Assembly (NCBI GenBank): GCA_001782825.1
Contig: MFPS01000003.1
Coordinates: 1 to 42,352 of the forward strand
Direction of reading: 5' to 3'
Length of the DNA: 42,352 nucleotides
Source: Candidatus Magasanikbacteria bacterium RIFCSPHIGHO2_01_FULL_33_34
Lineage (GTDB): Bacteria > Patescibacteriota > Patescibacteriia > Magasanikbacterales > UBA922
Below are positions 1-42,352 of this stretch, piece after piece. Each line of letters starts with the position of its first letter. The stretch's first letter is position 1. A program made the translations under genes and the position numbers. The notes under the pieces were generated by a model. That model had not been told where the DNA came from. It saw nothing but the letters and a program-made list of their open reading frames with translations, and searched no databases.

Positions 1-1104
1 AATAATACAGATGATCTTGGAGCCTATGGATTTGCTTGGAATAATATTTATGCATCCAGTACCGCATACCTAGATTATGTTTCATCAACAATGATGCAGT
101 TATCAAATGGAACATTAACTAATCCTTCTCTTAATTTTATTGGATCTGAAAGTACTGGTTTAAGTTATACTGGATCAGGAATAGCAGTTAGTGTAGATGG
201 ATCAGTACAATTTTTAGTTTCAGCTTCAGATGTTGCTTTTTATAAAGATTTAATTCCTGGTGGAGGTGGATCTTATGATCTTGGTCAAGCAAGTGATAAG
301 TTCAATGATTTGAGATTAAGTGGAACTGCATATTTAGCAACAGTGACATCAACTATGATGGAGCCATTAACAAATAATACTTATGATTTTGGTTCATTTG
401 GATTTGCTTGGAATAATCTATTTGTTTCTTCAACATCATATTTAGGTAATGTAACTTCTACTGCTATAGAACCATGGGCTAATAATACTTCTGATTTGGG
501 TTCGTATAATTTTTCATGGAATGACGTATTTGTTAGTGGTACATTATATGTAGCAGGACTTAATTATTCTGGTGCTTCAAGACCTGTTCGTCAAGTTGCA
601 TTGGTACCAGAATTTGCTGGTGCAACACTTACAGGTGATGGAGGTAGTAATACAGGTACTATGACATCTGATTTTTGTGAACAAGGTGTTCATGCAAATA
701 TTCCTGATACAAATACAGCTGATTGTGAATCTGGCGAAATTCATAATTATTATAAATGGGAAAATATTCAAGGTACTCCGCAAGATTATGATATTTGGCT
801 TCGTTGGAGAGTTCCTGATAATTTTGCAGCTTGGCCAGCAAATCCTATTTCATTTGAATCTAGAAGAACAGATATTACTAATAATACTGTGAGTACTACT
901 CTATATGATACAGCTGGTGTAGCAGAAGTAACAACGTCAACATCTGGATTAGCTAATACTTGGAGGAATACTTTTTATGAGCAAACATTTACAGGTACAT
1001 ATACACCAGGAAGTTATATGACTTTCCAAATATATATGAGAGCTGATACTAATGATGATGTACAGTTAGGTGAAATTACTATTAATTATGAATCAAGTAA
1101 TTAA
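1..1104 (+). CDS. Surface/secreted repeat protein, 5'-truncated by the window edge
   Basis: Frame 1 is open from nt 1 into the ORF called at 91. A ~37-aa motif (NNTxD[LF]GSxxFxWNxxFVSxTxYL) occurs at nt 1-114 and again three times between aa 57 and 154 of the called ORF. No enzyme motifs recognised. Confidence 0.6.
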   Translation, partial: NNTDDLGAYGFAWNNIYASSTAYLDYVSSTMMQLSNGTLTNPSLNFIGSESTGLSYTGSGIAVSVDGSVQFLVSASDVAFYKDLIPGGGGSYDLGQASDKFNDLRLSGTAYLATVTSTMMEPLTNNTYDFGSFGFAWNNLFVSSTSYLGNVTSTAIEPWANNTSDLGSYNFSWNDVFVSGTLYVAGLNYSGASRPVRQVALVPEFAGATLTGDGGSNTGTMTSDFCEQGVHANIPDTNTADCESGEIHNYYKWENIQGTPQDYDIWLRWRVPDNFAAWPANPISFESRRTDITNNTVSTTLYDTAGVAEVTTSTSGLANTWRNTFYEQTFTGTYTPGSYMTFQIYMRADTNDDVQLGEITINYESSN

Positions 1105-1110
1105 TATATT

Positions 1111-3504
1111 ATGAAAAGCAAAAGAATACTAAAATTAACAAAAAAAGTTTTTACATTTGGTTTGATTATTAGTTGGCTTTTTACTAGTTGGCCACAAATT
1201 CCATTTGTTAATTTTCCAGAAAAGGTTCAAAAAGCACAGGCTGCAATTTCTGCGACTCATTTGACTGCTGGTAGTAATACATATCCATCTGATACTGGTA
1301 CCACAGCTTCTATTTCTCCAACTGCTAATGCTCTTATCATTGTAACGGTTGGAGTTTATAATGGTTCAGGTAATCCACCAACACCAATTTCAGTTATAGG
1401 GAATGGGATTACCTATGAACTGATAGATTGTTCAGGTGAATGGCATAGTGGTTTTGATGCAGAAATGGTTTGTATGTATCGTGGTCTTTCTGCTTCGCCT
1501 ACAACAGGGACAATAGTAATTACAGGAGATACAGGTACAGGTTATCTTTCTTGGTCGGTGGATGAAATTACAGGTGTATATGATACAGGTGGAAGTAATG
1601 GTAGTGGTGCGGTAATTCAATCTAATACATATTCTTCTGGAGCTGGTACAACTGATACAATTACTGTAACATTAGGTACTTTTGCAAGCGCTGGTAATGG
1701 AGTTTTGGGAACAGCTTATAACTATAATGCTGGAACTTTGGCAATAACTAAAGAAGCTGGATTAACAGAACTTGTGAGTAATTATCCTAATGATAATCCA
1801 GAAACAGCTTGGAGGAATGATAATGACACAAGTCTTGTTTGGACATTAACTGCAGATTATTCTGGTGGTATGGCTATTGAGGTTAATGGAACAGCACCTG
1901 GGACTTGTGATGGTGGGGCTGTTAGTAATGTTGTTTTTATTGGTAAGGTTAATGGTGATTGTATAGGTTTTGTTTCATCTACAGGTGCTGGTACTTTTAC
2001 ATTACCAGGAGATTGGTCTGATACTAATTTAATTGAAGTTATAGGTGCTGGTGGAGGTGGAGGTGGTACTAGTTCTGGTGATGGTTCTGGTGGTGGAGGT
2101 GGTGGTGCTTATGCGACTACAACTATTGCTAGTTTGGCAGATGGGGTTAGTTATTTTGTTGGTATAGGTGGTCCTTCTGCTACTGTTGGTTCGTCTACAT
2201 GGTTTGGCGCTACAACTTGTGGTGCGGCTAATGTCTGTGCTGGTGGTGGTGGTACTGCTACGGCTGGTGGTACTAATGCAAATACAGGCGGAGCTGGTGG
2301 AACTGTAGTTGTTGGCCAAGGCTATGCAGGCGGAGCTGGTGGTGATGGTGGTGGTGATACTGATGGTGGTGGCGGTGGTGGAGGAGGAGCCGGTGGGACA
2401 ACTGGGATTGGCGCTGCTGGAGGAGGATCAACTTCACATGCTATTGATGGTGGTTCTGGTGGTGGTGGTGCAAGTGGTGGTGATGTTGGAGCTGTAGGTC
2501 CAAGTACTAATGTTGGTGGTGATGGCGGAGCTAATTTTACAAATAGGAATGGTAGCCCTGGCGGTGGTGGAGCTGGTGGTAATGGAACAGATGGTACTGC
2601 TGGTACGTTAGGTGCTGGTGGTGGTGGTGGTTCTGATGCTTCTCAGGCTGCCAATGAGGATGGAGGAGCTGGTGGTAATGGTATAGATTTATGGGGTGCT
2701 TCGCCTTTTTATGGTTCTGGTGGTGGTGGTGGTGGTGCTGGTGATAATGGTATTGGTGGTAATGGAGGTAGATATGGTGGTGGAGGGGGTGGTACAGGTG
2801 AAGATGGTGATATTGGTGGTACTGGTGGACAAGGTCTTATTGTTATTACTTATACTCCATCATTAGCGCCTGTATTTACTCTTAATTCATATAGATGGTA
2901 TGTAGATAATGATTTTGTAGATCCATCTAATTCTTGGGGAAATCCTGATATAGCTCAAGATACTGCTATAACAATTTTACCTTATAGTAATCTTGCACCG
3001 ACTAGTACAGTAGAATTACGTTTGCGAACTAATTTTACTGTAAGTTCAGCTGCACTGAGTGCGGGGGCTCAACAATTTAAATTACAATTCAAAGAAGGAA
3101 CAGACGCTACGTGTAATACAGGTAGTTGGACAGATGTTGGTGCACAAGCTAGTGCTGTAACTTGGCGTTTTGCTAATTCTAGTGTAACAACTTCACTTTT
3201 ATCAGTGACTAAGCTTTCTCCAGTTTCCAATGTATTAGAGAGTTATGTAACTACTACTCCAACTTATGTGAATCCAAATTCTGTTTCTGTGGGAGAGGAG
3301 ATGGAATATGATTTTCATATTGAGCACAACGGGGCAACCTCTACAGATCAATATAGTTTTAGAGTAGTAGAAAGTGATAATACAGAATTTGATTCTTATA
3401 CAAATTGTCCTACTTTGGCTACAGGACCAGAAACGGCAGATTTAATGAGGCATGGTAATATGATTACTGCTATTGGTGAGCAAGGGTTTTATTGGGCAAA
3501 TTAA
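1111..3504 (+). CDS. Membrane-anchored or secreted glycine-rich domain protein
   Basis: 797-aa ORF with a hydrophobic N-terminal segment (FTFGLIISWLFTSW). The central region, about nt 2040-2830, is dominated by GGxGG/GGGGGG runs. It starts IEVIGAGGGGGG and ends GGQGLIVITY. The C-terminal part is not low-complexity. Confidence 0.6.
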   Translation: MKSKRILKLTKKVFTFGLIISWLFTSWPQIPFVNFPEKVQKAQAAISATHLTAGSNTYPSDTGTTASISPTANALIIVTVGVYNGSGNPPTPISVIGNGITYELIDCSGEWHSGFDAEMVCMYRGLSASPTTGTIVITGDTGTGYLSWSVDEITGVYDTGGSNGSGAVIQSNTYSSGAGTTDTITVTLGTFASAGNGVLGTAYNYNAGTLAITKEAGLTELVSNYPNDNPETAWRNDNDTSLVWTLTADYSGGMAIEVNGTAPGTCDGGAVSNVVFIGKVNGDCIGFVSSTGAGTFTLPGDWSDTNLIEVIGAGGGGGGTSSGDGSGGGGGGAYATTTIASLADGVSYFVGIGGPSATVGSSTWFGATTCGAANVCAGGGGTATAGGTNANTGGAGGTVVVGQGYAGGAGGDGGGDTDGGGGGGGGAGGTTGIGAAGGGSTSHAIDGGSGGGGASGGDVGAVGPSTNVGGDGGANFTNRNGSPGGGGAGGNGTDGTAGTLGAGGGGGSDASQAANEDGGAGGNGIDLWGASPFYGSGGGGGGAGDNGIGGNGGRYGGGGGGTGEDGDIGGTGGQGLIVITYTPSLAPVFTLNSYRWYVDNDFVDPSNSWGNPDIAQDTAITILPYSNLAPTSTVELRLRTNFTVSSAALSAGAQQFKLQFKEGTDATCNTGSWTDVGAQASAVTWRFANSSVTTSLLSVTKLSPVSNVLESYVTTTPTYVNPNSVSVGEEMEYDFHIEHNGATSTDQYSFRVVESDNTEFDSYTNCPTLATGPETADLMRHGNMITAIGEQGFYWAN

Positions 3505-3513
3505 AAAAATAAA

Positions 3514-4770
3514 ATGCAGAATTTAAGATATAATAAAATTATTTTAAATTGGATAGTACCAACTTTGATAGCCGGTTTGATTTTTTTTATTGTAAAACCT
3601 GCTTTGGCAGAAATAGTTGTATCAGAAGAATTAGCATTATATGTTATAAATAATGATTTGGAAGTAGGAGATGAGACAGTTGATGGTTATAGACAGGTTT
3701 ATTATGTTTTTAATGGAGAGAAAGTTTTTGTTACAGATTTTGATAGGAAAAATAGTCGTAATCCGATGGTAAATAAAGAATATGTGGTTTGGGTTACAGA
3801 AATAAATGGTGCTGGACAGATTTTTTTGTATCATATACCGACTGATACAAAAACTGCTCTGACAAACTCTAGTACAAATCTTGATCCAGAAGTGGATGTT
3901 AATGGTAATGTGGTATGGAAAAGATGGGTAGATGACAGGTGGCAGATTTTCTTTTTTGATGGTATCTCAGTTAGTCAGTTGACTGAAGGTGATGTATCGG
4001 TTGATCCGGATATAGAAGGGGATAAAATTGTTTTTAGCCGTCAAGATGATAATAAAGAATGGAGAGCAGTTGAATTTAATATAGACAATAGACAAGTTAA
4101 TTTACTTTCTAGAGGTCAAGAATCAAAATCTATTAAAATTATAGATGGAGAAGTTGTTTTTCCTATAAAAATTGCTAGAGAAGAAAAAGAAAAAGAAGAA
4201 AGAGAAAAAAAGTTGTTGAGACAACAAATAGAACAAGATCATGTGTTTGAGGAGTCTTTGCGAGAAGAAGAGACATTAGGTGAGGATTTCATAGAAATTG
4301 AAATTGAAGATGATAGTGATGGTATTGAAGAAGAGTCTGTGATTAATGAAGATGGAGGAGTTGATGGAGAAGATATAATGATTGATGAAGTTGAGGAAAT
4401 TTTGGATGAAAATGTAGAGGAAATAGAAGATAGTATAGTAGAATCAGAGCCAGAGGAAGTTTTACCAACTGAACCAGAAATAGTTACAGAAGAGGATATT
4501 ATAGCAGAGCTAGAAGAAGAACCAATAATTGATGATGAAGAAGAAATAGTTGAGATAGTAGAAATTGTTGAGGAAGTTGAGGAAGAAATAATTGAAGAAG
4601 AAGAAATTCTTCCTCAGGAAGAAAGTGAAATTACTGAAGAGCAAACAGAAGAAGTTGTTGTAGAAATTCCTATTGATTTAATTGAAGAAATTGCAGAAGA
4701 GCTTGTTGTTGAAGAAGAAATAATTGAAGAAGAGATTATACTTGAGGAAGAAAGTGAAGTTATTGAATAA
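3514..4770 (+). CDS. Membrane-anchored protein with a beta-propeller-like (TolB/WD40-like) segment and a very acidic Glu/Ile/Val-rich C-terminal tail
   Basis: N-terminal TM helix (WIVPTLIAGLIFFIV). Repeated xVVWxxxxxGxxQIFxxD-like strands. The last ~195 aa are almost entirely E/I/V/D. Confidence 0.55.
   Translation: MQNLRYNKIILNWIVPTLIAGLIFFIVKPALAEIVVSEELALYVINNDLEVGDETVDGYRQVYYVFNGEKVFVTDFDRKNSRNPMVNKEYVVWVTEINGAGQIFLYHIPTDTKTALTNSSTNLDPEVDVNGNVVWKRWVDDRWQIFFFDGISVSQLTEGDVSVDPDIEGDKIVFSRQDDNKEWRAVEFNIDNRQVNLLSRGQESKSIKIIDGEVVFPIKIAREEKEKEEREKKLLRQQIEQDHVFEESLREEETLGEDFIEIEIEDDSDGIEEESVINEDGGVDGEDIMIDEVEEILDENVEEIEDSIVESEPEEVLPTEPEIVTEEDIIAELEEEPIIDDEEEIVEIVEIVEEVEEEIIEEEEILPQEESEITEEQTEEVVVEIPIDLIEEIAEELVVEEEIIEEEIILEEESEVIE
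4180..4767 (+). repeat. Low-complexity GAA/GAG-rich coding repeat (poly-acidic tail of the 3514-4770 CDS)
   Basis: Runs of gaagaa/gaggaa with att/gtt interspersed, translating as EEIIEEE-type tracts. Confidence 0.8.
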
Positions 4771-5344
4771 GTTTATTTTGATAATAATTTATTTTATCAA
4801 GTAAAAATTGGTGTTCCAAAATTAAATTAGTTTGTTTAGTGAGTAACTTTATAGATTCTGCAGACTTTAAAAATTCAGTCTGATCTTGAAAATTTATAGT
4901 TTCTAGTTTTGAGAAAAATTCTTTTTGTTCAATAAAAAAGTTTTTATTTTTTTGCCTTAATTTCATCATTTTTTCTTTAAGTTCATTGCCCAAAAAATTG
5001 GAGTATTTTTTTGGTTTTATAAAGATTTTTGGGTAAGTATATGGATTTTCTAGATATATTAAAGCTTTTTCATTTATTTCGTTTAATGTTTTTACTTCAT
5101 TTCTTTTTTCTAAGACAAAATTTGGAGATTTAGGGTCTAGTTTTATTAATTCTATAAAAGTGATGCGACTTTGTGAAATATAGTTTTTTTGTTCATTTAA
5201 AATTTTTTCTGTTTTAATTAAATTTTCAGAAATGATTAAATTAGATTTAATATATAGTAAATAATATATAAATAAAAACAGTGATAATAAAATTATTACC
5301 TTGATAATCAAGCTAAAAATTTTGCTAATTGGTCTATTTTTCAT
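4760..5344 (-). CDS. Hypothetical membrane-anchored coiled-coil protein
   Basis: 194-aa ORF with an N-terminal TM helix (IFSLIIKVIILLSLFLFIYYLL). The rest is K/E/N-rich. It is convergent with the upstream gene. No homology recognised. Confidence 0.45.
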   Translation of the reverse strand: MKNRPISKIFSLIIKVIILLSLFLFIYYLLYIKSNLIISENLIKTEKILNEQKNYISQSRITFIELIKLDPKSPNFVLEKRNEVKTLNEINEKALIYLENPYTYPKIFIKPKKYSNFLGNELKEKMMKLRQKNKNFFIEQKEFFSKLETINFQDQTEFLKSAESIKLLTKQTNLILEHQFLLDKINYYQNKLIQ

Positions 5345-5372
5345 ACTATAATAGTAGCATAGATTTTTCTTG

Positions 5373-5401
5373 TTGACTATTTTTGTGTGGTGTATTAAAA
5401 T
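5373..5401 (+). promoter_or_regulatory. Candidate sigma70-type promoter (TTGACT-N17-TAAAAT) for the 5450 CDS
   Basis: TTGACT at 5373-5378, a 17-nt spacer, then TAAAAT at 5396-5401. Confidence 0.4.
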
Positions 5402-5449
5402 ATATGTAAAAGGTCGTATATTTAGTAATATAAATTGAAGTAAATATTT

Positions 5450-5938
5450 ATGAAAAATGTAAAGGAAATTTCTAATTCAGAGTCTAGTGGCATGGATTTT
5501 AGTCCTAAAGAGGTTAAAAATAAAAAAAATAAAATTGTATTGGTAGTTTTGTTAATTTTGGTAGTAATTTTTGGCGCATTAACGTTTTATTATTATAAAA
5601 AATTTTCTGAATTAAATAAAGATCCTTTGGGAGTAGCAGAACAAGAAGTGAATAAATTATTGGAAAGGGTTTCAGAGCATATAGTATTGCCAAGTGATGA
5701 GAGACCTAATATTGCTACAGTAAATAATCCAGAAAGTTTGAAGAATCAACCATTTTTTGCTAATGCAAAAAATGGAGATGTAGTGTTGCTTTATCCTAAT
5801 TCTAGGAAGGCTATATTGTATGATCCAGTTCTTAATAAGATTTTGGAAGTGGCACCATTGATATTGCCTACGGTTGGTACGGAAACAAATGTGATACCGT
5901 CAAAAATTGAAACAGAATTAATAGTAGATACTGAATAA
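5450..5938 (+). CDS. Hypothetical membrane-anchored protein
   Basis: 162-aa ORF with a single TM helix (IVLVVLLILVVIFGALTFYYY) after a charged N-terminus. Confidence 0.5.
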   Translation: MKNVKEISNSESSGMDFSPKEVKNKKNKIVLVVLLILVVIFGALTFYYYKKFSELNKDPLGVAEQEVNKLLERVSEHIVLPSDERPNIATVNNPESLKNQPFFANAKNGDVVLLYPNSRKAILYDPVLNKILEVAPLILPTVGTETNVIPSKIETELIVDTE

Positions 5939-5959
5939 TTAGTAGGTTTAGAATAAAAC

Positions 5960-7282
5960 ATGAATGAGCTAGGTAAAATAAAACAAAATTCCATTGTTTT
6001 TTTGATGGTAGTTATTTTATTTATTTTAAGTATCATTTTTTTTGTTGTACCTAGTTTTGCGACTGATTATGTAAGTAGTAATTTTATAATTAGAGATCCT
6101 GTAATTACAGTAGAGGGTGGTAGAGCAACTTCATCTAGTTTTATATATTTTTCTAGTACAGGGCAGACAAGCGTTGGTTCAAGTACAAGTACTTCTTTTT
6201 CAGCTTATGATGGGTTTTTATATTTTACAGATATTTCAATACCAACTTTGACAGCTACTGCTGGCAATGCACAAGCAAGTTTATCTTGGAGTGAATCTAC
6301 TTCTACTTTTGGTTATGTTGTTACGAGTTATCAGGTTGGACAGTCTACTGTTTCTGGCGGTTCTTATTCTTATACAGATGTAGGTAATGTATTGAGTTCA
6401 ACTAGAAGTAGTTTAACAAATGGTACGACATACTATTTTATTATTCGTGTAATTGATAATCAAGGGGATGTAATTGCTACATCAACCGAAAGTTCAGTTA
6501 TTCCAGTAGCATCTTCTGTAGCTCCAAGTGGTGGTGGAGGAGGAGGTGGTAGTAGCATTGATACAGTAATAACAGCAGTAAAATTTTCAGGTATGGCATA
6601 TCCTTTAAGTAAAGTTACAATTTTAAAGGATGGTCAGATTGCTGTGACTACTATAGCAGGACCAGATGCTAAATTTGATGTTTTATTGAGTGGATTATCA
6701 ACTGGTAATTATGTATTTTCAGTAATCAGTGAGGATGATGCACAAAATCGTAGTTCTTTGTTTACATTTCCCATATTTATATCTAAAGGTGTGACCATAA
6801 ATGTTGGTGGAATTTTTATTTCTCCAACAATTAATGTTGATAAGGAACAGGTACAACAGGGTGAAAATATTGCTATATTTGGTAAAAGTGTATCTAATTC
6901 TGAAATAACAATATTAATTAATTCAGAACATCAATTTTTTGAAAAAGTTAAAACAGATAATGATGGTGTTTATTTATATAATTTTGATACATCTCCATTA
7001 GAACTAGGTGAGCATTATACCAAGTCAAAAGTTGTATTTAAAGATCAGGTTAGTCCTTTTAGTAAATCAGTGAATTTTATTGTTGGAAATCGTACAGTTT
7101 TAAAAAATACAAAGAAACTAATAGGAGATTTAAGTAATGACTTCAGAGTCAATATTATTGATTTCTCTATTTTGGTATATTGGTTTGATCGTTTTGATTA
7201 TCCACAAGAATTTGATTTAAATAGTGATAATAAGATAGATTTGATAGATTTTAGTATTATGGTGTATTATTGGACAGGATAA
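5960..7282 (+). CDS. Surface protein with an FN3-like domain and a C-terminal dockerin-like double EF-hand
   Basis: N-terminal TM/signal segment. FN3-like stretch (ATAGNAQASLSWSES...TNGTTYYFIIRVID). G-rich linker. C-terminus carries two DxSxDxxVxxxDxxxL-type repeats (DLSNDFRVNIIDFSIL and DLNSDNKIDLIDFSIM). Confidence 0.6.
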   Translation: MNELGKIKQNSIVFLMVVILFILSIIFFVVPSFATDYVSSNFIIRDPVITVEGGRATSSSFIYFSSTGQTSVGSSTSTSFSAYDGFLYFTDISIPTLTATAGNAQASLSWSESTSTFGYVVTSYQVGQSTVSGGSYSYTDVGNVLSSTRSSLTNGTTYYFIIRVIDNQGDVIATSTESSVIPVASSVAPSGGGGGGGSSIDTVITAVKFSGMAYPLSKVTILKDGQIAVTTIAGPDAKFDVLLSGLSTGNYVFSVISEDDAQNRSSLFTFPIFISKGVTINVGGIFISPTINVDKEQVQQGENIAIFGKSVSNSEITILINSEHQFFEKVKTDNDGVYLYNFDTSPLELGEHYTKSKVVFKDQVSPFSKSVNFIVGNRTVLKNTKKLIGDLSNDFRVNIIDFSILVYWFDRFDYPQEFDLNSDNKIDLIDFSIMVYYWTG

Positions 7283-7291
7283 AATTTTTTT

Positions 7292-8206
7292 ATGTTAAAA
7301 TATATTCAAAAAAATAGACTTTGTATTGTAATGATTTTATCAAGTGTAATTTATTTTTTGTTTGTTTATAGTGTTTCTGCTGTTGAGTTGTATTTTGGTA
7401 GTACAAATAGTGAACAAAGTATCAATAATAAGTTTGCAGTTGGTTTTTTTGTAGACACTAAAGGTGAATCTATTAATGCTGTAGAAGGTAAAGTCGTTTT
7501 TAATTCAGATGAATTAGAATTAGTTGATATAATAGATGGAGAATCTATTATTAATTTTTGGTTAAATAAGCCAGAAGCAATTTGTAATAGTATTTGTGAA
7601 GTAAGTTTTGGGGGTGTAATTCCTGGTGGTTTTGTTGGGGATAAGGGAAATATTTTTTTGTTAGTTTTACGATCTACTAAATTGGGTGAAGTATCTATTA
7701 GTAGTATTGATAGTAGAATTTTGCTTAATAATGGCGAAGGTACTATGGCAGATTTGATAATTTCTCCAATAAATTTTAAAATTTTGGAGAAAACAGATAC
7801 GTCAGAATTTGTTTATCCTTATGATATAGATCCACCAGAATCATTTTTACCTACTATAGCTCAAGAAGAAGATATATTTGATGGAAAATTTTTCTTAGCC
7901 TTTGCTACTCAAGATAAATTATCAGGTATGGATCATTATGAAGTTGCAGAAAGTAGTAAGGAAGTTAGTGATTATAATAAATTAAAATGGAAAATTACAG
8001 ATAGTCCATATATATTAAAAAACCAATCATTAACAGAATATATTTATGTTAAAGCGGTTGATAAATCAGGAAATGCAAGAATACAAATTATCCCACCAAT
8101 AAATAAAGTTATATTCTACAAAAAGTATACAATGTATGGTATACTAATTGTAGTATCTATAATTTTATATACCTTGCAAAGGGTCTTATGGAGGATAAAG
8201 AGATAA
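7292..8206 (+). CDS. Cohesin-like domain protein with a C-terminal membrane anchor
   Basis: Signal/TM at the N-terminus. Cohesin-like pattern (FAVGFFVDTKGESINAVEGKVVFNSDELELVDIIDGESIINFW...VSFGGVIPGG). C-terminal TM helix (YGILIVVSIILYTL). Confidence 0.5.
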   Translation: MLKYIQKNRLCIVMILSSVIYFLFVYSVSAVELYFGSTNSEQSINNKFAVGFFVDTKGESINAVEGKVVFNSDELELVDIIDGESIINFWLNKPEAICNSICEVSFGGVIPGGFVGDKGNIFLLVLRSTKLGEVSISSIDSRILLNNGEGTMADLIISPINFKILEKTDTSEFVYPYDIDPPESFLPTIAQEEDIFDGKFFLAFATQDKLSGMDHYEVAESSKEVSDYNKLKWKITDSPYILKNQSLTEYIYVKAVDKSGNARIQIIPPINKVIFYKKYTMYGILIVVSIILYTLQRVLWRIKR

Positions 8207-9969
8207 TATTAAAAAATATAAAATTTTATTATAGAAGATACATATTTTTTGTATTTATATTTTTGTTTTCTATAATAGTTAACGCATCTTTTTGGGGTAC
8301 TGTTAAGGCTACGACTTTGTATTTTTCTCCATCTGTAGGTTCTTATGATTCTAACAACATTTTTTCAGTTGGTGTATATGTATCTAACCCAAATGAGTCA
8401 ATGAATGCAGTATCAGCGTTGATCACATTTCCTAAAGAAGTGCTTGAGGTTGCATCGGTTTCAAAAAGTAATTCTATAATAAATCTTTGGGTTCGTGAAC
8501 CGTCTTTTTCAAATAGTCAGGGTTTTGTAAATTTGGAAGGTATTGTTTTGAATCCTGGTTTTACTGGTGCTTCTGGTAAATTATTAACAATAAATTTTAA
8601 AGTAAAAACAGCAGGTCTTGCAAATGTTTTGTTTTCAGAGGCTTCTGTTCTTGCAAATGATGGACAAGGAACCAATATTTTGACGTCATTAAATAATGCA
8701 AATTTTTATTTGGGGAGTACAAATGTTTTGTCAAATGAATTAGTAAAACCACCCAAAACATTTAATTCACCAATTATTTATTCTGAAACACATCCAAATC
8801 CTAGTGATTGGTACGCTAAAGATAGTATCAATTTTAATTGGTTGATGACAGATGATGTGACAGATGTTGGTGTATTAGTAGACCAAAAATCATTTACAAA
8901 TTCTGGAACTGTAAGTGTTGGAAAAATTGATAAGTATACTTATTCTAATTTGGACGATGGCACTTGGTATTTGCATATTAAATTGCGTAATGCATCTGGT
9001 TGGGGACAGGCTGGCCATTTTCAATTTAATGTGGATACAGAAGGGCCGAAGAATTTAGAAATTAAAATAGTGGATAGAACTGATATGACTGATCCAAAAA
9101 TTGATTTTATATTCAGTGCAGAAGATGAGCTTTCTGGTATTGATTATTTTGAGGTTAAAATTGATGGAACGGTTGATAAAAATGTTGATTTTGAATCTGC
9201 CACTTATCAAGCTGAATTATTAGGATTGGGTAATCATATTATAACAGTTAGGGCTGTAGATAAGGCAGGTAATTTTACTGAAGACTCTATAGATTTTGTT
9301 GTAGAAGAGTTAGATGCACCAGTGATTGATGAGTTTAATAGAATTATTACAACAAATGATACTTTGATTATTTCTGGTAGATCAAGTGCTAATAGTAAAG
9401 TTACAGTATGGTTACAAAATAGTGGTGGAGATATAATAAAAAATATAGTTGATTCTAATGGAGACGGCGAATTTAGAGTAACTGTTGGGGATAGGTTAAA
9501 TGAAGGAACATATGAAATTCGAGCAGAAGTAATTACGGATACAGGCGCTAAAAGTAGACCAAGTGATCCTTTGCTTGTAGTAGTTAGACAACCAACTCTC
9601 ACTATGATTGGGGCATTGACTATAACTTTTCTATCGGTAGTAGTTCAAATTGCAGGTTTGCTCGCGATGTTAGTGTTATTGATATTATATTTTAGGTATA
9701 AAGTAAAGAAAATGTTATTAAAATTTAGAAAAGATTTGAATTTTACAGAAACTGATTTACATATTGCTTTTAATAATTTGAAAAAAAATATTAAAAATCA
9801 AGAAGATATGTTGAATAATAAAAAAATAAATCATGAAGAATTGACTGAAGAAGATGAGAAATTAATGCTGGAGCGTCTTGAAGTAGATTTAGATAAAGTA
9901 GAAAAATTAATTACTAAAGATATAGAAGAAATAAAGGGTAAATTATTAAAAGATAAGTTATTAGAGTAA
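8188..9969 (+). CDS. Cohesin-like domain protein with Ig-like repeats, a C-terminal TM anchor and a cytoplasmic coiled-coil tail
   Basis: Same N-terminal architecture as the preceding gene (FSVGVYVSNPNESMNAVSALITFPKEVLEVASVSKSNSIINLW...LEGIVLNPGFTG). TM helix near aa 470-500. Overlaps the previous CDS by 19 nt. Confidence 0.5.
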   Translation: MEDKEIILKNIKFYYRRYIFFVFIFLFSIIVNASFWGTVKATTLYFSPSVGSYDSNNIFSVGVYVSNPNESMNAVSALITFPKEVLEVASVSKSNSIINLWVREPSFSNSQGFVNLEGIVLNPGFTGASGKLLTINFKVKTAGLANVLFSEASVLANDGQGTNILTSLNNANFYLGSTNVLSNELVKPPKTFNSPIIYSETHPNPSDWYAKDSINFNWLMTDDVTDVGVLVDQKSFTNSGTVSVGKIDKYTYSNLDDGTWYLHIKLRNASGWGQAGHFQFNVDTEGPKNLEIKIVDRTDMTDPKIDFIFSAEDELSGIDYFEVKIDGTVDKNVDFESATYQAELLGLGNHIITVRAVDKAGNFTEDSIDFVVEELDAPVIDEFNRIITTNDTLIISGRSSANSKVTVWLQNSGGDIIKNIVDSNGDGEFRVTVGDRLNEGTYEIRAEVITDTGAKSRPSDPLLVVVRQPTLTMIGALTITFLSVVVQIAGLLAMLVLLILYFRYKVKKMLLKFRKDLNFTETDLHIAFNNLKKNIKNQEDMLNNKKINHEELTEEDEKLMLERLEVDLDKVEKLITKDIEEIKGKLLKDKLLE

Positions 9970-10029
9970 TAAATGTAGAAAATATAGTATATTGTATTTT
10001 TAAGTAATATCTGATAAAATAAGGTTATT

Positions 10030-10752
10030 ATGATAACAATTTGGAATGATTTTTTGTATACGCCATTATTCAATCTATTGATTTGGATATATAATGGTTG
10101 GGCAGATGGAAATCTCGGTTGGTCAGTGATATATCTGACGGTTATTTTGCGTACTGTTTTATTACCATTTTCTCTTATAAACGAGTATAATAAGACCAAG
10201 AATGAAGCTTTGTACAGAGAAATAAAAGAAATAGAAAAAGTATATCAAAATGATGATATTCTCAAAAAACAAGAAATCAGACAAGCCATGAAAAAACGAA
10301 GAGTCCAGCCGTGGGCAAAAGCTGTGGTACTGGGTATTCAAGCACTCGTTTTGGTGTTGTTGTATCAAGTATTTATAGGTGGGCTCAAAGGGGATAAAAT
10401 AATTGAAACTTTGTATCCATCAATTGCATGGCCTGGAGTGATCAATACCAATTTTTATGGATTTGAGTTGGGTATGACGCATGATATCATTTGGTCAGGA
10501 ATTGTTGGTATATTTTTGCTGGTAGAGATATATATAAATTTGAGGAGGTTCAAAGGTGGTATTGAACGAAAAGATTTGACTTATTTTATTTTATTTCCAA
10601 CATTTATTTTTATTTTACTTTGGATAATCCCAATGGTTAAGTCATTGTTTATACTCACTTCACTTATATTTTCGGTAGTAGTAGGAAATATAGCTCGGTT
10701 GTTTTTCCAAGAGATAGTGAAGAGAAATTTAGTAAAATTACCTAAAAATTAA
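10030..10752 (+). CDS. yidC: YidC/Oxa1-family membrane protein insertase (short form)
   Basis: N-terminal FLYTPLFNLLIWIYN...GWSVIYLTVILRTVLLPFSL matches the hallmark first TM region of YidC. It is followed by a basic amphipathic segment and further TM helices. Confidence 0.65.
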   Translation: MITIWNDFLYTPLFNLLIWIYNGWADGNLGWSVIYLTVILRTVLLPFSLINEYNKTKNEALYREIKEIEKVYQNDDILKKQEIRQAMKKRRVQPWAKAVVLGIQALVLVLLYQVFIGGLKGDKIIETLYPSIAWPGVINTNFYGFELGMTHDIIWSGIVGIFLLVEIYINLRRFKGGIERKDLTYFILFPTFIFILLWIIPMVKSLFILTSLIFSVVVGNIARLFFQEIVKRNLVKLPKN

Positions 10753-10775
10753 GAATTAATATTTAATATTAAAAT

Positions 10776-11366
10776 ATGTCTGAGTCCCTTGATAAATTGA
10801 TGTATTCCTTCGTAATGGAGGATGTGTTAAAAGGTCTTTTTATTTATGTGCCACCGGGATATGTTGCTTGTGTGTATGATTTGGGACGAGGGGTGCTTAA
10901 AAAAGTTTTAACACCGGGATTGCATTTTAAGATCCCATTTTGGCAAAAAGCAAAGCTTTTTAATACTCAGACTTTGGAATATAGTATTTTCCGTGATTTT
11001 AATTCACAAAATGAAAGAGCATTGGGGGATATTCCAATCGCAGCGGTTACAAAAGATAGCAAGAGGATTGCGGTTGAAGGTACAATTTTGCTTAGACTAG
11101 ATATTCACCAAATTCCAGCTATTTGGCAGACTATTGGTGAAGATTTTGTTGCCAAAATTATTAGACCAGCAGTTCGTAGTCGGATTAGGATGGTTGTCAG
11201 TCGTTTTGATCAGGTGGAATTGGTTGGTGATAAACGCAATGAAGTAGAGGAGAACTTAAAAAATGAATTGGAGAGAATATTTTATTCTCGGGGTATTTTT
11301 GTAGAGAATGTATTGTTGGGTGAGATCTCTAATATCCAAAAATATGTGAATGTTGCTAAAGAATAG
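10776..11366 (+). CDS. SPFH/Band-7 (prohibitin/HflC-like) domain protein
   Basis: GLHFKIPFWQKAKLFNTQTLEY plus the downstream SPFH-like pattern (TKDSKRIAVEGTILLRL...IIRPAVRSRIR). Confidence 0.6.
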   Translation: MSESLDKLMYSFVMEDVLKGLFIYVPPGYVACVYDLGRGVLKKVLTPGLHFKIPFWQKAKLFNTQTLEYSIFRDFNSQNERALGDIPIAAVTKDSKRIAVEGTILLRLDIHQIPAIWQTIGEDFVAKIIRPAVRSRIRMVVSRFDQVELVGDKRNEVEENLKNELERIFYSRGIFVENVLLGEISNIQKYVNVAKE

Positions 11367-11390
11367 TGGTAGATGATGATATATAATATA

Positions 11391-11420
11391 AAATCCTGTG
11401 AAAGCAGGGTTTTTGATTTT
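11391..11420 (+). terminator. Intrinsic terminator after the SPFH gene
   Basis: AAATCCTG-tgaaag-CAGGGTTT stem (one G.U pair) followed by TTTTGATTTT. Confidence 0.6.
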
Positions 11421-11440
11421 GGTGGTAATAAGTATAGGGG

Positions 11441-11469
11441 TTGACAGTCATTTATCCACATGGTATATT
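11441..11469 (+). promoter_or_regulatory. sigma70-type promoter of the hrcA operon (TTGACA-N17-TATATT)
   Basis: TTGACA at 11441-11446, a 17-nt spacer, TATATT at 11464-11469. The spacer contains a perfect TTATCCACA at 11452-11460. Confidence 0.7.
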
Positions 11470-11494
11470 AGCACTCAATATAAAAGAGTGCTAA
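11468..11494 (+). promoter_or_regulatory. CIRCE operator (HrcA binding site)
   Basis: TTAGCACTC-N9-GAGTGCTAA is a perfect match to the CIRCE consensus. It overlaps the -10 element and ends 1 nt before the hrcA ATG. Confidence 0.95.
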
Positions 11495-11495
11495 A

Positions 11496-12185
11496 ATGTA
11501 TTTGTATATGGATAGTAGAAAAGAACAATTACTCCAATTAATAGTTGAAAATTATTTACAGACTGCTGAACCAGTAGGGTCTAAATTTTTGATAGAATCA
11601 GCTGGTTTGGATGTGAGTGGTGCAACAGTCCGCAATGAAATGCGTGATTTGGAAGAACAGGGTTATTTGACACATCCACATACATCAGCTGGTAGGATTC
11701 CAACTGAAAAGGGGTATATTCATTATATTGAAAACATAATGAAAATTGATGATTTGAAAAGCAATACAAAAAAAGAAATAGATGAAATAGCTAAGTCTGG
11801 AGAGAATGTTTTGAAAGAAATTGCCAAATATACTGCTGAATATCTAGACTATTCTGTAATGGTTGCATTAAATCACAATAGCATATATTATACTGGCATT
11901 TCCAATTTGTTTTCTCAGGCTGAATTTAGAAATTATGCGCACACAGTGAGTGTTTCAACTATTTTTGATGAGTGTGAAGAAAGAATGGAAAGTCTGTATG
12001 ATGTAGTTGATGATGAAATAAAAGTATTGGTCGGTAGAAATAATCCACTTGGAAATGCATGTGGTACGGTTGCTACCAAGATTGGAGGTACATCTTTGTT
12101 TGCAATTTTGGGGCCAATGAGAATGGACTATGCCAAATCAGTTAGTATATTAAATCATATTAAAACAATTATAAAAAATAATTAA
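11496..12185 (+). CDS. hrcA: Heat-inducible transcription repressor HrcA (short form)
   Basis: N-terminal wHTH signature (EPVGSKFL...VSGATVRNEMRDLEEQGYLTHPHTSAGRIPTEKGY). CIRCE lies immediately upstream and grpE-dnaK-dnaJ downstream. Confidence 0.9.
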   Translation: MYLYMDSRKEQLLQLIVENYLQTAEPVGSKFLIESAGLDVSGATVRNEMRDLEEQGYLTHPHTSAGRIPTEKGYIHYIENIMKIDDLKSNTKKEIDEIAKSGENVLKEIAKYTAEYLDYSVMVALNHNSIYYTGISNLFSQAEFRNYAHTVSVSTIFDECEERMESLYDVVDDEIKVLVGRNNPLGNACGTVATKIGGTSLFAILGPMRMDYAKSVSILNHIKTIIKNN

Positions 12186-12187
12186 TT

Positions 12188-12275
12188 TAGTAATTATCCT
12201 TTTCACTCATTCTCACTTTGATTCCGAGGCATTTGCCTGTTGTGGCAAATGAATCCGTGAAAAGGATAAGTACTA
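12188..12275 (+). repeat. Interspersed structured element, copy 1 (short form, most diverged core)
   Basis: Outer stem 12188-12206 / 12257-12275 (18 of 19 bp). Core is ctcattctcactttgattccgagg + hairpin CATTTGCC-tgttgt-GGCAAATG + aatccg. Confidence 0.85.
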
Positions 12276-12297
12276 AATTAAATATTAAGTAGTTTTT

Positions 12298-12810
12298 ATG
12301 ACAAATGATAAAAAAAAAGATGAATTAGAAAATGAAGAATTGGATAATAATGATAATAAGACAAGTGAATTAGATGAAATCAAAGCAAAGTGTGAAGAAT
12401 ATAAAGCTGGATGGCTGAGGGCGCAAGCTGATTACCAAAATTTGCAAAAAGAAGTTGAAAATAAACGAAGTGAATGGGTGAAAATGAGTGAAGTACAGAT
12501 TTTGGAGGATTTTATTCCAGTCTATGACAATTTTAAAAAAGCTTTTGGACATGATATCAAGGATGGACAGTTTGATAGCTGGAAAAAGGGAATAGAATAT
12601 ATAATGAAACAGTTTAGTGATATTTTGACAAGTTATAAGATTGAAGAGATAAAAACAGTTGGTGAAATATTTAATCCAGAATTACATGAAGCAGTTGGTG
12701 AAGAAGAAGCAGTAGATAAAGCAGATGGGGAAATATTGAAAGAAATTGATACTGGATATAAGGTTGGGGACAAAATTATAAAATGCGCAAAAGTGGTAGT
12801 CAATAAATAA
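12298..12810 (+). CDS. grpE: Nucleotide exchange factor GrpE
   Basis: GWLRAQADYQNLQKEVENKR coiled-coil signature and a C-terminal beta domain. Sits between hrcA and dnaK. Confidence 0.9.
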   Translation: MTNDKKKDELENEELDNNDNKTSELDEIKAKCEEYKAGWLRAQADYQNLQKEVENKRSEWVKMSEVQILEDFIPVYDNFKKAFGHDIKDGQFDSWKKGIEYIMKQFSDILTSYKIEEIKTVGEIFNPELHEAVGEEEAVDKADGEILKEIDTGYKVGDKIIKCAKVVVNK

Positions 12811-12826
12811 AAATAAAAAAGCTACC

Positions 12827-12846
12827 ATCCCCGCGGAGGCGGGGAT
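12827..12846 (+). terminator. GC-rich hairpin after grpE (terminator/attenuator or mRNA stabiliser; no U-tract)
   Basis: ATCCCCGC-ggag-GCGGGGAT, a perfect 8-bp stem. Confidence 0.45.
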
Positions 12847-12887
12847 CTAGGATATTAAATTAAAAATTAGAAATTAAATTAAAATAT

Positions 12888-13292
12888 ATGCATTTAATAC
12901 AATATGATCCATTTGCAGAAATGGAAAAAATGTTTAATTCTCAGTCATTTTCACCAGCATTAGATGTTTATGAAGAAAAAGATAGTGTAATAGTAGAAAC
13001 TTCACTTGCTGGAGTTGATACAAAAAATGTGGATATCAGTGTTCAAAAAAGTGTTTTGACAATTCAAGGTGAAAATAAAAAAGAACATGAAATAGATGAT
13101 AAAAATTATTATAGAAAAGAGATTCGTAGTGGTTCATTTTATAGACAAGTTGCGTTACCTGTACCAGTAAAAGAGCAGGAAATCAAAGCAGAGTTCAGTG
13201 ATGGAGTGCTTAAAATTATTTGTCCAAAAGCAGAAGCAGTAGAACCAAAGAAAATAACTATAGAGGTAATTAATAAAGATAAAAGTAGATAG
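12888..13292 (+). CDS. Small heat-shock protein, Hsp20/alpha-crystallin family
   Basis: Alpha-crystallin domain pattern (DVYEEKDSVIVETSLAGVDTKNVDISVQKSVLTIQGE...FYRQVALPVPV...AEFSDGVLKIICPK). Confidence 0.9.
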   Translation: MHLIQYDPFAEMEKMFNSQSFSPALDVYEEKDSVIVETSLAGVDTKNVDISVQKSVLTIQGENKKEHEIDDKNYYRKEIRSGSFYRQVALPVPVKEQEIKAEFSDGVLKIICPKAEAVEPKKITIEVINKDKSR

Positions 13293-13330
13293 CTATATAA
13301 CCAGTAATTAAAAATAAATAATAAAAACAT

Positions 13331-15286
13331 ATGCCAAAAATATTAGGAATTGATTTGGGAACAACAAATTCATGCATGGCAATCACAGAAGGTGGTCAGC
13401 CAAAAGTATTGGAAAATAAGGAAGGAAATAGAACTACTCCTTCTATTATTGCAATGTCAAAATCAGGTGATAGATTGGTGGGCCAATTGGCCAAAAGACA
13501 ATCAGTCACCAATCCACAAAATACGCTCTATTCAATCAAGCGTTTGATTGGTCGTAGATTTGAGGACAAAGAAGTGCAAGATGTTGCCAAGCATATGCCA
13601 TACAAGATTGTGGCTGATGGTGAGAAAATAAAAGTAAAAATGGGTGACAAAGATTATACTGCGCCAGAGATTTCAGCGATGGTATTACAAAAACTAAAAG
13701 CCGATGCAGAAGAAAAAACTGGTGAAAAAATCACTCAAGCAGTCATTACAGTACCAGCATATTTTGATGATTCACAAAGACAAGCGACCAAAAATGCTGG
13801 TGAAATTGCTGGGCTTGAGGTACTCCGAATCATCAATGAACCGACTGCGGCTGCTTTTGCCTATGGTTTTGACAAAAAAGATGATCAACAAATTGTTGTA
13901 TATGATTTGGGTGGTGGTACTTTTGATGTATCAGTATTGGATATCAGTCATGATACTGCAGAGGGTCTTTCAACCGTAGAAGTAAAATCAACCAATGGAG
14001 ATACTCATCTGGGAGGAGATGACTTTGATAACAAAGTCATCCAATGGATTTTGGAAGAGTTTAAAAAGATTGAAGGGATTGATTTGTCCAAAGATCCACT
14101 TTCATTACAACGGGTAAAAGACGCTGCTGAGAAGGTCAAAATAGAGCTTTCTAGCACTCCTGAGAGTGAAATCAATGAACCATTCATTACTTCAACTGCT
14201 GATGGTCCAAAACATTTGAATATAAAATTGTCTCGCGCTAAATTGGAAGAATTGGTAATGGATTTGGTTGAAAAAACTATGACTCCAGTCAAAAAAGCGA
14301 TTGAAGACGCTGGTATGAAGAAAGAAGATATTGATGAAGTGATATTGGTCGGCGGTATGACTCGTATGCCATTGGTACAAAAGAAAGTTGAAGAATTTTT
14401 TGGTAAAAAACCAAATATTACTGTGAATCCAGATGAGGTAGTAGCAGTCGGAGCCGCTATACAAGCTGGACAGCTTCAAGGGGACTTGGGTAAAGAAATT
14501 CTTTTACTTGATGTTACACCGCTTTCACTTGGTATTGAAACTATGGGTTCAGTTTCAACTAAGTTGATTGAACGCAATACTACAATCCCGACTAGCAAGA
14601 CTCAAGTTTTCTCAACCGCGGCTGACAATCAACCAAGTGTAGAGATTCATGTCTTGCAAGGTGAACGCCAAATGGCATCTGACAACAAAACTTTGGGTAG
14701 ATTTATGTTGGACGGTATTCCACCAGCTCCACGCGGAGTGCCACAAGTAGAAGTAAAATTTGATATTGATGCCAATGGAATTCTCAATGTTTCTGCAAAG
14801 GACAAAGGTACTGGCAAAGAACAATCAATTCGCATTGAAGCTTCAAGTGGATTGTCTGATGAGGAGATTGAAAAGATGAAAAAAGATGCAGAATTACATG
14901 CCGAAGAAGATAAAAAGAAACGAGATATGATTGAAATCAAAAATACTGCTGACACAATGGTGTATACTACTGAAAAAATGATGAAAGATGTAGAAGAAAA
15001 GAAAATTGCCATAACCGATGAAGAAAAGAAAAAGGTGGAAGATGCACTCGCAAAAGTAAAAGAATTGAAAGAAAAAGATGATATGGAAGCGCTCAAAAAA
15101 GCATCTGAAGAATTGACTGAATCAGCTCAAGCAGTAGGGATGAAGATGTATCAGCAAGAATCAGAAAAACAAAAAGCCGAAGGTGGTGAACAAGTTGATC
15201 CACAAAAAGCAGCAGAAGATGAATTGAACAAAGAAAAAGAAGGTGAGGCGGTTGATGGTGAAGTGGTTGAGGATGATAAGAAATAA
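13331..15286 (+). CDS. dnaK: Chaperone DnaK (Hsp70)
   Basis: [33 protein letters not shown] and other Hsp70 signatures over the full length. Confidence 0.98.
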
Positions 15287-15300
15287 GACTTAAGACATAA

Positions 15301-15324
15301 GTACCCCGCCTGATGGTGGGGTAC
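15301..15324 (+). terminator. GC-rich hairpin after dnaK (no U-tract)
   Basis: GTACCCCGCC-tgat-GGTGGGGTAC, a 10-bp stem with one G.U pair. The stem sequence resembles the hairpin after grpE. Confidence 0.45.
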
Positions 15325-15367
15325 TCGTATACTTTATACTTAATACAAAATACTTTATATTACACAC

Positions 15368-16453
15368 ATGTCCAAAGACTACTACAAAACACTCGGCGTT
15401 GAAAAAAGTGCTTCGGCGGATGAGCTCAAAAAAGCTTTTCGTAAACTTGCTCATAAGTATCATCCCGATAAACAGGGAGGGGACGAAGCCAAGTTCAAGG
15501 AAGTAAACGAAGCTTATCAAGTGCTGGGTAATGAACAAAAGCGTGCGCAATATGATCAATATGGGGCTGATTTTGAGTCTCAGGGTGGTTTTGGTGGTGG
15601 GGCTGGTTGGGAGGATTTTATGCGGGCGAGTCGTGGACAAGGTGGAGCGCAGTTTGATTTTGGTGATATAGATTTGGGTGATTTGTTTGGTGGAATGTTT
15701 GGTGGTGGTGGACGCAGACAGCGACAGCGTCGAGGCAATGATATCCAAGTTGATGTGCAGATTGAATTCAAGGAGGCAGTTTTTGGGGTGGAAAAAGAAA
15801 TTCGTTTGAATAAAAATAACAATTGTGATGTCTGTGCTGGTAGTGGAGCTGAGCCTGGTTCAAATGTAAAAAAATGCGCAGAATGCAATGGTCATGGTCA
15901 AGTCAAACAAGTCCAGCGTACTATTCTAGGAGCAATGCAGACAGTAGCGACCTGTCCATCTTGCGCAGGTGCTGGGGAAAAAGCCGAAAAAAGTTGCAAG
16001 CATTGTGGAGGTGATGGGCGAGTACGAAGTGAGTCAGTCTACAAAGTAAAAATTCCTGCCGGTATCCATGATGAAGGTACTATAAAACTGGCTGGGAAAG
16101 GTGAGAGCGCTGGAGTTGGTGGGCAATCAGGGGATTTGTATGTAGTAGTCCATATAAAGGCTGACAAAATATTTGAACGTGATGGTTATGATATTTATAC
16201 AGATTTGCATATTAATTATCCGCAAGCAGTGTTGGGTGATAAAGTAGAAATTGATACGCTTGATGGTAAAAAAAGATTGGTAATACCCGAAGGTGTGGAT
16301 TCGCATCAACAAATTCGTTTGAAAGGCTTGGGTGTGCCAAATCTGTCTGGTAGTGGTAGGGGCAGTCACTATGTACGAGTGATAGTAGATATCCCTAAAA
16401 AAATCAATCGCAATGCAAAGAAACTTATACAAGATTTGATAGAAGAATTATAA
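15368..16453 (+). CDS. dnaJ: Co-chaperone DnaJ (type I: J domain, G/F region, CxxCxGxG zinc fingers)
   Basis: DYYKTLGV...HPD J domain, a GGFGGG region, and the motifs CDVCAGSG, CAECNGHG, CPSCAGAG and CKHCGGDG. Confidence 0.97.
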   Translation: MSKDYYKTLGVEKSASADELKKAFRKLAHKYHPDKQGGDEAKFKEVNEAYQVLGNEQKRAQYDQYGADFESQGGFGGGAGWEDFMRASRGQGGAQFDFGDIDLGDLFGGMFGGGGRRQRQRRGNDIQVDVQIEFKEAVFGVEKEIRLNKNNNCDVCAGSGAEPGSNVKKCAECNGHGQVKQVQRTILGAMQTVATCPSCAGAGEKAEKSCKHCGGDGRVRSESVYKVKIPAGIHDEGTIKLAGKGESAGVGGQSGDLYVVVHIKADKIFERDGYDIYTDLHINYPQAVLGDKVEIDTLDGKKRLVIPEGVDSHQQIRLKGLGVPNLSGSGRGSHYVRVIVDIPKKINRNAKKLIQDLIEEL

Positions 16454-16497
16454 AAATTAAAAAATCATTTATTAATTAATAAATGATTTTTTAATTT
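16454..16497 (+). terminator. AT-rich palindromic terminator after dnaJ
   Basis: AAAAATCATTTATT-aatt-AATAAATGATTTTT, perfect at 16460-16491 and extendable, followed by T residues. Confidence 0.6.
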
Positions 16498-16517
16498 AGT
16501 ATTTTTTATCTGTAAGA

Positions 16518-16546
16518 TTGACAAAAGTCAATATCTACGGTACATT
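16518..16546 (+). promoter_or_regulatory. Promoter of small orphan gene A (TTGACA-N17-TACATT)
   Basis: TTGACA at 16518-16523, 17-nt spacer, TACATT at 16541-16546. AAAGGAG SD at about 16558-16564, with the ATG at 16571. Confidence 0.65.
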
Positions 16547-16570
16547 ATAAATTATAAAAAGGAGTACACA

Positions 16571-16774
16571 ATGAGAGATGAACAATTGGATAGAGAAGTT
16601 GATTTTCTTCGGAAAATCGAAAATGTCCTTATTAGACTAGGTAAATGTAAAAATAGCACACAAGCTGCGGTAATGATTTACGATAGAATTATGCAATGGA
16701 CAAATGGTTGTCCTGAAATTGCACGCAAGTGCTTTGAAGCTTTTTTAAGGGCTAATGCTAATGTATCTGTTTAG
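16571..16774 (+). CDS. Small orphan protein A (67 aa), no recognisable family
   Basis: Has its own consensus promoter, a canonical SD 6 nt before the ATG, and its own terminator. Host-like AT-rich codons. Confidence 0.6.
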   Translation: MRDEQLDREVDFLRKIENVLIRLGKCKNSTQAAVMIYDRIMQWTNGCPEIARKCFEAFLRANANVSV

Positions 16775-16790
16775 TTCTTCTCTTGACCCA

Positions 16791-16825
16791 CCACCCAATG
16801 CAAAGCATCGGGTGGTTTTGATTTT
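16791..16825 (+). terminator. Intrinsic terminator of orphan gene A
   Basis: CCACCCAATGC-aaa-GCATCGGGTGG (one mismatch) followed by TTTTGATTTT. Confidence 0.7.
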
Positions 16826-16828
16826 ATA

Positions 16829-16857
16829 TTGACAAAATGATAAAAATAACCTACATT
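16829..16857 (+). promoter_or_regulatory. Promoter of small orphan gene B (TTGACA-N17-TACATT)
   Basis: TTGACA at 16829-16834, 17-nt spacer, TACATT at 16852-16857. AAAGGAG at 16871-16877, with the ATG at 16886. Confidence 0.65.
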
Positions 16858-16885
16858 AAATTTAAGAAACAAAGGAGAAATAGTC

Positions 16886-17107
16886 ATGCATGATTATGGT
16901 CTAACTGATGAGCATATTAGATGTTTGATGTTGGCATCACAATCAGATAGGCTCTGGAGAGAAATGGCAATTATTGTAGCTGTTGAAGGAAACCTAAAAG
17001 ATAGGGAATCCGCAAGAGTAGTTACTAATAATTTTACTACCGGACTTGGTCCAAAAGGGCGAAAAGCCCGTTGGTATTTTTTGAGAAGCCAGTATCCTTT
17101 TGATTGA
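16886..17107 (+). CDS. Small orphan protein B (73 aa), no recognisable family
   Basis: Own promoter, canonical SD 8 nt upstream of the ATG, followed by a perfect 14-bp hairpin. Confidence 0.6.
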   Translation: MHDYGLTDEHIRCLMLASQSDRLWREMAIIVAVEGNLKDRESARVVTNNFTTGLGPKGRKARWYFLRSQYPFD

Positions 17108-17139
17108 TTGGGTGATTAGTGAATATCATCCAAAACATA

Positions 17140-17172
17140 TTGACCTGCATGATAGTAAATCATGCAGGTCAA
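17140..17172. terminator. Bidirectional hairpin terminator between orphan gene B (+) and rnhA (-)
   Basis: TTGACCTGCATGAT-agtaa-ATCATGCAGGTCAA, a perfect 14-bp stem between convergent genes. Confidence 0.7.
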
Positions 17173-17196
17173 TACAAAACATCAGATTGATAATGT

Positions 17197-17598
17197 CTAA
17201 GCATGTTTATCAAGAATTTTATTTACTTCCGCATCAGCTTCTTTATTATTTTCGCGCCGTGTATGGCGTATTTTTATTTTTTTGAATTTTTGACTAGCAT
17301 TCCAGGCTTTGGTAAAAAGTTTTTGGAGTGTAGGTTCTTTTACTTTCCAATTTCCGTTCAATTGTTCCACTATTAATTTACTATCTAATATGCAGTCTAC
17401 TTCGTCAGCGTCTAGTTCAAAGGCTTTTTCTAAGCCAGAAATCATGGCAGAGTATTCTGCATAATTGTTGGTTTGTTTGCCTAGATATTCGCCGTATGAA
17501 GCGACTATTTCACCTTTTTCGTTTTTTATTACTACTCCAGTTGCAGCTGGTCCTGGATTACCACGGGCACCGCCGTCAGTATGAATTGTTAATTTCAT
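17197..17598 (-). CDS. rnhA: Ribonuclease H (type 1 family)
   Basis: HTDGGARGNPGPAATGVVI...NNYAEYSAMISGLEKA...HTRRENNKEAD carries the RNase H D-E-D-D motifs. Confidence 0.85.
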   Translation of the reverse strand: MKLTIHTDGGARGNPGPAATGVVIKNEKGEIVASYGEYLGKQTNNYAEYSAMISGLEKAFELDADEVDCILDSKLIVEQLNGNWKVKEPTLQKLFTKAWNASQKFKKIKIRHTRRENNKEADAEVNKILDKHA

Positions 17599-17614
17599 AA
17601 GTATTGTTTTTATT

Positions 17615-17732
17615 TACATAATATAATTTATCTTTTACTCCCTGCCTGCCGGCAGGCAGGATTCTCGCTGTGGCTCCGAGGCAGTTGTCTGTTGTGACAA
17701 CTGAATCCGTTCAAGATAAATTATATTATGTA
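17615..17732 (+). repeat. Interspersed structured element, copy 2 (long form with the 20-nt palindrome)
   Basis: Perfect 20-bp outer stem 17615-17634 / 17713-17732. Palindrome CCTGCCTGCCGGCAGGCAGG at 17641-17660. Core is attctcgctgtggctccgagg + hairpin CAGTTGTC-tgttgt-GACAACTG + aatccg. Confidence 0.9.
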
Positions 17733-17736
17733 ATAT

Positions 17737-19500
17737 CTATATTTTTCTTAAATCTTTAATTGTTAATTGAATTTCTTTATTTCCATTCCATTCATTTATA
17801 TCCATTTCAAAAATCATATCTATTTTGTCGCCAATTTTCAAAGTTTCACACCAATTGGTTTCATTGCCATTACACAAGCTCCAGCCGATAGTTTTTTGTA
17901 TTTTTTGGGTTTTGTCAGTTACCATTATTTTGATATGTTTGTCGTCTTTACCGATTGGCATGACTGATTGTACGGTTAGATTGGTGGCTAGATATTTTGG
18001 TTTGGTATTCACTTGGCCAAATGGCTCAAATTTACTTAACATATTGTACAGATCCCAATTGATATCTTCTAGATTGATTTCTGCATCAATTTTTTGAGTT
18101 GGTACCATATCAAAGTCTTTAGTTTTTTCTTTGAATTTTTCTATCATCTCTTTTTTGAAATCTTCAACCAAATCTTTATTTTTCAAAGTAAAACCACAAG
18201 CCATTGGGTGCCCACCAAATTTAAAAAAATAGTCTGGCATTTCTTGCATAGCGCCGATTAGACTAAAATTTTCTACACTTCTGCCTGAGCCAGTTATTTC
18301 ACCATTGTTTTCGGCCATTACTATACTAGGTTTTTTGTATTTTTCTTTTAGCCTGCCAGAAATAAGTCCGACTATGCCAGTAGACCAGCCAATACCCAAT
18401 ACAAAAAGTATTGGATTGTCTAATTGACTAGTCTCTACTTGTTTGAGAGCTTTTTGGAGTAAATCTTCGGTTAATTTTTGTCTGTCGCTGTTGTTGATAT
18501 TGAGTTCACACGCTAGTTCATTGGCATCCAATTCATTTTTTGTAGCAAATAGTTTGTAAGCGACATTGGCATGATTCATACGACCAGCCGCATTAATTCG
18601 TGGAGCGATTTGGAAACCGATTGTATCTGCGGTGATTTCTTTTATTAATTTTCCGTTATTGTCCAACAAACCTGCTTCAGATAACAATTTTTTCATACCA
18701 ATTCTTTTGGCAATATTCAAAACAATCAGTCCATATGTGGTCAAGGTGCGTGATTCTCCGATAAGTGGTACCATATCGGCAACACTGGCAACTGCCACCA
18801 TATCTAGTTGCCATTTTTCAAAGGCTTCATGAGTTTGTCCATTTGGGAGGAGATCGTGGTCTTTTTTGTGAGTTTGTAAAATTCCTTGCATTAATTTGAA
18901 GGCTACTGCTCCGCCAGCTAGATTTTTGTCTGGATATTTTTCTGTTTCAATTTTTGGGTGAATAATAGCGAAGGCATTTGGCAGTTTTTTGGGTATAGAG
19001 TGGTGATCGGTTATTATCACTTCCATACCCAATTGGTTGGCAAGGTCAACTTCTTCTGCATTACTAATACCACAATCGCATGAAATTATTAAGTTTGTTC
19101 CAGTCTCATGCAACATTTTTATTGTATTTTTGTTGAGCCCATACCCATCAGTTTCTCTATGAGGTAGAAATACATCATAGTTTTTGAAATTGAGTACTTC
19201 AAACAGATCAGTCAAAATTACTGATGCCGATACACCATCAGCATCATAGTCGCCATGAACTGTGATTTTTTCATTATTTTTGATGGCCAGCAATACTCGG
19301 TTTACTGCTTTTTTCATATCTGTGAAAATAAATGGATCATGAATATCTTTGGCATAATCTGGGTTCATGAATTCATCAATTTCTTTTTCAGTTCTAAAAT
19401 TGCGGTTATATAACAAATTTGCCACAATCGGTGGCAATTGTGGAAATTTGTTTAAAAATGATTTTGGAGCTGGATTTTCTATTACCCATTTGAATTCCAT
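17737..19500 (-). CDS. recJ: Single-stranded-DNA-specific exonuclease RecJ
   Basis: DHH family motifs (HGDYDADGVSA, DCGISN, ITDHH) and a DHHA1 region (GGHPMACG). Confidence 0.92.
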   Translation of the reverse strand: MEFKWVIENPAPKSFLNKFPQLPPIVANLLYNRNFRTEKEIDEFMNPDYAKDIHDPFIFTDMKKAVNRVLLAIKNNEKITVHGDYDADGVSASVILTDLFEVLNFKNYDVFLPHRETDGYGLNKNTIKMLHETGTNLIISCDCGISNAEEVDLANQLGMEVIITDHHSIPKKLPNAFAIIHPKIETEKYPDKNLAGGAVAFKLMQGILQTHKKDHDLLPNGQTHEAFEKWQLDMVAVASVADMVPLIGESRTLTTYGLIVLNIAKRIGMKKLLSEAGLLDNNGKLIKEITADTIGFQIAPRINAAGRMNHANVAYKLFATKNELDANELACELNINNSDRQKLTEDLLQKALKQVETSQLDNPILFVLGIGWSTGIVGLISGRLKEKYKKPSIVMAENNGEITGSGRSVENFSLIGAMQEMPDYFFKFGGHPMACGFTLKNKDLVEDFKKEMIEKFKEKTKDFDMVPTQKIDAEINLEDINWDLYNMLSKFEPFGQVNTKPKYLATNLTVQSVMPIGKDDKHIKIMVTDKTQKIQKTIGWSLCNGNETNWCETLKIGDKIDMIFEMDINEWNGNKEIQLTIKDLRKI

Positions 19501-19517
19501 ATAAGTAAAGGTGTGTT

Positions 19518-19934
19518 TTATTTATTAAATAATCGTATTTTTTTGAAATCCCAATATGAATCAGCTAAAAATAGGCTGAGTACCAAAAAAGATAAATCAA
19601 GAGACTTGAGATGGTTTAATGTGCTTGGTTGTATTTGAATAAATAAAATACTTAGTCCAAATAATATCCAATATATAATATTCCGTTTGTGCGGATTAAT
19701 CTTTTCAGCGTCATTTATTTTGTTGCGGGTATACAAGGAATATATGGTGTAGAAAGTTATAAATGGCCAAAAAAAGTACCATTGGTATTCTATTTTGCTG
19801 AGATTAAATTCATCAAGTATCAGATAGTAGGGCAAGAACAAGAAAATACCAACTGCATACAAAAAAATTATTTCTAGTTGGTATTTGTGATAGGCGCTTA
19901 GTTCATGATGTTTTTTGAATTTCATCATAGTCAT
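19518..19934 (-). CDS. Hypothetical polytopic membrane protein
   Basis: 138-aa ORF with 4 predicted hydrophobic helices. Sits 18 nt downstream of recJ... in the same orientation upstream of recJ start. Confidence 0.5.
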   Translation of the reverse strand: MTMMKFKKHHELSAYHKYQLEIIFLYAVGIFLFLPYYLILDEFNLSKIEYQWYFFWPFITFYTIYSLYTRNKINDAEKINPHKRNIIYWILFGLSILFIQIQPSTLNHLKSLDLSFLVLSLFLADSYWDFKKIRLFNK

Positions 19935-19937
19935 TGT

Positions 19938-20036
19938 TTAGTAGAACGCTGGTAAGACTGTAAAAAATACCATAGCAATAACAGATATAATACTAATCAC
20001 TGTCCATAGTTTTTTGAATTTTTTACTTCGTGACAT
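19938..20036 (-). CDS. Possible 32-aa single-TM micro-protein (not in the supplied ORF track)
   Basis: Minus-strand ATG at 20036 reads MSRSKKFKKLWTVISIISVIAMVFFTVLPAFY*. The stop lies 3 nt before the start of the next CDS. Confidence 0.3.
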   Translation of the reverse strand: MSRSKKFKKLWTVISIISVIAMVFFTVLPAFY

Positions 20037-20100
20037 ATTTAATAATGTTAATATATTTATAAGTTATAATGGTTTTTTTATATTTTCAATAATGAACATA

Positions 20101-20196
20101 TTAATTCCAATTATTTGTTTTTACTCATTCTCGCTTCGGCTCCGAGGGTGATGCCTGTTGGGGCATCAAATCCGTAAAAACAAATAAACAAATTAA
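20101..20196 (+). repeat. Interspersed structured element, copy 3 (short form)
   Basis: Outer stem 20101-20124 / 20174-20196 (14 bp + internal loop + 6 bp). Core is ctcattctcgcttcggctccgagg + hairpin TGATGCC-tgttgg-GGCATCA + aatccg. Flanks out to about 20232 are homologous to copy 5. Confidence 0.9.
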
Positions 20197-20232
20197 TACT
20201 TAATTATAAATAATATTATTAATTCTTACAAT

Positions 20233-22020
20233 TTATCTTTTCAAAACTGCCAAATAAGCTTCGGTTGGGATATCTACTTTGCCTTTGCCGTGGGCCATCA
20301 TTTTTTTCTTGCCCTTCTTTTGTTTTTCAAGTACTTTGCGTTTGCGAGTAACGTCGCCTCCATACAATCCTGCAGTTACATCTTTTCGCATAGCTGACAA
20401 TCTTTCGCCGGCAATTACTTTGCCACCAATTGCAGCTTGGATTTTGATTACGAATTGTTGTTTTGGTAGCGTGTCTTTGAGTGAATTGACGATTTGTTTG
20501 CCTATTTTGAAGGCGTCTTCTCTCCAGACCAATGTTGCGAGTGCTTCCACTGGCTCTTCGGCAATCAAAATATCAAGTTTGACTATATCTGTAGTTTCGT
20601 AATTTTTGAATTCATAACTCAAAGATGCATAACCACTGGTTACAGTTTTAAGTTTATCATAAAAATCAGTAATAAGCGAAGACAAGGGCATCTCGTAATG
20701 GAGTAGGGCACGCTGTTCTGTACCACTGCTTAAATATTCTGTATTTTTGTATCTGCCTTTTCTCTCAGCAATCAAACCCATAACATTACCAATATATGCT
20801 TGAGGAGTAATAATATCTACATTCATCCAAGGTTCTTCAACTTTGAGAATATTTTGGACTTCTGGCAAGTCTTGAGGGCTTTTTACTATAATAGTATCGC
20901 CTTTGGTTTTGAAAACATTGTAAGCTACACTAGGAACTGTAGCAATAATTTCTAAATCAAATTCACGACGTAAGCGTTCTTGAAAGATATCCAGATGCAA
21001 CATACCCAAAAAACCGCAACGGAAACCAAACCCTAGCGCTTGGGAATGTTCTGGTTCGTAAGTGAGTGATGAATCACTGAGTTTCAGTCTATCAACTGCA
21101 TCTCGTAGAGAATTATATTCGTCGCCTTCTTTGGGGAAAATACCGGCGAAAACCATTGGCTTTACTTCTTTGTAGCCTTCAAGTGGTTCTTTTGCGGGAG
21201 AGTTTGCAATGGTAATAGTGTCACCAACTTTTACATTACCCAATTCTTTGAGACCAGTAACAATATACCCAATTTGTCCATTGTCTAAATTGTTGTCGGC
21301 TACAAGAGTTGGTGAGTAATGGCCAATTTCTAAAACTTCAGCATCAGCCAATGTTCTCATAAATTTTATTTTTTGTTTTTTTTCAATTTGGCCATCAATT
21401 ATTCTGACTGAGGCTACTACTCCACGATAATCATCATAAAAAGAGTCAAAAACAAGGGCGCGAGCTGGTTTATTCGCATTGTCAGTTGGTGGGGGAACAC
21501 GTTTGATTACTTCCTTTAGAAGATTTTCAACACCTTCTCCAGTTTTGCCAGAACAGGTGAGTATTTCTTCGCGTTTGCAACCAGTCAATTTTATTATTTC
21601 TTCACTGGTTTTTTCTATATCAGCATTTGGCAAATCTATTTTGTTGAGCACAGGTATGATTGTGAGGTCTTGTTCTATAGCAAGGTAAAGGTTGCCAATA
21701 GTTTGTGCTTGAACGCCTTGGGTGGCATCAACCAAAAGGATTGCTCCTTCAACGGCTGCTAGAGATCTGGATACTTCATAAGTAAAGTCAACATGTCCTG
21801 GAGTATCTATCAAATTTAGAATATTGTCTTTGTATAGCATGCGGACAGGTTGCAATTTTATGGTGATGCCACGTTCTTGTTCCAATTCCATTTGGTCTAA
21901 CATTTGATCATGCATTTTTCGTCCCTCTACTGTATTGGTCAATTCTAAAAAACGGTCAGCCAATGTAGACTTACCATGATCAATGTGGGCAATTATACAA
22001 AAATTTCTAATATTGCTCAT
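20233..22020 (-). CDS. lepA: Translation elongation factor 4 (LepA)
   Basis: NFCIIAHIDHGKST, DTPGHVDF and NKID GTPase motifs plus the LepA C-terminal domain. I place the start at MSNIRNF (22020) because a promoter occupies 22040-22068, inside the longer ORF call. Confidence 0.95.
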   Translation of the reverse strand: MSNIRNFCIIAHIDHGKSTLADRFLELTNTVEGRKMHDQMLDQMELEQERGITIKLQPVRMLYKDNILNLIDTPGHVDFTYEVSRSLAAVEGAILLVDATQGVQAQTIGNLYLAIEQDLTIIPVLNKIDLPNADIEKTSEEIIKLTGCKREEILTCSGKTGEGVENLLKEVIKRVPPPTDNANKPARALVFDSFYDDYRGVVASVRIIDGQIEKKQKIKFMRTLADAEVLEIGHYSPTLVADNNLDNGQIGYIVTGLKELGNVKVGDTITIANSPAKEPLEGYKEVKPMVFAGIFPKEGDEYNSLRDAVDRLKLSDSSLTYEPEHSQALGFGFRCGFLGMLHLDIFQERLRREFDLEIIATVPSVAYNVFKTKGDTIIVKSPQDLPEVQNILKVEEPWMNVDIITPQAYIGNVMGLIAERKGRYKNTEYLSSGTEQRALLHYEMPLSSLITDFYDKLKTVTSGYASLSYEFKNYETTDIVKLDILIAEEPVEALATLVWREDAFKIGKQIVNSLKDTLPKQQFVIKIQAAIGGKVIAGERLSAMRKDVTAGLYGGDVTRKRKVLEKQKKGKKKMMAHGKGKVDIPTEAYLAVLKR

Positions 22021-22039
22021 ATGCTTGTAAATTAAGCCT

Positions 22040-22068
22040 ATTTTATCACAAAAAATGCTCATTGACAA
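22040..22068 (-). promoter_or_regulatory. lepA promoter on the minus strand (TTGTCA-N17-TGATAAAAT, extended -10)
   Basis: Reverse complement gives TTGTCA (22068-22063), a 17-nt spacer, TGA then TAAAAT (22045-22040). Confidence 0.55.
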
Positions 22069-22141
22069 GGGTCGGTATAATTATTATTGGTATACTAAAT
22101 AAAATTTATATTAGACTATATTTATATTATATTTTTTATTT

Positions 22142-23755
22142 TTATATTTCATCGGCTTCAGTAATTTCACCGCGAGTTACATTGCCAAGTTTGATGAATT
22201 TGTGCTTTAGACTAGCTTGAAATTGGTTCATTTCTTCAAGATTGAGCAGTTTACAAATAATACTATATATAATAAGTCCAGATATTCCAGCCACCATCCC
22301 TTGAGTCATAATGCCCCAAAGTTTTGTCATATCGACCATATATGCTAAAGGAGTTTTTATAAGTTGAATAAATATTGCCATAATAATTGCTGCTACAGAA
22401 ATTTTGTTTAGTGAATAAAGCATATTTGATTCATTAAAAGAACCAATTTTTTGTCGTAATAAAAACCAAAGGAAGGCTACTTGGACAGTCATAGAAAAAG
22501 AAAAAGCCAGGGCGAGTCCACTGATACCTAATTTTTCTTTTAAATATATTCCAAAAATTATATTGATAAGAGAGCTTATGATACCAATCAAAAATGGTGT
22601 CCAAGTATCTTTGAGAGCAAAAAATGCACGAATAAAAAGCGGTATAAGAGATTGAGCTGCGAGAGATAATGTAAAGAAAGCAAGAGTGTTGGATGTAATA
22701 ATTGTGTCAGACCAAGTGAAATTGCCACTGCCAAGTAGTACTCTCACTATTTGAGCGCGTAAGAGTAAAAAAATAATAGTGAGTGGGATAATAAAAAATA
22801 TTATTTGTCTGATGGTATGCGTGAGGTTTTCGATGAGTTTGTCTATTTTGTTTTGACCAGCAAGTTCTGATAAAGTTGGAAAAGCAGCAATAGCAAATGA
22901 AATGCCAATAATTCCAATTGGAAAATGTTGTATATTATTGGCAAGATTGAATATGGCTACACTGCCAGTGCCAATAGTTGAAGCCAAAATTGTAATAGCA
23001 ACTAGGTTTAATTGGGTAGTAGCAAGCCCGAGTGTTCTGGGTAACATTGTACCGATGATCTCTCTGAGGTTTTTATTTTGAAAAGGCAATACGAATTCAT
23101 ACTTGAAACCATATTTAAAAAAAGATGGTAGTTGTATTACAAGGTGTAGTAAAGCGCCAATGACTACACCATAGGCTAATCCTTTGAGTCCATAATGTGG
23201 CACGAGATAGATGGCGCCAATAATAATACCAAAATTATACAAGATTGGTGTCAAAGCATAAATTAAAAAACATTTGAAGGATTGTAGTACTCCACTGACA
23301 ATACTACTAAGTCCAAGTATGAGTGGACTCAAAAACATAATTCTTGTGAGCATAATAGTATTTGCAAGTTGTGCGTCAGTAAAACCTGGTACTAGTATAG
23401 ATATGATTTGTGGGGCAAAATAATATAGGATCAAAGTTAAGGCAATTATAATAATACCAAGAAGATTTATAATACCATTGGTTATAAGCCAAGCTTCTTT
23501 TTTATTTTTTGATAATAATTTTGTAAATACTGGAATAAAACCGGCTGATATAGCCCCAACAATTACTAAGTTGTATACCAGATCAGGAATTCTGAAGGCG
23601 GCATAATATACATCTAGTTCAGCCCCAGCGCCAAACATATGTGCAAAAATCCTATCTCTGATTATGCCAATTAAACGGCTAATAAAAGACGCCGCACCAA
23701 GTATAATGGCGGCGCCGGTAATAGTTTTGGTTTGATTTGAAAAAAAATTAATCAC
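22142..23755 (-). CDS. murJ: Lipid II flippase MurJ (MviN family)
   Basis: ITGAAIILGAASFISRLIGIIRDRIFAHMFGAG is the typical MurJ N-terminus, with about 14 TM helices. The ORF track starts at 23827. An in-frame GTG at 23755 overlaps the corA stop as GTGA and is the more likely start. Confidence 0.85.
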   Translation of the reverse strand: MINFFSNQTKTITGAAIILGAASFISRLIGIIRDRIFAHMFGAGAELDVYYAAFRIPDLVYNLVIVGAISAGFIPVFTKLLSKNKKEAWLITNGIINLLGIIIIALTLILYYFAPQIISILVPGFTDAQLANTIMLTRIMFLSPLILGLSSIVSGVLQSFKCFLIYALTPILYNFGIIIGAIYLVPHYGLKGLAYGVVIGALLHLVIQLPSFFKYGFKYEFVLPFQNKNLREIIGTMLPRTLGLATTQLNLVAITILASTIGTGSVAIFNLANNIQHFPIGIIGISFAIAAFPTLSELAGQNKIDKLIENLTHTIRQIIFFIIPLTIIFLLLRAQIVRVLLGSGNFTWSDTIITSNTLAFFTLSLAAQSLIPLFIRAFFALKDTWTPFLIGIISSLINIIFGIYLKEKLGISGLALAFSFSMTVQVAFLWFLLRQKIGSFNESNMLYSLNKISVAAIIMAIFIQLIKTPLAYMVDMTKLWGIMTQGMVAGISGLIIYSIICKLLNLEEMNQFQASLKHKFIKLGNVTRGEITEADEI

Positions 23756-24669
23756 AATAGTTTCTTTCTTTTCATTATGTATATCATGAATATTATTAAG
23801 GTTGCAAGACCAATAAACATTACCCATACCCAGAAAGGATTATGGGCATAAGGTAAACCTGATATATTCATACCATATATACCAGATAGTAGTGTAAGTG
23901 GTAATAGAGATACAGAAATTACAGTGAGAGCGCTGATGACTTTGTTTGTTCTTTGGTTGATAAGAGACTCTACTGTAATATGGAGTCCGTCTATAGTCTC
24001 TTTGTATGTTTCAATGATAGCCCATATTTTATTCAAGTAGTCATTGATATCATCAAAGTATAGACTCAAACTTTCATCTAAAAATGGTTTACGTATATTA
24101 GCTAAATTTGATATTAAATAACGTTGTGGATCTAGGATCCTTCGGAAATGTAGTACATTTCTTCTATATATTGCTAATTCTTTGATTACATTAGTATCTT
24201 GTTCTCCTTTGTAGACTTTTTGTTCTACTGTGGATACTTGTTTTCCAAGATTATTAAGGATAGGCCCGATATTTTGTAATAAGGCTTCTATTAATCTATA
24301 TAGTAAAAAACCAGAATTACTCATCCAATCTGCTTTTACTTTGCGATTGTTCATACATCTATAAAAGAAGTTTTTTAATTCTTTGGAAGGAGTGTGTTGG
24401 ATAGTGATAATAAAATTAGCTCCAATAAAAACATCTACTCCATGTGATGTAATATTTTGTTCATCGGTTTTCCAATGGGGAAATTTGAGTACAACAAATA
24501 AATAATCTTTGTAAGCGTCAATTTTTGGCATTTGTTGCTCTGAAATAAGATCTTCGTAGTCAAGATGATGAAATTTATAATTCTTTTTTAAAAATTCAAG
24601 AGCTTCTTCGTCAATTTTGTCAATATTTACCCAAGTGAGATTATTTTGAGTTAGTGTTTTTATAGACAT
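23752..24669 (-). CDS. corA: Magnesium/cobalt transporter CorA
   Basis: YGMN signature (SGIYGMNISGLP) before the last TM helix. The likely start is MSIKTLTQ at 24669, and the 33 extra N-terminal codons in the track look like AT-rich read-through. Confidence 0.88.
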   Translation of the reverse strand: MSIKTLTQNNLTWVNIDKIDEEALEFLKKNYKFHHLDYEDLISEQQMPKIDAYKDYLFVVLKFPHWKTDEQNITSHGVDVFIGANFIITIQHTPSKELKNFFYRCMNNRKVKADWMSNSGFLLYRLIEALLQNIGPILNNLGKQVSTVEQKVYKGEQDTNVIKELAIYRRNVLHFRRILDPQRYLISNLANIRKPFLDESLSLYFDDINDYLNKIWAIIETYKETIDGLHITVESLINQRTNKVISALTVISVSLLPLTLLSGIYGMNISGLPYAHNPFWVWVMFIGLATLIIFMIYIMKRKKLL

Positions 24670-24836
24670 AGAGTGGAAGTTTGTATAATAAAGTCTATTT
24701 ATTAAATGTATAATTAAATTATTATAAACTAAAATAATTATAACATATAAAATACAGTATGTATACAAAACAACAAGTTATTTGAGATTGATTTAAAAAA
24801 ATGTTAGTATATCTATGTTAAAATTAATGAATTTTT

Positions 24837-26177
24837 ATGAAGATATCATTTTATGGCGCCGCCGAAGAAGTAACTGGTTCTTGTTTTTTGTTAGAGACAA
24901 AATCAAGAAAAATATTAGTTGATTGCGGGATGTTTCAAGGATCAGATTTTAATGAAGCAAAAAATAGTGATGACTTTTTGTTTGATCCAAAAAGTTTGGA
25001 TGCAGTTTTGGTAACGCATGCGCATTTGGATCATATTGGTAGGATCCCAAAATTGGTACAAGAGGGGTACAATGGGCCTATCTATATGACAAAAGCTACG
25101 GTAGAACTAGCTTTGCTTATCTGGGAGGACGCATATAAGATTATGGAATATAACAATAAGAAATTTCAAGCACCAATTTTGTATTCTGAGGAAGATATAA
25201 ATAAAGCACATAAGTTATGTAAAGGCGTAAATTATTATGAAAAAGTTGATATAGGTGATGTAAAAGCATTGTGGAAGGATGCTGGGCATATATTTGGTGC
25301 ATCTTTTATTGAAGTTGAAGCTGATGGTAAAATGATTGTTTTTTCAGGTGATATTGGGAATAATAATGTGCCAATATTACGGGAAACTGATCAGATTGGT
25401 AAGGCGGATGTTTTGTTGTGTGAATCAACTTATGGTGGCAGAGATCACGAAACTCACAAGGAAAGTGTAGAATTGGTTATGAAATTAATCAAAGAAGGTT
25501 ATGATAGAGGTGGAGTTATTATGATACCAGCTTTTTCTTTGGAAAGAACACAAGAGTTTCTTTATGATTTGAGTCAAAGAGAAGATGAATTGCCAAATTT
25601 ACCAATTTTTTTGGATAGCCCACTAGCAATAAAGGCTTTGCCAGTTTATAGAAAATATTCAGAATATTATGATAGAGAAGCTAAAGTTATATCTGAGGCT
25701 GGTGGAGATTTCTTTTTGTTTGATAAATTGGAAATAACTAGTACCCCAGATCAATCAAAAAAAATAAATGACGCGCCGATGCCAAAAATGATAATTGCTG
25801 GTTCTGGTATGATGAATGGTGGTCGTATATTGCATCATGCTTTTAGATATTTGTCAGATCCAAATTCAACGCTCATTATAATTGGGTATCAAGCAGAAGG
25901 AACTTTAGGAAGAAAATTATATGAAGGTGAAAAGAAAGTAAAAATATTTAACAAGGAAGTAGAAGTAAAGTGTGCCATAAAAGCCATTGGTGGTTTGTCA
26001 GCTCATGGAGATCGTAGTAAGATGTTGAGTTGGGTGAGAGGTGCACAAAAAATACCAGAAAAAGTTTTTTGTGTTCATGGAGAAAAAAGTTCAGCCGTAT
26101 CTTTGGCGCATGCAATGCAAGATGAATTTGGAATAGATACTATAATACCCAAGTTTGCTGAAACTGTGGAAATATAG
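24837..26177 (+). CDS. Metallo-beta-lactamase fold beta-CASP ribonuclease (CPSF/RNase J-like)
   Basis: HAHLDHIGRIP (HxHxDH motif), ESTYGG, beta-CASP motifs, and the C-terminal HGE/SAHGD pattern. Confidence 0.8.
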   Translation: MKISFYGAAEEVTGSCFLLETKSRKILVDCGMFQGSDFNEAKNSDDFLFDPKSLDAVLVTHAHLDHIGRIPKLVQEGYNGPIYMTKATVELALLIWEDAYKIMEYNNKKFQAPILYSEEDINKAHKLCKGVNYYEKVDIGDVKALWKDAGHIFGASFIEVEADGKMIVFSGDIGNNNVPILRETDQIGKADVLLCESTYGGRDHETHKESVELVMKLIKEGYDRGGVIMIPAFSLERTQEFLYDLSQREDELPNLPIFLDSPLAIKALPVYRKYSEYYDREAKVISEAGGDFFLFDKLEITSTPDQSKKINDAPMPKMIIAGSGMMNGGRILHHAFRYLSDPNSTLIIIGYQAEGTLGRKLYEGEKKVKIFNKEVEVKCAIKAIGGLSAHGDRSKMLSWVRGAQKIPEKVFCVHGEKSSAVSLAHAMQDEFGIDTIIPKFAETVEI

Positions 26178-26214
26178 TTTTTATTTTTGTAAATAAAAAA
26201 AGTATATTAAAAAT

Positions 26215-26335
26215 ATGGGAGAGGGGTGAACCAAACCTAAAACCGCATACGCTGTGTTATGCACCATGAGTCGTAGTGTAGCGGATGCGAGAAGTGCAGC
26301 GTGGCGCGACTAAAAGGAGCGAGTTCAAAAAATAT
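26215..26335. other. Unassigned block of moderately high G+C, not coding (candidate small RNA or island edge)
   Basis: gggagaggggtgaacc...gtggcgcgactaaaaggagcgagttc stands out from AT-rich flanks. Only ORFs of 15 codons or fewer. No match to any RNA family I can recognise. Confidence 0.3.
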
Positions 26336-26524
26336 TTTTCAATTAACTGTATTTTGGTAGGCTTTTTCTCAATTATATCAATAAATTTGTTTTTTATCTG
26401 GGATGGGGATTAAGGGATGAATACACACCACCCAAAACATCTTATTTTAAGGTAAACAACAGGAATTTTGGTTAAAAAATGGCTTATTTTAGTAAAATTA
26501 ATCCCTGTTTTTTTGGGCTTGGTA

Positions 26525-26553
26525 TTGACAAGAGTCTTTTTTTATGCTATATT
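26525..26553 (+). promoter_or_regulatory. Consensus sigma70 promoter of the GC-rich cassette (TTGACA-N17-TATATT)
   Basis: TTGACA at 26525-26530, a 17-nt spacer, TATATT at 26548-26553. Same hexamers and spacing as the hrcA promoter. Confidence 0.7.
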
Positions 26554-26559
26554 ACTATG

Positions 26560-26740
26560 TCAATTTGGTAGATTTCGTTCTGCCTTCGCAGTAGTGAAAC
26601 CTCTAAATTGCAAGTGTTCTTTAAAAAGAGAAAGGCAAGCAAATGCGTGGGCATAATTCTGGTTATTTCTAACGAAGTAGCCAAGATCATGCCCACACAT
26701 CGTTTGGCAGCAGAAATCCACTTCAGAGGAGAAAAACAAC
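26560..26740 (+). promoter_or_regulatory. Long (~180 nt) structured 5' leader with a Shine-Dalgarno site
   Basis: Closing helix GATTTC-gtt-CTGCC (26571-26584) with GGCAG-ca-GAAATC (26706-26718). Internal hairpins CTGC-cttc-GCAG (26580-26591) and GTGGGCAT...ATGCCCAC (26646-26653 / 26688-26695). AGGAG at 26727-26731 lies 9 nt before the ATG. Confidence 0.5.
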
Positions 26741-27751
26741 ATGGAATTTAAGGCAACCAACCATCTTCGCGCCGAAGCTGACGAGGGCTGGATCGCCCTG
26801 GTTATGGGCAACTGGTTCCACAACAGCAACCGGTGCGACCTGCCCACCAGAACGCTCCGCATCTACTTCGCGCACTTCGACAACTACGAGCTGCGTGAGG
26901 GTACGACCGATCAGGGACATGTCGTTAACCTCTCCGGCTTCGACGGATCGAGGTATTGTGAGCCGCAGGGCTGGAATCGCTTCAGCAACGCGTACTACAT
27001 CGGCTACCAGGTCCGCGACCTGCAGTCCTTCGTCTGGCGCGCTGAGTACCGCAAGCACCGCTTCGAGATCCGCGCCCAGCGCATCGACAACAACCGCTGG
27101 ACCGTCGAGTACTGCAGCAACTGCGAGAACAGCGAGCACCGCTTCGAGATGGTGGAGTACAGGGATCTGCTGAAGGACTGGTTCCAGATGATCGACCCCG
27201 ACACCTTCGAGATCACGACGGCGACCACGACCATCGCTCTCGCCTCGGCTGCTGGCTCGGCTTCCCAGGTCGTCTGCAAAGGTGCCTCACGGGGCAACCA
27301 CACGCAGATGTACATGAAGCTCATCGCGTTCGCCGAGACCCAAGGCATCACCGACGCGAACAAGTGCTTCGGCGCCAGCGCCGTTCACGGTGAGCCCAAG
27401 CGTGCGGAGCTCCGAAACTGGTGGAAGATGATGTTGGAGCTCCACCGTGAGGAGGACCAGCCGACGTTCCGCGAGGGTTTCGACACCGTGCACGCCTGGG
27501 AGCTGTGCCACATCGACATACTTTTCGCCTGCTACGGCGATCAGCTTCCGAGATACATCCGTCACGGCAGTAACACAGTTCCTCAGGACCAGCTCGTCGA
27601 AGAACTGGTCATCATCGGACGCGCCGTACACAAGGTCCTGGGTCACCAGCCGACCTTCTCCTTCCGCGAGTATCTGTTCGGGCACTTCGAGAAGGATGTA
27701 CAACAGATGTTGTACAAGGTCAGCGAGAAGCTCGGTTGGACGATGGTGTAG
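26741..27751 (+). CDS. Orphan 336-aa protein with alien composition (~60% G+C, G/C-ending codons). Two domains joined by a T/A/S linker; function unknown.
   Basis: A 336-codon open frame is not expected by chance even at this G+C. 41 of the first 50 codons end in G or C, against 8 of the first 30 in dnaK. SD and promoter lie upstream, and a hairpin, ribozyme and terminator downstream. I recognise no family. Confidence 0.75.
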   Translation: MEFKATNHLRAEADEGWIALVMGNWFHNSNRCDLPTRTLRIYFAHFDNYELREGTTDQGHVVNLSGFDGSRYCEPQGWNRFSNAYYIGYQVRDLQSFVWRAEYRKHRFEIRAQRIDNNRWTVEYCSNCENSEHRFEMVEYRDLLKDWFQMIDPDTFEITTATTTIALASAAGSASQVVCKGASRGNHTQMYMKLIAFAETQGITDANKCFGASAVHGEPKRAELRNWWKMMLELHREEDQPTFREGFDTVHAWELCHIDILFACYGDQLPRYIRHGSNTVPQDQLVEELVIIGRAVHKVLGHQPTFSFREYLFGHFEKDVQQMLYKVSEKLGWTMV

Positions 27752-27782
27752 TACCAACTGCCTTTCTTTTTAACATTTAACT

Positions 27783-27815
27783 GGGGCCAGCTCGATGTAC
27801 AATCAAGCTGGCTCC
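27783..27815 (+). other. 3'-UTR stem-loop between the stop codon and the hammerhead
   Basis: GGGGCCAGCT (27783-27792) pairs with AGCTGGCTCC (27806-27815): 10 bp including one G.U, with a 13-nt loop. Confidence 0.6.
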
Positions 27816-27816
27816 A

Positions 27817-27882
27817 AAGGATCTTCCATTGAGAATGGAACTGATGAGTCCAAATGATTGTAATGAACAGGACGAAATTCTT
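27817..27882 (+). ncRNA. Type III hammerhead self-cleaving ribozyme motif
   Basis: AAGGAUC|UUCCAUU-gag-AAUGGAA-CUGAUGA-GUCC-(18-nt loop)-GGAC-GAA-AUUCUU. The full invariant core is present (C3-A9 at 27841-27847, G12A13A14 at 27874-27876, A15.1-U16.1, C17 at 27823, G10.1-C11.1). Stems are I = 7 bp, II = 4 bp, III = 6 bp with one G.U. Confidence 0.8.
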
Positions 27883-27893
27883 ATTAAATAACT

Positions 27894-27915
27894 CCGCCAA
27901 CACAGCGGTTTTTTT
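27894..27915 (+). terminator. Intrinsic terminator of the GC-rich cassette (short stem, strong U-tract)
   Basis: CCGC-caacaca-GCGG followed by seven T residues (27909-27915). Confidence 0.5.
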
Positions 27916-28083
27916 ATTCAAAAAGCGTTTCTGGAGTGTAGCGAAGGAAACATCATATTTCTACTAATCAAAAAAATAAAAAATAAATTTATCCCTTATT
28001 GAAAAAGCTTACCAAAATTTTGCTATTAAAAGAAAAATATTTTTTGAATTGCGTATAACTGTGGATAAAGTGCCTAAAAATGA

Positions 28084-28136
28084 TTGTTTCATAATTAAAA
28101 GTGGTGTATAATGGAAATAGGTGGGGAAAAGTGGGG
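28084..28136 (+). promoter_or_regulatory. mraZ promoter with phased GTGGNG direct repeats (candidate MraZ operator)
   Basis: TTGTTT (28084-28089), 17-nt spacer, TATAAT (28107-28112). GTGGTG at 28101, TGGAA at 28112, GTGGGG at 28121 and GTGGGG at 28131 have a 10-nt period. Confidence 0.55.
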
Positions 28137-28201
28137 AAAATAAAGTTTTCTACTTTATGCTTGTCGGTAGAAATTAAGTAAAAAATAACTATAACCTTGT
28201 T

Positions 28202-28633
28202 ATGTTTATTGGTGAATATTCCCACAATTTAGATGAGAAAGGGCGATTGGCAATACCAAAAAAATTTCGTCTTGATCTTTCTAAAGGTTCGGTTGTGACA
28301 AAAGGCTTGGATAATTGTTTATTTTTGTATACCCAAGAAGAATGGGACAAACTTGCACAAAAGTTGGCCAATTTGCCATTTGCACAATCAAATACTAGAG
28401 CTTTTGCTAGACTGATGTTGGCTGGCGCTATGGATGTTTTGATTGATAAACAAGGGAGAGTAATGTTGCCAGAATATTTGCGTACTTTTGCTGGTCTGAA
28501 GAAAAATGTGGTGGTAGCCGGTCTGTATAATCGTTTGGAATTATGGGATACAGAAAAATGGGAAGAATACAAAAATAAGACAGAAAAAGAAAGTAATGAA
28601 ATTGCTGAACAAATGGCAGATTTAGGAGTATAG
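28202..28633 (+). CDS. mraZ: Transcriptional regulator MraZ
   Basis: MFIGEYSHNLDEKGRLAIPKKFR and a second SpoVT/AbrB-like repeat (DKQGRVMLPEYLR). rsmH follows. Confidence 0.95.
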   Translation: MFIGEYSHNLDEKGRLAIPKKFRLDLSKGSVVTKGLDNCLFLYTQEEWDKLAQKLANLPFAQSNTRAFARLMLAGAMDVLIDKQGRVMLPEYLRTFAGLKKNVVVAGLYNRLELWDTEKWEEYKNKTEKESNEIAEQMADLGV

Positions 28634-28640
28634 ATAGCTT

Positions 28641-29519
28641 ATGAGACATATACCAGTATTAGTGGAGGAAGTAGTTGAATCATTACAGTTAAGATCTGGA
28701 ATGATAATTGTAGATTGTACTTTGGGTGATGGTGGACATTCTGAAAGAATTTTACAGAAAATTCAACCAAATGGAGTGTTGATAGGGATTGACGCTGATA
28801 TTGTTTCATTGGATCGAGCCAAAAAAAATTTGGATAAATATGATAGTAAAAAAATATTTATTAATGAAAATTTTGTAAATTTAGAACAGATTTTACAAAA
28901 AAATAAAATAAATAAGGCTGATGGAATTTTAATGGATTTTGGATGGTCTAGTCCGCAATTTTCCGAAAGAGGCAGAGGATTTTCATTCAATCTGGATGAA
29001 GTACTGGATATGAGATATGACGCCAAAAATGATGGAAAAACTGCCAAAGATATTGTAAATAATTATAGTGAAAAGGATCTAGAAATCTTGTTGAGAAAAT
29101 ATGGAGAGGAAAAAAATAGTAAAAGAATAGCTTTGGAAATAGTTAAAAAAAGAAAAACCAAAGAAATAGTCACTACGAATGATTTGGTAGAAATCGTAAT
29201 GAAAATAAATAAAAAAGGGAAAGCAAAGATTCATCCAGCAACTAGAGTATTTCAAGCGATTAGAATGGAAGTAAATAATGAACTAGAGGTTATAAAAAAA
29301 GTTTTGCCAGATGCGGTTGAGTCATTAAGTGTAGGTGGTAGGTTGGCAATAATTACATTTCATTCTCTAGAAGATTCGATTGTCAAGCACTATTTCAAAA
29401 GTCAAAGTGATAAGTCAATTAAAATAATAAACAAAAAACCAATCACAGGATCTGTTGAGGAATTGCAGAATAATCCTCGATCTAGGTCAGCAAAATTAAG
29501 AGTGGTTGAAAAAATATAA
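28641..29519 (+). CDS. rsmH: 16S rRNA (cytosine1402-N4)-methyltransferase RsmH
   Basis: HIPVLVEEV..., DCTLGDGGHS, DFGWSSPQ and FHSLEDSIVK signatures. Confidence 0.95.
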   Translation: MRHIPVLVEEVVESLQLRSGMIIVDCTLGDGGHSERILQKIQPNGVLIGIDADIVSLDRAKKNLDKYDSKKIFINENFVNLEQILQKNKINKADGILMDFGWSSPQFSERGRGFSFNLDEVLDMRYDAKNDGKTAKDIVNNYSEKDLEILLRKYGEEKNSKRIALEIVKKRKTKEIVTTNDLVEIVMKINKKGKAKIHPATRVFQAIRMEVNNELEVIKKVLPDAVESLSVGGRLAIITFHSLEDSIVKHYFKSQSDKSIKIINKKPITGSVEELQNNPRSRSAKLRVVEKI

Positions 29520-29521
29520 AT

Positions 29522-29857
29522 ATGTACAAAAATATTCAAACTATCAAAGATAAACGTGATTCTATTAAAAATTTATTAAATAATCAATCGTTTAGGGTTG
29601 TTTTGGGTGTGTTTATTTTGACTTTTGCTGTATTGTGTTCATTGAATATGAGCGTAATGTCTACCAAAGGTTATGATATAGCTGATCTTGAGGATAAGAT
29701 TACTGTATTAGAAAGAGAAAACCAAAAAATTGATTTGAAGATTGCCCAGAATCGCTCTATGAATAGCATCCAAGATAGACTGAATGGGACTGATCTTGTT
29801 GTGGCTGATAATGTGAAGTACTCAACTTTGGTGGGTTCTACTGTGGCTAGAAGATAA
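29522..29857 (+). CDS. ftsL: FtsL-like cell-division protein (single TM helix + coiled coil)
   Basis: Position after mraZ-rsmH. Has a TM helix (VVLGVFILTFAVLCSL) followed by a heptad-like segment (ADLEDKITVLERENQKIDLKIAQ). Confidence 0.6.
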   Translation: MYKNIQTIKDKRDSIKNLLNNQSFRVVLGVFILTFAVLCSLNMSVMSTKGYDIADLEDKITVLERENQKIDLKIAQNRSMNSIQDRLNGTDLVVADNVKYSTLVGSTVARR

Positions 29858-29990
29858 AATAATGATGAGTAATGTAAATTAATTTATAAACTATTATTGC
29901 AAGATGAGCAATTCTCCTTAGTAGGAGTTTTTTATTTTTACTAATATATGGTAAAATATTATTGTTGGTAATTGTTATATTATAATAAGT

Positions 29991-30188
29991 GAATAGTGTG
30001 AATTAACTTATAAATCATTCTTTAATAGAATATTAATAATTAGAGATTATCATTCACTCCCTGCCTGCCGGCAGGCAGGATTCTCGCGGTGGCTCCGAGG
30101 TGTTTGCCTGTTGTGGCAAACAAATCCGCTCATAATAATCTCTAATCATTAATTCTATTTTATATTTATAAATTAATTCACACTATTC
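29991..30188 (+). repeat. Interspersed structured element, copy 4 (long form; longest outer stem, ~60 nt per arm, imperfect)
   Basis: GAATAGTGTGAATTAA... (29991-) pairs with ...TTAATTCACACTATTC (-30188). Palindrome at 30060-30079. Core is attctcgcggtggctccgagg + hairpin TGTTTGCC-tgttgt-GGCAAACA + aatccg. Confidence 0.9.
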
Positions 30189-30202
30189 ATTAATAAATTA
30201 TT

Positions 30203-30553
30203 ATGTGGGTACTAATAGTACAGAGGATTGCAATAGATTTTTTGTTGCACATCGTTTATTTTCCAGTTTGGTGGTATACCGGTGGTGTGAAAAAAGCTGG
30301 TTTGTATTGTCTTGATTTGTTATTGGCTGGTAATGAATATTTGGCGCCTGATCTTTGGATTAGAAATATTTTTGTACCTATGTTTGGGCAAACTGATTGG
30401 CAGGGTAGGTTAGTAAGTTTTTTTATTCGGTTTGTTAATATTATTTTTAGAGTGATTGGCTTTATATTGTGGACTGCAGTTGTCATTGTTGTTTTTGCTT
30501 TGTGGCTTGTGTGGCCTATATTTGTGGTTTATTTAATCTTTGCATTATTGTAA
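30203..30553 (+). CDS. Hypothetical membrane protein
   Basis: 116-aa ORF with 3 hydrophobic helices. Ends 3 nt before the Clp-type ATPase gene. Confidence 0.5.
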   Translation: MWVLIVQRIAIDFLLHIVYFPVWWYTGGVKKAGLYCLDLLLAGNEYLAPDLWIRNIFVPMFGQTDWQGRLVSFFIRFVNIIFRVIGFILWTAVVIVVFALWLVWPIFVVYLIFALL

Positions 30554-30556
30554 GTT

Positions 30557-33325
30557 ATGTTATTTGAAAAGAATTACAATCTAAAAATCACCTCATGTAA
30601 CACTTGCAAGAATAGAGGTTCTGTTAATCATCTAAAATGTCCAGAATGTAGGGGTATGAGCATGGGTATATTTGCTCGTGGTAAATTTATTTATTTTAGT
30701 GTTCCTATCACTCGATATAATTTAGGGTTGCGTCAAGCTAAGCGATTGTTAAGAAAATTTGAAATAATGGGTGGAGCTATTTTTAGTATTGGTTTTCTGA
30801 TATTTGCCTTTGTTGATTTTTTTACAAAAGATTCTTTTGAATTATTGTTTGATAAGAATTTTTGGTTGGGAATAACTCAGGTACAATCTTTTGGTATTGT
30901 TTTGATGTTGCTTAGTTTGCTTTCTTTTACATATTTACTTTATTTGTTATTTAGTACTGAAAGTAAATATGCTAGTATAGAAAAAAAAGAACAATATAGT
31001 GATGTAGAAAACAAAGAAACAGAATATAATATTGATGGATTTGAAGATGGTTTTGAGAGTTTTAAAAAAATTCCTAGAAAAAATAAAATTGATATTAGTA
31101 AAACATTTACAGATGAATCAATGTTTGTCATTGAAGAAGGTTATCGTGTTGCGGAGAGGTATCAAAACAAAACAGTAACACCTTTACATTTTTTTTATGC
31201 TTTATTATCACTTGAAAAAATAAAAGGTATATTTTTGAGAATGGGTATACCAGCTAAGCAGTTGCAGGCTCGTATAGGTCAAATATTTGAAAAAGAAAAT
31301 GTCGTCAGTGAGCCAGTATTGTCTATAGATGTAGAACAGATAATATTCAATGCTTATGAGAATGCATATAATAATAATCAGGAATTTGTCAATGTGACAG
31401 AATTAATTATTGCCACGGTTGGTCAGTCAGAGCAAATTCAGGAATTACTTTATGGTTTGAAAGTTGATGCCCAAAAATTAAAAAATGTGGTGGAGTGGGT
31501 TCGGGTTAGGGAAAATTTGAGAAATCAAAATAGAAAGTTCAGAAAAGCGGCTGCTAGAGTAAGTAAACATGGAATTGACAAAGCAATGACGGCTGTAGCT
31601 ACGCCATATTTGAATCATTTTAGTCAGGATTTAACTTTGGCAGCCAAGTTTGGTCATCTAGCACCTTGTATTGCTCGTGATAGTGAGATAGAAGAAGTGT
31701 TGCGGATTATTGAAGGTGGAAGACAGAGTGTTATTTTGGTGGGTGAACATGGGGTTGGAAAAATGTCTATTATGGAAGGTATTACACAGAGAATGATTCG
31801 TGGTAATGTACCAGATAGGTTATATGACAAGAGATTGGTCCAAATCTCTACTTCTGCTTTGGTGGCTGGCGCTTCTATGAGTGGCGCACAAGAGAGAATA
31901 GTCAATATAATGAGTGAGGTCAGAAGGGCTGGTAATATTATATTATTTATTAATAATATTCATGATTTGGTTAGTTTGAATACCGAAGCAGGGCAAGAAG
32001 GATTGGATATATCAGAGACTTTAGGTGAATATTTGTCTTCTGGAGATATAGTGATGTTCTCAACTGCAACTTTGGAAGGTTATAATCGTCATGTAGTGAA
32101 TAGTCAGATTGGAAGTTTGTTATCCAAAGTTGTGATTGAGGAAATGAATGAAGATCAGGCTATTCAAGCTTTGGAATCACATATTGGTGGTATTGAATAC
32201 AAACATAATATATATTTTTCTTATGATGCCTTGAGTACAGCTGTGAAATTGTCAGCAAAGTTAATGCGAGACCAACCTTTGCCTGGTAGTGCTTTGGAGG
32301 TCTGTACTGAGGCAGGAAGTTTTGTAAAAAATAAACGTGAAGATAATCTAATAGTCAGAGCAGAAGATGTGGCTAAAATTGTTAGTAGAAAAACCGGTGT
32401 GCCGACAACCAGTATTACCCAAGATGAGTCTCAAAAATTATTACAATTGGAAGAAGAAATGCACAAGCGTATTATTGGTCAAGAACAGGCTGTAACTTTG
32501 GTTGCTAATGCATTACGCAGAGCTCGTGCAGAAATTCGTTCTCAAAAAAAACCAATTGCCAACTTTTTATTTTTGGGACCGACTGGAGTTGGTAAAACAG
32601 AACTTACAAAAACTATTGCAAATGTATATTTTGGTGGAGAAGATAGGATGATCAGAGTAGATATGAGTGAATTTCAGGATAAATCAAGTATTTATCGATT
32701 GATAGGACAGCCTGGGCAAAAAGGTTCTGGAATACTTACAGAAGCTGTTAGGCAACAGCCATTTTCACTTGTGCTTTTGGATGAAATGGAAAAAGCCGAT
32801 CCAGATGTACTTAATTTATTTTTACAAGTTTTTGATGATGGTCGTTTGACTGATAGTGTTGGTCGTGTGATTGATTTTACTAATACAATTATTATTGCTA
32901 CATCTAATGCAGGTACTGCTTATGTTCAAAAAAGAATGTCTGATGGTGGAGATGTAGAAGAGATAAGACAAGAATTGATACGTGGAGAATTAAAGCAATA
33001 TTATAGACCAGAATTTTTGAATCGTTTTGATGGTATAGTATTGTTTAGGACATTATTGAGAGATGAAATTAAGAAGATTGCTGGACTTATGCTCAAAAGA
33101 GTTGGAAAGGATTTGGAGAGTAGAGGAGTTAGTTTGGTTGTAGAAGATGAGGCATTAGAAACATTGGCAGAAATTGGATTTGATCCAGATTTTGGGGCCA
33201 GACCAATGCGTAGAGCCATTCAAGAACATGTTGAAAATCAATTGGCAGAACTTATACTTTCAAACAAATTACAGAGGAGAGATACTGTAATTTTGGGTGA
33301 AGGTGCCAAGATACGCATAGAATAG
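30557..33325 (+). CDS. Membrane-anchored Clp/Hsp100-family AAA+ ATPase with a degenerate D1 and canonical D2
   Basis: N-terminal CxxC...CxxC zinc ribbon (CNTCKN...CPECRG), then TM helices and a Clp_N-like segment. D1 reads GEHGVGKMS / ILFINNIH (the Walker B DE is replaced by NN). D2 reads GPTGVGKT / LLDEMEKA / ATSNAG / PEFLNRFD. Confidence 0.85.
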   Translation: MLFEKNYNLKITSCNTCKNRGSVNHLKCPECRGMSMGIFARGKFIYFSVPITRYNLGLRQAKRLLRKFEIMGGAIFSIGFLIFAFVDFFTKDSFELLFDKNFWLGITQVQSFGIVLMLLSLLSFTYLLYLLFSTESKYASIEKKEQYSDVENKETEYNIDGFEDGFESFKKIPRKNKIDISKTFTDESMFVIEEGYRVAERYQNKTVTPLHFFYALLSLEKIKGIFLRMGIPAKQLQARIGQIFEKENVVSEPVLSIDVEQIIFNAYENAYNNNQEFVNVTELIIATVGQSEQIQELLYGLKVDAQKLKNVVEWVRVRENLRNQNRKFRKAAARVSKHGIDKAMTAVATPYLNHFSQDLTLAAKFGHLAPCIARDSEIEEVLRIIEGGRQSVILVGEHGVGKMSIMEGITQRMIRGNVPDRLYDKRLVQISTSALVAGASMSGAQERIVNIMSEVRRAGNIILFINNIHDLVSLNTEAGQEGLDISETLGEYLSSGDIVMFSTATLEGYNRHVVNSQIGSLLSKVVIEEMNEDQAIQALESHIGGIEYKHNIYFSYDALSTAVKLSAKLMRDQPLPGSALEVCTEAGSFVKNKREDNLIVRAEDVAKIVSRKTGVPTTSITQDESQKLLQLEEEMHKRIIGQEQAVTLVANALRRARAEIRSQKKPIANFLFLGPTGVGKTELTKTIANVYFGGEDRMIRVDMSEFQDKSSIYRLIGQPGQKGSGILTEAVRQQPFSLVLLDEMEKADPDVLNLFLQVFDDGRLTDSVGRVIDFTNTIIIATSNAGTAYVQKRMSDGGDVEEIRQELIRGELKQYYRPEFLNRFDGIVLFRTLLRDEIKKIAGLMLKRVGKDLESRGVSLVVEDEALETLAEIGFDPDFGARPMRRAIQEHVENQLAELILSNKLQRRDTVILGEGAKIRIE

Positions 33326-33326
33326 T

Positions 33327-34403
33327 ATGTTAGCAGAAATAATGGCAGTTTATTTATTATTAGTATTAGTTTTTGCGATGAATCCATTGCGTAGAATGTT
33401 TTTACCATTACAAATGGATAAAAATATTTATTTTTTTGCAGGAAAACGCATAGAATATTTTGATTTTTTGAAGGGAGTGGCGATAATTGCGGTAATTATA
33501 GTTCATATTTCTTATCTCTCATTGATTTTATTTAAAGGTGAAGGCTCACTTTTTTTGTTTGAATTAAATAATTTGACTAGATTTGCTATACCATTTTTTT
33601 TGATTATTTCTGGTATATTGTCTACATTGAAATATAATCAAAAGATGGATTTAAAGAAGTATTATTTTGGAAAGTTTTTTAAATTGTATTTGCCTTTTGC
33701 ATTTTTTACAATACTAGTGGTATTTTTGCATGACAAAGATATTAGTAATTTGCCAAGTTATTTAGTCAATGGTTTGGCTTTGACACCTTATTATTTTGTA
33801 ATTTTAATATTACAATTATATATTTTATTTCCTTTATTAAGGCATTTGAAAGATAGCAGATTTTTTTTATTTTTTTCTTTTGTGGTATCACTAATATTTT
33901 TTACTTTTAATGACCTCAATACTATAAATGGAGTTATTTTGTTTCCAAAATTTTTATTCTTTTTCGTATATGGGATGTATTATAGGAATAATTTTATGAA
34001 TTATAAGGTAAATAAATCACATATAAAATATTGGTATTTTATTGTATTTATGTATATATTTGTTACTTTAATATTACCGGATCATTACTTCAATTTTCGA
34101 CCATTTTTTGGAATTGCTATTTTTAATCTGTTTTTTATATATAAAAAACAGATTATTGCTCAATTTGATGATTTGTATAATTTTTTAATTAATGTTGGTA
34201 AAAATAGTATTTGGATTTATTTTACACACTTTAGTTTGCTGGCGGGTTTATTTTATTTGTTAGGTTTGTTTTTGAATAATTTGTATGTTACAGTTTTGAT
34301 AGTTTTTGTTGTATCTTTACCACTTTCATTTTTAATAGGTAGTATATTTTCAAAAATTTATTCTAATATTTTAAATACATTATATGGAGCAAAAAACAAA
34401 TAA
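33327..34403 (+). CDS. Acyltransferase family 3 integral membrane protein
   Basis: RIEYFDFLKGVAIIAVIIVH start motif and about 10 TM helices, typical of the acyltransferase_3 family. Confidence 0.6.
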   Translation: MLAEIMAVYLLLVLVFAMNPLRRMFLPLQMDKNIYFFAGKRIEYFDFLKGVAIIAVIIVHISYLSLILFKGEGSLFLFELNNLTRFAIPFFLIISGILSTLKYNQKMDLKKYYFGKFFKLYLPFAFFTILVVFLHDKDISNLPSYLVNGLALTPYYFVILILQLYILFPLLRHLKDSRFFLFFSFVVSLIFFTFNDLNTINGVILFPKFLFFFVYGMYYRNNFMNYKVNKSHIKYWYFIVFMYIFVTLILPDHYFNFRPFFGIAIFNLFFIYKKQIIAQFDDLYNFLINVGKNSIWIYFTHFSLLAGLFYLLGLFLNNLYVTVLIVFVVSLPLSFLIGSIFSKIYSNILNTLYGAKNK

Positions 34404-34848
34404 TAAATTAATGATTACTTTTGCAATTATTTTTGTAATTAGTTTTGTAGTTATTAGGTTGATGCAATTTTATTGGAGTGATGCAAATATTGTTTTGGAT
34501 GGCAATAGGTTGAATGTATTGATTGCTAGAAATGCAGAACAACAATACAAAGGACTAAGTGATCGGGATGATCTTGGAGAATATGACGGTATGATATTTG
34601 TCTATCCCAATCCTTTTATTATTGGTGTAGTTATGAGGGATATGAGATTTCCTATTGATGTTGTGTGGTTTTATGATAATAAAGTAGTGGATATTGCACC
34701 GAATTTGCAATTAGAGCCAGGTGTTTCCAATGAAGATTTGAGGGTATATTTTCCACGTGATAAGGCTAATATGTTTTTGGAGTTGGAAGCTGGTTGGGTT
34801 GAGGAGCATCAATTGAAAATAGGGGATACACTTGAGTTTATAGAATGA
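34384..34848 (+). CDS. DUF192-family protein (membrane-anchored)
   Basis: GLSDRDDLGEYDGMIFVY...MRDMRFPIDVVWF...VVDI pattern characteristic of DUF192. N-terminal TM helix. Confidence 0.6.
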   Translation: MEQKTNNKLMITFAIIFVISFVVIRLMQFYWSDANIVLDGNRLNVLIARNAEQQYKGLSDRDDLGEYDGMIFVYPNPFIIGVVMRDMRFPIDVVWFYDNKVVDIAPNLQLEPGVSNEDLRVYFPRDKANMFLELEAGWVEEHQLKIGDTLEFIE

Positions 34849-34884
34849 TATTTTTGGCTGTGAGTAGCGTTTTTATATCTACAC

Positions 34885-34913
34885 TTGACTAATAATAGTA
34901 TTTTTGATATAAT
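34885..34913 (+). promoter_or_regulatory. rplU promoter (TTGACT-N17-TATAAT)
   Basis: TTGACT at 34885-34890, 17-nt spacer, TATAAT at 34908-34913. Confidence 0.65.
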
Positions 34914-34966
34914 ATTTGCGTTTCCTACATAGGTGGGATTATTACATATATTAAGATTATAAATTT

Positions 34967-35287
34967 ATGTTTGCAGTAATTGAAACAGGCGGAAAACAAT
35001 ATTTGGTAAAGACTGGGCAAGTTTTGAAAGTTGAAAAATTAGAAGCAGAACCTGGTAAACCATTTGTATTTGATAAGGTACTTTTACTTGCTAATGACGA
35101 TGGTACTGATGTTGAAATTGGTACTCCATATTTAGAAGGTGTAAGTATTTCAGCAGATATTGAAGAGCAAGGTAGAAGTAGTAAAATACGTGTAGTCAAA
35201 TACAAGAGAAAAGTTCGTTATAAAAGAGTGATTGGTCATCGTCAACATTTTACAAAAATAAAAGTAACTGACAAAAAGGCTAAATAA
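34967..35287 (+). CDS. rplU: 50S ribosomal protein L21
   Basis: MFAVIETGGKQYLVKTGQVLKVEKL...GHRQHFTKIKV is the canonical L21 sequence. Confidence 0.95.
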   Translation: MFAVIETGGKQYLVKTGQVLKVEKLEAEPGKPFVFDKVLLLANDDGTDVEIGTPYLEGVSISADIEEQGRSSKIRVVKYKRKVRYKRVIGHRQHFTKIKVTDKKAK

Positions 35288-35289
35288 TT

Positions 35290-35317
35290 AAAAAATTCCG
35301 ATAATTCGGAATTTTTT
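35290..35317. terminator. Bidirectional terminator hairpin between rplU (+) and recR (-)
   Basis: AAAAAATTCCGA-taat-TCGGAATTTTTT, a 12-bp stem with A and T runs on either side. Confidence 0.7.
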
Positions 35318-35918
35318 AATTGTCTTCAGTTCTATTTTTAATGGCGCCTTCTAGAGTGATTTCGTCAGCATATTGTAAATCACTTCCTACTGGTAGACCA
35401 CGAGCTAGACGGGTAATTTTTAGATTTGGGTTGAATATATTTATTTTTTGTCTCAAAAACATTATGGTTGTTTCTCCGGTCAAATCAGGATTAAAAGCCA
35501 GAATGATTTCATATATTTCATTATTTTTGATTCTATTTAGTAATTCATTTATTTTTAAGTCTTTTATTTGTCCCTTTTTGTCGGCTTTAATGACGCCACG
35601 TAATACGTGGTATAGTCCATTGTATTTACCGATTTTTTCAATTATTTGAATATTTTGGGAATCACTCACTACACAAATAGTGTGTTGGTCACGTTTTGTA
35701 TTAGAACATATTTCGCATGGACTTTTGTCAGAAAAGTCCCAACACATAGGACAGCTTTTTATATTATCACTAAGATTTGTTAGTACTTTTGATAGTTCAT
35801 TAACTTCTTTTTTGCCAGATTTTAATAAATGAAAAACATACCTTTCAGCAGTGCGTTGCCCAACTGATGGCAATTTACCAAAGGCTTTGATTAGGTTTTG
35901 GATTGGGATTGGGTACAT
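35316..35918 (-). CDS. recR: Recombination protein RecR
   Basis: LIKAFGKLPSVGQRTAERYVFHLL HhH motif, C4 zinc finger (CPMCWDF...CEIC) and a Toprim segment. Confidence 0.93.
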   Translation of the reverse strand: MYPIPIQNLIKAFGKLPSVGQRTAERYVFHLLKSGKKEVNELSKVLTNLSDNIKSCPMCWDFSDKSPCEICSNTKRDQHTICVVSDSQNIQIIEKIGKYNGLYHVLRGVIKADKKGQIKDLKINELLNRIKNNEIYEIILAFNPDLTGETTIMFLRQKINIFNPNLKITRLARGLPVGSDLQYADEITLEGAIKNRTEDN

Positions 35919-36019
35919 ATAATAGTTCCTAGTTCGGAGCCAATAGCCAATATTTAATTATATTTAGTTAATTTATATTGTTTTAATCAAATTATTGGCT
36001 ATGAACTACTGGCTATGAA

Positions 36020-36322
36020 CTAACTAAGTCCTGGAATGTTTGGTAATCCTCCCATTTCTTTCATTTTCATAGCCATTATTCGTTGCATTTTTTTCATAGC
36101 ATCGGCATGGGCATCTTTGATAGCATCTTGAAGCTTTTGTTTTTTGTCTGGATTGAGTAAATCATTATCAATTGCCAAGCCAGTCATTTTTAAATTGCCG
36201 TCCATTGTCATAACAACTTTGTCGCCCGCTGATTTTACAGTAACTGATTCTTTGCTTAGATTGTCCTGCATTTCTTTGGCTTGTGATCGTAGGTCTCTGA
36301 ATTGTTTTAGTTTATTTAGCAT
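36020..36322 (-). CDS. ybaB: Nucleoid-associated protein YbaB/EbfC
   Basis: 100 aa. MLNKLKQF...AQEMQDNL...VTVKSAGDKVVMTMDGNLKMTGLAID pattern, and classic ybaB-recR adjacency. Confidence 0.85.
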   Translation of the reverse strand: MLNKLKQFRDLRSQAKEMQDNLSKESVTVKSAGDKVVMTMDGNLKMTGLAIDNDLLNPDKKQKLQDAIKDAHADAMKKMQRIMAMKMKEMGGLPNIPGLS

Positions 36323-36370
36323 ATTATTTTATATGTAATATATAATAGTATTATTTATTCATGATTGTAT

Positions 36371-36485
36371 TAGTTCCAATTATTTATCTTTACTTCCTGC
36401 CTGCCGGCAGGCAGGATTCTCGCTTTGGCTCTGAGGGTGACGCTTGTTGAAGCGTCAAATCCGTAAAAATAAATAATTTGAACTA
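36371..36485 (+). repeat. Interspersed structured element, copy 5 (long form)
   Basis: Outer stem 36371-36393 / 36463-36485 (21 of 23 bp). Palindrome at 36396-36415. Core is attctcgctttggctctgagg + hairpin TGACGCT-tgttga-AGCGTCA + aatccg. Flanks are homologous to copy 3 out to about 36530. Confidence 0.9.
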
Positions 36486-36539
36486 GTACTTAATTATAAA
36501 TAATATTTTTAATTTTTACATTTTATATTTATAAATTAT

Positions 36540-37988
36540 TTAGAATTTTGGTATATGGGGTGTATTTGGAATATTTTGTGGTGGTGAAATTGCTGAAGAT
36601 GGTGGAGCCATATTTGTATATTCATTGTCAAGATTTTTGTAGCTGGCTTGAGTAGCGTCAAAAAATAATTTTACCATACCAGTAGGACCATTTCTATGCT
36701 TAGCTATATGTATTTCACCGATATTGCGTTCATCAGGTGGTATGTCTTCTTCACGATAATTTCTATCAGCTGATTTTCTATAAATAAACATAACTACATC
36801 AGCATCCTGTTCAATACTACCAGAATCTCGCAAATGTGACAACTTTGGAATAGCTGGTTTTGTTTGTTCAACAGCACGAGAAAGTTGTGAGAGGGCTAAT
36901 ACTGGTACATTGAGTTCACGAGCAATGCCTTTGAGATTTCTACTCATTTCAGCTACTTCTTGAACTCTATTCTCACTACCGCCTTTTTTGTGTGATTCCA
37001 TCAATTGCAAGTAGTCAATAATAAGTAATCCGAGTCCATGTTCAGCTTTTAGTCTACGGGCTTTTGTTCTGATTTGCATTACATTGTTTCCTGGTGTGTC
37101 GTCAATATAAATTGGAGCTTCTGACAAAATACCCATAGCGCGACCGATTCTAGGGAAATCATCGCTATCTGGCTTGTCGGACAAGTTTCCTGTACGCATT
37201 TTCCACAAATCAACCCCTGCTTCTGAACAGAGCAATCTATCTACCAATTGCTCTTTACTCATTTCTAGTGAGAATAATCCTACTGGTACTTTGTTTTTGA
37301 CGGCAGCATGCCTAGCAATATCTAGAGCAAAAGATGTTTTACCAACAGATGGACGAGCGGCTAGAATGACGAGATCGGATTTTTGTAATCCAGCTAATAA
37401 ATTATCCAGTTTTGTAAAACCAGTGGCGATTCCGCGTAATTTACCTTTGTCTTTGTGGAGTTCGTCCAATCTTTCAAAAGCATCATTCAATACAGTCCTT
37501 ATATCCGTAAAGGTTTTTTTGAGGTGTGTTTGGGTAACTCCATATAGTTCTTGTTGAGCTTCATCCAATAGGCTATCTATTTCATCTTCTTCATTGAAAG
37601 AAAGAGCGGTAATTTTGCTAGAAGCGGAAAGTAATTTGCGAAGAGTTGATTTTTTGCGTACAATTTGAGCGTAATGTTTGATATGAGAAGAGGTTGGTAC
37701 TGCGGTTGATAATCCTGATAAATAACTTCTTCCGCCTATATTATCTAATTTATTTTTTTCATTGAGTCTTGCGCTCAATGTCAAAAGATCAATCGGTTCA
37801 TTTTTGTTATAAAGTTCTACCATTGTTTCATAAATATCGCCATGAGCATTTTTATAAAAATCATCAGCTGAAATTTCATCGGCAATCTTGATCATGGCGT
37901 CTTTATCAATCAAAATAGCACCCAAAAGCGAGCGTTCAGCCTCTATATTTTGAGGAGGTATTTTTTCTTTATCTATTATATCCATCAT
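36540..37988 (-). CDS. dnaB: Replicative DNA helicase DnaB
   Basis: PPQNIEAERSLLGAIL N-terminal domain, Walker A (ARPSVGKTSFAL), Walker B (LLIIDYLQLM) and the RecA-like C-terminal domain. Proline-rich C-terminal extension. Confidence 0.95.
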   Translation of the reverse strand: MMDIIDKEKIPPQNIEAERSLLGAILIDKDAMIKIADEISADDFYKNAHGDIYETMVELYNKNEPIDLLTLSARLNEKNKLDNIGGRSYLSGLSTAVPTSSHIKHYAQIVRKKSTLRKLLSASSKITALSFNEEDEIDSLLDEAQQELYGVTQTHLKKTFTDIRTVLNDAFERLDELHKDKGKLRGIATGFTKLDNLLAGLQKSDLVILAARPSVGKTSFALDIARHAAVKNKVPVGLFSLEMSKEQLVDRLLCSEAGVDLWKMRTGNLSDKPDSDDFPRIGRAMGILSEAPIYIDDTPGNNVMQIRTKARRLKAEHGLGLLIIDYLQLMESHKKGGSENRVQEVAEMSRNLKGIARELNVPVLALSQLSRAVEQTKPAIPKLSHLRDSGSIEQDADVVMFIYRKSADRNYREEDIPPDERNIGEIHIAKHRNGPTGMVKLFFDATQASYKNLDNEYTNMAPPSSAISPPQNIPNTPHIPKF

Positions 37989-38135
37989 AAAAATATGATT
38001 ATATGATCTTTACTTGTTCTAATAGTATAGGATTTGTTCGTATAGTTCAACTATTATTTGGGGGTAGACTGTGGAGGGTATGTGGACGGCTTGAATTGCG
38101 AGGTGATTTACCATATAATTAGACTAATAAATGAT

Positions 38136-38233
38136 TAATGATTAAAAATTGTTATTCGCTCATTCTCGCTGTGGCTCCGAGGTGATTGCCTGTTGTGGCA
38201 ATCAAATCCGCTCATAACAATTTTTAATCATTA
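38136..38233 (+). repeat. Interspersed structured element, copy 6 (short form)
   Basis: Perfect 20-bp outer stem 38136-38155 / 38214-38233. Core is ctcattctcgctgtggctccgagg + hairpin TGATTGCC-tgttgt-GGCAATCA + aatccg. Confidence 0.9.
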
Positions 38234-38248
38234 TAAATTATTAAAATA

Positions 38249-39436
38249 ATGAAAATCTGTCTAATTACAAATCTTTATCCACCATATTCACGTGGTGGGG
38301 CAGAGCATGTTGTTTTTAAAACTGTTCGCGGAATGCTTGATCAGGGGCATGAGGTAGTAGTTATTACGACAACGCCAGATGATAATGAGGAAGATATTGG
38401 TGAATTTTTGAGTATTTATCATTATAAACCAAGTAATTTGTTTTTTTATACTCAAGCACATAAACATAATGTTTTCGTGCGTGCATTGTGGCATATAGTA
38501 GATATGTTTCATTTTGGTTCGGCTAGATATGTAAAAGATATTTTGGAGAAAGAAAAACCAGATGTTGTGCATACTCACAATTTGATGGGGATTGGTTTTT
38601 TGATTCCTGCTGTTATACGCAAATTAAAGATTAAACATTTGCATACAGTTCATGATGTTCAGTTGGTTGAGCCAAGCGGTATAATTTTAAAATTGAGAGA
38701 AAAAGATTGGCGATATAATGGATTACCAACCAAAATATATACTTGGTTTATGAGACATTTGATTGGCTCTCCTGATGTCGTGATTTCACCATCACAGTTT
38801 TTGTTAGATTTTTATAGTAGTAGAAATTTTTTTAAGAATTCAAAAAAGGTCATGCTTCGCAACCCGGTTACATTGGATGAAGTAGAAGGTAGCATTCATC
38901 AATACAATCATATAAGATTTCTTTATTTGGGGCAGATTGAAAAACATAAGGGGATTATTTTTTTGGTAGAAAGTTTTATTGATTTGTGCAAAAAACAAAA
39001 TATTCAAGCAGAATTAAATATTGCGGGTGACGGATCAGAGTTCAAGAAACTTCAGAGTATGGTTAAAGATCATGAAAATATTATTTTGCATGGAAAAGTT
39101 GATAGAGTAGAGTTACCAAAATTATTTGAGCAGACCAATATGACAGTAGTACCATCACTTTGTTATGAAAATTCTCCTACGGTTATATTTGAGAGTTTTT
39201 CTTTTGGGGTGCCAGTACTTGCTAGCCGAGTGGAAGGAATTGCTGAGTTAATAAAAGAAGGGGAAAATGGTATAACATTTGAAACAGGTAATATGACCTC
39301 TCTCCAAGAAAAAATATTATATTGTATTGAAAATATTGATGAAATAGTTCTTATGGGAGATAAGACTTTTTTGTCATTGGAAGGCCTTTCTCAAAGAGAT
39401 TATATTCAGAAGTTGGATGATTTGTATAATTGTTGA
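38249..39436 (+). CDS. Glycosyltransferase, GT4 (GT-B fold) family
   Basis: N-terminal MKICLITNLYPPYSRGGAEHVV and a C-terminal EX7E-like region (CYENSPTVIFESFSFGVPVLASRVEGIAELI). Confidence 0.85.
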   Translation: MKICLITNLYPPYSRGGAEHVVFKTVRGMLDQGHEVVVITTTPDDNEEDIGEFLSIYHYKPSNLFFYTQAHKHNVFVRALWHIVDMFHFGSARYVKDILEKEKPDVVHTHNLMGIGFLIPAVIRKLKIKHLHTVHDVQLVEPSGIILKLREKDWRYNGLPTKIYTWFMRHLIGSPDVVISPSQFLLDFYSSRNFFKNSKKVMLRNPVTLDEVEGSIHQYNHIRFLYLGQIEKHKGIIFLVESFIDLCKKQNIQAELNIAGDGSEFKKLQSMVKDHENIILHGKVDRVELPKLFEQTNMTVVPSLCYENSPTVIFESFSFGVPVLASRVEGIAELIKEGENGITFETGNMTSLQEKILYCIENIDEIVLMGDKTFLSLEGLSQRDYIQKLDDLYNC

Positions 39437-39437
39437 T

Positions 39438-41555
39438 TTAATTACTATATTCAAAAATCCAAACTTTTCCACCATCTATTATTAGCCAAGCGTTAGCAGT
39501 TTTTTTGGCGCCTTCTATTATTTTGTCTGCATTCGCCCAATAGGAATTTACTATAAAGTAAGATTTTTTTACATTGACTAGATTCATTGCTTCTATCATA
39601 TATTCTCGTTTTTGTCCTTCATAAAGCATTTTTCCGTATTGTTTGTAAAGCAATCCACCGGTTGGTACTGAATAGTAAAATATTTCACCATAAGGTGAAC
39701 TAAAATATTTTGCAAAGCTATAATTGGTAAGTGCGGCCGCTGAAACTAACTGATTTGATAATACTATATAGTCATATTGATTATGCCTGTTGTGAATCCA
39801 TTCAACCGCTTTGAAGTCATTGTCTGTTACATTGAGGCCAGGAAATCTAGCTTTTATATTTCGTTGAGGATAGCTTAAATAAAGAGAAATCATCAAAAGT
39901 ATAGAAGATAAAATTAAAATTTTAATTAAAAAGATTTTTTTAAATTTGTGATTTTTAGCTAATTTTATAATTGAATACAAAAAGTATCCAATAAAAGGTA
40001 AGAAAAATAATATACTGGCTTTTATCAGTCTGAGAGGGAAGTCACCTTGTTCATATGAAACAATGTCTGGAAAAATAACCCAGCTTCGTAAAAGCCAAGC
40101 AGAAATAATAAAACCAAATATAGAAATTGGGAATAAGTATAATAGTTTGTTTGTGTATTTTTTTTGATAAAGTATAAAGCCAATTATGCCAGTGATAATT
40201 GTGAATGGCACAATTAAACTTTGCCATATATAGAGTAGTTCATAAATAATTGGTGTATTTTTTGCATACCAATATGGTCTTGCAAATAAAGCAATAAATT
40301 TATTTATACTTAGTATTGGATTTGTAAATTCTGGCATTCCTGTTCCCGCTCTAATATTGTTTATAATGAACATTAATGGTAAAGATATAGTTAGAGCGAT
40401 TAATGAAAATAATAATATTGAGCTAAAGGCTAATTTGTTGAGTTGATATTTTTTTAAAAGAAATACAGCAATTGTAAATACAAACATTGGCATGCCTATA
40501 AGTGGGTGAGTACAAATTGTAGCTATGGCTAGTAGTAATAAAATTAATGGATTAAATTTGCCGTGCAAATATGCAAAGGCAAAAAAAACTATTAATATAC
40601 TAAACAATAAAGCTAAGTTATATGGCGTTGTGAGGTGTAGAGATAAGAAAGGTATAAAAGGTATGAGCCATACAGAATAGGCGGTGTATTTTGTGGTTGT
40701 ATTAAATGAATGTTTGAGTGAATATATAATACTAGCTGGTATAGTAAGTGAAGCTAATATAGGTACAAGGTATATATCTATATAAAACAAAGGAATATTT
40801 GTAATATGTTTCAGCCAAACTATAAGGCTGTATTGGCCAATATAGTAGGGTTGTTTTGGATTTATAAAACCATTATTTAAAATCCATGTTTCAGTAGCTC
40901 TGTGTACAAAAGCATCAAACCCATAACCCAATGGGTAGAGAATACTGGTAATAATAAAAGTAAGTAAAAGATGTAAGCTACTCAAAAGCACTCTTTCTTT
41001 TGTAGAGTTTCTGGTGTATAGAAGGAAAAATAGTAACCCAGTTGCAAGCGCATATAAAATAAAAAACCAATATTCAACTGCTTGCCATGGTGAAGGCATC
41101 AAATTTGTTGATCTGTTTAAGATTAAAGTAATAATTAGAAATATATCAATTCCTAAAAATAAGAAAATAATAGAAAAATGTCTAAGTTTAAATGTAATTT
41201 TTTCACGAAAGTTAAAGTTAAATTGTTTCTCAATTTCTTTTGGTGGTAATAAAAAAGTTAGAAGAGGTAAAATTATTATAATTAAGGAAGTAAGTTTTGT
41301 AACACCATATAGATAATAAGATATTGTATTTAAAATTATAAATAAAGATAGCAGTATTAGGAAGTTAAAGAAAAGATTGCCTTCTTTATTTTGTTTAAAC
41401 AATATAGCAAACCAAAAAATAATTGGAATGATATATAAAAATAAACCAAGTGTGCCAAAAAATGGCGATTGTATTATAGTTAGATTAAGTGTCAATAAAA
41501 CAGCCCCTAAAAGAGACCCAAAAAATAAAGACTGTTTATTCTTGATATTTTGCAT
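39438..41555 (-). CDS. Large polytopic membrane protein with a C-terminal soluble domain (possible GT-C-type glycosyltransferase or polymerase)
   Basis: 705 aa, with more than 14 hydrophobic helices followed by a ~150-aa non-membrane C-terminus. Convergent with and 1 nt from the GT4 gene. The family assignment is only inference. Confidence 0.45.
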   Translation of the reverse strand: MQNIKNKQSLFFGSLLGAVLLTLNLTIIQSPFFGTLGLFLYIIPIIFWFAILFKQNKEGNLFFNFLILLSLFIILNTISYYLYGVTKLTSLIIIILPLLTFLLPPKEIEKQFNFNFREKITFKLRHFSIIFLFLGIDIFLIITLILNRSTNLMPSPWQAVEYWFFILYALATGLLFFLLYTRNSTKERVLLSSLHLLLTFIITSILYPLGYGFDAFVHRATETWILNNGFINPKQPYYIGQYSLIVWLKHITNIPLFYIDIYLVPILASLTIPASIIYSLKHSFNTTTKYTAYSVWLIPFIPFLSLHLTTPYNLALLFSILIVFFAFAYLHGKFNPLILLLLAIATICTHPLIGMPMFVFTIAVFLLKKYQLNKLAFSSILLFSLIALTISLPLMFIINNIRAGTGMPEFTNPILSINKFIALFARPYWYAKNTPIIYELLYIWQSLIVPFTIITGIIGFILYQKKYTNKLLYLFPISIFGFIISAWLLRSWVIFPDIVSYEQGDFPLRLIKASILFFLPFIGYFLYSIIKLAKNHKFKKIFLIKILILSSILLMISLYLSYPQRNIKARFPGLNVTDNDFKAVEWIHNRHNQYDYIVLSNQLVSAAALTNYSFAKYFSSPYGEIFYYSVPTGGLLYKQYGKMLYEGQKREYMIEAMNLVNVKKSYFIVNSYWANADKIIEGAKKTANAWLIIDGGKVWIFEYSN

Positions 41556-41615
41556 AACCTAGTATTTTTAGAGCAAAAATAGTATACTTATTACAATTGG
41601 TAGTGTAGCAAAAAT

Positions 41616-42239
41616 ATGAAAATAATCCAATCTTATAAAATTAAGCATCCTGATTTGTTTGATTATTTAGAGGCTCATGAAGTGCATCCTCATGATCATT
41701 TGATGGCCAGAACTTTTTTGCGTTTGATCCCAAAGTCGGTAACTCCAAACAAAATTACTTTATTTAGGATATTTGCAACTCCATTTGTTTTTTTTCTTAT
41801 TCTTGAGGGCAATTATAAAGTTGGTGGCTTTGTTTTTTTGGCGGTAGCTTTTACAGATGCTTTGGATGGCTCACTGGCTAGGACTCGCAATATGGTTACT
41901 AAATTTGGTATGATGTTTGATCCATTGGCTGATAAGTTGCTTATAGGTACAATGGTTTTGCTTTTGGTTTTTGAGTATTTTAATCCTATGCTTGGTTTGG
42001 CTATTTTGGGGTTAGAGATTGTATTTATTTTGCTTGCATTTATATCAACATTCAAATTTAAGACAGTTCGGATGGCAAATGTTTGGGGTAAAATAAAAAT
42101 GTTGTTGCAAGTAACTGCAGTTTGCGTAACTCTTTTGGCTATATTTTTTAATTCACCGGGGTTATTGAGTTTAGCAGCTTGGATTTTTGGTTTGGCTATT
42201 GGCTTTGCAGTGGTAAGTCTATTTGCCCATGGAATATAG
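41616..42239 (+). CDS. CDP-alcohol phosphatidyltransferase family protein
   Basis: DALDGSLARTRNMVTKFGMMFDPLADK fits the D-x2-D-G-x2-A-R-x8-G-x3-D-x3-D signature. Confidence 0.85.
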   Translation: MKIIQSYKIKHPDLFDYLEAHEVHPHDHLMARTFLRLIPKSVTPNKITLFRIFATPFVFFLILEGNYKVGGFVFLAVAFTDALDGSLARTRNMVTKFGMMFDPLADKLLIGTMVLLLVFEYFNPMLGLAILGLEIVFILLAFISTFKFKTVRMANVWGKIKMLLQVTAVCVTLLAIFFNSPGLLSLAAWIFGLAIGFAVVSLFAHGI

Positions 42240-42247
42240 TTATTTGT

Positions 42248-42352
42248 ATGAAATATTTAAAAAAACTTATTTTTTATTTTAGCTCTGTTGTAGTATTTAT
42301 ACTACTTTATTTTAACTTAATGCATTGGAATAAGCTGTGGTTAGGTGTATTT
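42248..42352 (+). CDS. Start of a membrane protein CDS, 3'-truncated by the window edge
   Basis: ATG at 42248 opens a frame (MKYLKKLIFYFSSVVVFILLYF...) that runs to the end of the window without a stop. Confidence 0.35.
   Translation, partial: MKYLKKLIFYFSSVVVFILLYFNLMHWNKLWLGVF

Follow-up and report, generated by a model that had tools for sequence, protein, structure and literature searches.

Several families of MITEs and palindromic repeats have been described in bacteria, such as the Correia elements of Neisseria, RUP, BOX, and SPRITE of pneumococcus, ERIC, and Nezha. These elements are 100-200 bp long, non-coding, strongly base-paired, and AT-rich outside the centre. They have inverted-repeat ends and target-site duplications, lie between genes in multiple copies, and occupy sites that vary among strains. 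Correia elements duplicate TA upon insertion. The small genomes of CPR/Patescibacteria are believed to contain little mobile DNA, and no description of a MITE family from these bacteria was found in the searched literature. The repeats analyzed here, from Candidatus Magasanikbacteria, resemble the described families in size, base pairing, ends, and distribution. Compared to them, the Magasanikbacteria family has no sequence similarity, is found in CPR bacteria only, duplicates 5 bp, and carries at its centre a GC-rich conserved three-way junction whose rate of evolution is lower than that of the arms. The family is new; its kind (MITE) is already known.

The window, that is, the whole stretch of DNA that was analyzed, comprises 42,352 nt of Candidatus Magasanikbacteria bacterium RIFCSPHIGHO2_01_FULL_33_34. 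It contains six matches to the core pattern TTCTCGCNNNGGCTCCGAGG with at most three mismatches, all six on the + strand, where 0.01 would be expected by chance. The same six copies, and no further matches in the window, were recovered by two covariance models (R1 and R2), with true copies scoring at least 68 bits and noise at most 23 bits. An initial annotation had proposed a six-copy family here, and the pattern search and both models give precisely this number. Every core coordinate falls within the intervals it reported; these intervals hold the cores, but the elements are longer than it described, as seen from the full extents of copies 3, 4, and 5 below:

12177-12286, + strand: copy 1, short form; core 12205-12257, inner hairpin P4 12230-12251
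17614-17733, + strand: copy 2; core 17637-17709, nested GC palindrome P2 17641-17660
20057-20231, + strand: copy 3, full-length, 175 bp; core 20123-20174, right end ...ATTCTTACAA
29990-30189, + strand: copy 4, long arms; core 30056-30128, P2 30060-30079
36333-36521 (36328-36526 with the duplication), + strand: copy 5, full-length, 189 bp; core 36392-36463, P2 36396-36415
38136-38233, + strand: copy 6, short form; core 38158-38210

The family is dense. Within the window and beyond it, ten copies were found over ~62 kb of the source genome, or about one per 6 kb. Copy 1, in the hrcA/grpE spacer, is a complete imperfect palindrome (arms 12177-12212 and 12251-12286, 89% complementary; 90.7 bits with R2), and it is an insertion in its entirety, because hrcA and grpE are spaced by just 4-6 nt in relatives. 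Copy 2 lies between an RNase H gene and recJ, and its arms are perfect over 21 bp (17614-17634 and 17713-17733; 111 bits with R1 and 75.8 bits with R2). The spacer between a 138-aa ORF and lepA holds copy 3. Two small + strand ORFs flank copy 4 (103.5 bits with R1), which terminates in a perfect 17-bp inverted repeat, TGAATAGTGTGAATTAA, at 29990-30006 and 30173-30189. Copy 5, also matched by both models, is located between ybaB and dnaB and has outer arms at 36326-36358 and 36496-36528. Copy 6 occupies the divergent spacer of dnaB and a glycosyltransferase gene, with arms at 38136-38164 and 38205-38233 (87.6 bits with R2).

These six repeats are the middle of a longer foldback element of 110-200 bp, AT-rich outside the centre, whose long arms pair mutually from end to end. 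The terminal inverted repeats of a full element read 5'-TTGTAAGAAT..AGCGTTGTTTATA... and ...TATAAACAACGCT..ATTCTTACAA-3', and the left arm is consistently ~10 nt longer than the right arm. The arms are common to copies 3, 5, 8, and 10. Ends of the form TTGTAAGAAT...ATTCTTACAA with 5-bp flanking duplications are present in copies 3 and 5 of the window and in those relatives whose elements are better preserved. In most relatives a 26-nt end motif, TGTAAGAATAAAGAGCGTTGTTTATA, occurs inverted at both ends; copy 3 has it at its right end, where the inverted repeat is recognised at 20205-20230. In window copies 1, 2, 4, and 6 the ends have diverged or are different, and canonical ends or duplications are not recognisable.

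Target-site duplication of 5 bp was perfect (5/5) in 7 of 12 elements and 4/5 in a further three, compared to 0.9% and 6.5%, respectively, at control offsets. Copy 5 is flanked by TTTAT on both sides (36328-36332 and 36522-36526), and copy 3 by TATAT (20052-20056) and TTTAT (20232-20236), a 4/5 repeat. The duplicated 5-mers vary by copy (TTTAG, ATAAT, GTAAG, ATAAC, TTTAT). A filled and an empty site were found in two near-identical strains, which differ there by exactly one 144-bp element plus a second ATAAT; the empty site holds a single ATAAT. On the basis of this strain pair, the family has moved recently. Insertion is into AT-rich spacers, and sites differ among relatives: L050 carries copies at grpE|hsp20 and hsp20|dnaK, as opposed to hrcA|grpE in the window, and L014 has one copy, upstream of murJ. 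The covariance models found no copy in L013 or L018.

By the definition of a MITE used here (PMC3049150), four features are present: an end-to-end size of 144-189 bp with no ORF within and folding as hairpins, terminal inverted repeats, a duplication of fixed length, and dispersed copies with presence/absence differences. Because of the inverted-repeat ends, the 5-bp duplications, the filled and empty site, and the non-orthologous sites in relatives, the element is a MITE, mobile but non-autonomous, and its distribution is limited to one clade of Magasanikbacteria (CPR). Pfam identified no transposase gene among the window ORFs, and none was found in ~0.6 Mb of related DNA. Across the window and this related DNA, there was no longer element with the same ends, and the end motif was absent outside the small elements. 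The initial annotation had named a known MITE or REP family with a cognate transposase as a reading that would count against its own; the MITE part largely holds, but this family had not been known before, and a cognate transposase was not found.

The core forms a GC-rich Y shape with the layout RCTC / ATT / small hairpin CTCG..CGAG / variable hairpin / AAT / CCGY, and its three-way junction has almost no unpaired nucleotides. The inner-hairpin stems quoted in the initial annotation are correct: they are perfectly complementary in all six copies and differ in each. The optional palindrome CCTGCCTGCCGGCAGGCAGG that it noted is found in copies 2, 4, and 5. Its conserved TGTTGN loop is true of the source genome, but relatives have AGCT, AACG, GCG, or ACC instead. 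The compensatory stem changes that it reported were borne out among 22 distinct family members, in which two-sided changes affect all eight inner-hairpin pairs and 8 of the 12 outer-stem pairs, and 95.2% of cells are paired versus 78% in shuffles and 37-47% when partners are slid. Folded as single-stranded DNA, the L047 element reaches -51 kcal/mol (z -11.5) and copy 10 reaches -33.5 kcal/mol (z -7.3).

Core identity exceeds arm identity in each of three subfamilies (98% vs 79%, 94% vs 70-85%, and 98% vs 73-77%). The description of the repeat as not decaying applies to the non-hairpin core, where conservation is clearly higher than in the arms; decay is seen in the arms and ends of the window copies. 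In copy 8, just beyond the window, the core is decaying too.

The core + strand is on the G-rich strand in 21/21 independent insertions, irrespective of the direction of neighbouring genes; this strand would be the leading one if the usual GC-skew rule applies to CPR bacteria. All ten copies of the source genome are on the + strand, and GC skew is positive relative to the element in the 11 other independent insertions (10 contigs). The component of skew that is independent of gene strand ranges from +0.10 to +0.26 across all loci that allow its separation. Both flanking genes run antisense to copies 2, 3, and 5, and the same is true of the L047 copy. As judged from sequence, orientation tracks replication, not transcription. 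Insertion sequences have orientation biases that differ by family (PMC3971601), and BOX, RUP, and SPRITE lie on the leading strand in 61-63% of cases (PMC3049150), compared to 21/21 with the G-rich strand for the Magasanikbacteria element.

The initial annotation had offered two options, a functional structured RNA or a DNA hairpin recognised by a protein. The copies are not a free-standing RNA family, as each forms the middle of a foldback element that is mobile and has inverted-repeat ends, 5-bp duplications, and a filled/empty site. The core alone could still be a functional structured RNA (a gene for a small RNA, or a self-cleaving ribozyme of a new type) that is element cargo or was exapted after insertion, with selection on the RNA fold giving rise to the compensatory changes; the element could be a MITE at the same time. 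The core has invariant nucleotides in junction and loop beside freely covarying stems, a pattern typical of small ribozymes and riboswitch cores, and it is GC-rich in a genome of 31% GC and slower to evolve than the arms. Such RNAs do occur in the source genome, as indicated by a hammerhead ribozyme at another position in the window. However, Rfam 15 at the gathering threshold, with the hammerhead, twister, pistol, hatchet, and HDV-like ribozymes included, gave no match on any copy in the window and six related loci, and at E up to 10 only chance-level matches to AT-rich or miRNA-hairpin models appeared; the earlier view that no known family can be assigned agrees with this. On the + strand, one small-hairpin pair is either G-C or G·U (13 vs 8), but wobble is not enriched on either strand. 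It accounts for 3 of ~440 cells in P1 and P4, and arm mismatches comprise 26 G·T on the + strand, 31 G·T on the - strand, and 108 transversions, the ratio of random expectation. Strand signals are also at odds, with A·C at pair 13-89 and G·U at pair 43-55, both on the + strand. The right-end repeat contains a conserved inward-pointing TTGTAA-17 nt-TATAAT-like motif, but it would transcribe the - strand, head-on to replication; promoter-like sites are no commoner than in shuffled sequence, and no terminator follows the structure. Since there is no G·U excess among stem mismatches, a DNA-level hairpin is favoured over RNA. Together with an orientation that is independent of flanking genes and appears to track replication, this favours the second option of the initial annotation, and an RNA core seems unlikely.

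Immobile cis-regulatory hairpins of the host (terminators, attenuators, or mRNA-stabilising stem-loops), having arisen or been kept in place, would suit the location of the copies, all of which are intergenic and many of which begin only a few bases away from a stop codon, as well as the very stable hairpins (z-scores of -5.6 to -9.6). Such an origin is very improbable and is already contradicted by the insertion polymorphism with target duplication and by the non-orthologous copy sites among relatives. Moreover, no T-tract follows the structure, none of the copies was called as a terminator, the surrounding operon runs antisense to three of the copies, and another copy occupies a divergent promoter region. 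The copies may have a secondary influence on the transcripts around them. IS200/IS605 and REP elements have no target-site duplication and no terminal inverted repeats, and insert beside a fixed 4-5-nt target. A derivative of such single-stranded DNA transposons (REP/BIME with RAYT, or an IS200/IS605 palindrome-associated element), in which a Y1 (HUH) transposase reads hairpins on the lagging-strand template, would account for DNA-like stem mismatches, for the hairpin as the conserved feature, and for the strict replication-linked orientation, since IS200/IS605, their palindrome-associated derivatives, and REP/RAYT are likewise hairpin-centred and biased in orientation (PMC3971601, PMC5027513). 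Yet the Magasanikbacteria element has variable 5-bp direct repeats and inverted-repeat ends, the empty site holds a single copy of the 5-mer, and the window encodes no Y1 transposase; this reading is extremely unlikely, being already largely refuted by the duplications. In terms of individual types, an IS200/IS605-derived element was rejected since the flanking 5-mers are direct repeats that differ between copies rather than a fixed target. A REP/BIME was rejected as well; a 20-40-nt imperfect palindrome with a conserved 5' tetranucleotide is expected, and the present elements measure 110-200 bp, end in inverted repeats, and are flanked by 5-bp duplications.

The repeats are therefore best regarded as a MITE, and probably represent a small (about 110-200 bp), non-coding, non-autonomous, MITE-like foldback family of one Candidatus Magasanikbacteria clade that is moved in trans and coupled to replication. 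Mobilisation would be carried out by a retroviral-integrase-like DDE transposase, an assignment that we presume from the end sequences (TG..CA) and the duplication length (5 bp). Insertion would be coupled to the replication fork, and the difference between the left and right arms would let the machinery insert in one orientation. This one-way, fork-coupled insertion would account for the constant position of the core + strand on the leading (G-rich) strand, that is, on the lagging-strand template. The core may be a cis-acting site that is recognised as folded single-stranded DNA or to which a protein binds, and the core and foldback would be kept since lineages losing them cease to propagate. 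The compensatory changes would then reflect constraint on DNA hairpin formation, possibly aided by template-switch repair of palindromes, and not constraint on an RNA. A plain MITE leaves two features unexplained: a classical MITE gives no reason for a centre more conserved than the arms, or for arm complementarity kept beyond transposase-binding sites. The core may have an added function, as RNA or at the host level. Less probably, the Y-shaped core would be a functional module itself, that is, a strand-specific single-stranded DNA structure read on the lagging-strand template, or a new structured or self-cleaving RNA riding a MITE. If the single-stranded DNA version were true, the core would direct one-way insertion or be co-opted by minimal-genome hosts, for example in priming or fork processing; any activity of its own would make the core a new structured nucleic-acid motif.

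The absolute orientation (21/21) offers a clean natural case for replication-coupled, oriented transposition, and the family might be used as a marker to type strains and to read replication direction in uncultured genomes. For annotation, it explains why long hairpins occur between genes and why assemblies break. Where a palindromic repeat shows compensatory stem changes, these should not be taken as proof of RNA.

Small self-cleaving ribozymes and other Rfam RNAs resemble the core in their invariant junction nucleotides, covarying stems of variable length, optional extra stem, and repeat-associated copies. In contrast to them, the core matches no model, has nearly no unpaired junction nucleotides, and shows no strand-specific wobble signal. 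Integron attC sites are also imperfect palindromes of variable sequence and length, located between genes in one orientation, for which the folded single strand matters. In attC the R''/L''...L'/R' ends are conserved (RYYYAAC...GTTRRRY) and the centre is variable, whereas in the Magasanikbacteria element the centre is conserved and the ends are TTGTAAGAAT and ATTCTTACAA. An attC assignment was rejected; attC sites belong to a cassette array beside an integrase, but copies here are separated by housekeeping genes (dnaK, recJ, lepA, dnaB), not by cassettes, and the window contains no integrase. Tn7 and Mu generate a 5-bp target duplication and have 5'-TGT...ACA-3' termini, and both features are present in the Magasanikbacteria element. 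Its duplication, termini, and unequal left and right ends are shared with Tn7 and Tn7-like (TnsE) elements and with the integrase-like DDE group (Mu, Tn552, IS3, IS481). Unlike Tn7-like elements, it is only ~175 bp long, and tns or other transposase genes were not seen. TnsE-directed Tn7 is known for replication-oriented insertion, and the single orientation of the Magasanikbacteria element is akin to this orientation tied to lagging-strand synthesis (PMC4678854). The resemblance to Tn7-like elements, drawn by analogy, may concern a possible way of working, not family membership.

The window is chromosomal, has a GC content of ~31 %, and belongs to Candidatus Magasanikbacteria (CPR/Patescibacteria). 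Its housekeeping genes include yidC, hrcA-grpE-hsp20-dnaK-dnaJ, an RNase H gene, recJ, lepA, murJ, corA, a beta-CASP nuclease gene, mraZ-rsmH, clpB, recR, ybaB, and dnaB, and the closest relatives of RecJ and HrcA carry Magasanikbacteria annotation. GC skew is positive across the entire window, and no tRNA or tmRNA was detected by ARAGORN. A series of large + strand ORFs at 91-9969 (337-797 aa), which lack Pfam matches or match only Ig-like (Big_6, Big_13) or dockerin domains, probably encodes surface proteins. Element copies are absent from the 12-kb stretch that holds these ORFs and from the 10 kb to the left of the window. The RecJ proteins of two relatives, P0004 and P0005 (L014 10001-12223 and L018 10001-12229, respectively), are ~150 aa longer and contain a PD-(D/E)XK nuclease domain (PF13366), and L018 also carries a stand-alone gene with this domain nearby.

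The six-copy family described in the initial annotation is real. The core pattern was found six times in the window, on the + strand only, against a chance expectation of 0.01, and covariance models built from the copies recovered the same six alone. True members scored at least 68 bits; nothing else, true copies read on the reverse strand included, exceeded 23 bits. The inner hairpin stems had been quoted correctly and pair perfectly. An AT-rich long inverted repeat surrounds every copy, and these are the longest inverted repeats of the window. Folding z-scores against shuffled sequence range from -5.6 to -9.6 on both strands, and the repeat is well structured, with a core composed of the following parts.

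Parts of the conserved core
Outer stem: closes with R-C/G-Y
Internal loop: 2x2 pyrimidine, TC/CC
GC palindrome, 20 nt: inserted into the TC/CC internal loop in copies 2, 4, and 5
Three invariant pairs: ATT/AAT
Tight three-way junction: small hairpin CTCG...CGAG and the variable hairpin P4

Further copies were obtained from the same genome and from relatives. Four lie in the 10 kb just right of the window, all on the + strand. Scanning metagenome contigs with a relaxed pattern gave 48 loci, which the model separated into 18 real ones and 30 due to chance; the real loci represent 11 distinct copies on related contigs of 40-46 % GC. A first, too strict pattern had given no match in metagenomes. 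Exact-pattern scans returned two chance matches and then none in viral contigs, and 10 matches in genome contigs, all of them due to chance in GC-rich unrelated organisms. BLAST with a full element found nothing relevant in plasmids and phages. By protein-anchored look-up, one copy was found in a relative whose RecJ is 76 % identical, and two other relatives had none. Across the 22 distinct sequences in total, 95.2 % of cells are paired, both-sided changes occur in 8/8 P4 pairs and 8/12 outer-stem pairs, and neither shuffles nor slid registers approach the observed pairing; the compensatory stem changes noted initially are therefore real. A foldback kept as DNA yields an identical covariation signal. 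The loop TGTTGN, also reported as conserved, is not kept beyond this genome. In the related locus L014 (3300-3650, - strand), several other GC-rich hairpin-like segments adjoin the element copy in a long spacer upstream of murJ.

Alignment of the copies with their flanks revealed that the conserved hairpin is merely the centre of a 144-189-bp element, which as a single strand folds end to end. Of 12 elements, 7 carry the same five bases on either side (5/5) and another 3 have a 4/5 match, compared with 0.9 % and 6.5 %, respectively, at control offsets.

Ends and flanks of the element
Inverted-repeat ends: 5'-(N)TGTAAGAATAAAGAGCGTTGTTTATA... / ...TATAAACAACGCT..ATTCTTACA(N)-3', abbreviated TTGTAAGAAT...ATTCTTACAA
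Copy 5: TTTAT at 36328-36332, TTTAT at 36522-36526
Copy 3: TATAT, TTTAT
Copy 10 (just outside the window): TTTAT, TTTAT

The decisive case for mobility is a pair of near-identical strains. In one (L050), a 144-bp element and a second ATAAT lie between hsp20 and dnaK; in the other (L024), the same site is uninterrupted and contains a single ATAAT. Occupied sites also differ among relatives: the hrcA-grpE spacer holds a copy in the window and only 4-6 nt in relatives, and the grpE-hsp20 and hsp20-dnaK spacers hold copies in L050 and none in the window. Because of its inverted-repeat ends, the 5-bp duplications, the filled and empty site, and the differing sites in relatives, the element is by its signature a non-autonomous transposon, i.e., a miniature inverted-repeat transposable element (MITE). 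On the grounds of these ends and duplications, attC sites, REP/RAYT, and IS200/IS605 derivatives were rejected. In the search for an autonomous partner, the end motif was found on nothing but the small elements in the fetched DNA, and no transposase was found among the window ORFs or with element ends in that DNA.

A 2-kb island at 26180-28200, with 48 % GC in a 31 % GC genome, separates the beta-CASP gene from mraZ, a spacing of merely ~210 nt in the relative L013. It was considered as a possible parent transposon and rejected, as matching ends and a transposase domain are absent.

Features of the island
26526-26554 (approximate): near-consensus promoter, TTGACA-17-TATATT
26741-27751: orphan GC-rich ORF, 336 aa, with no Pfam or PHROG match and a PADLOC match at chance level only
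27816-27883: type III hammerhead ribozyme, 34 bits (gathering score 48.5), E 4.7e-6

The hammerhead is below the gathering score and has every core nucleotide; a terminator-like hairpin follows it. In a separate ENA assembly of this genome, a break falls at the edge of the island.

The nested 20-nt palindrome CCTGCCTGCCGGCAGGCAGG is restricted to this genome, where it occurs in copies 2, 4, and 5 (17641-17660, 30060-30079, and 36396-36415) and in copies 7 and 8 at the same-genome locus L069. It is identical between copies, its position in the internal loop is constant, its presence varies inside both arm subfamilies, and it is missing from every copy in other genomes. This distribution suggests that cores exchange sequence by gene conversion or that a second, site-specific mini-insertion took place. 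Elsewhere, the grpE-hsp20 spacer contains a small GC hairpin at 12827-12846 (ATCCCCGC-GGAG-GCGGGGAT), which is called terminator-like on the - strand and whose stem resembles P4 stems of the element in other genomes (CCCCGCC...GGCGGGG). The recR-ybaB spacer (35923-36022) contains an imperfect 33-nt inverted repeat with internal direct repeats (GGCTATGAACTA x2) that is unrelated to the family.

All 10 copies of this genome are on the + strand, and the 11 other independent insertions, on 10 contigs, all show positive GC skew when read in the direction of the element. Copies 2, 3, and 5 and the copy at the related locus L047 are antisense to both neighbours, so the orientation is not mere co-orientation with genes. 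Separating the skew of genes on the two strands leaves a strand-independent part of +0.10 to +0.26 at every locus with both gene orientations. The leading strand usually has more G than C, a rule not verified for CPR; by this rule, the + strand of the core is the leading-strand sequence, i.e., the lagging-strand template. Five young, near-identical copies of subfamily A already share one orientation, which suggests that the bias originates at insertion.

The structure may be maintained in DNA or in RNA. Outside P4, core identity is 94-98 % versus 70-85 % for the arms (three subfamilies), and invariant junctions with covarying stems are the pattern expected of a small ribozyme, so the core may have an RNA role. 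P4 changes at about the rate of the arms, yet its pairing is always kept, and the arms also retain pairing despite sequence change (e.g., copy 3 versus copy 10). Arm mismatches comprise 108 transversions, 26 changes that would read G·U on the + strand, and 31 that would do so on the - strand, a ratio that equals random expectation with no strand preference. Wobbles are nearly absent from the stems P1 and P4. The two informative core pairs give conflicting strand signals: read on the + strand, four copies have A·C at pair 13-89, and eight have G·U at pair 43-55; as to which strand folds, G·U versus A·C counts are conflicting and unbiased. Promoter-like sites in the copies show no excess over shuffles, and a promoter-like motif in the right end is a lead only. 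The terminator scan called no copy, and a role as terminators was dropped. Rfam at the gathering threshold gave no match on the elements, either in the whole window or in six related loci, and nothing meaningful for copies 4 and 6 at E up to 10, in agreement with the initial view that no known family can be assigned. The random mismatch ratio, scarce wobbles, and lack of promoter or terminator signal, together with the replication-linked orientation, favour a constraint on the DNA foldback. Template-switch repair of quasi-palindromes is an established mechanism and may help to keep such a foldback paired.

Integrase-like DDE transposases (Tn7, Mu, and some IS3/IS481 members) typically give TG...CA termini and 5-bp duplications like those of the element, and an enzyme of this type is the proposed mobiliser. 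In all subfamilies, the left arm is consistently ~10 nt longer than the right arm, which makes the ends distinguishable, a requirement for oriented insertion. The core may be a cis-acting site required for propagation. Of the structured RNA or protein-recognised DNA hairpin proposed initially, the structure stands and an RNA is not demonstrated; the repeat is a new MITE family. It is of interest because it occurs in CPR bacteria, because its orientation strictly follows replication, and because its core, a three-way junction, is conserved. When directed by TnsE, Tn7 inserts in a single orientation linked to lagging-strand synthesis (PMC4678854), and replication-linked orientation is known in several IS families (PMC3971601). 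The pneumococcal BOX, RUP, and SPRITE repeats are on the leading strand in just 61-63 % of cases (PMC3049150), whereas the element described here is strictly oriented.

Follow-up and report, generated by a model that had tools for sequence, protein, structure and literature searches.

The GC-rich single-gene unit between a beta-CASP RNase gene and mraZ in Candidatus Magasanikbacteria bacterium RIFCSPHIGHO2_01_FULL_33_34 is probably a recent horizontal acquisition from a higher-GC pool, a self-contained accessory gene with ribozyme processing of its 3′ end. The window analyzed here comprises 42,352 nucleotides (contig MFPS01000003.1 of assembly GCA_001782825.1, positions 1-42,352, forward strand), and labels of the form Lxxx denote other contigs or loci that were compared with it. 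A complete expression unit had been proposed for this island, and its promoter, Shine-Dalgarno sequence (SD), 336-codon ORF, hairpin and hammerhead were all recovered. The proposed terminator is present as a T7 tract following a GC stem, but it is weak, because the 4-bp stem on the plus strand fails the 5-pair rule; in the terminator scan of 27894-27915, the minus-strand reading alone passes. The island and its boundaries contain the following features.

26324-26340, no strand assigned: left copy of an exact 17-nt inverted repeat, TTCAAAAAATATTTTTC, a possible insertion boundary
26483-26497, plus strand: CTTATTTTAGTAAAA element upstream of the -35 hexamer, generic to Patescibacterial promoters
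26525-26553, plus strand: sigma-70-type promoter, TTGACA-N17-TATATT with extended -10 TG, 11 of 12 consensus matches
26560-26740, plus strand: 5′ UTR of ~181 nt, counted from a predicted transcription start, with a long imperfect hairpin at ~26634-26707
26727-26731, plus strand: SD AGGAG, 9 nt before the ATG at 26741
26741-27751, plus strand: 336-codon ORF of an orphan family, GC 0.60, GC3 0.84
27782-27816, plus strand: strong 3′ stem-loop directly before the ribozyme, -24 kcal/mol, z -6.7
27816-27883, plus strand: candidate type III hammerhead, Rfam RF00008, 34 bits, E 5.9e-5, full-length 1-54
27894-27915, plus strand: weak intrinsic terminator with a 4-bp GC stem, 7-nt loop and T7, from sequence and terminator scan
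28032-28048, no strand assigned: right copy of that repeat, GAAAAATATTTTTTGAA, lying shortly before the conserved mraZ promoter and DnaA-box region

The compositional anomaly is real. The ORF has G+C fractions of 0.56, 0.39 and 0.84 at the first, second and third codon positions, whereas GC3 ranges from 0.10 to 0.32 in all 36 other coding sequences of the window. The leader and trailer are intermediate, as had been claimed, with 39-47% G+C versus 20-33% in the flanks. The encoded protein had been described as free of Ala/Gly/Pro/Arg bias, which does not hold when it is compared with the host: R/(R+K) reaches 0.68, compared with 0.33 for the host on average, GARP content is raised (0.23 vs. 0.185), and FYMINK content is lowered (0.26 vs. 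0.35). Given this Arg/Lys ratio, the ORF does resemble a gene from a ~60% GC donor. Its codons are C-ending in the ordinary pattern of high-GC bacteria. The original prediction also held that a gene from a high-GC donor would not usually have its G+C concentrated at synonymous sites; this is wrong, since GC3 responds most and Arg is clearly favored over Lys. Muto and Osawa are said to have reported in 1987 that GC3 always responds most to genome G+C. Both the codon and the amino-acid usage of the ORF are those of a ~60% GC lineage. Elsewhere in the window, a GC bump at 2100-2700 has nothing to do with the island; it corresponds to a surface-type protein rich in glycine, with GC2 of 0.59 and GC3 of 0.13.

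The composition steps sharply at the ORF borders, as would be expected of an assembly chimera, high-GC contamination, or a vector or construct, and an assembly or construct artefact had been offered as one reading. The low-coverage contig L060 of ENA ERZ5996431, which equals window positions 26325-27236 at 100%, turns into unrelated GC-rich sequence after 27236 and could be taken in the same sense. However, the left and right junctions are reproduced at 100% by contigs of two other assemblies, L060 and contig L061 of JGI 3300009285, which covers 26495-28221. The same contrast recurs for the family in at least eight other metagenomes, including a copy inside a 1.15-Mb contig. Furthermore, the ORF lies in register with its promoter, SD and terminator, and searches of plasmid and phage collections gave no matches. 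An artefact is scarcely credible, and we reject it on the strength of the two other assemblies and the recurrence in independent metagenomes.

In AT-rich genomes, a GC-rich island is a textbook indication of structured RNA. The stretch could be viewed as a large structured non-coding RNA in which the ORF is accidental, and it does contain several alternative-frame ORFs. Against this, the same frame is open in ~10 homologues, down to 24% identity, and an alignment of 13 sequences yields a confident protein model. Differences between homologues are most frequent at the third codon position, followed by the first and then the second, with dN/dS of ~0.2; no Rfam match is found over the ORF. The codon-position pattern refutes the non-coding reading, which has almost no chance of being correct. 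The ORF genuinely encodes a protein and evolves under purifying selection.

The island occupies a position that varies between relatives. The flanking beta-CASP protein is 47-66% identical to MAG proteins, and most of those that are usably named come from Magasanikbacteria or other Patescibacteria. The order beta-CASP to mraZ is kept in 16 relatives, all of them distant (beta-CASP identity at most 66%), with intervening gaps of 174 to 4430 nt, and a copy of the gene is absent from the gap in every one. The shortest gaps are nearly empty (174 nt); others hold MazG-like, PD-(D/E)XK, HD, wHTH+DUF4325 or DUF218 genes or other GC-rich inserts. The beta-CASP/mraZ gap is therefore a variable spot in Magasanikbacteria. 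Foreign composition, syntenic absence and patchy distribution, three marks of a horizontally acquired islet, are present here. Together with the unrelated contexts of the other family members and the ~60% GC usage, they support the proposal of a very recent foreign gene, and make this a clean, datable case of gene flow into a Patescibacterial genome. Lawrence and Ochman reportedly described in 1997 how transferred genes are compositionally atypical and then ameliorate. The present unit resembles such cases in its host-atypical GC3 and amino acids, its absence from syntenic relatives, its patchiness, and the existence of one member near host composition. It differs from typical atypical transfers in that the contrast is extreme (GC3 0.84 vs. 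~0.2), is confined to one ORF, and is seen again in most of the family's known hosts.

The family loci are single-gene, mostly GC-rich islets in unrelated places of AT-rich small genomes, and they share no synteny. No relatives of the gene were found in GTDB representative genomes or IMG/VR, and a metagenome scan added one locus, which is a duplicate. Of the copies in lower-GC hosts (flanks 28-44% G+C), 8 of 10 are GC-rich. The gene and its flanks have G+C contents of 61% and 37% at L009, 59% and 44% at L007, 57% and 36% at L003, 56% and 35% at L005, 56% and 42% at L001, 54% and 35% at L011, and 52% and 40% at L012. Two family members lie on GC-rich contigs, and one member is AT-rich. The L008 copy matches its GC-rich neighbors, with GC3 of 0.70 versus 0.64-0.80 in most of them; PHROG and Pfam searches of these neighbors gave no clue to a donor. 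At L010, a 52% GC locus, the gene stands above most neighbors (GC3 0.75 vs. ~0.55). The L004 copy is full-length and apparently intact, with GC3 of 0.29 and R/(R+K) of 0.73; it has ameliorated, yet has kept its preference for Arg over Lys.

Between copies, synonymous divergence has reached saturation (pS 0.64-0.76). With 8 of 10 copies still GC-rich, such divergence requires either short residence times or selection. Under selection, high GC3 would be kept as part of a G/C-rich structured mRNA, for stability, for resistance to A/U-directed RNases or for slow translation. The RNases could be those of the host or the encoded protein itself, and the module would stay GC-rich wherever it lives. 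This view draws on the contrast retained in lower-GC hosts despite saturation, and on the gene exceeding its neighbors even at L010. The native MFE is slightly below that of synonymous shuffles (z -1.6, -2.3 and -1.4), and the unit as a whole is built around structure (5′ UTR z -5.3, 3′ hairpin z -6.7, ribozyme). However, the shuffle z-scores are weak, no conserved pairing between 5′ and 3′ regions is seen, and the codon pattern is that of ordinary high-GC bacteria. Selection at synonymous sites also leaves the shift from Lys to Arg unexplained, and the full-length L004 homologue indicates that high GC3 is not required. Selection on the RNA itself, another of the readings originally offered, thus finds no support in z-scores of -1.4 to -2.3, the lack of a UTR pairing signal, and the AT-rich homologue, and we regard it as unlikely. 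If true, this would be an uncommon instance of composition belonging to a gene's function. Under recent acquisition, the explanation we prefer, the family would diversify in a higher-GC pool, either GC-rich Patescibacteria or their mobile elements, and its copies would land repeatedly in AT-rich genomes, there to be lost or ameliorated as at L004. The window copy (GC3 0.84) would be the freshest of these arrivals.

How the unit might have moved is suggested by the exact 17-nt inverted repeat that brackets the island. None of 200 shuffles reaches a 17-nt inverted repeat, and the repeat core, AAAAATATTTTT, occurs within the 42 kb only in the left copy and at 28033 (0.12 expected). The 1.7 kb from 26324 to 28048 could accordingly represent a mobile element that is small and non-autonomous, or what is left of a larger integrated one, bounded by the repeat and moved in trans by a recombinase whose gene lies elsewhere. 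The independent contig L060 ends one base inside the left repeat (26325), and the variability of the beta-CASP/mraZ site in relatives also fits. On the other hand, no target-site duplication is visible, the repeat core consists of an A/T palindrome, set in DNA that is itself very AT-rich, and no comparable or transposon-like flanking repeats were found at the nine other family loci. No integrase, transposase or recombinase gene adjoins any family copy. We therefore consider an element of this kind quite unlikely. No tRNA gene was found in the window. An integron gene cassette was also considered, as it too is a single-gene unit at a variable spot. Such cassettes consist of a promoterless ORF plus attC beside intI and attI. 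This unit, by contrast, is driven by a strong promoter of its own, its hairpin is followed by the ribozyme and terminator, with no attC-like R/L box pair, and its flanking repeat is an A/T palindrome. The integron assignment was rejected because of the consensus promoter and the lack of an attC-like site after the ORF.

The promoter signals of the unit are typical of its lineage. Perfect TTGACA-N14-TG-N-TATANT sites occur twice in the 42 kb, at the 26525 promoter and at 11441. The motif of 26483-26497 is also found 20-45 nt 5′ of the TTGACAAA promoters of family loci L001 and L009, and it precedes unrelated genes in Magasanikbacteria loci L013, L019, L022, L027, L032 and L036. A promoter of the type CTTATTTTAG element, TTGACAAA, TRTGCTATAMT lies before the family gene at almost every locus, and this type is generic to Patescibacteria. 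Homology of a cassette-specific promoter was rejected, since unrelated genes, too, are preceded by the CTTATTTTAG motif and the TTGACAAA/TRTGCTATAMT hexamers, which are thus lineage-typical signals. The gene was originally envisaged as fitted with host signals. The promoter sequence is indeed there, but its acquisition from this host is doubtful: with a generic promoter type found before the gene at almost every locus, the cassette could equally have brought its signals along. The leader folds strongly (MFE -59.3 kcal/mol, z -5.3, 0 of 200 shuffles). Its sequence differs between loci and is unconserved, and inverted repeats are seen by eye in several of the other leaders. No Rfam family matches the window at gathering thresholds. 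An E-value scan of 26100-28250 returns the hammerhead alone, with no known riboswitch or second ribozyme in the leader.

The candidate hammerhead has a canonical core. CUGAUGA at 27841-27847 and GAAA at 27874-27877 supply C3-U4-G5-A6-N7-G8-A9 and G12-A13-A14, and the G10.1-C11.1 and A15.1-U16.1 pairs and C17 are also present, with C27823 as H17. A descriptor scan assigns stems of 7, 4 and 6 bp, of which I and II are looped and III is open, as in type III. A second copy with the same core is found at L005 (Rfam 27.4 bits, E 0.043), where it is placed in the same way, behind the stop codon and hairpin of a homologue 54% identical to the window protein. The MFE fold is the three-stem hammerhead fold both for the isolated 68 nt of the window and for L005, although this fold is weak in the window copy (-9.7 kcal/mol, z +0.35). 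The stem II loop is longer than consensus, at 18 nt in the window and 9 nt in L005, and appears as insertions in the Rfam alignments. With 34.0 and 27.4 bits, both copies score below the RF00008 gathering threshold of 48.5 bits, and we therefore use the term candidate hammerhead. All three stems differ between the two sequences while the core is kept; this pairwise comparison gives eight compensatory pairs (three in stem I, two in II and three in III) and none broken. The descriptor finds only these two hammerhead-shaped sites in 627 kb, and a hammerhead follows the gene at 2 of ~10 family loci.

The stem-loop at 27782-27816 also has counterparts. L005 carries one in the equivalent position (z -3.7), followed by a strong terminator in the equivalent place, and GC-rich inverted repeats are visible by eye after the stop codon at L003, L007 and L009. 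The order of these elements suggests how the message might be made. The consensus Patescibacterial promoter would yield a transcript whose 5′ UTR is rich in hairpins and carries a good SD; after the stop codon would come the very stable stem-loop and then the type III hammerhead. Cleavage is predicted after C27823 and would remove the ribozyme and terminator tail. The processed mRNA would then end 7 nt beyond the stem-loop, carrying a 2′,3′-cyclic phosphate, and the stem-loop is predicted to serve as its 3′-end clamp. Cleavage would in this way set the mRNA 3′ end, and probably its stability as well, independently of the weak terminator. The succession of clamp hairpin, ribozyme and weak terminator offers a simple test bed for the effects of bacterial hammerheads on mRNA. 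Pairing or circularization of the mRNA ends through 26625-26637 and 27759-27771 (13 nt) was rejected; duplex z-scores at six loci are -1.2 to +0.9, and there is a single ribozyme.

Martick et al. reportedly found in 2008 a hammerhead in the 3′ UTR of mammalian CLEC2 genes. As in CLEC2, the ribozyme studied here would form part of the 3′ UTR of a coding mRNA, and its cleavage is predicted to detach the 3′ end and change expression. In CLEC2, however, a discontinuous eukaryotic ribozyme removes the poly(A) tail; the ribozyme here is bacterial and compact, and what it would cut away is an intrinsic terminator. Closer parallels exist in bacterial prophages and mobile DNA, in which hammerheads flank single genes such as ardA in Agrobacterium and Legionella (Perreault et al. 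2011, PMC3088659). The unit shares with those cases a canonical core on the coding strand beside one accessory gene in horizontally mobile DNA, an expected role in trimming the transcript to gene length, and associated genes that vary and are mostly of unknown function. Unlike them, it has one ribozyme, placed between the clamp hairpin and the terminator instead of on both sides, no integrase or prophage seen nearby, and a Patescibacterium as host. The hammerhead is also tied here to one specific orphan protein family, in a group for which a full-text literature search found no paper making the link to hammerheads. The gene family and its link to the ribozyme are new; the kind of event is ordinary.

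The family has ~15 members among billions of proteins, 13 relatives being recovered by exhaustive HMMER search. The statement that the protein belongs to no recognizable family has withstood every search: no usable match was obtained with Pfam, PHROG, PADLOC or NCBIfam models or a PDB sequence profile, and the best PADLOC row (Cas8a, E 0.006, 14 bits) is at chance level. Comparison with known anti-phage defence and TA systems gave no match to a described family, and no neighbor is conserved across loci. A conflict-type function (defence, anti-defence or addiction) is a guess made with low confidence, by analogy with other hammerhead-flanked single genes in bacterial mobile DNA and with the other accessory genes at the beta-CASP/mraZ spot. 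A more ambitious synthesis would make the GC-rich coding sequence a selected trait of a portable, ribozyme-finished module among AT-rich Patescibacteria. Its mRNA would resist A/U-directed RNases, perhaps including its own product, its 3′ end would be a hairpin-clamped 2′,3′-cyclic phosphate, and it would encode a conflict effector with an unseen fold. We regard this combination as decidedly improbable.

A first AF2 model built from 5 sequences was poor (pLDDT 64), and its Foldseek matches are meaningless. The model from the 13-sequence alignment is confident (pLDDT 89.7). It has no match in the PDB or BFVD (best E 0.08-0.12, TM below 0.2), and the faint SRPBCC, lipocalin, TBP-like and AlkA rows in this range were not taken as evidence. 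A protein that models confidently and lacks a PDB or BFVD match is a reasonable target for structural and functional work. The protein is cytoplasmic; its N-terminal domain is rich in beta structure, and its C-terminal domain is helical. The proposed two-domain organization holds, with predicted boundaries at residues 1-160 and 164-336, and short relatives lack the C-terminal half. D47, R114, Y124, S126 and E139 are among the invariant positions. The segment TTATTTIALASAAGSAS, however, is not the linker it was thought to be; it is modeled as a strand (157-161) and a helix (164-174) with pLDDT above 90, and A171, G172 and A174 are conserved. The 16-nt exact repeat noted within the ORF, at 27054-27069 and 27135-27150, is present as described.

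The G+C content of the whole window is 33.6%, and its 300-nt profile contains a single sharp island of 56-63% G+C (26701-27600) that coincides with a 336-codon ORF (G+C 0.60). As claimed in the original prediction, the ORF stands apart from its surroundings, with GC1, GC2 and GC3 of 0.56, 0.39 and 0.84, against GC3 of 0.10-0.32 in the 36 remaining long ORFs. A second, G-rich bump at 2100-2700 (52% G+C; GC2 0.59, GC3 0.13) is unrelated to the island and arises from a 797-aa protein (1111-3504) that is hydrophobic near its N-terminus and has a long, Gly-rich core of low complexity. The promoter, Shine-Dalgarno, hairpin, hammerhead and terminator signals were found as originally described; an inverted repeat encloses them.

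Features of the island
26324-26340 and 28032-28048: 17-nt exact inverted repeat bracketing the whole island
26483-26497: (G)CTTATTTTAGC(T)AAA motif
upstream of the ORF: promoter TTGACA-17-TATATT with TG
9 nt before the ATG: AGGAG
26741-27751 (+): 336-codon ORF
27782-27816: hairpin, -24 kcal/mol, z -6.7
27816-27883: full-length match to Rfam Hammerhead_3, 34 bits, E 5.9e-5
3' of the hammerhead: T7 tract behind a short GC stem (4 bp)

The gene prefers CTG, CGC, GGC, GCC, GAG, AAG and NNC over NNT, an ordinary codon choice for a bacterium of ~60% G+C. The amino-acid make-up is foreign to the host as well: R/(R+K) is 0.62-0.77 in the family, the AT-rich L004 copy included, against a host protein mean of 0.33, and family proteins are lower in FYMINK and higher in GARP. 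The earlier argument that the G+C is confined to synonymous sites, unlike in a gene from a high-GC donor, therefore fails, because GC3 is always the most responsive codon position and the protein is shifted too. In codon-aligned family comparisons, differences fall in the order position 3 > position 1 > position 2; dN of 0.33-0.48 and pS of 0.64-0.76 among the GC-rich copies give a dN/dS of about 0.2. The reading frame is under purifying selection. The stretch is a protein gene rather than an RNA or an artefact, and we regard a non-coding RNA as exceedingly improbable.

Two further assemblies contain contigs with 100% matches to parts of the window. L061 (JGI 3300009285) corresponds to 26495-28221 and includes the promoter, ORF, ribozyme, terminator and mraZ start, while L060 (ENA ERZ5996431) corresponds to 26325-27236. 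Since tblastn with the protein also yields zero matches in plasmid and phage collections, a chimera or vector is excluded for practical purposes, and the assembly or construct artefact raised earlier is left with a negligible chance. Past window position 27236, L060 continues (913-1518) into unrelated 61% G+C sequence at 1.5x coverage. This looks like a local misjoin; the segment is either that or a recombinant variant of the gene.

Only 13 proteins emerge from an exhaustive HMMER search of 1.84 billion cluster representatives, so the family is real but very small. The relatives comprise five close (45-59% identity) and eight distant proteins, and the gene neighborhood differs at each locus. 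The compositional contrast of the window gene is seen again at other family loci.

G+C content of the family gene and of the rest of its contig at other loci
L009: gene 61%, rest 37%
L003: gene 57%, rest 36%
L005: gene 56%, rest 35%
L007: gene 59%, rest 44%
L011: gene 54%, rest 35%
L012: gene 52%, rest 40%
L001: gene 56%, rest 42%
L004: gene 38%, rest 28%
L008: gene 59%, rest 58%
L010: gene 58%, rest 52%

L008 and L010 are GC-rich contigs. The L008 copy (GC3 0.70) resembles most of its neighbors (0.64-0.80), and the L010 copy (0.75) exceeds most of its own (about 0.55). The reading that we favor, with fair confidence, is of a family that repeatedly reaches AT-rich Patescibacteria from a higher-GC pool and whose mRNA is hammerhead-processed. 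The family would diversify in that pool, AT-rich Patescibacterial genomes would receive copies repeatedly, and the copy in the window would be the freshest. Its consensus promoter would drive transcription, and a hammerhead cut after C27823 would leave an mRNA ending in the clamp hairpin at 27782-27816 with a cyclic phosphate. The main rival, in which selection maintains the GC3 of the gene, could account for the persistence of GC-rich copies in most lower-GC hosts despite saturated synonymous divergence. We consider it unlikely, however, given the AT-rich L004 copy (GC3 0.29), an amino-acid usage that is shifted as well, weak z-scores in the shuffle test and the lack of any end pairing found. 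A small repeat-bounded mobile element, which is compatible with the favored reading, is a similarly doubtful proposition. The core of the inverted repeat, AAAAATATTTTT, is an A/T palindrome that occurs only twice in 42 kb, both times at the island edges, and the independent contig L060 ends at 26325, one base within the left repeat. Comparable flanking repeats were not found at other family loci; the repeat is possibly an insertion scar.

The hammerhead match scores below the Rfam gathering score of 48.5, as does the L005 copy. A descriptor scan (hammerhead core plus three stems) over all 627 kb of the sequence analyzed returns two sites only, window 27817 and L005 1261. Both lie 3' of the family stop codon, immediately after a stable hairpin and ahead of a terminator, and the two family proteins concerned show 54% identity. 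Common to both candidate ribozymes are the core, G10.1-C11.1, A15.1-U16.1 and an H17, which is C in the window and A in L005; all three stems differ, but eight pairs carry a change in both partners and no pair is disrupted. The hammerhead fold is the MFE structure of each isolated sequence, though that of the window is thermodynamically weak (-9.7 kcal/mol). Hammerheads are absent from the remaining family loci. Hammerheads also flank single genes, ardA among them, in bacterial mobile DNA, where processing to gene-length mRNAs has been proposed (Perreault et al., PMC3088659). The feature is real and well described, and its components belong to kinds already known: an acquired gene of atypical GC, and a hammerhead beside a mobile accessory gene. 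Full-text literature searches turned up no paper that connects hammerheads with Patescibacteria or with the candidate phyla radiation; the specific, covarying association in a Patescibacterium merits follow-up.

So does the protein, which is confidently modeled and has no structural relative. The AlphaFold model (13 sequences; pLDDT 89.7, pTM 0.87) has a β-rich domain (residues 1-160) and a helical domain (164-336), in keeping with the two domains predicted; the supposed linker between them is instead a conserved, well-modeled strand and helix. Short relatives (about 240 aa) retain the N-terminal domain alone. Foldseek against PDB and BFVD identifies no relative, its best hits having E 0.08-0.12 and a TM below 0.2. 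By eye, the sequence shows neither a signal peptide nor a membrane segment. From the company the gene keeps, we would guess at a conflict-type role.

The upstream β-CASP protein, its identity confirmed by Pfam, is 47-66% identical to proteins from MAGs, most of the named ones being Candidatus Magasanikbacteria or other Patescibacteria. The order β-CASP, mraZ, rsmH is kept in 16 of these relatives, and none carries the family gene at this site. The gap is as short as 174 nt in L046 and 233 nt in L041 and as long as 4.4 kb. The gaps hold varied accessory genes (MazG-like, PD-(D/E)XK, HD, wHTH plus DUF4325, DUF218) or, in some, other GC-rich inserts, which marks the site as a variable spot.

Three Magasanikbacteria relatives have 300-nt islands of roughly 50-60% G+C immediately upstream of mraZ (L045 11245-11575, L047 7745-8060, L049 8275-8615 (minus strand)). 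Their small ORFs (67-76 aa) are mutually non-homologous; common to the three islands, which may be coding units or RNA units, is a 3' hairpin, GCGCCG...CGGCGC, with TTYCATTT after it. In L027 (7420-8330, minus strand; genome 40% G+C), about 900 nt of the gap are 55-64% G+C, with no ORF of at least 70 aa and no Rfam match, and a Patescibacteria-type promoter lies ahead at about 8330-8370. The stretch may represent a large non-coding RNA or, alternatively, a GC-rich cassette that has decayed. In the window, about 110 nt between the β-CASP gene and the island (26215-26323; about 50% G+C, no ORF or Rfam match, no notable structure at z -0.65) may be a remnant of an earlier insert. All 42 kb contain no tRNA gene and no above-threshold Rfam family.

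The 181-nt leader has strong predicted structure (z -5.3). Perfect extended -10 promoters occur at just two positions in 42 kb, here and at 11441. TTGACAAA-N-TRTGCTATAMT precedes the gene at nearly all family loci, with CTTATTTTAG 20-45 nt further upstream at several. In L003 and L010 this same promoter type instead precedes a small unrelated ORF upstream of the family gene in the same GC-rich island (1796-2158, a 120-aa lipoprotein-like protein, and 4604-4870, an 88-aa protein, respectively), so the cassette can carry two genes. In Magasanikbacteria loci both promoter elements also stand ahead of genes unrelated to the family, and in L009 ahead of the infC operon. They make up the strong promoter that is standard for this lineage, and it is uninformative on whether the signals arrived with the gene or were recruited. 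In Patescibacterial loci (e.g., L019 8838, L022 6863, L036 1700), the (G)CTTATTTTAGC(T)AAA motif recurs 20-45 nt ahead of TTGACAAA promoters; it could be an UP-like element or operator common to the strong promoters of the group. We note, finally, a perfect DnaA-box-like TTATCCACA upstream of the mraZ promoter (28066-28076), conserved across all relatives (alignment A4) and inverted in the window and L042, with repeated GTGG motifs downstream of it near the mraZ -10.

Follow-up and report, generated by a model that had tools for sequence, protein, structure and literature searches.

A type III hammerhead motif between a conserved hairpin and a terminator downstream of a GC-rich gene in Candidatus Magasanikbacteria

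Introduction

Downstream of a GC-rich open reading frame (hereafter ORF X) in the genome of Candidatus Magasanikbacteria bacterium RIFCSPHIGHO2_01_FULL_33_34, positions 27817-27882 of the forward strand carry what the sequence and its comparison with related loci support well as a genuine, selectively maintained type III hammerhead ribozyme. As to its function, we infer self-cleavage in vivo and an effect on the fate of the mRNA: the motif is probably an active ribozyme whose cleavage gives the mRNA a 3' end protected by a hairpin, whether or not termination takes place. Throughout, "the window" is the whole stretch of DNA that was analysed, 42,352 nt of contig MFPS01000003.1 (assembly GCA_001782825.1), and all coordinates are those of the window.

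Hundreds of hammerheads are known from bacteria, and they include types I, II and III. Many flank small, non-conserved ORFs without an assigned function, and what these ribozymes do has yet to be settled; those described are often clustered, two or three of them flanking genes, and lie near integrases or prophage genes (PMC3088659, PMC6155905). A preliminary description of the present motif had called it unusual. With hundreds of bacterial hammerheads known this was overstated, whereas the context is indeed unusual, namely a CPR genome and ORFs of extreme GC content at the third codon position (GC3) that apparently have been swapped between conserved flanks.

Results

The motif can be divided into the following parts.

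27817-27882, + strand: the whole hammerhead motif, read as AAGGAT/C/TTCCATT-GAG-AATGGAA/CTGATGA/GTCC-(18 nt)-GGAC/GAA/ATTCTT
27817-27822, + strand: 5' strand of stem III, AAGGAT (positions 16.6-16.1), from the sequence, the Rfam alignment and covariation
27823/27824, + strand: predicted cleavage site, with scission after C17 (C27823), from its place in the hammerhead consensus
27824-27840, + strand: stem I hairpin, TTCCATT (27824-27830) with AATGGAA (27834-27840) and loop GAG (27831-27833)
27841-27847, + strand: catalytic core C3 U4 G5 A6 U7 G8 A9 (CTGATGA), from the sequence and the Rfam alignment
27848-27873, + strand: stem II of 4 bp with an 18-nt loop 2, GTCC (27848-27851), loop (27852-27869), GGAC (27870-27873)
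27874-27882, + strand: core G12 A13 A14 (GAA, 27874-27876) and 3' strand of stem III, ATTCTT (15.1-15.6, 27877-27882)

Stem I consists of seven Watson-Crick pairs, stem II of four pairs and stem III of six pairs including one G.U. The A15.1-U16.1 pair is made by A27877 and U27822, the G10.1-C11.1 pair by G27848 and C27873, and the cleavage triplet is AUC. Stems I and II are closed by loops, loop 1 having only 3 nt and loop 2 having 18 nt, and stem III is open, so that the type III layout is present. The preliminary description had placed the motif at 27817-27882 on the + strand with all invariant core bases, the two pairs and the AUC triplet, and with helices of 7, 4 and 6 bp and one G.U in stem III; on rereading the strand we found the position exact and the core and the three helices as claimed.

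When 301 nt were searched, the Rfam model RF00008 (Hammerhead_3) aligned end to end (model positions 1-54) at 27816-27883 with 34.0 bits and an E value of 8.2e-6. The E value of this match was 0.0012 when the whole 42-kb window was searched against all 4227 Rfam families, and it was the sole match with E ≤ 0.05; at gathering scores, no family reached its cut-off anywhere in the window. The gathering score of RF00008 is 48.5, which is a curation threshold and not a property of the RNA, and part of the shortfall arises because loop 2 is long (18 nt against a consensus of about 8). The preliminary description had proposed this covariance check and regarded a score below the gathering threshold as a refutation; the check returned RF00008 as the only significant match, but at 34.0 bits against 48.5. 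The E values and the comparative data outweigh the sub-gathering score.

Energetically, the hammerhead is the MFE structure of the isolated 68-mer, but its energy is no better than that of shuffled sequences (z = 0.35), and with the upstream UTR added the MFE structures of the window and of the related locus L027 favour other pairings over stems II and III. Because thermodynamics is thus neutral, the case rests on sequence comparison. A conserved alternative "off" structure, in which the 3'-UTR motif would pair with loop 2, is not supported, as the MFE alternatives differ between loci. In natural hammerheads a tertiary contact between loops 1 and 2 is common and is needed for fast cleavage at physiological Mg2+. 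Inspection of five sequences by eye, which reaches Watson-Crick pairs and not non-canonical contacts, revealed no conserved or evident complementarity between the two loops.

Searching elsewhere for the same motif, as the preliminary description had suggested, turned up related hammerheads in L027 (Candidatus Peregrinibacteria), L024 (Patescibacteria group bacterium) and L002 (a metagenome contig), and a probable one in L010 (Candidatus Shapirobacteria). The L027 hammerhead scores 36.7 bits with Rfam. That of L002 lies 53 nt past the stop codon of an ORF X homologue (51% identical) and scores 27.4 bits with Rfam and 38.1 bits with our own model R1 (E 1e-8). The L010 sequence, probably a fifth copy, scores 18.3 bits with R1 when filters are off; all its helices form and it matches the descriptor, and Rfam gave no match for it at E < 0.1. 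A scan of 185,579 GTDB species genomes with the core pattern returned 20 matches, approximately equal to its own chance estimate (about 20). Three of these, L027, L024 and L010, pass the helix test and are all CPR genomes; the other 17 fail it and were treated as chance.

The core bases C3-A9 and G12 A13 A14 are identical in the window, L027, L024, L002 and L010, and G10.1-C11.1 is G-C in all five loci. Position H17 is C, C, C, A and A across the five and never G. In the model-guided alignment of the window with L027, L024 and L002, 100% of the pair cells are standard pairs and compensatory changes are found in 9 of the 17 pairs, with all three helices affected; stem I, for instance, shows A-U to G-C changes between the window and both L027 and L024. 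None of 500 shuffled controls reached any covariation measure, and slid partners pair at 31-58%. The five ribozymes were aligned by covariance model together with a manual pair table; MAFFT misaligned L002 and L010. Since pairing is complete, the changes are compensatory and both the shuffled and the slid controls fail, we conclude that the hammerhead fold is under selection. Loop 2 (18-19 nt) hardly varies between the window, L027 and L024; that of L002 is shorter and different, and that of L010 unrelated. The type III identity given in the preliminary description is thus supported by helix covariation in four to five loci and by the recurring layout of ORF, hairpin, ribozyme and terminator, whose 3' elements in the window are as follows.

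27772-27782, + strand: 3'-UTR motif AACATTTAACT(GG), the point where homology with L027 and L002 resumes past the ORF
27783-27815, + strand: upstream hairpin with 13 stacked positions, one C/A mismatch and one G.U
27893-27915, + strand: weak intrinsic terminator, a CCGC/GCGG stem with a C/A mismatch (C-G in L027) and seven T
27916-28059, + strand: conserved non-coding stretch past the terminator, 80-85% identical to L027 and L024, ending at TTGAATTGCGTATAAC

The AACATYTAACTGG motif, the hairpin, the ribozyme and the terminator follow one another in that order in the 3' UTRs of both the window and L002, which are homologous. The preliminary description had taken the hairpin at 27783-27815 as 10 bp; its stack in fact comprises 13 positions, of which 12 are pairs and one is a C/A mismatch. 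The hairpin stops 1 nt short of stem III and 8 nt short of the predicted cut; it is conserved in L027 and L024, and an analogous hairpin is present in L002. The terminator starts about 11 nt 3' of the ribozyme in the window and has a stem of only 4-5 bp; we read it by eye and from conservation, and a simple scan did not call it on the + strand. In the window, L027, L024 and L002 alike, the terminator stands 9-11 nt 3' of the ribozyme and the hairpin abuts stem III.

From the stop codon to the ribozyme, the window has no terminator. Neither R1 nor Rfam detected a second ribozyme in the 42-kb window, and the 5' region of ORF X holds no ribozyme or other known RNA; excision or circularisation is therefore unlikely, because no second ribozyme flanks ORF X. 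The downstream gene is convergent in L027, L002 and L010. Since the downstream genes are convergent, the hairpin is fixed by the cut site in four loci and there is no second ribozyme, the ribozyme appears to serve the upstream transcript and not a downstream operon. The upstream transcription unit comprises the following elements.

26525-26553, + strand: sigma-70-type promoter, TTGACA-17-TATATT with TG before the -10, 11/12 matches, conserved in L027
26556-26625, + strand: 5' leader with a 5'-terminal hairpin, about 90% identical to L027, from alignment, fold and blastn
26643-26700, + strand: long imperfect hairpin that directly precedes the Shine-Dalgarno sequence, in a part of the 5' UTR that is not conserved
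26741-27751, + strand: ORF X, 336 aa, 59.6% GC, GC1/2/3 0.56/0.39/0.84, a rare family

The promoter is on the same strand as the ribozyme, and the ORF X transcript is predicted to start near 26560. With the stop codon at 27749-27751, the cut after 27823 would fall 72 nt past the stop, the distance that the preliminary description had given. That description had also regarded the ORF as compositionally alien, and its GC3 of 0.84 against 0.10-0.32 in the other 36 ORFs indeed makes it the single compositional outlier of the window. The start and stop codons of ORF X mark the limits of the GC-rich island, and the promoter, UTRs, ribozyme and terminator are host-like; the GC excess, being confined to codon position 3, is a coding and not a structural signal.

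Relatives of ORF X are rare: a search of 5.8 billion proteins yielded only 7, and one of 1.84 billion representatives yielded 13. ORF X gave no match against Pfam, NCBIfam or PHROGs, and its AlphaFold model (mediocre, pLDDT 64) gave none at E ≤ 0.001 when compared with the PDB by Foldseek. Protein scans with ORF X found no relative in GTDB genomes or viral contigs, and those of metagenomes gave one already-known locus. High GC3 is kept by ORF X in five of six lineages despite 40-55% amino-acid divergence. The homologues in L001, L004, L005 and L008 are followed by a hairpin and a terminator without the ribozyme, and because of these four the ribozyme must be dispensable for the ORF X gene.

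The comparison with L027 separates the flanks from what lies between them. Window positions 26373-26622, with the promoter and the leader hairpin, are 77-82% identical to L027, and positions 27772-28059, with the motif, hairpin, ribozyme, terminator and about 140 nt more, are 85% identical, while the ORFs between these shared flanks are unrelated. The L027 ORF encodes roughly 114 aa with GC1/2/3 of 0.54/0.37/0.91, and a protein database search with it returned only itself. Where the window has the hairpin at 26643-26700, L027 has a different, perfect hairpin of 14 bp. In L010, another unrelated GC-rich ORF is followed by a GC-rich hairpin and then the ribozyme. Because unrelated ORFs precede the ribozyme and four ORF X homologues lack it, it belongs to the expression module and not to a particular gene.

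The surroundings are those of an ordinary CPR chromosome, with hrcA-grpE-dnaK-dnaJ, lepA, recJ, murJ, corA, mraZ-mraW, clpB, dnaB and recR in the window and a gene for a beta-CASP/RMMBL ribonuclease adjoining the element. Using exact MraZ and beta-CASP proteins, we found 15 strain contigs that are 99.8-100% identical over the covered parts of 26178-28201; the identical contigs represent one aquifer population and include GCA_001782875.1 and GCA_001784315.1. No integrase, transposase or reverse transcriptase is encoded in the 42-kb window, and searches of phage, plasmid and viral collections (tblastn, blastn and two viral pattern scans) gave no match.

Several known kinds of element were considered for the locus and rejected. 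Prophage-associated clustered hammerheads do not fit a single ribozyme with housekeeping neighbours and no phage, plasmid or viral match. When the stretch 26560-27823 was folded in silico, the median pair span was 31 nt and long-range pairs were few, so that the predicted structure is not rod-like; together with the presence of one ribozyme and the GC excess at codon position 3, this speaks against an integrated obelisk- or viroid-like RNA. For an integron-like attC or a transposon, there is no integrase or transposase, and an inverted repeat of about 75 nt is only partly present in L027.

Discussion

From this anatomy a course of events can be proposed. The ribozyme would be transcribed within the 3' UTR of ORF X, from the promoter near 26525-26553 to the terminator near 27893-27915, and the RNA would fold while being made and cut itself after C27823. 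The 5' product would be the ORF mRNA, ending in the hairpin (27783-27815) followed by AAAGGAUC and carrying a 2',3'-cyclic phosphate, 72 nt past the stop codon, whereas the 3' product, about 92 nt that begin with a 5'-OH and include the ribozyme core and the terminator, would be discarded. Cleavage at 27823/27824, a protected cyclic-phosphate end and the separation of the mRNA from the terminator, as the preliminary description had envisaged them, are consistent with the anatomy read from the sequence. In this way the hairpin-ribozyme-terminator module could provide a foreign or exchangeable gene with mRNA of a single, defined 3' end, which is protected by the hairpin, needs no host factor and does not depend on the weak terminator working; cleavage would also uncouple the translated mRNA from read-through RNA. 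The benefit of cutting is not obvious, because a terminator hairpin would already protect the 3' end.

A wider reading, which we put forward only tentatively and consider more doubtful than probable, is that the ribozyme sits in a CPR gene-expression "slot", where extreme-GC3 orphan ORFs (0.84-0.91) are exchanged between AT-rich conserved flanks. The flanks of such a slot may be a strong promoter with a 5'-terminal leader hairpin on one side and the 3' hairpin, hammerhead and terminator on the other. If this were true, the hammerhead would provide each incoming foreign gene with a host-independent, standard mRNA 3' end, and ORF X would owe its high GC3 either to being imported again and again from a GC-rich donor that has not been sampled or to selection acting on the mRNA itself.

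Among the other explanations of the motif, an aid to termination or an insulator against read-through seems unlikely to us. In Bacillus subtilis, the 5'-OH product of the glmS ribozyme is broken down by RNase J1, an enzyme that is also capable of torpedo action. By cutting before a weak terminator, the hammerhead would likewise let an RNase J-type 5'-to-3' exonuclease enter at the 5'-OH, so that read-through RNA antisense to convergent genes might be degraded and the polymerase perhaps dislodged. This agrees with the 4-5-bp, mismatched terminator stem of the window, which the scan did not call on the + strand, with the convergent downstream genes in L027, L002 and L010, and with the beta-CASP/RMMBL ribonuclease gene that adjoins the element in the window. 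In L027 and L024, however, the ribonuclease gene is outside the conserved module, and the tightly conserved hairpin directly upstream of the cut would be left without an explanation. It is quite improbable that the ribozyme instead frees a small RNA, namely the 92-nt 3' fragment (27824-27915) with its long conserved loop 2 acting on a target. The fragment ends in a terminator hairpin like many small RNAs derived from 3' UTRs, and its loop 2 of 18-19 nt is unusually large and nearly invariant in the window, L027 and L024. Yet little can be drawn from the conservation of the loop, since these three are closely related and about 90% conserved throughout; moreover, L002 has a shorter, different loop and L010 an unrelated one, and no target was identified.

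We also regard it as improbable that the ribozyme is a relic without a present role, which arrived with a mobile, viroid-like or retro element that brought the GC-rich gene. Such an origin would suit upstream ORFs of foreign composition whose families are tiny or have a single member, the lack of the ribozyme at four ORF X homologues, and the frequent ties of bacterial hammerheads to phage-derived DNA (PMC3088659, PMC6155905). Against it, all three helices carry compensatory changes across lineages, which shows that the fold is under selection, and the ribozyme is AT-rich and host-like, being part of the conserved flank and not of the GC-rich cargo; the window has no integrase, transposase or reverse transcriptase and no phage, plasmid or viral match, and the transcript is not rod-like. 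Finally, a hammerhead consensus could arise by chance in AT-rich intergenic DNA, and the Rfam score under the gathering cut-off, the fold energy no better than that of shuffles and the 20 genome matches of the core-only pattern, close to its own chance estimate of about 20, would all be in keeping with this. We give this explanation almost no weight: the match has an E value of 0.0012 for the whole window against all families, and the independent homologous sites with compensatory changes exclude chance on the comparative data.

The locus is of wider interest. The literature has yet to settle what bacterial hammerheads are for (PMC6155905, PMC3088659), and most known cases lie in messy prophage contexts, whereas here a single copy stands in a clean setting of one promoter, one ORF, a terminator and, directly against the ribozyme, a hairpin. 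Its legible anatomy makes possible a direct test of whether hammerheads serve bacteria in fixing the 3' ends of mRNAs. Across CPR lineages the motif is kept with covarying pairs, and some homologues of the same gene lack it; it also draws attention to an as yet unexplained class of orphan genes with extreme GC3 that occupy a conserved expression module. In the literature searched, no paper joins "hammerhead ribozyme" with CPR or Patescibacteria terms, and a single paper contains both "Peregrinibacteria" and "ribozyme", each one time and outside title and abstract; the finding extends hammerheads to Peregrinibacteria/Patescibacteria, where none is mentioned in that literature.

Compared with the type III family RF00008 (clan CL00010), the window motif has the same invariant core, open stem III, A15.1-U16.1 and G10.1-C11.1 pairs and NUH triplet, and it differs in its 18-nt loop 2 (consensus about 8), its loop 1 of only 3 nt and its score (34.0 bits, below 48.5). 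The window copy is single and lies in the 3' UTR of a chromosomal mRNA, rather than in the circular RNA of a viroid or satellite or among tandem repeats. The genomic hammerheads of bacteria and prophages (Perreault et al. 2011, PMC3088659; PMC6155905) are likewise encoded in DNA, with an ORF that is small or not conserved beside them, and likewise presumed to cut a longer transcript to gene length (PMC3088659, PMC6155905). Unlike the clustered prophage hammerheads, that of the window is single; housekeeping genes surround it on a CPR chromosome, a conserved hairpin and a terminator enclose it, and the ORFs associated with it have extreme GC3.

Other self-cleaving RNAs offer further parallels. 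Martick et al. are said to have described in 2008 a discontinuous hammerhead in the 3' UTRs of mammalian CLEC2 mRNAs, with its halves hundreds of nucleotides apart, which reportedly removes the poly(A) signal region and lowers expression. It shares with the window motif the place in the 3' UTR of a protein-coding mRNA and an expected effect on the 3' end and on expression; it differs in being eukaryotic and split, and homology is not expected. The glmS ribozyme, reportedly shown by Collins et al. in 2007 to hand its 5'-OH product to RNase J, is likewise a self-cleaving RNA of a bacterial UTR and a precedent for an mRNA fate controlled by a ribozyme. It has, however, another fold, lies in the 5' UTR, depends on a metabolite and destabilises the coding fragment, whereas the coding fragment of the window would be the 5' product. 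RiboJ, a synthetic insulator that Lou et al. are said to have introduced in 2012, combines a type III hammerhead with an adjacent hairpin in a cassette for context-independent expression. RiboJ is engineered, sits in the 5' UTR and has its hairpin downstream of the ribozyme, while the arrangement in the window is natural, lies at the 3' end and has its hairpin upstream.

Conserved flanks and an apparently exchanged ORF

The promoter with its 5' leader and the 3' module of hairpin, hammerhead and terminator are 77-85% identical between two genomes, those of the window and of the Peregrinibacteria locus L027, and between these flanks L027 carries an unrelated orphan ORF with a GC3 of 0.91 in place of ORF X, the GC-rich ORF of the window.

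Regions shared by the window and L027
Window 26373-26622; L027 6140-6356; promoter and 5' leader
Window 27772-28059; L027 6820-7114; 3' module

Judged from the sequences, this retention of the flanks with replacement of the ORF looks like cassette exchange. The neighboring genes around the module also differ among the window, L027 and L024, a Patescibacteria locus with a related hammerhead. The gene immediately upstream of the element in the window (24837-26177) encodes a metallo-beta-lactamase/beta-CASP/RMMBL ribonuclease (RNase J/CPSF-like) of 446 aa, and this adjacency is kept in neither L027 nor L024. The 5' leader at window 26556-26625, which matched no Rfam family, is about 90% conserved in L027. 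It forms a hairpin right at the 5' terminus of the predicted transcript, where it may stabilize the mRNA.

The whole unit is bracketed by an imperfect inverted repeat of ~75 nt with roughly 80% identity between the arms, which may represent mobile-element ends or duplicated regulatory DNA.

Arms of the inverted repeat
Window 26322-26400; left arm; kept only in part in L027
Window 27975-28050; right arm; kept in L027 and L024

The first base of L006, a contig overlapping the locus, corresponds exactly to window 26325. A ~105-nt island at window 26216-26320 (about 45-46% GC), the final ~20 nt of which are kept in L027, separates the beta-CASP gene from the element; it gave no Rfam match with E < 1 and may encode a small RNA in one or the other orientation.

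Composition and annotation of ORF X

ORF X alone among the 37 ORFs of the window has a high GC3, 0.84 vs 0.10-0.32 for the others. Its homologues also form GC-rich islands inside AT-rich contigs, with GC3 of 0.69-0.74, and the family shows no amelioration towards the host except for the copy in L005, the only one with a host-matching GC3 (0.29). Despite the common high GC3, amino-acid identity among ORF X and these homologues is just 37-60%.

Homologues of ORF X
L001 2222-3280
L002 176-1207
L003 10001-10810
L008 3406-4233
L005 1417-2436

A separate 797-aa ORF of the window (1111-3504) contains long glycine-rich GGT repeats, especially at 2000-3000; its local GC is 0.48, its GC skew 0.475 and its GC3 only 0.13, and it had no Pfam match.

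Several metagenome contigs end within ORF X, near window 27210-27237.

Contig ends inside ORF X
L042; about window 27210
L036; about window 27229
L006; about window 27236

L006 (coverage 1.5x) runs on from its break into unrelated 61% GC DNA (L006 913-1518). This join is probably an assembly chimera, though it might instead reflect a k-mer common to a GC-rich genome from the same sample. In the NCBI assemblies GCA_001782875.1 and GCA_001784315.1, the GC-rich island is annotated as two antisense ORFs of 138 and 156 aa, and the 336-aa ORF is not called.

Antisense gene calls
L033 2522-2938; window 26723-27139; minus strand
L033 3086-3556; window 27287-27757; minus strand

Because codon-position GC and the homologues favor the plus-strand ORF, these calls look wrong.

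Hammerhead-like sequences elsewhere

In L004, ORF X is truncated to 269 aa, and downstream of this copy lies AACTCTAACATTT...CGCGTCTGATGGG (L004 1930-1995), which resembles the stem III/stem I sequences of L002 (AACTCTA|TGCGTCTGATAGG), a contig carrying both a homologue and a hammerhead; the catalytic core is absent. This likeness may be coincidental, or the segment may, on sequence grounds, be a decayed hammerhead turned terminator hairpin.

Two IMG/VR viral contigs (L029 8721-8778 and L031 3906-3963) share one hammerhead-like motif, with good stems I and II, a weak stem III and 22.4 bits against R1, the hammerhead model built in this analysis. This viral motif is unrelated to the CPR module.
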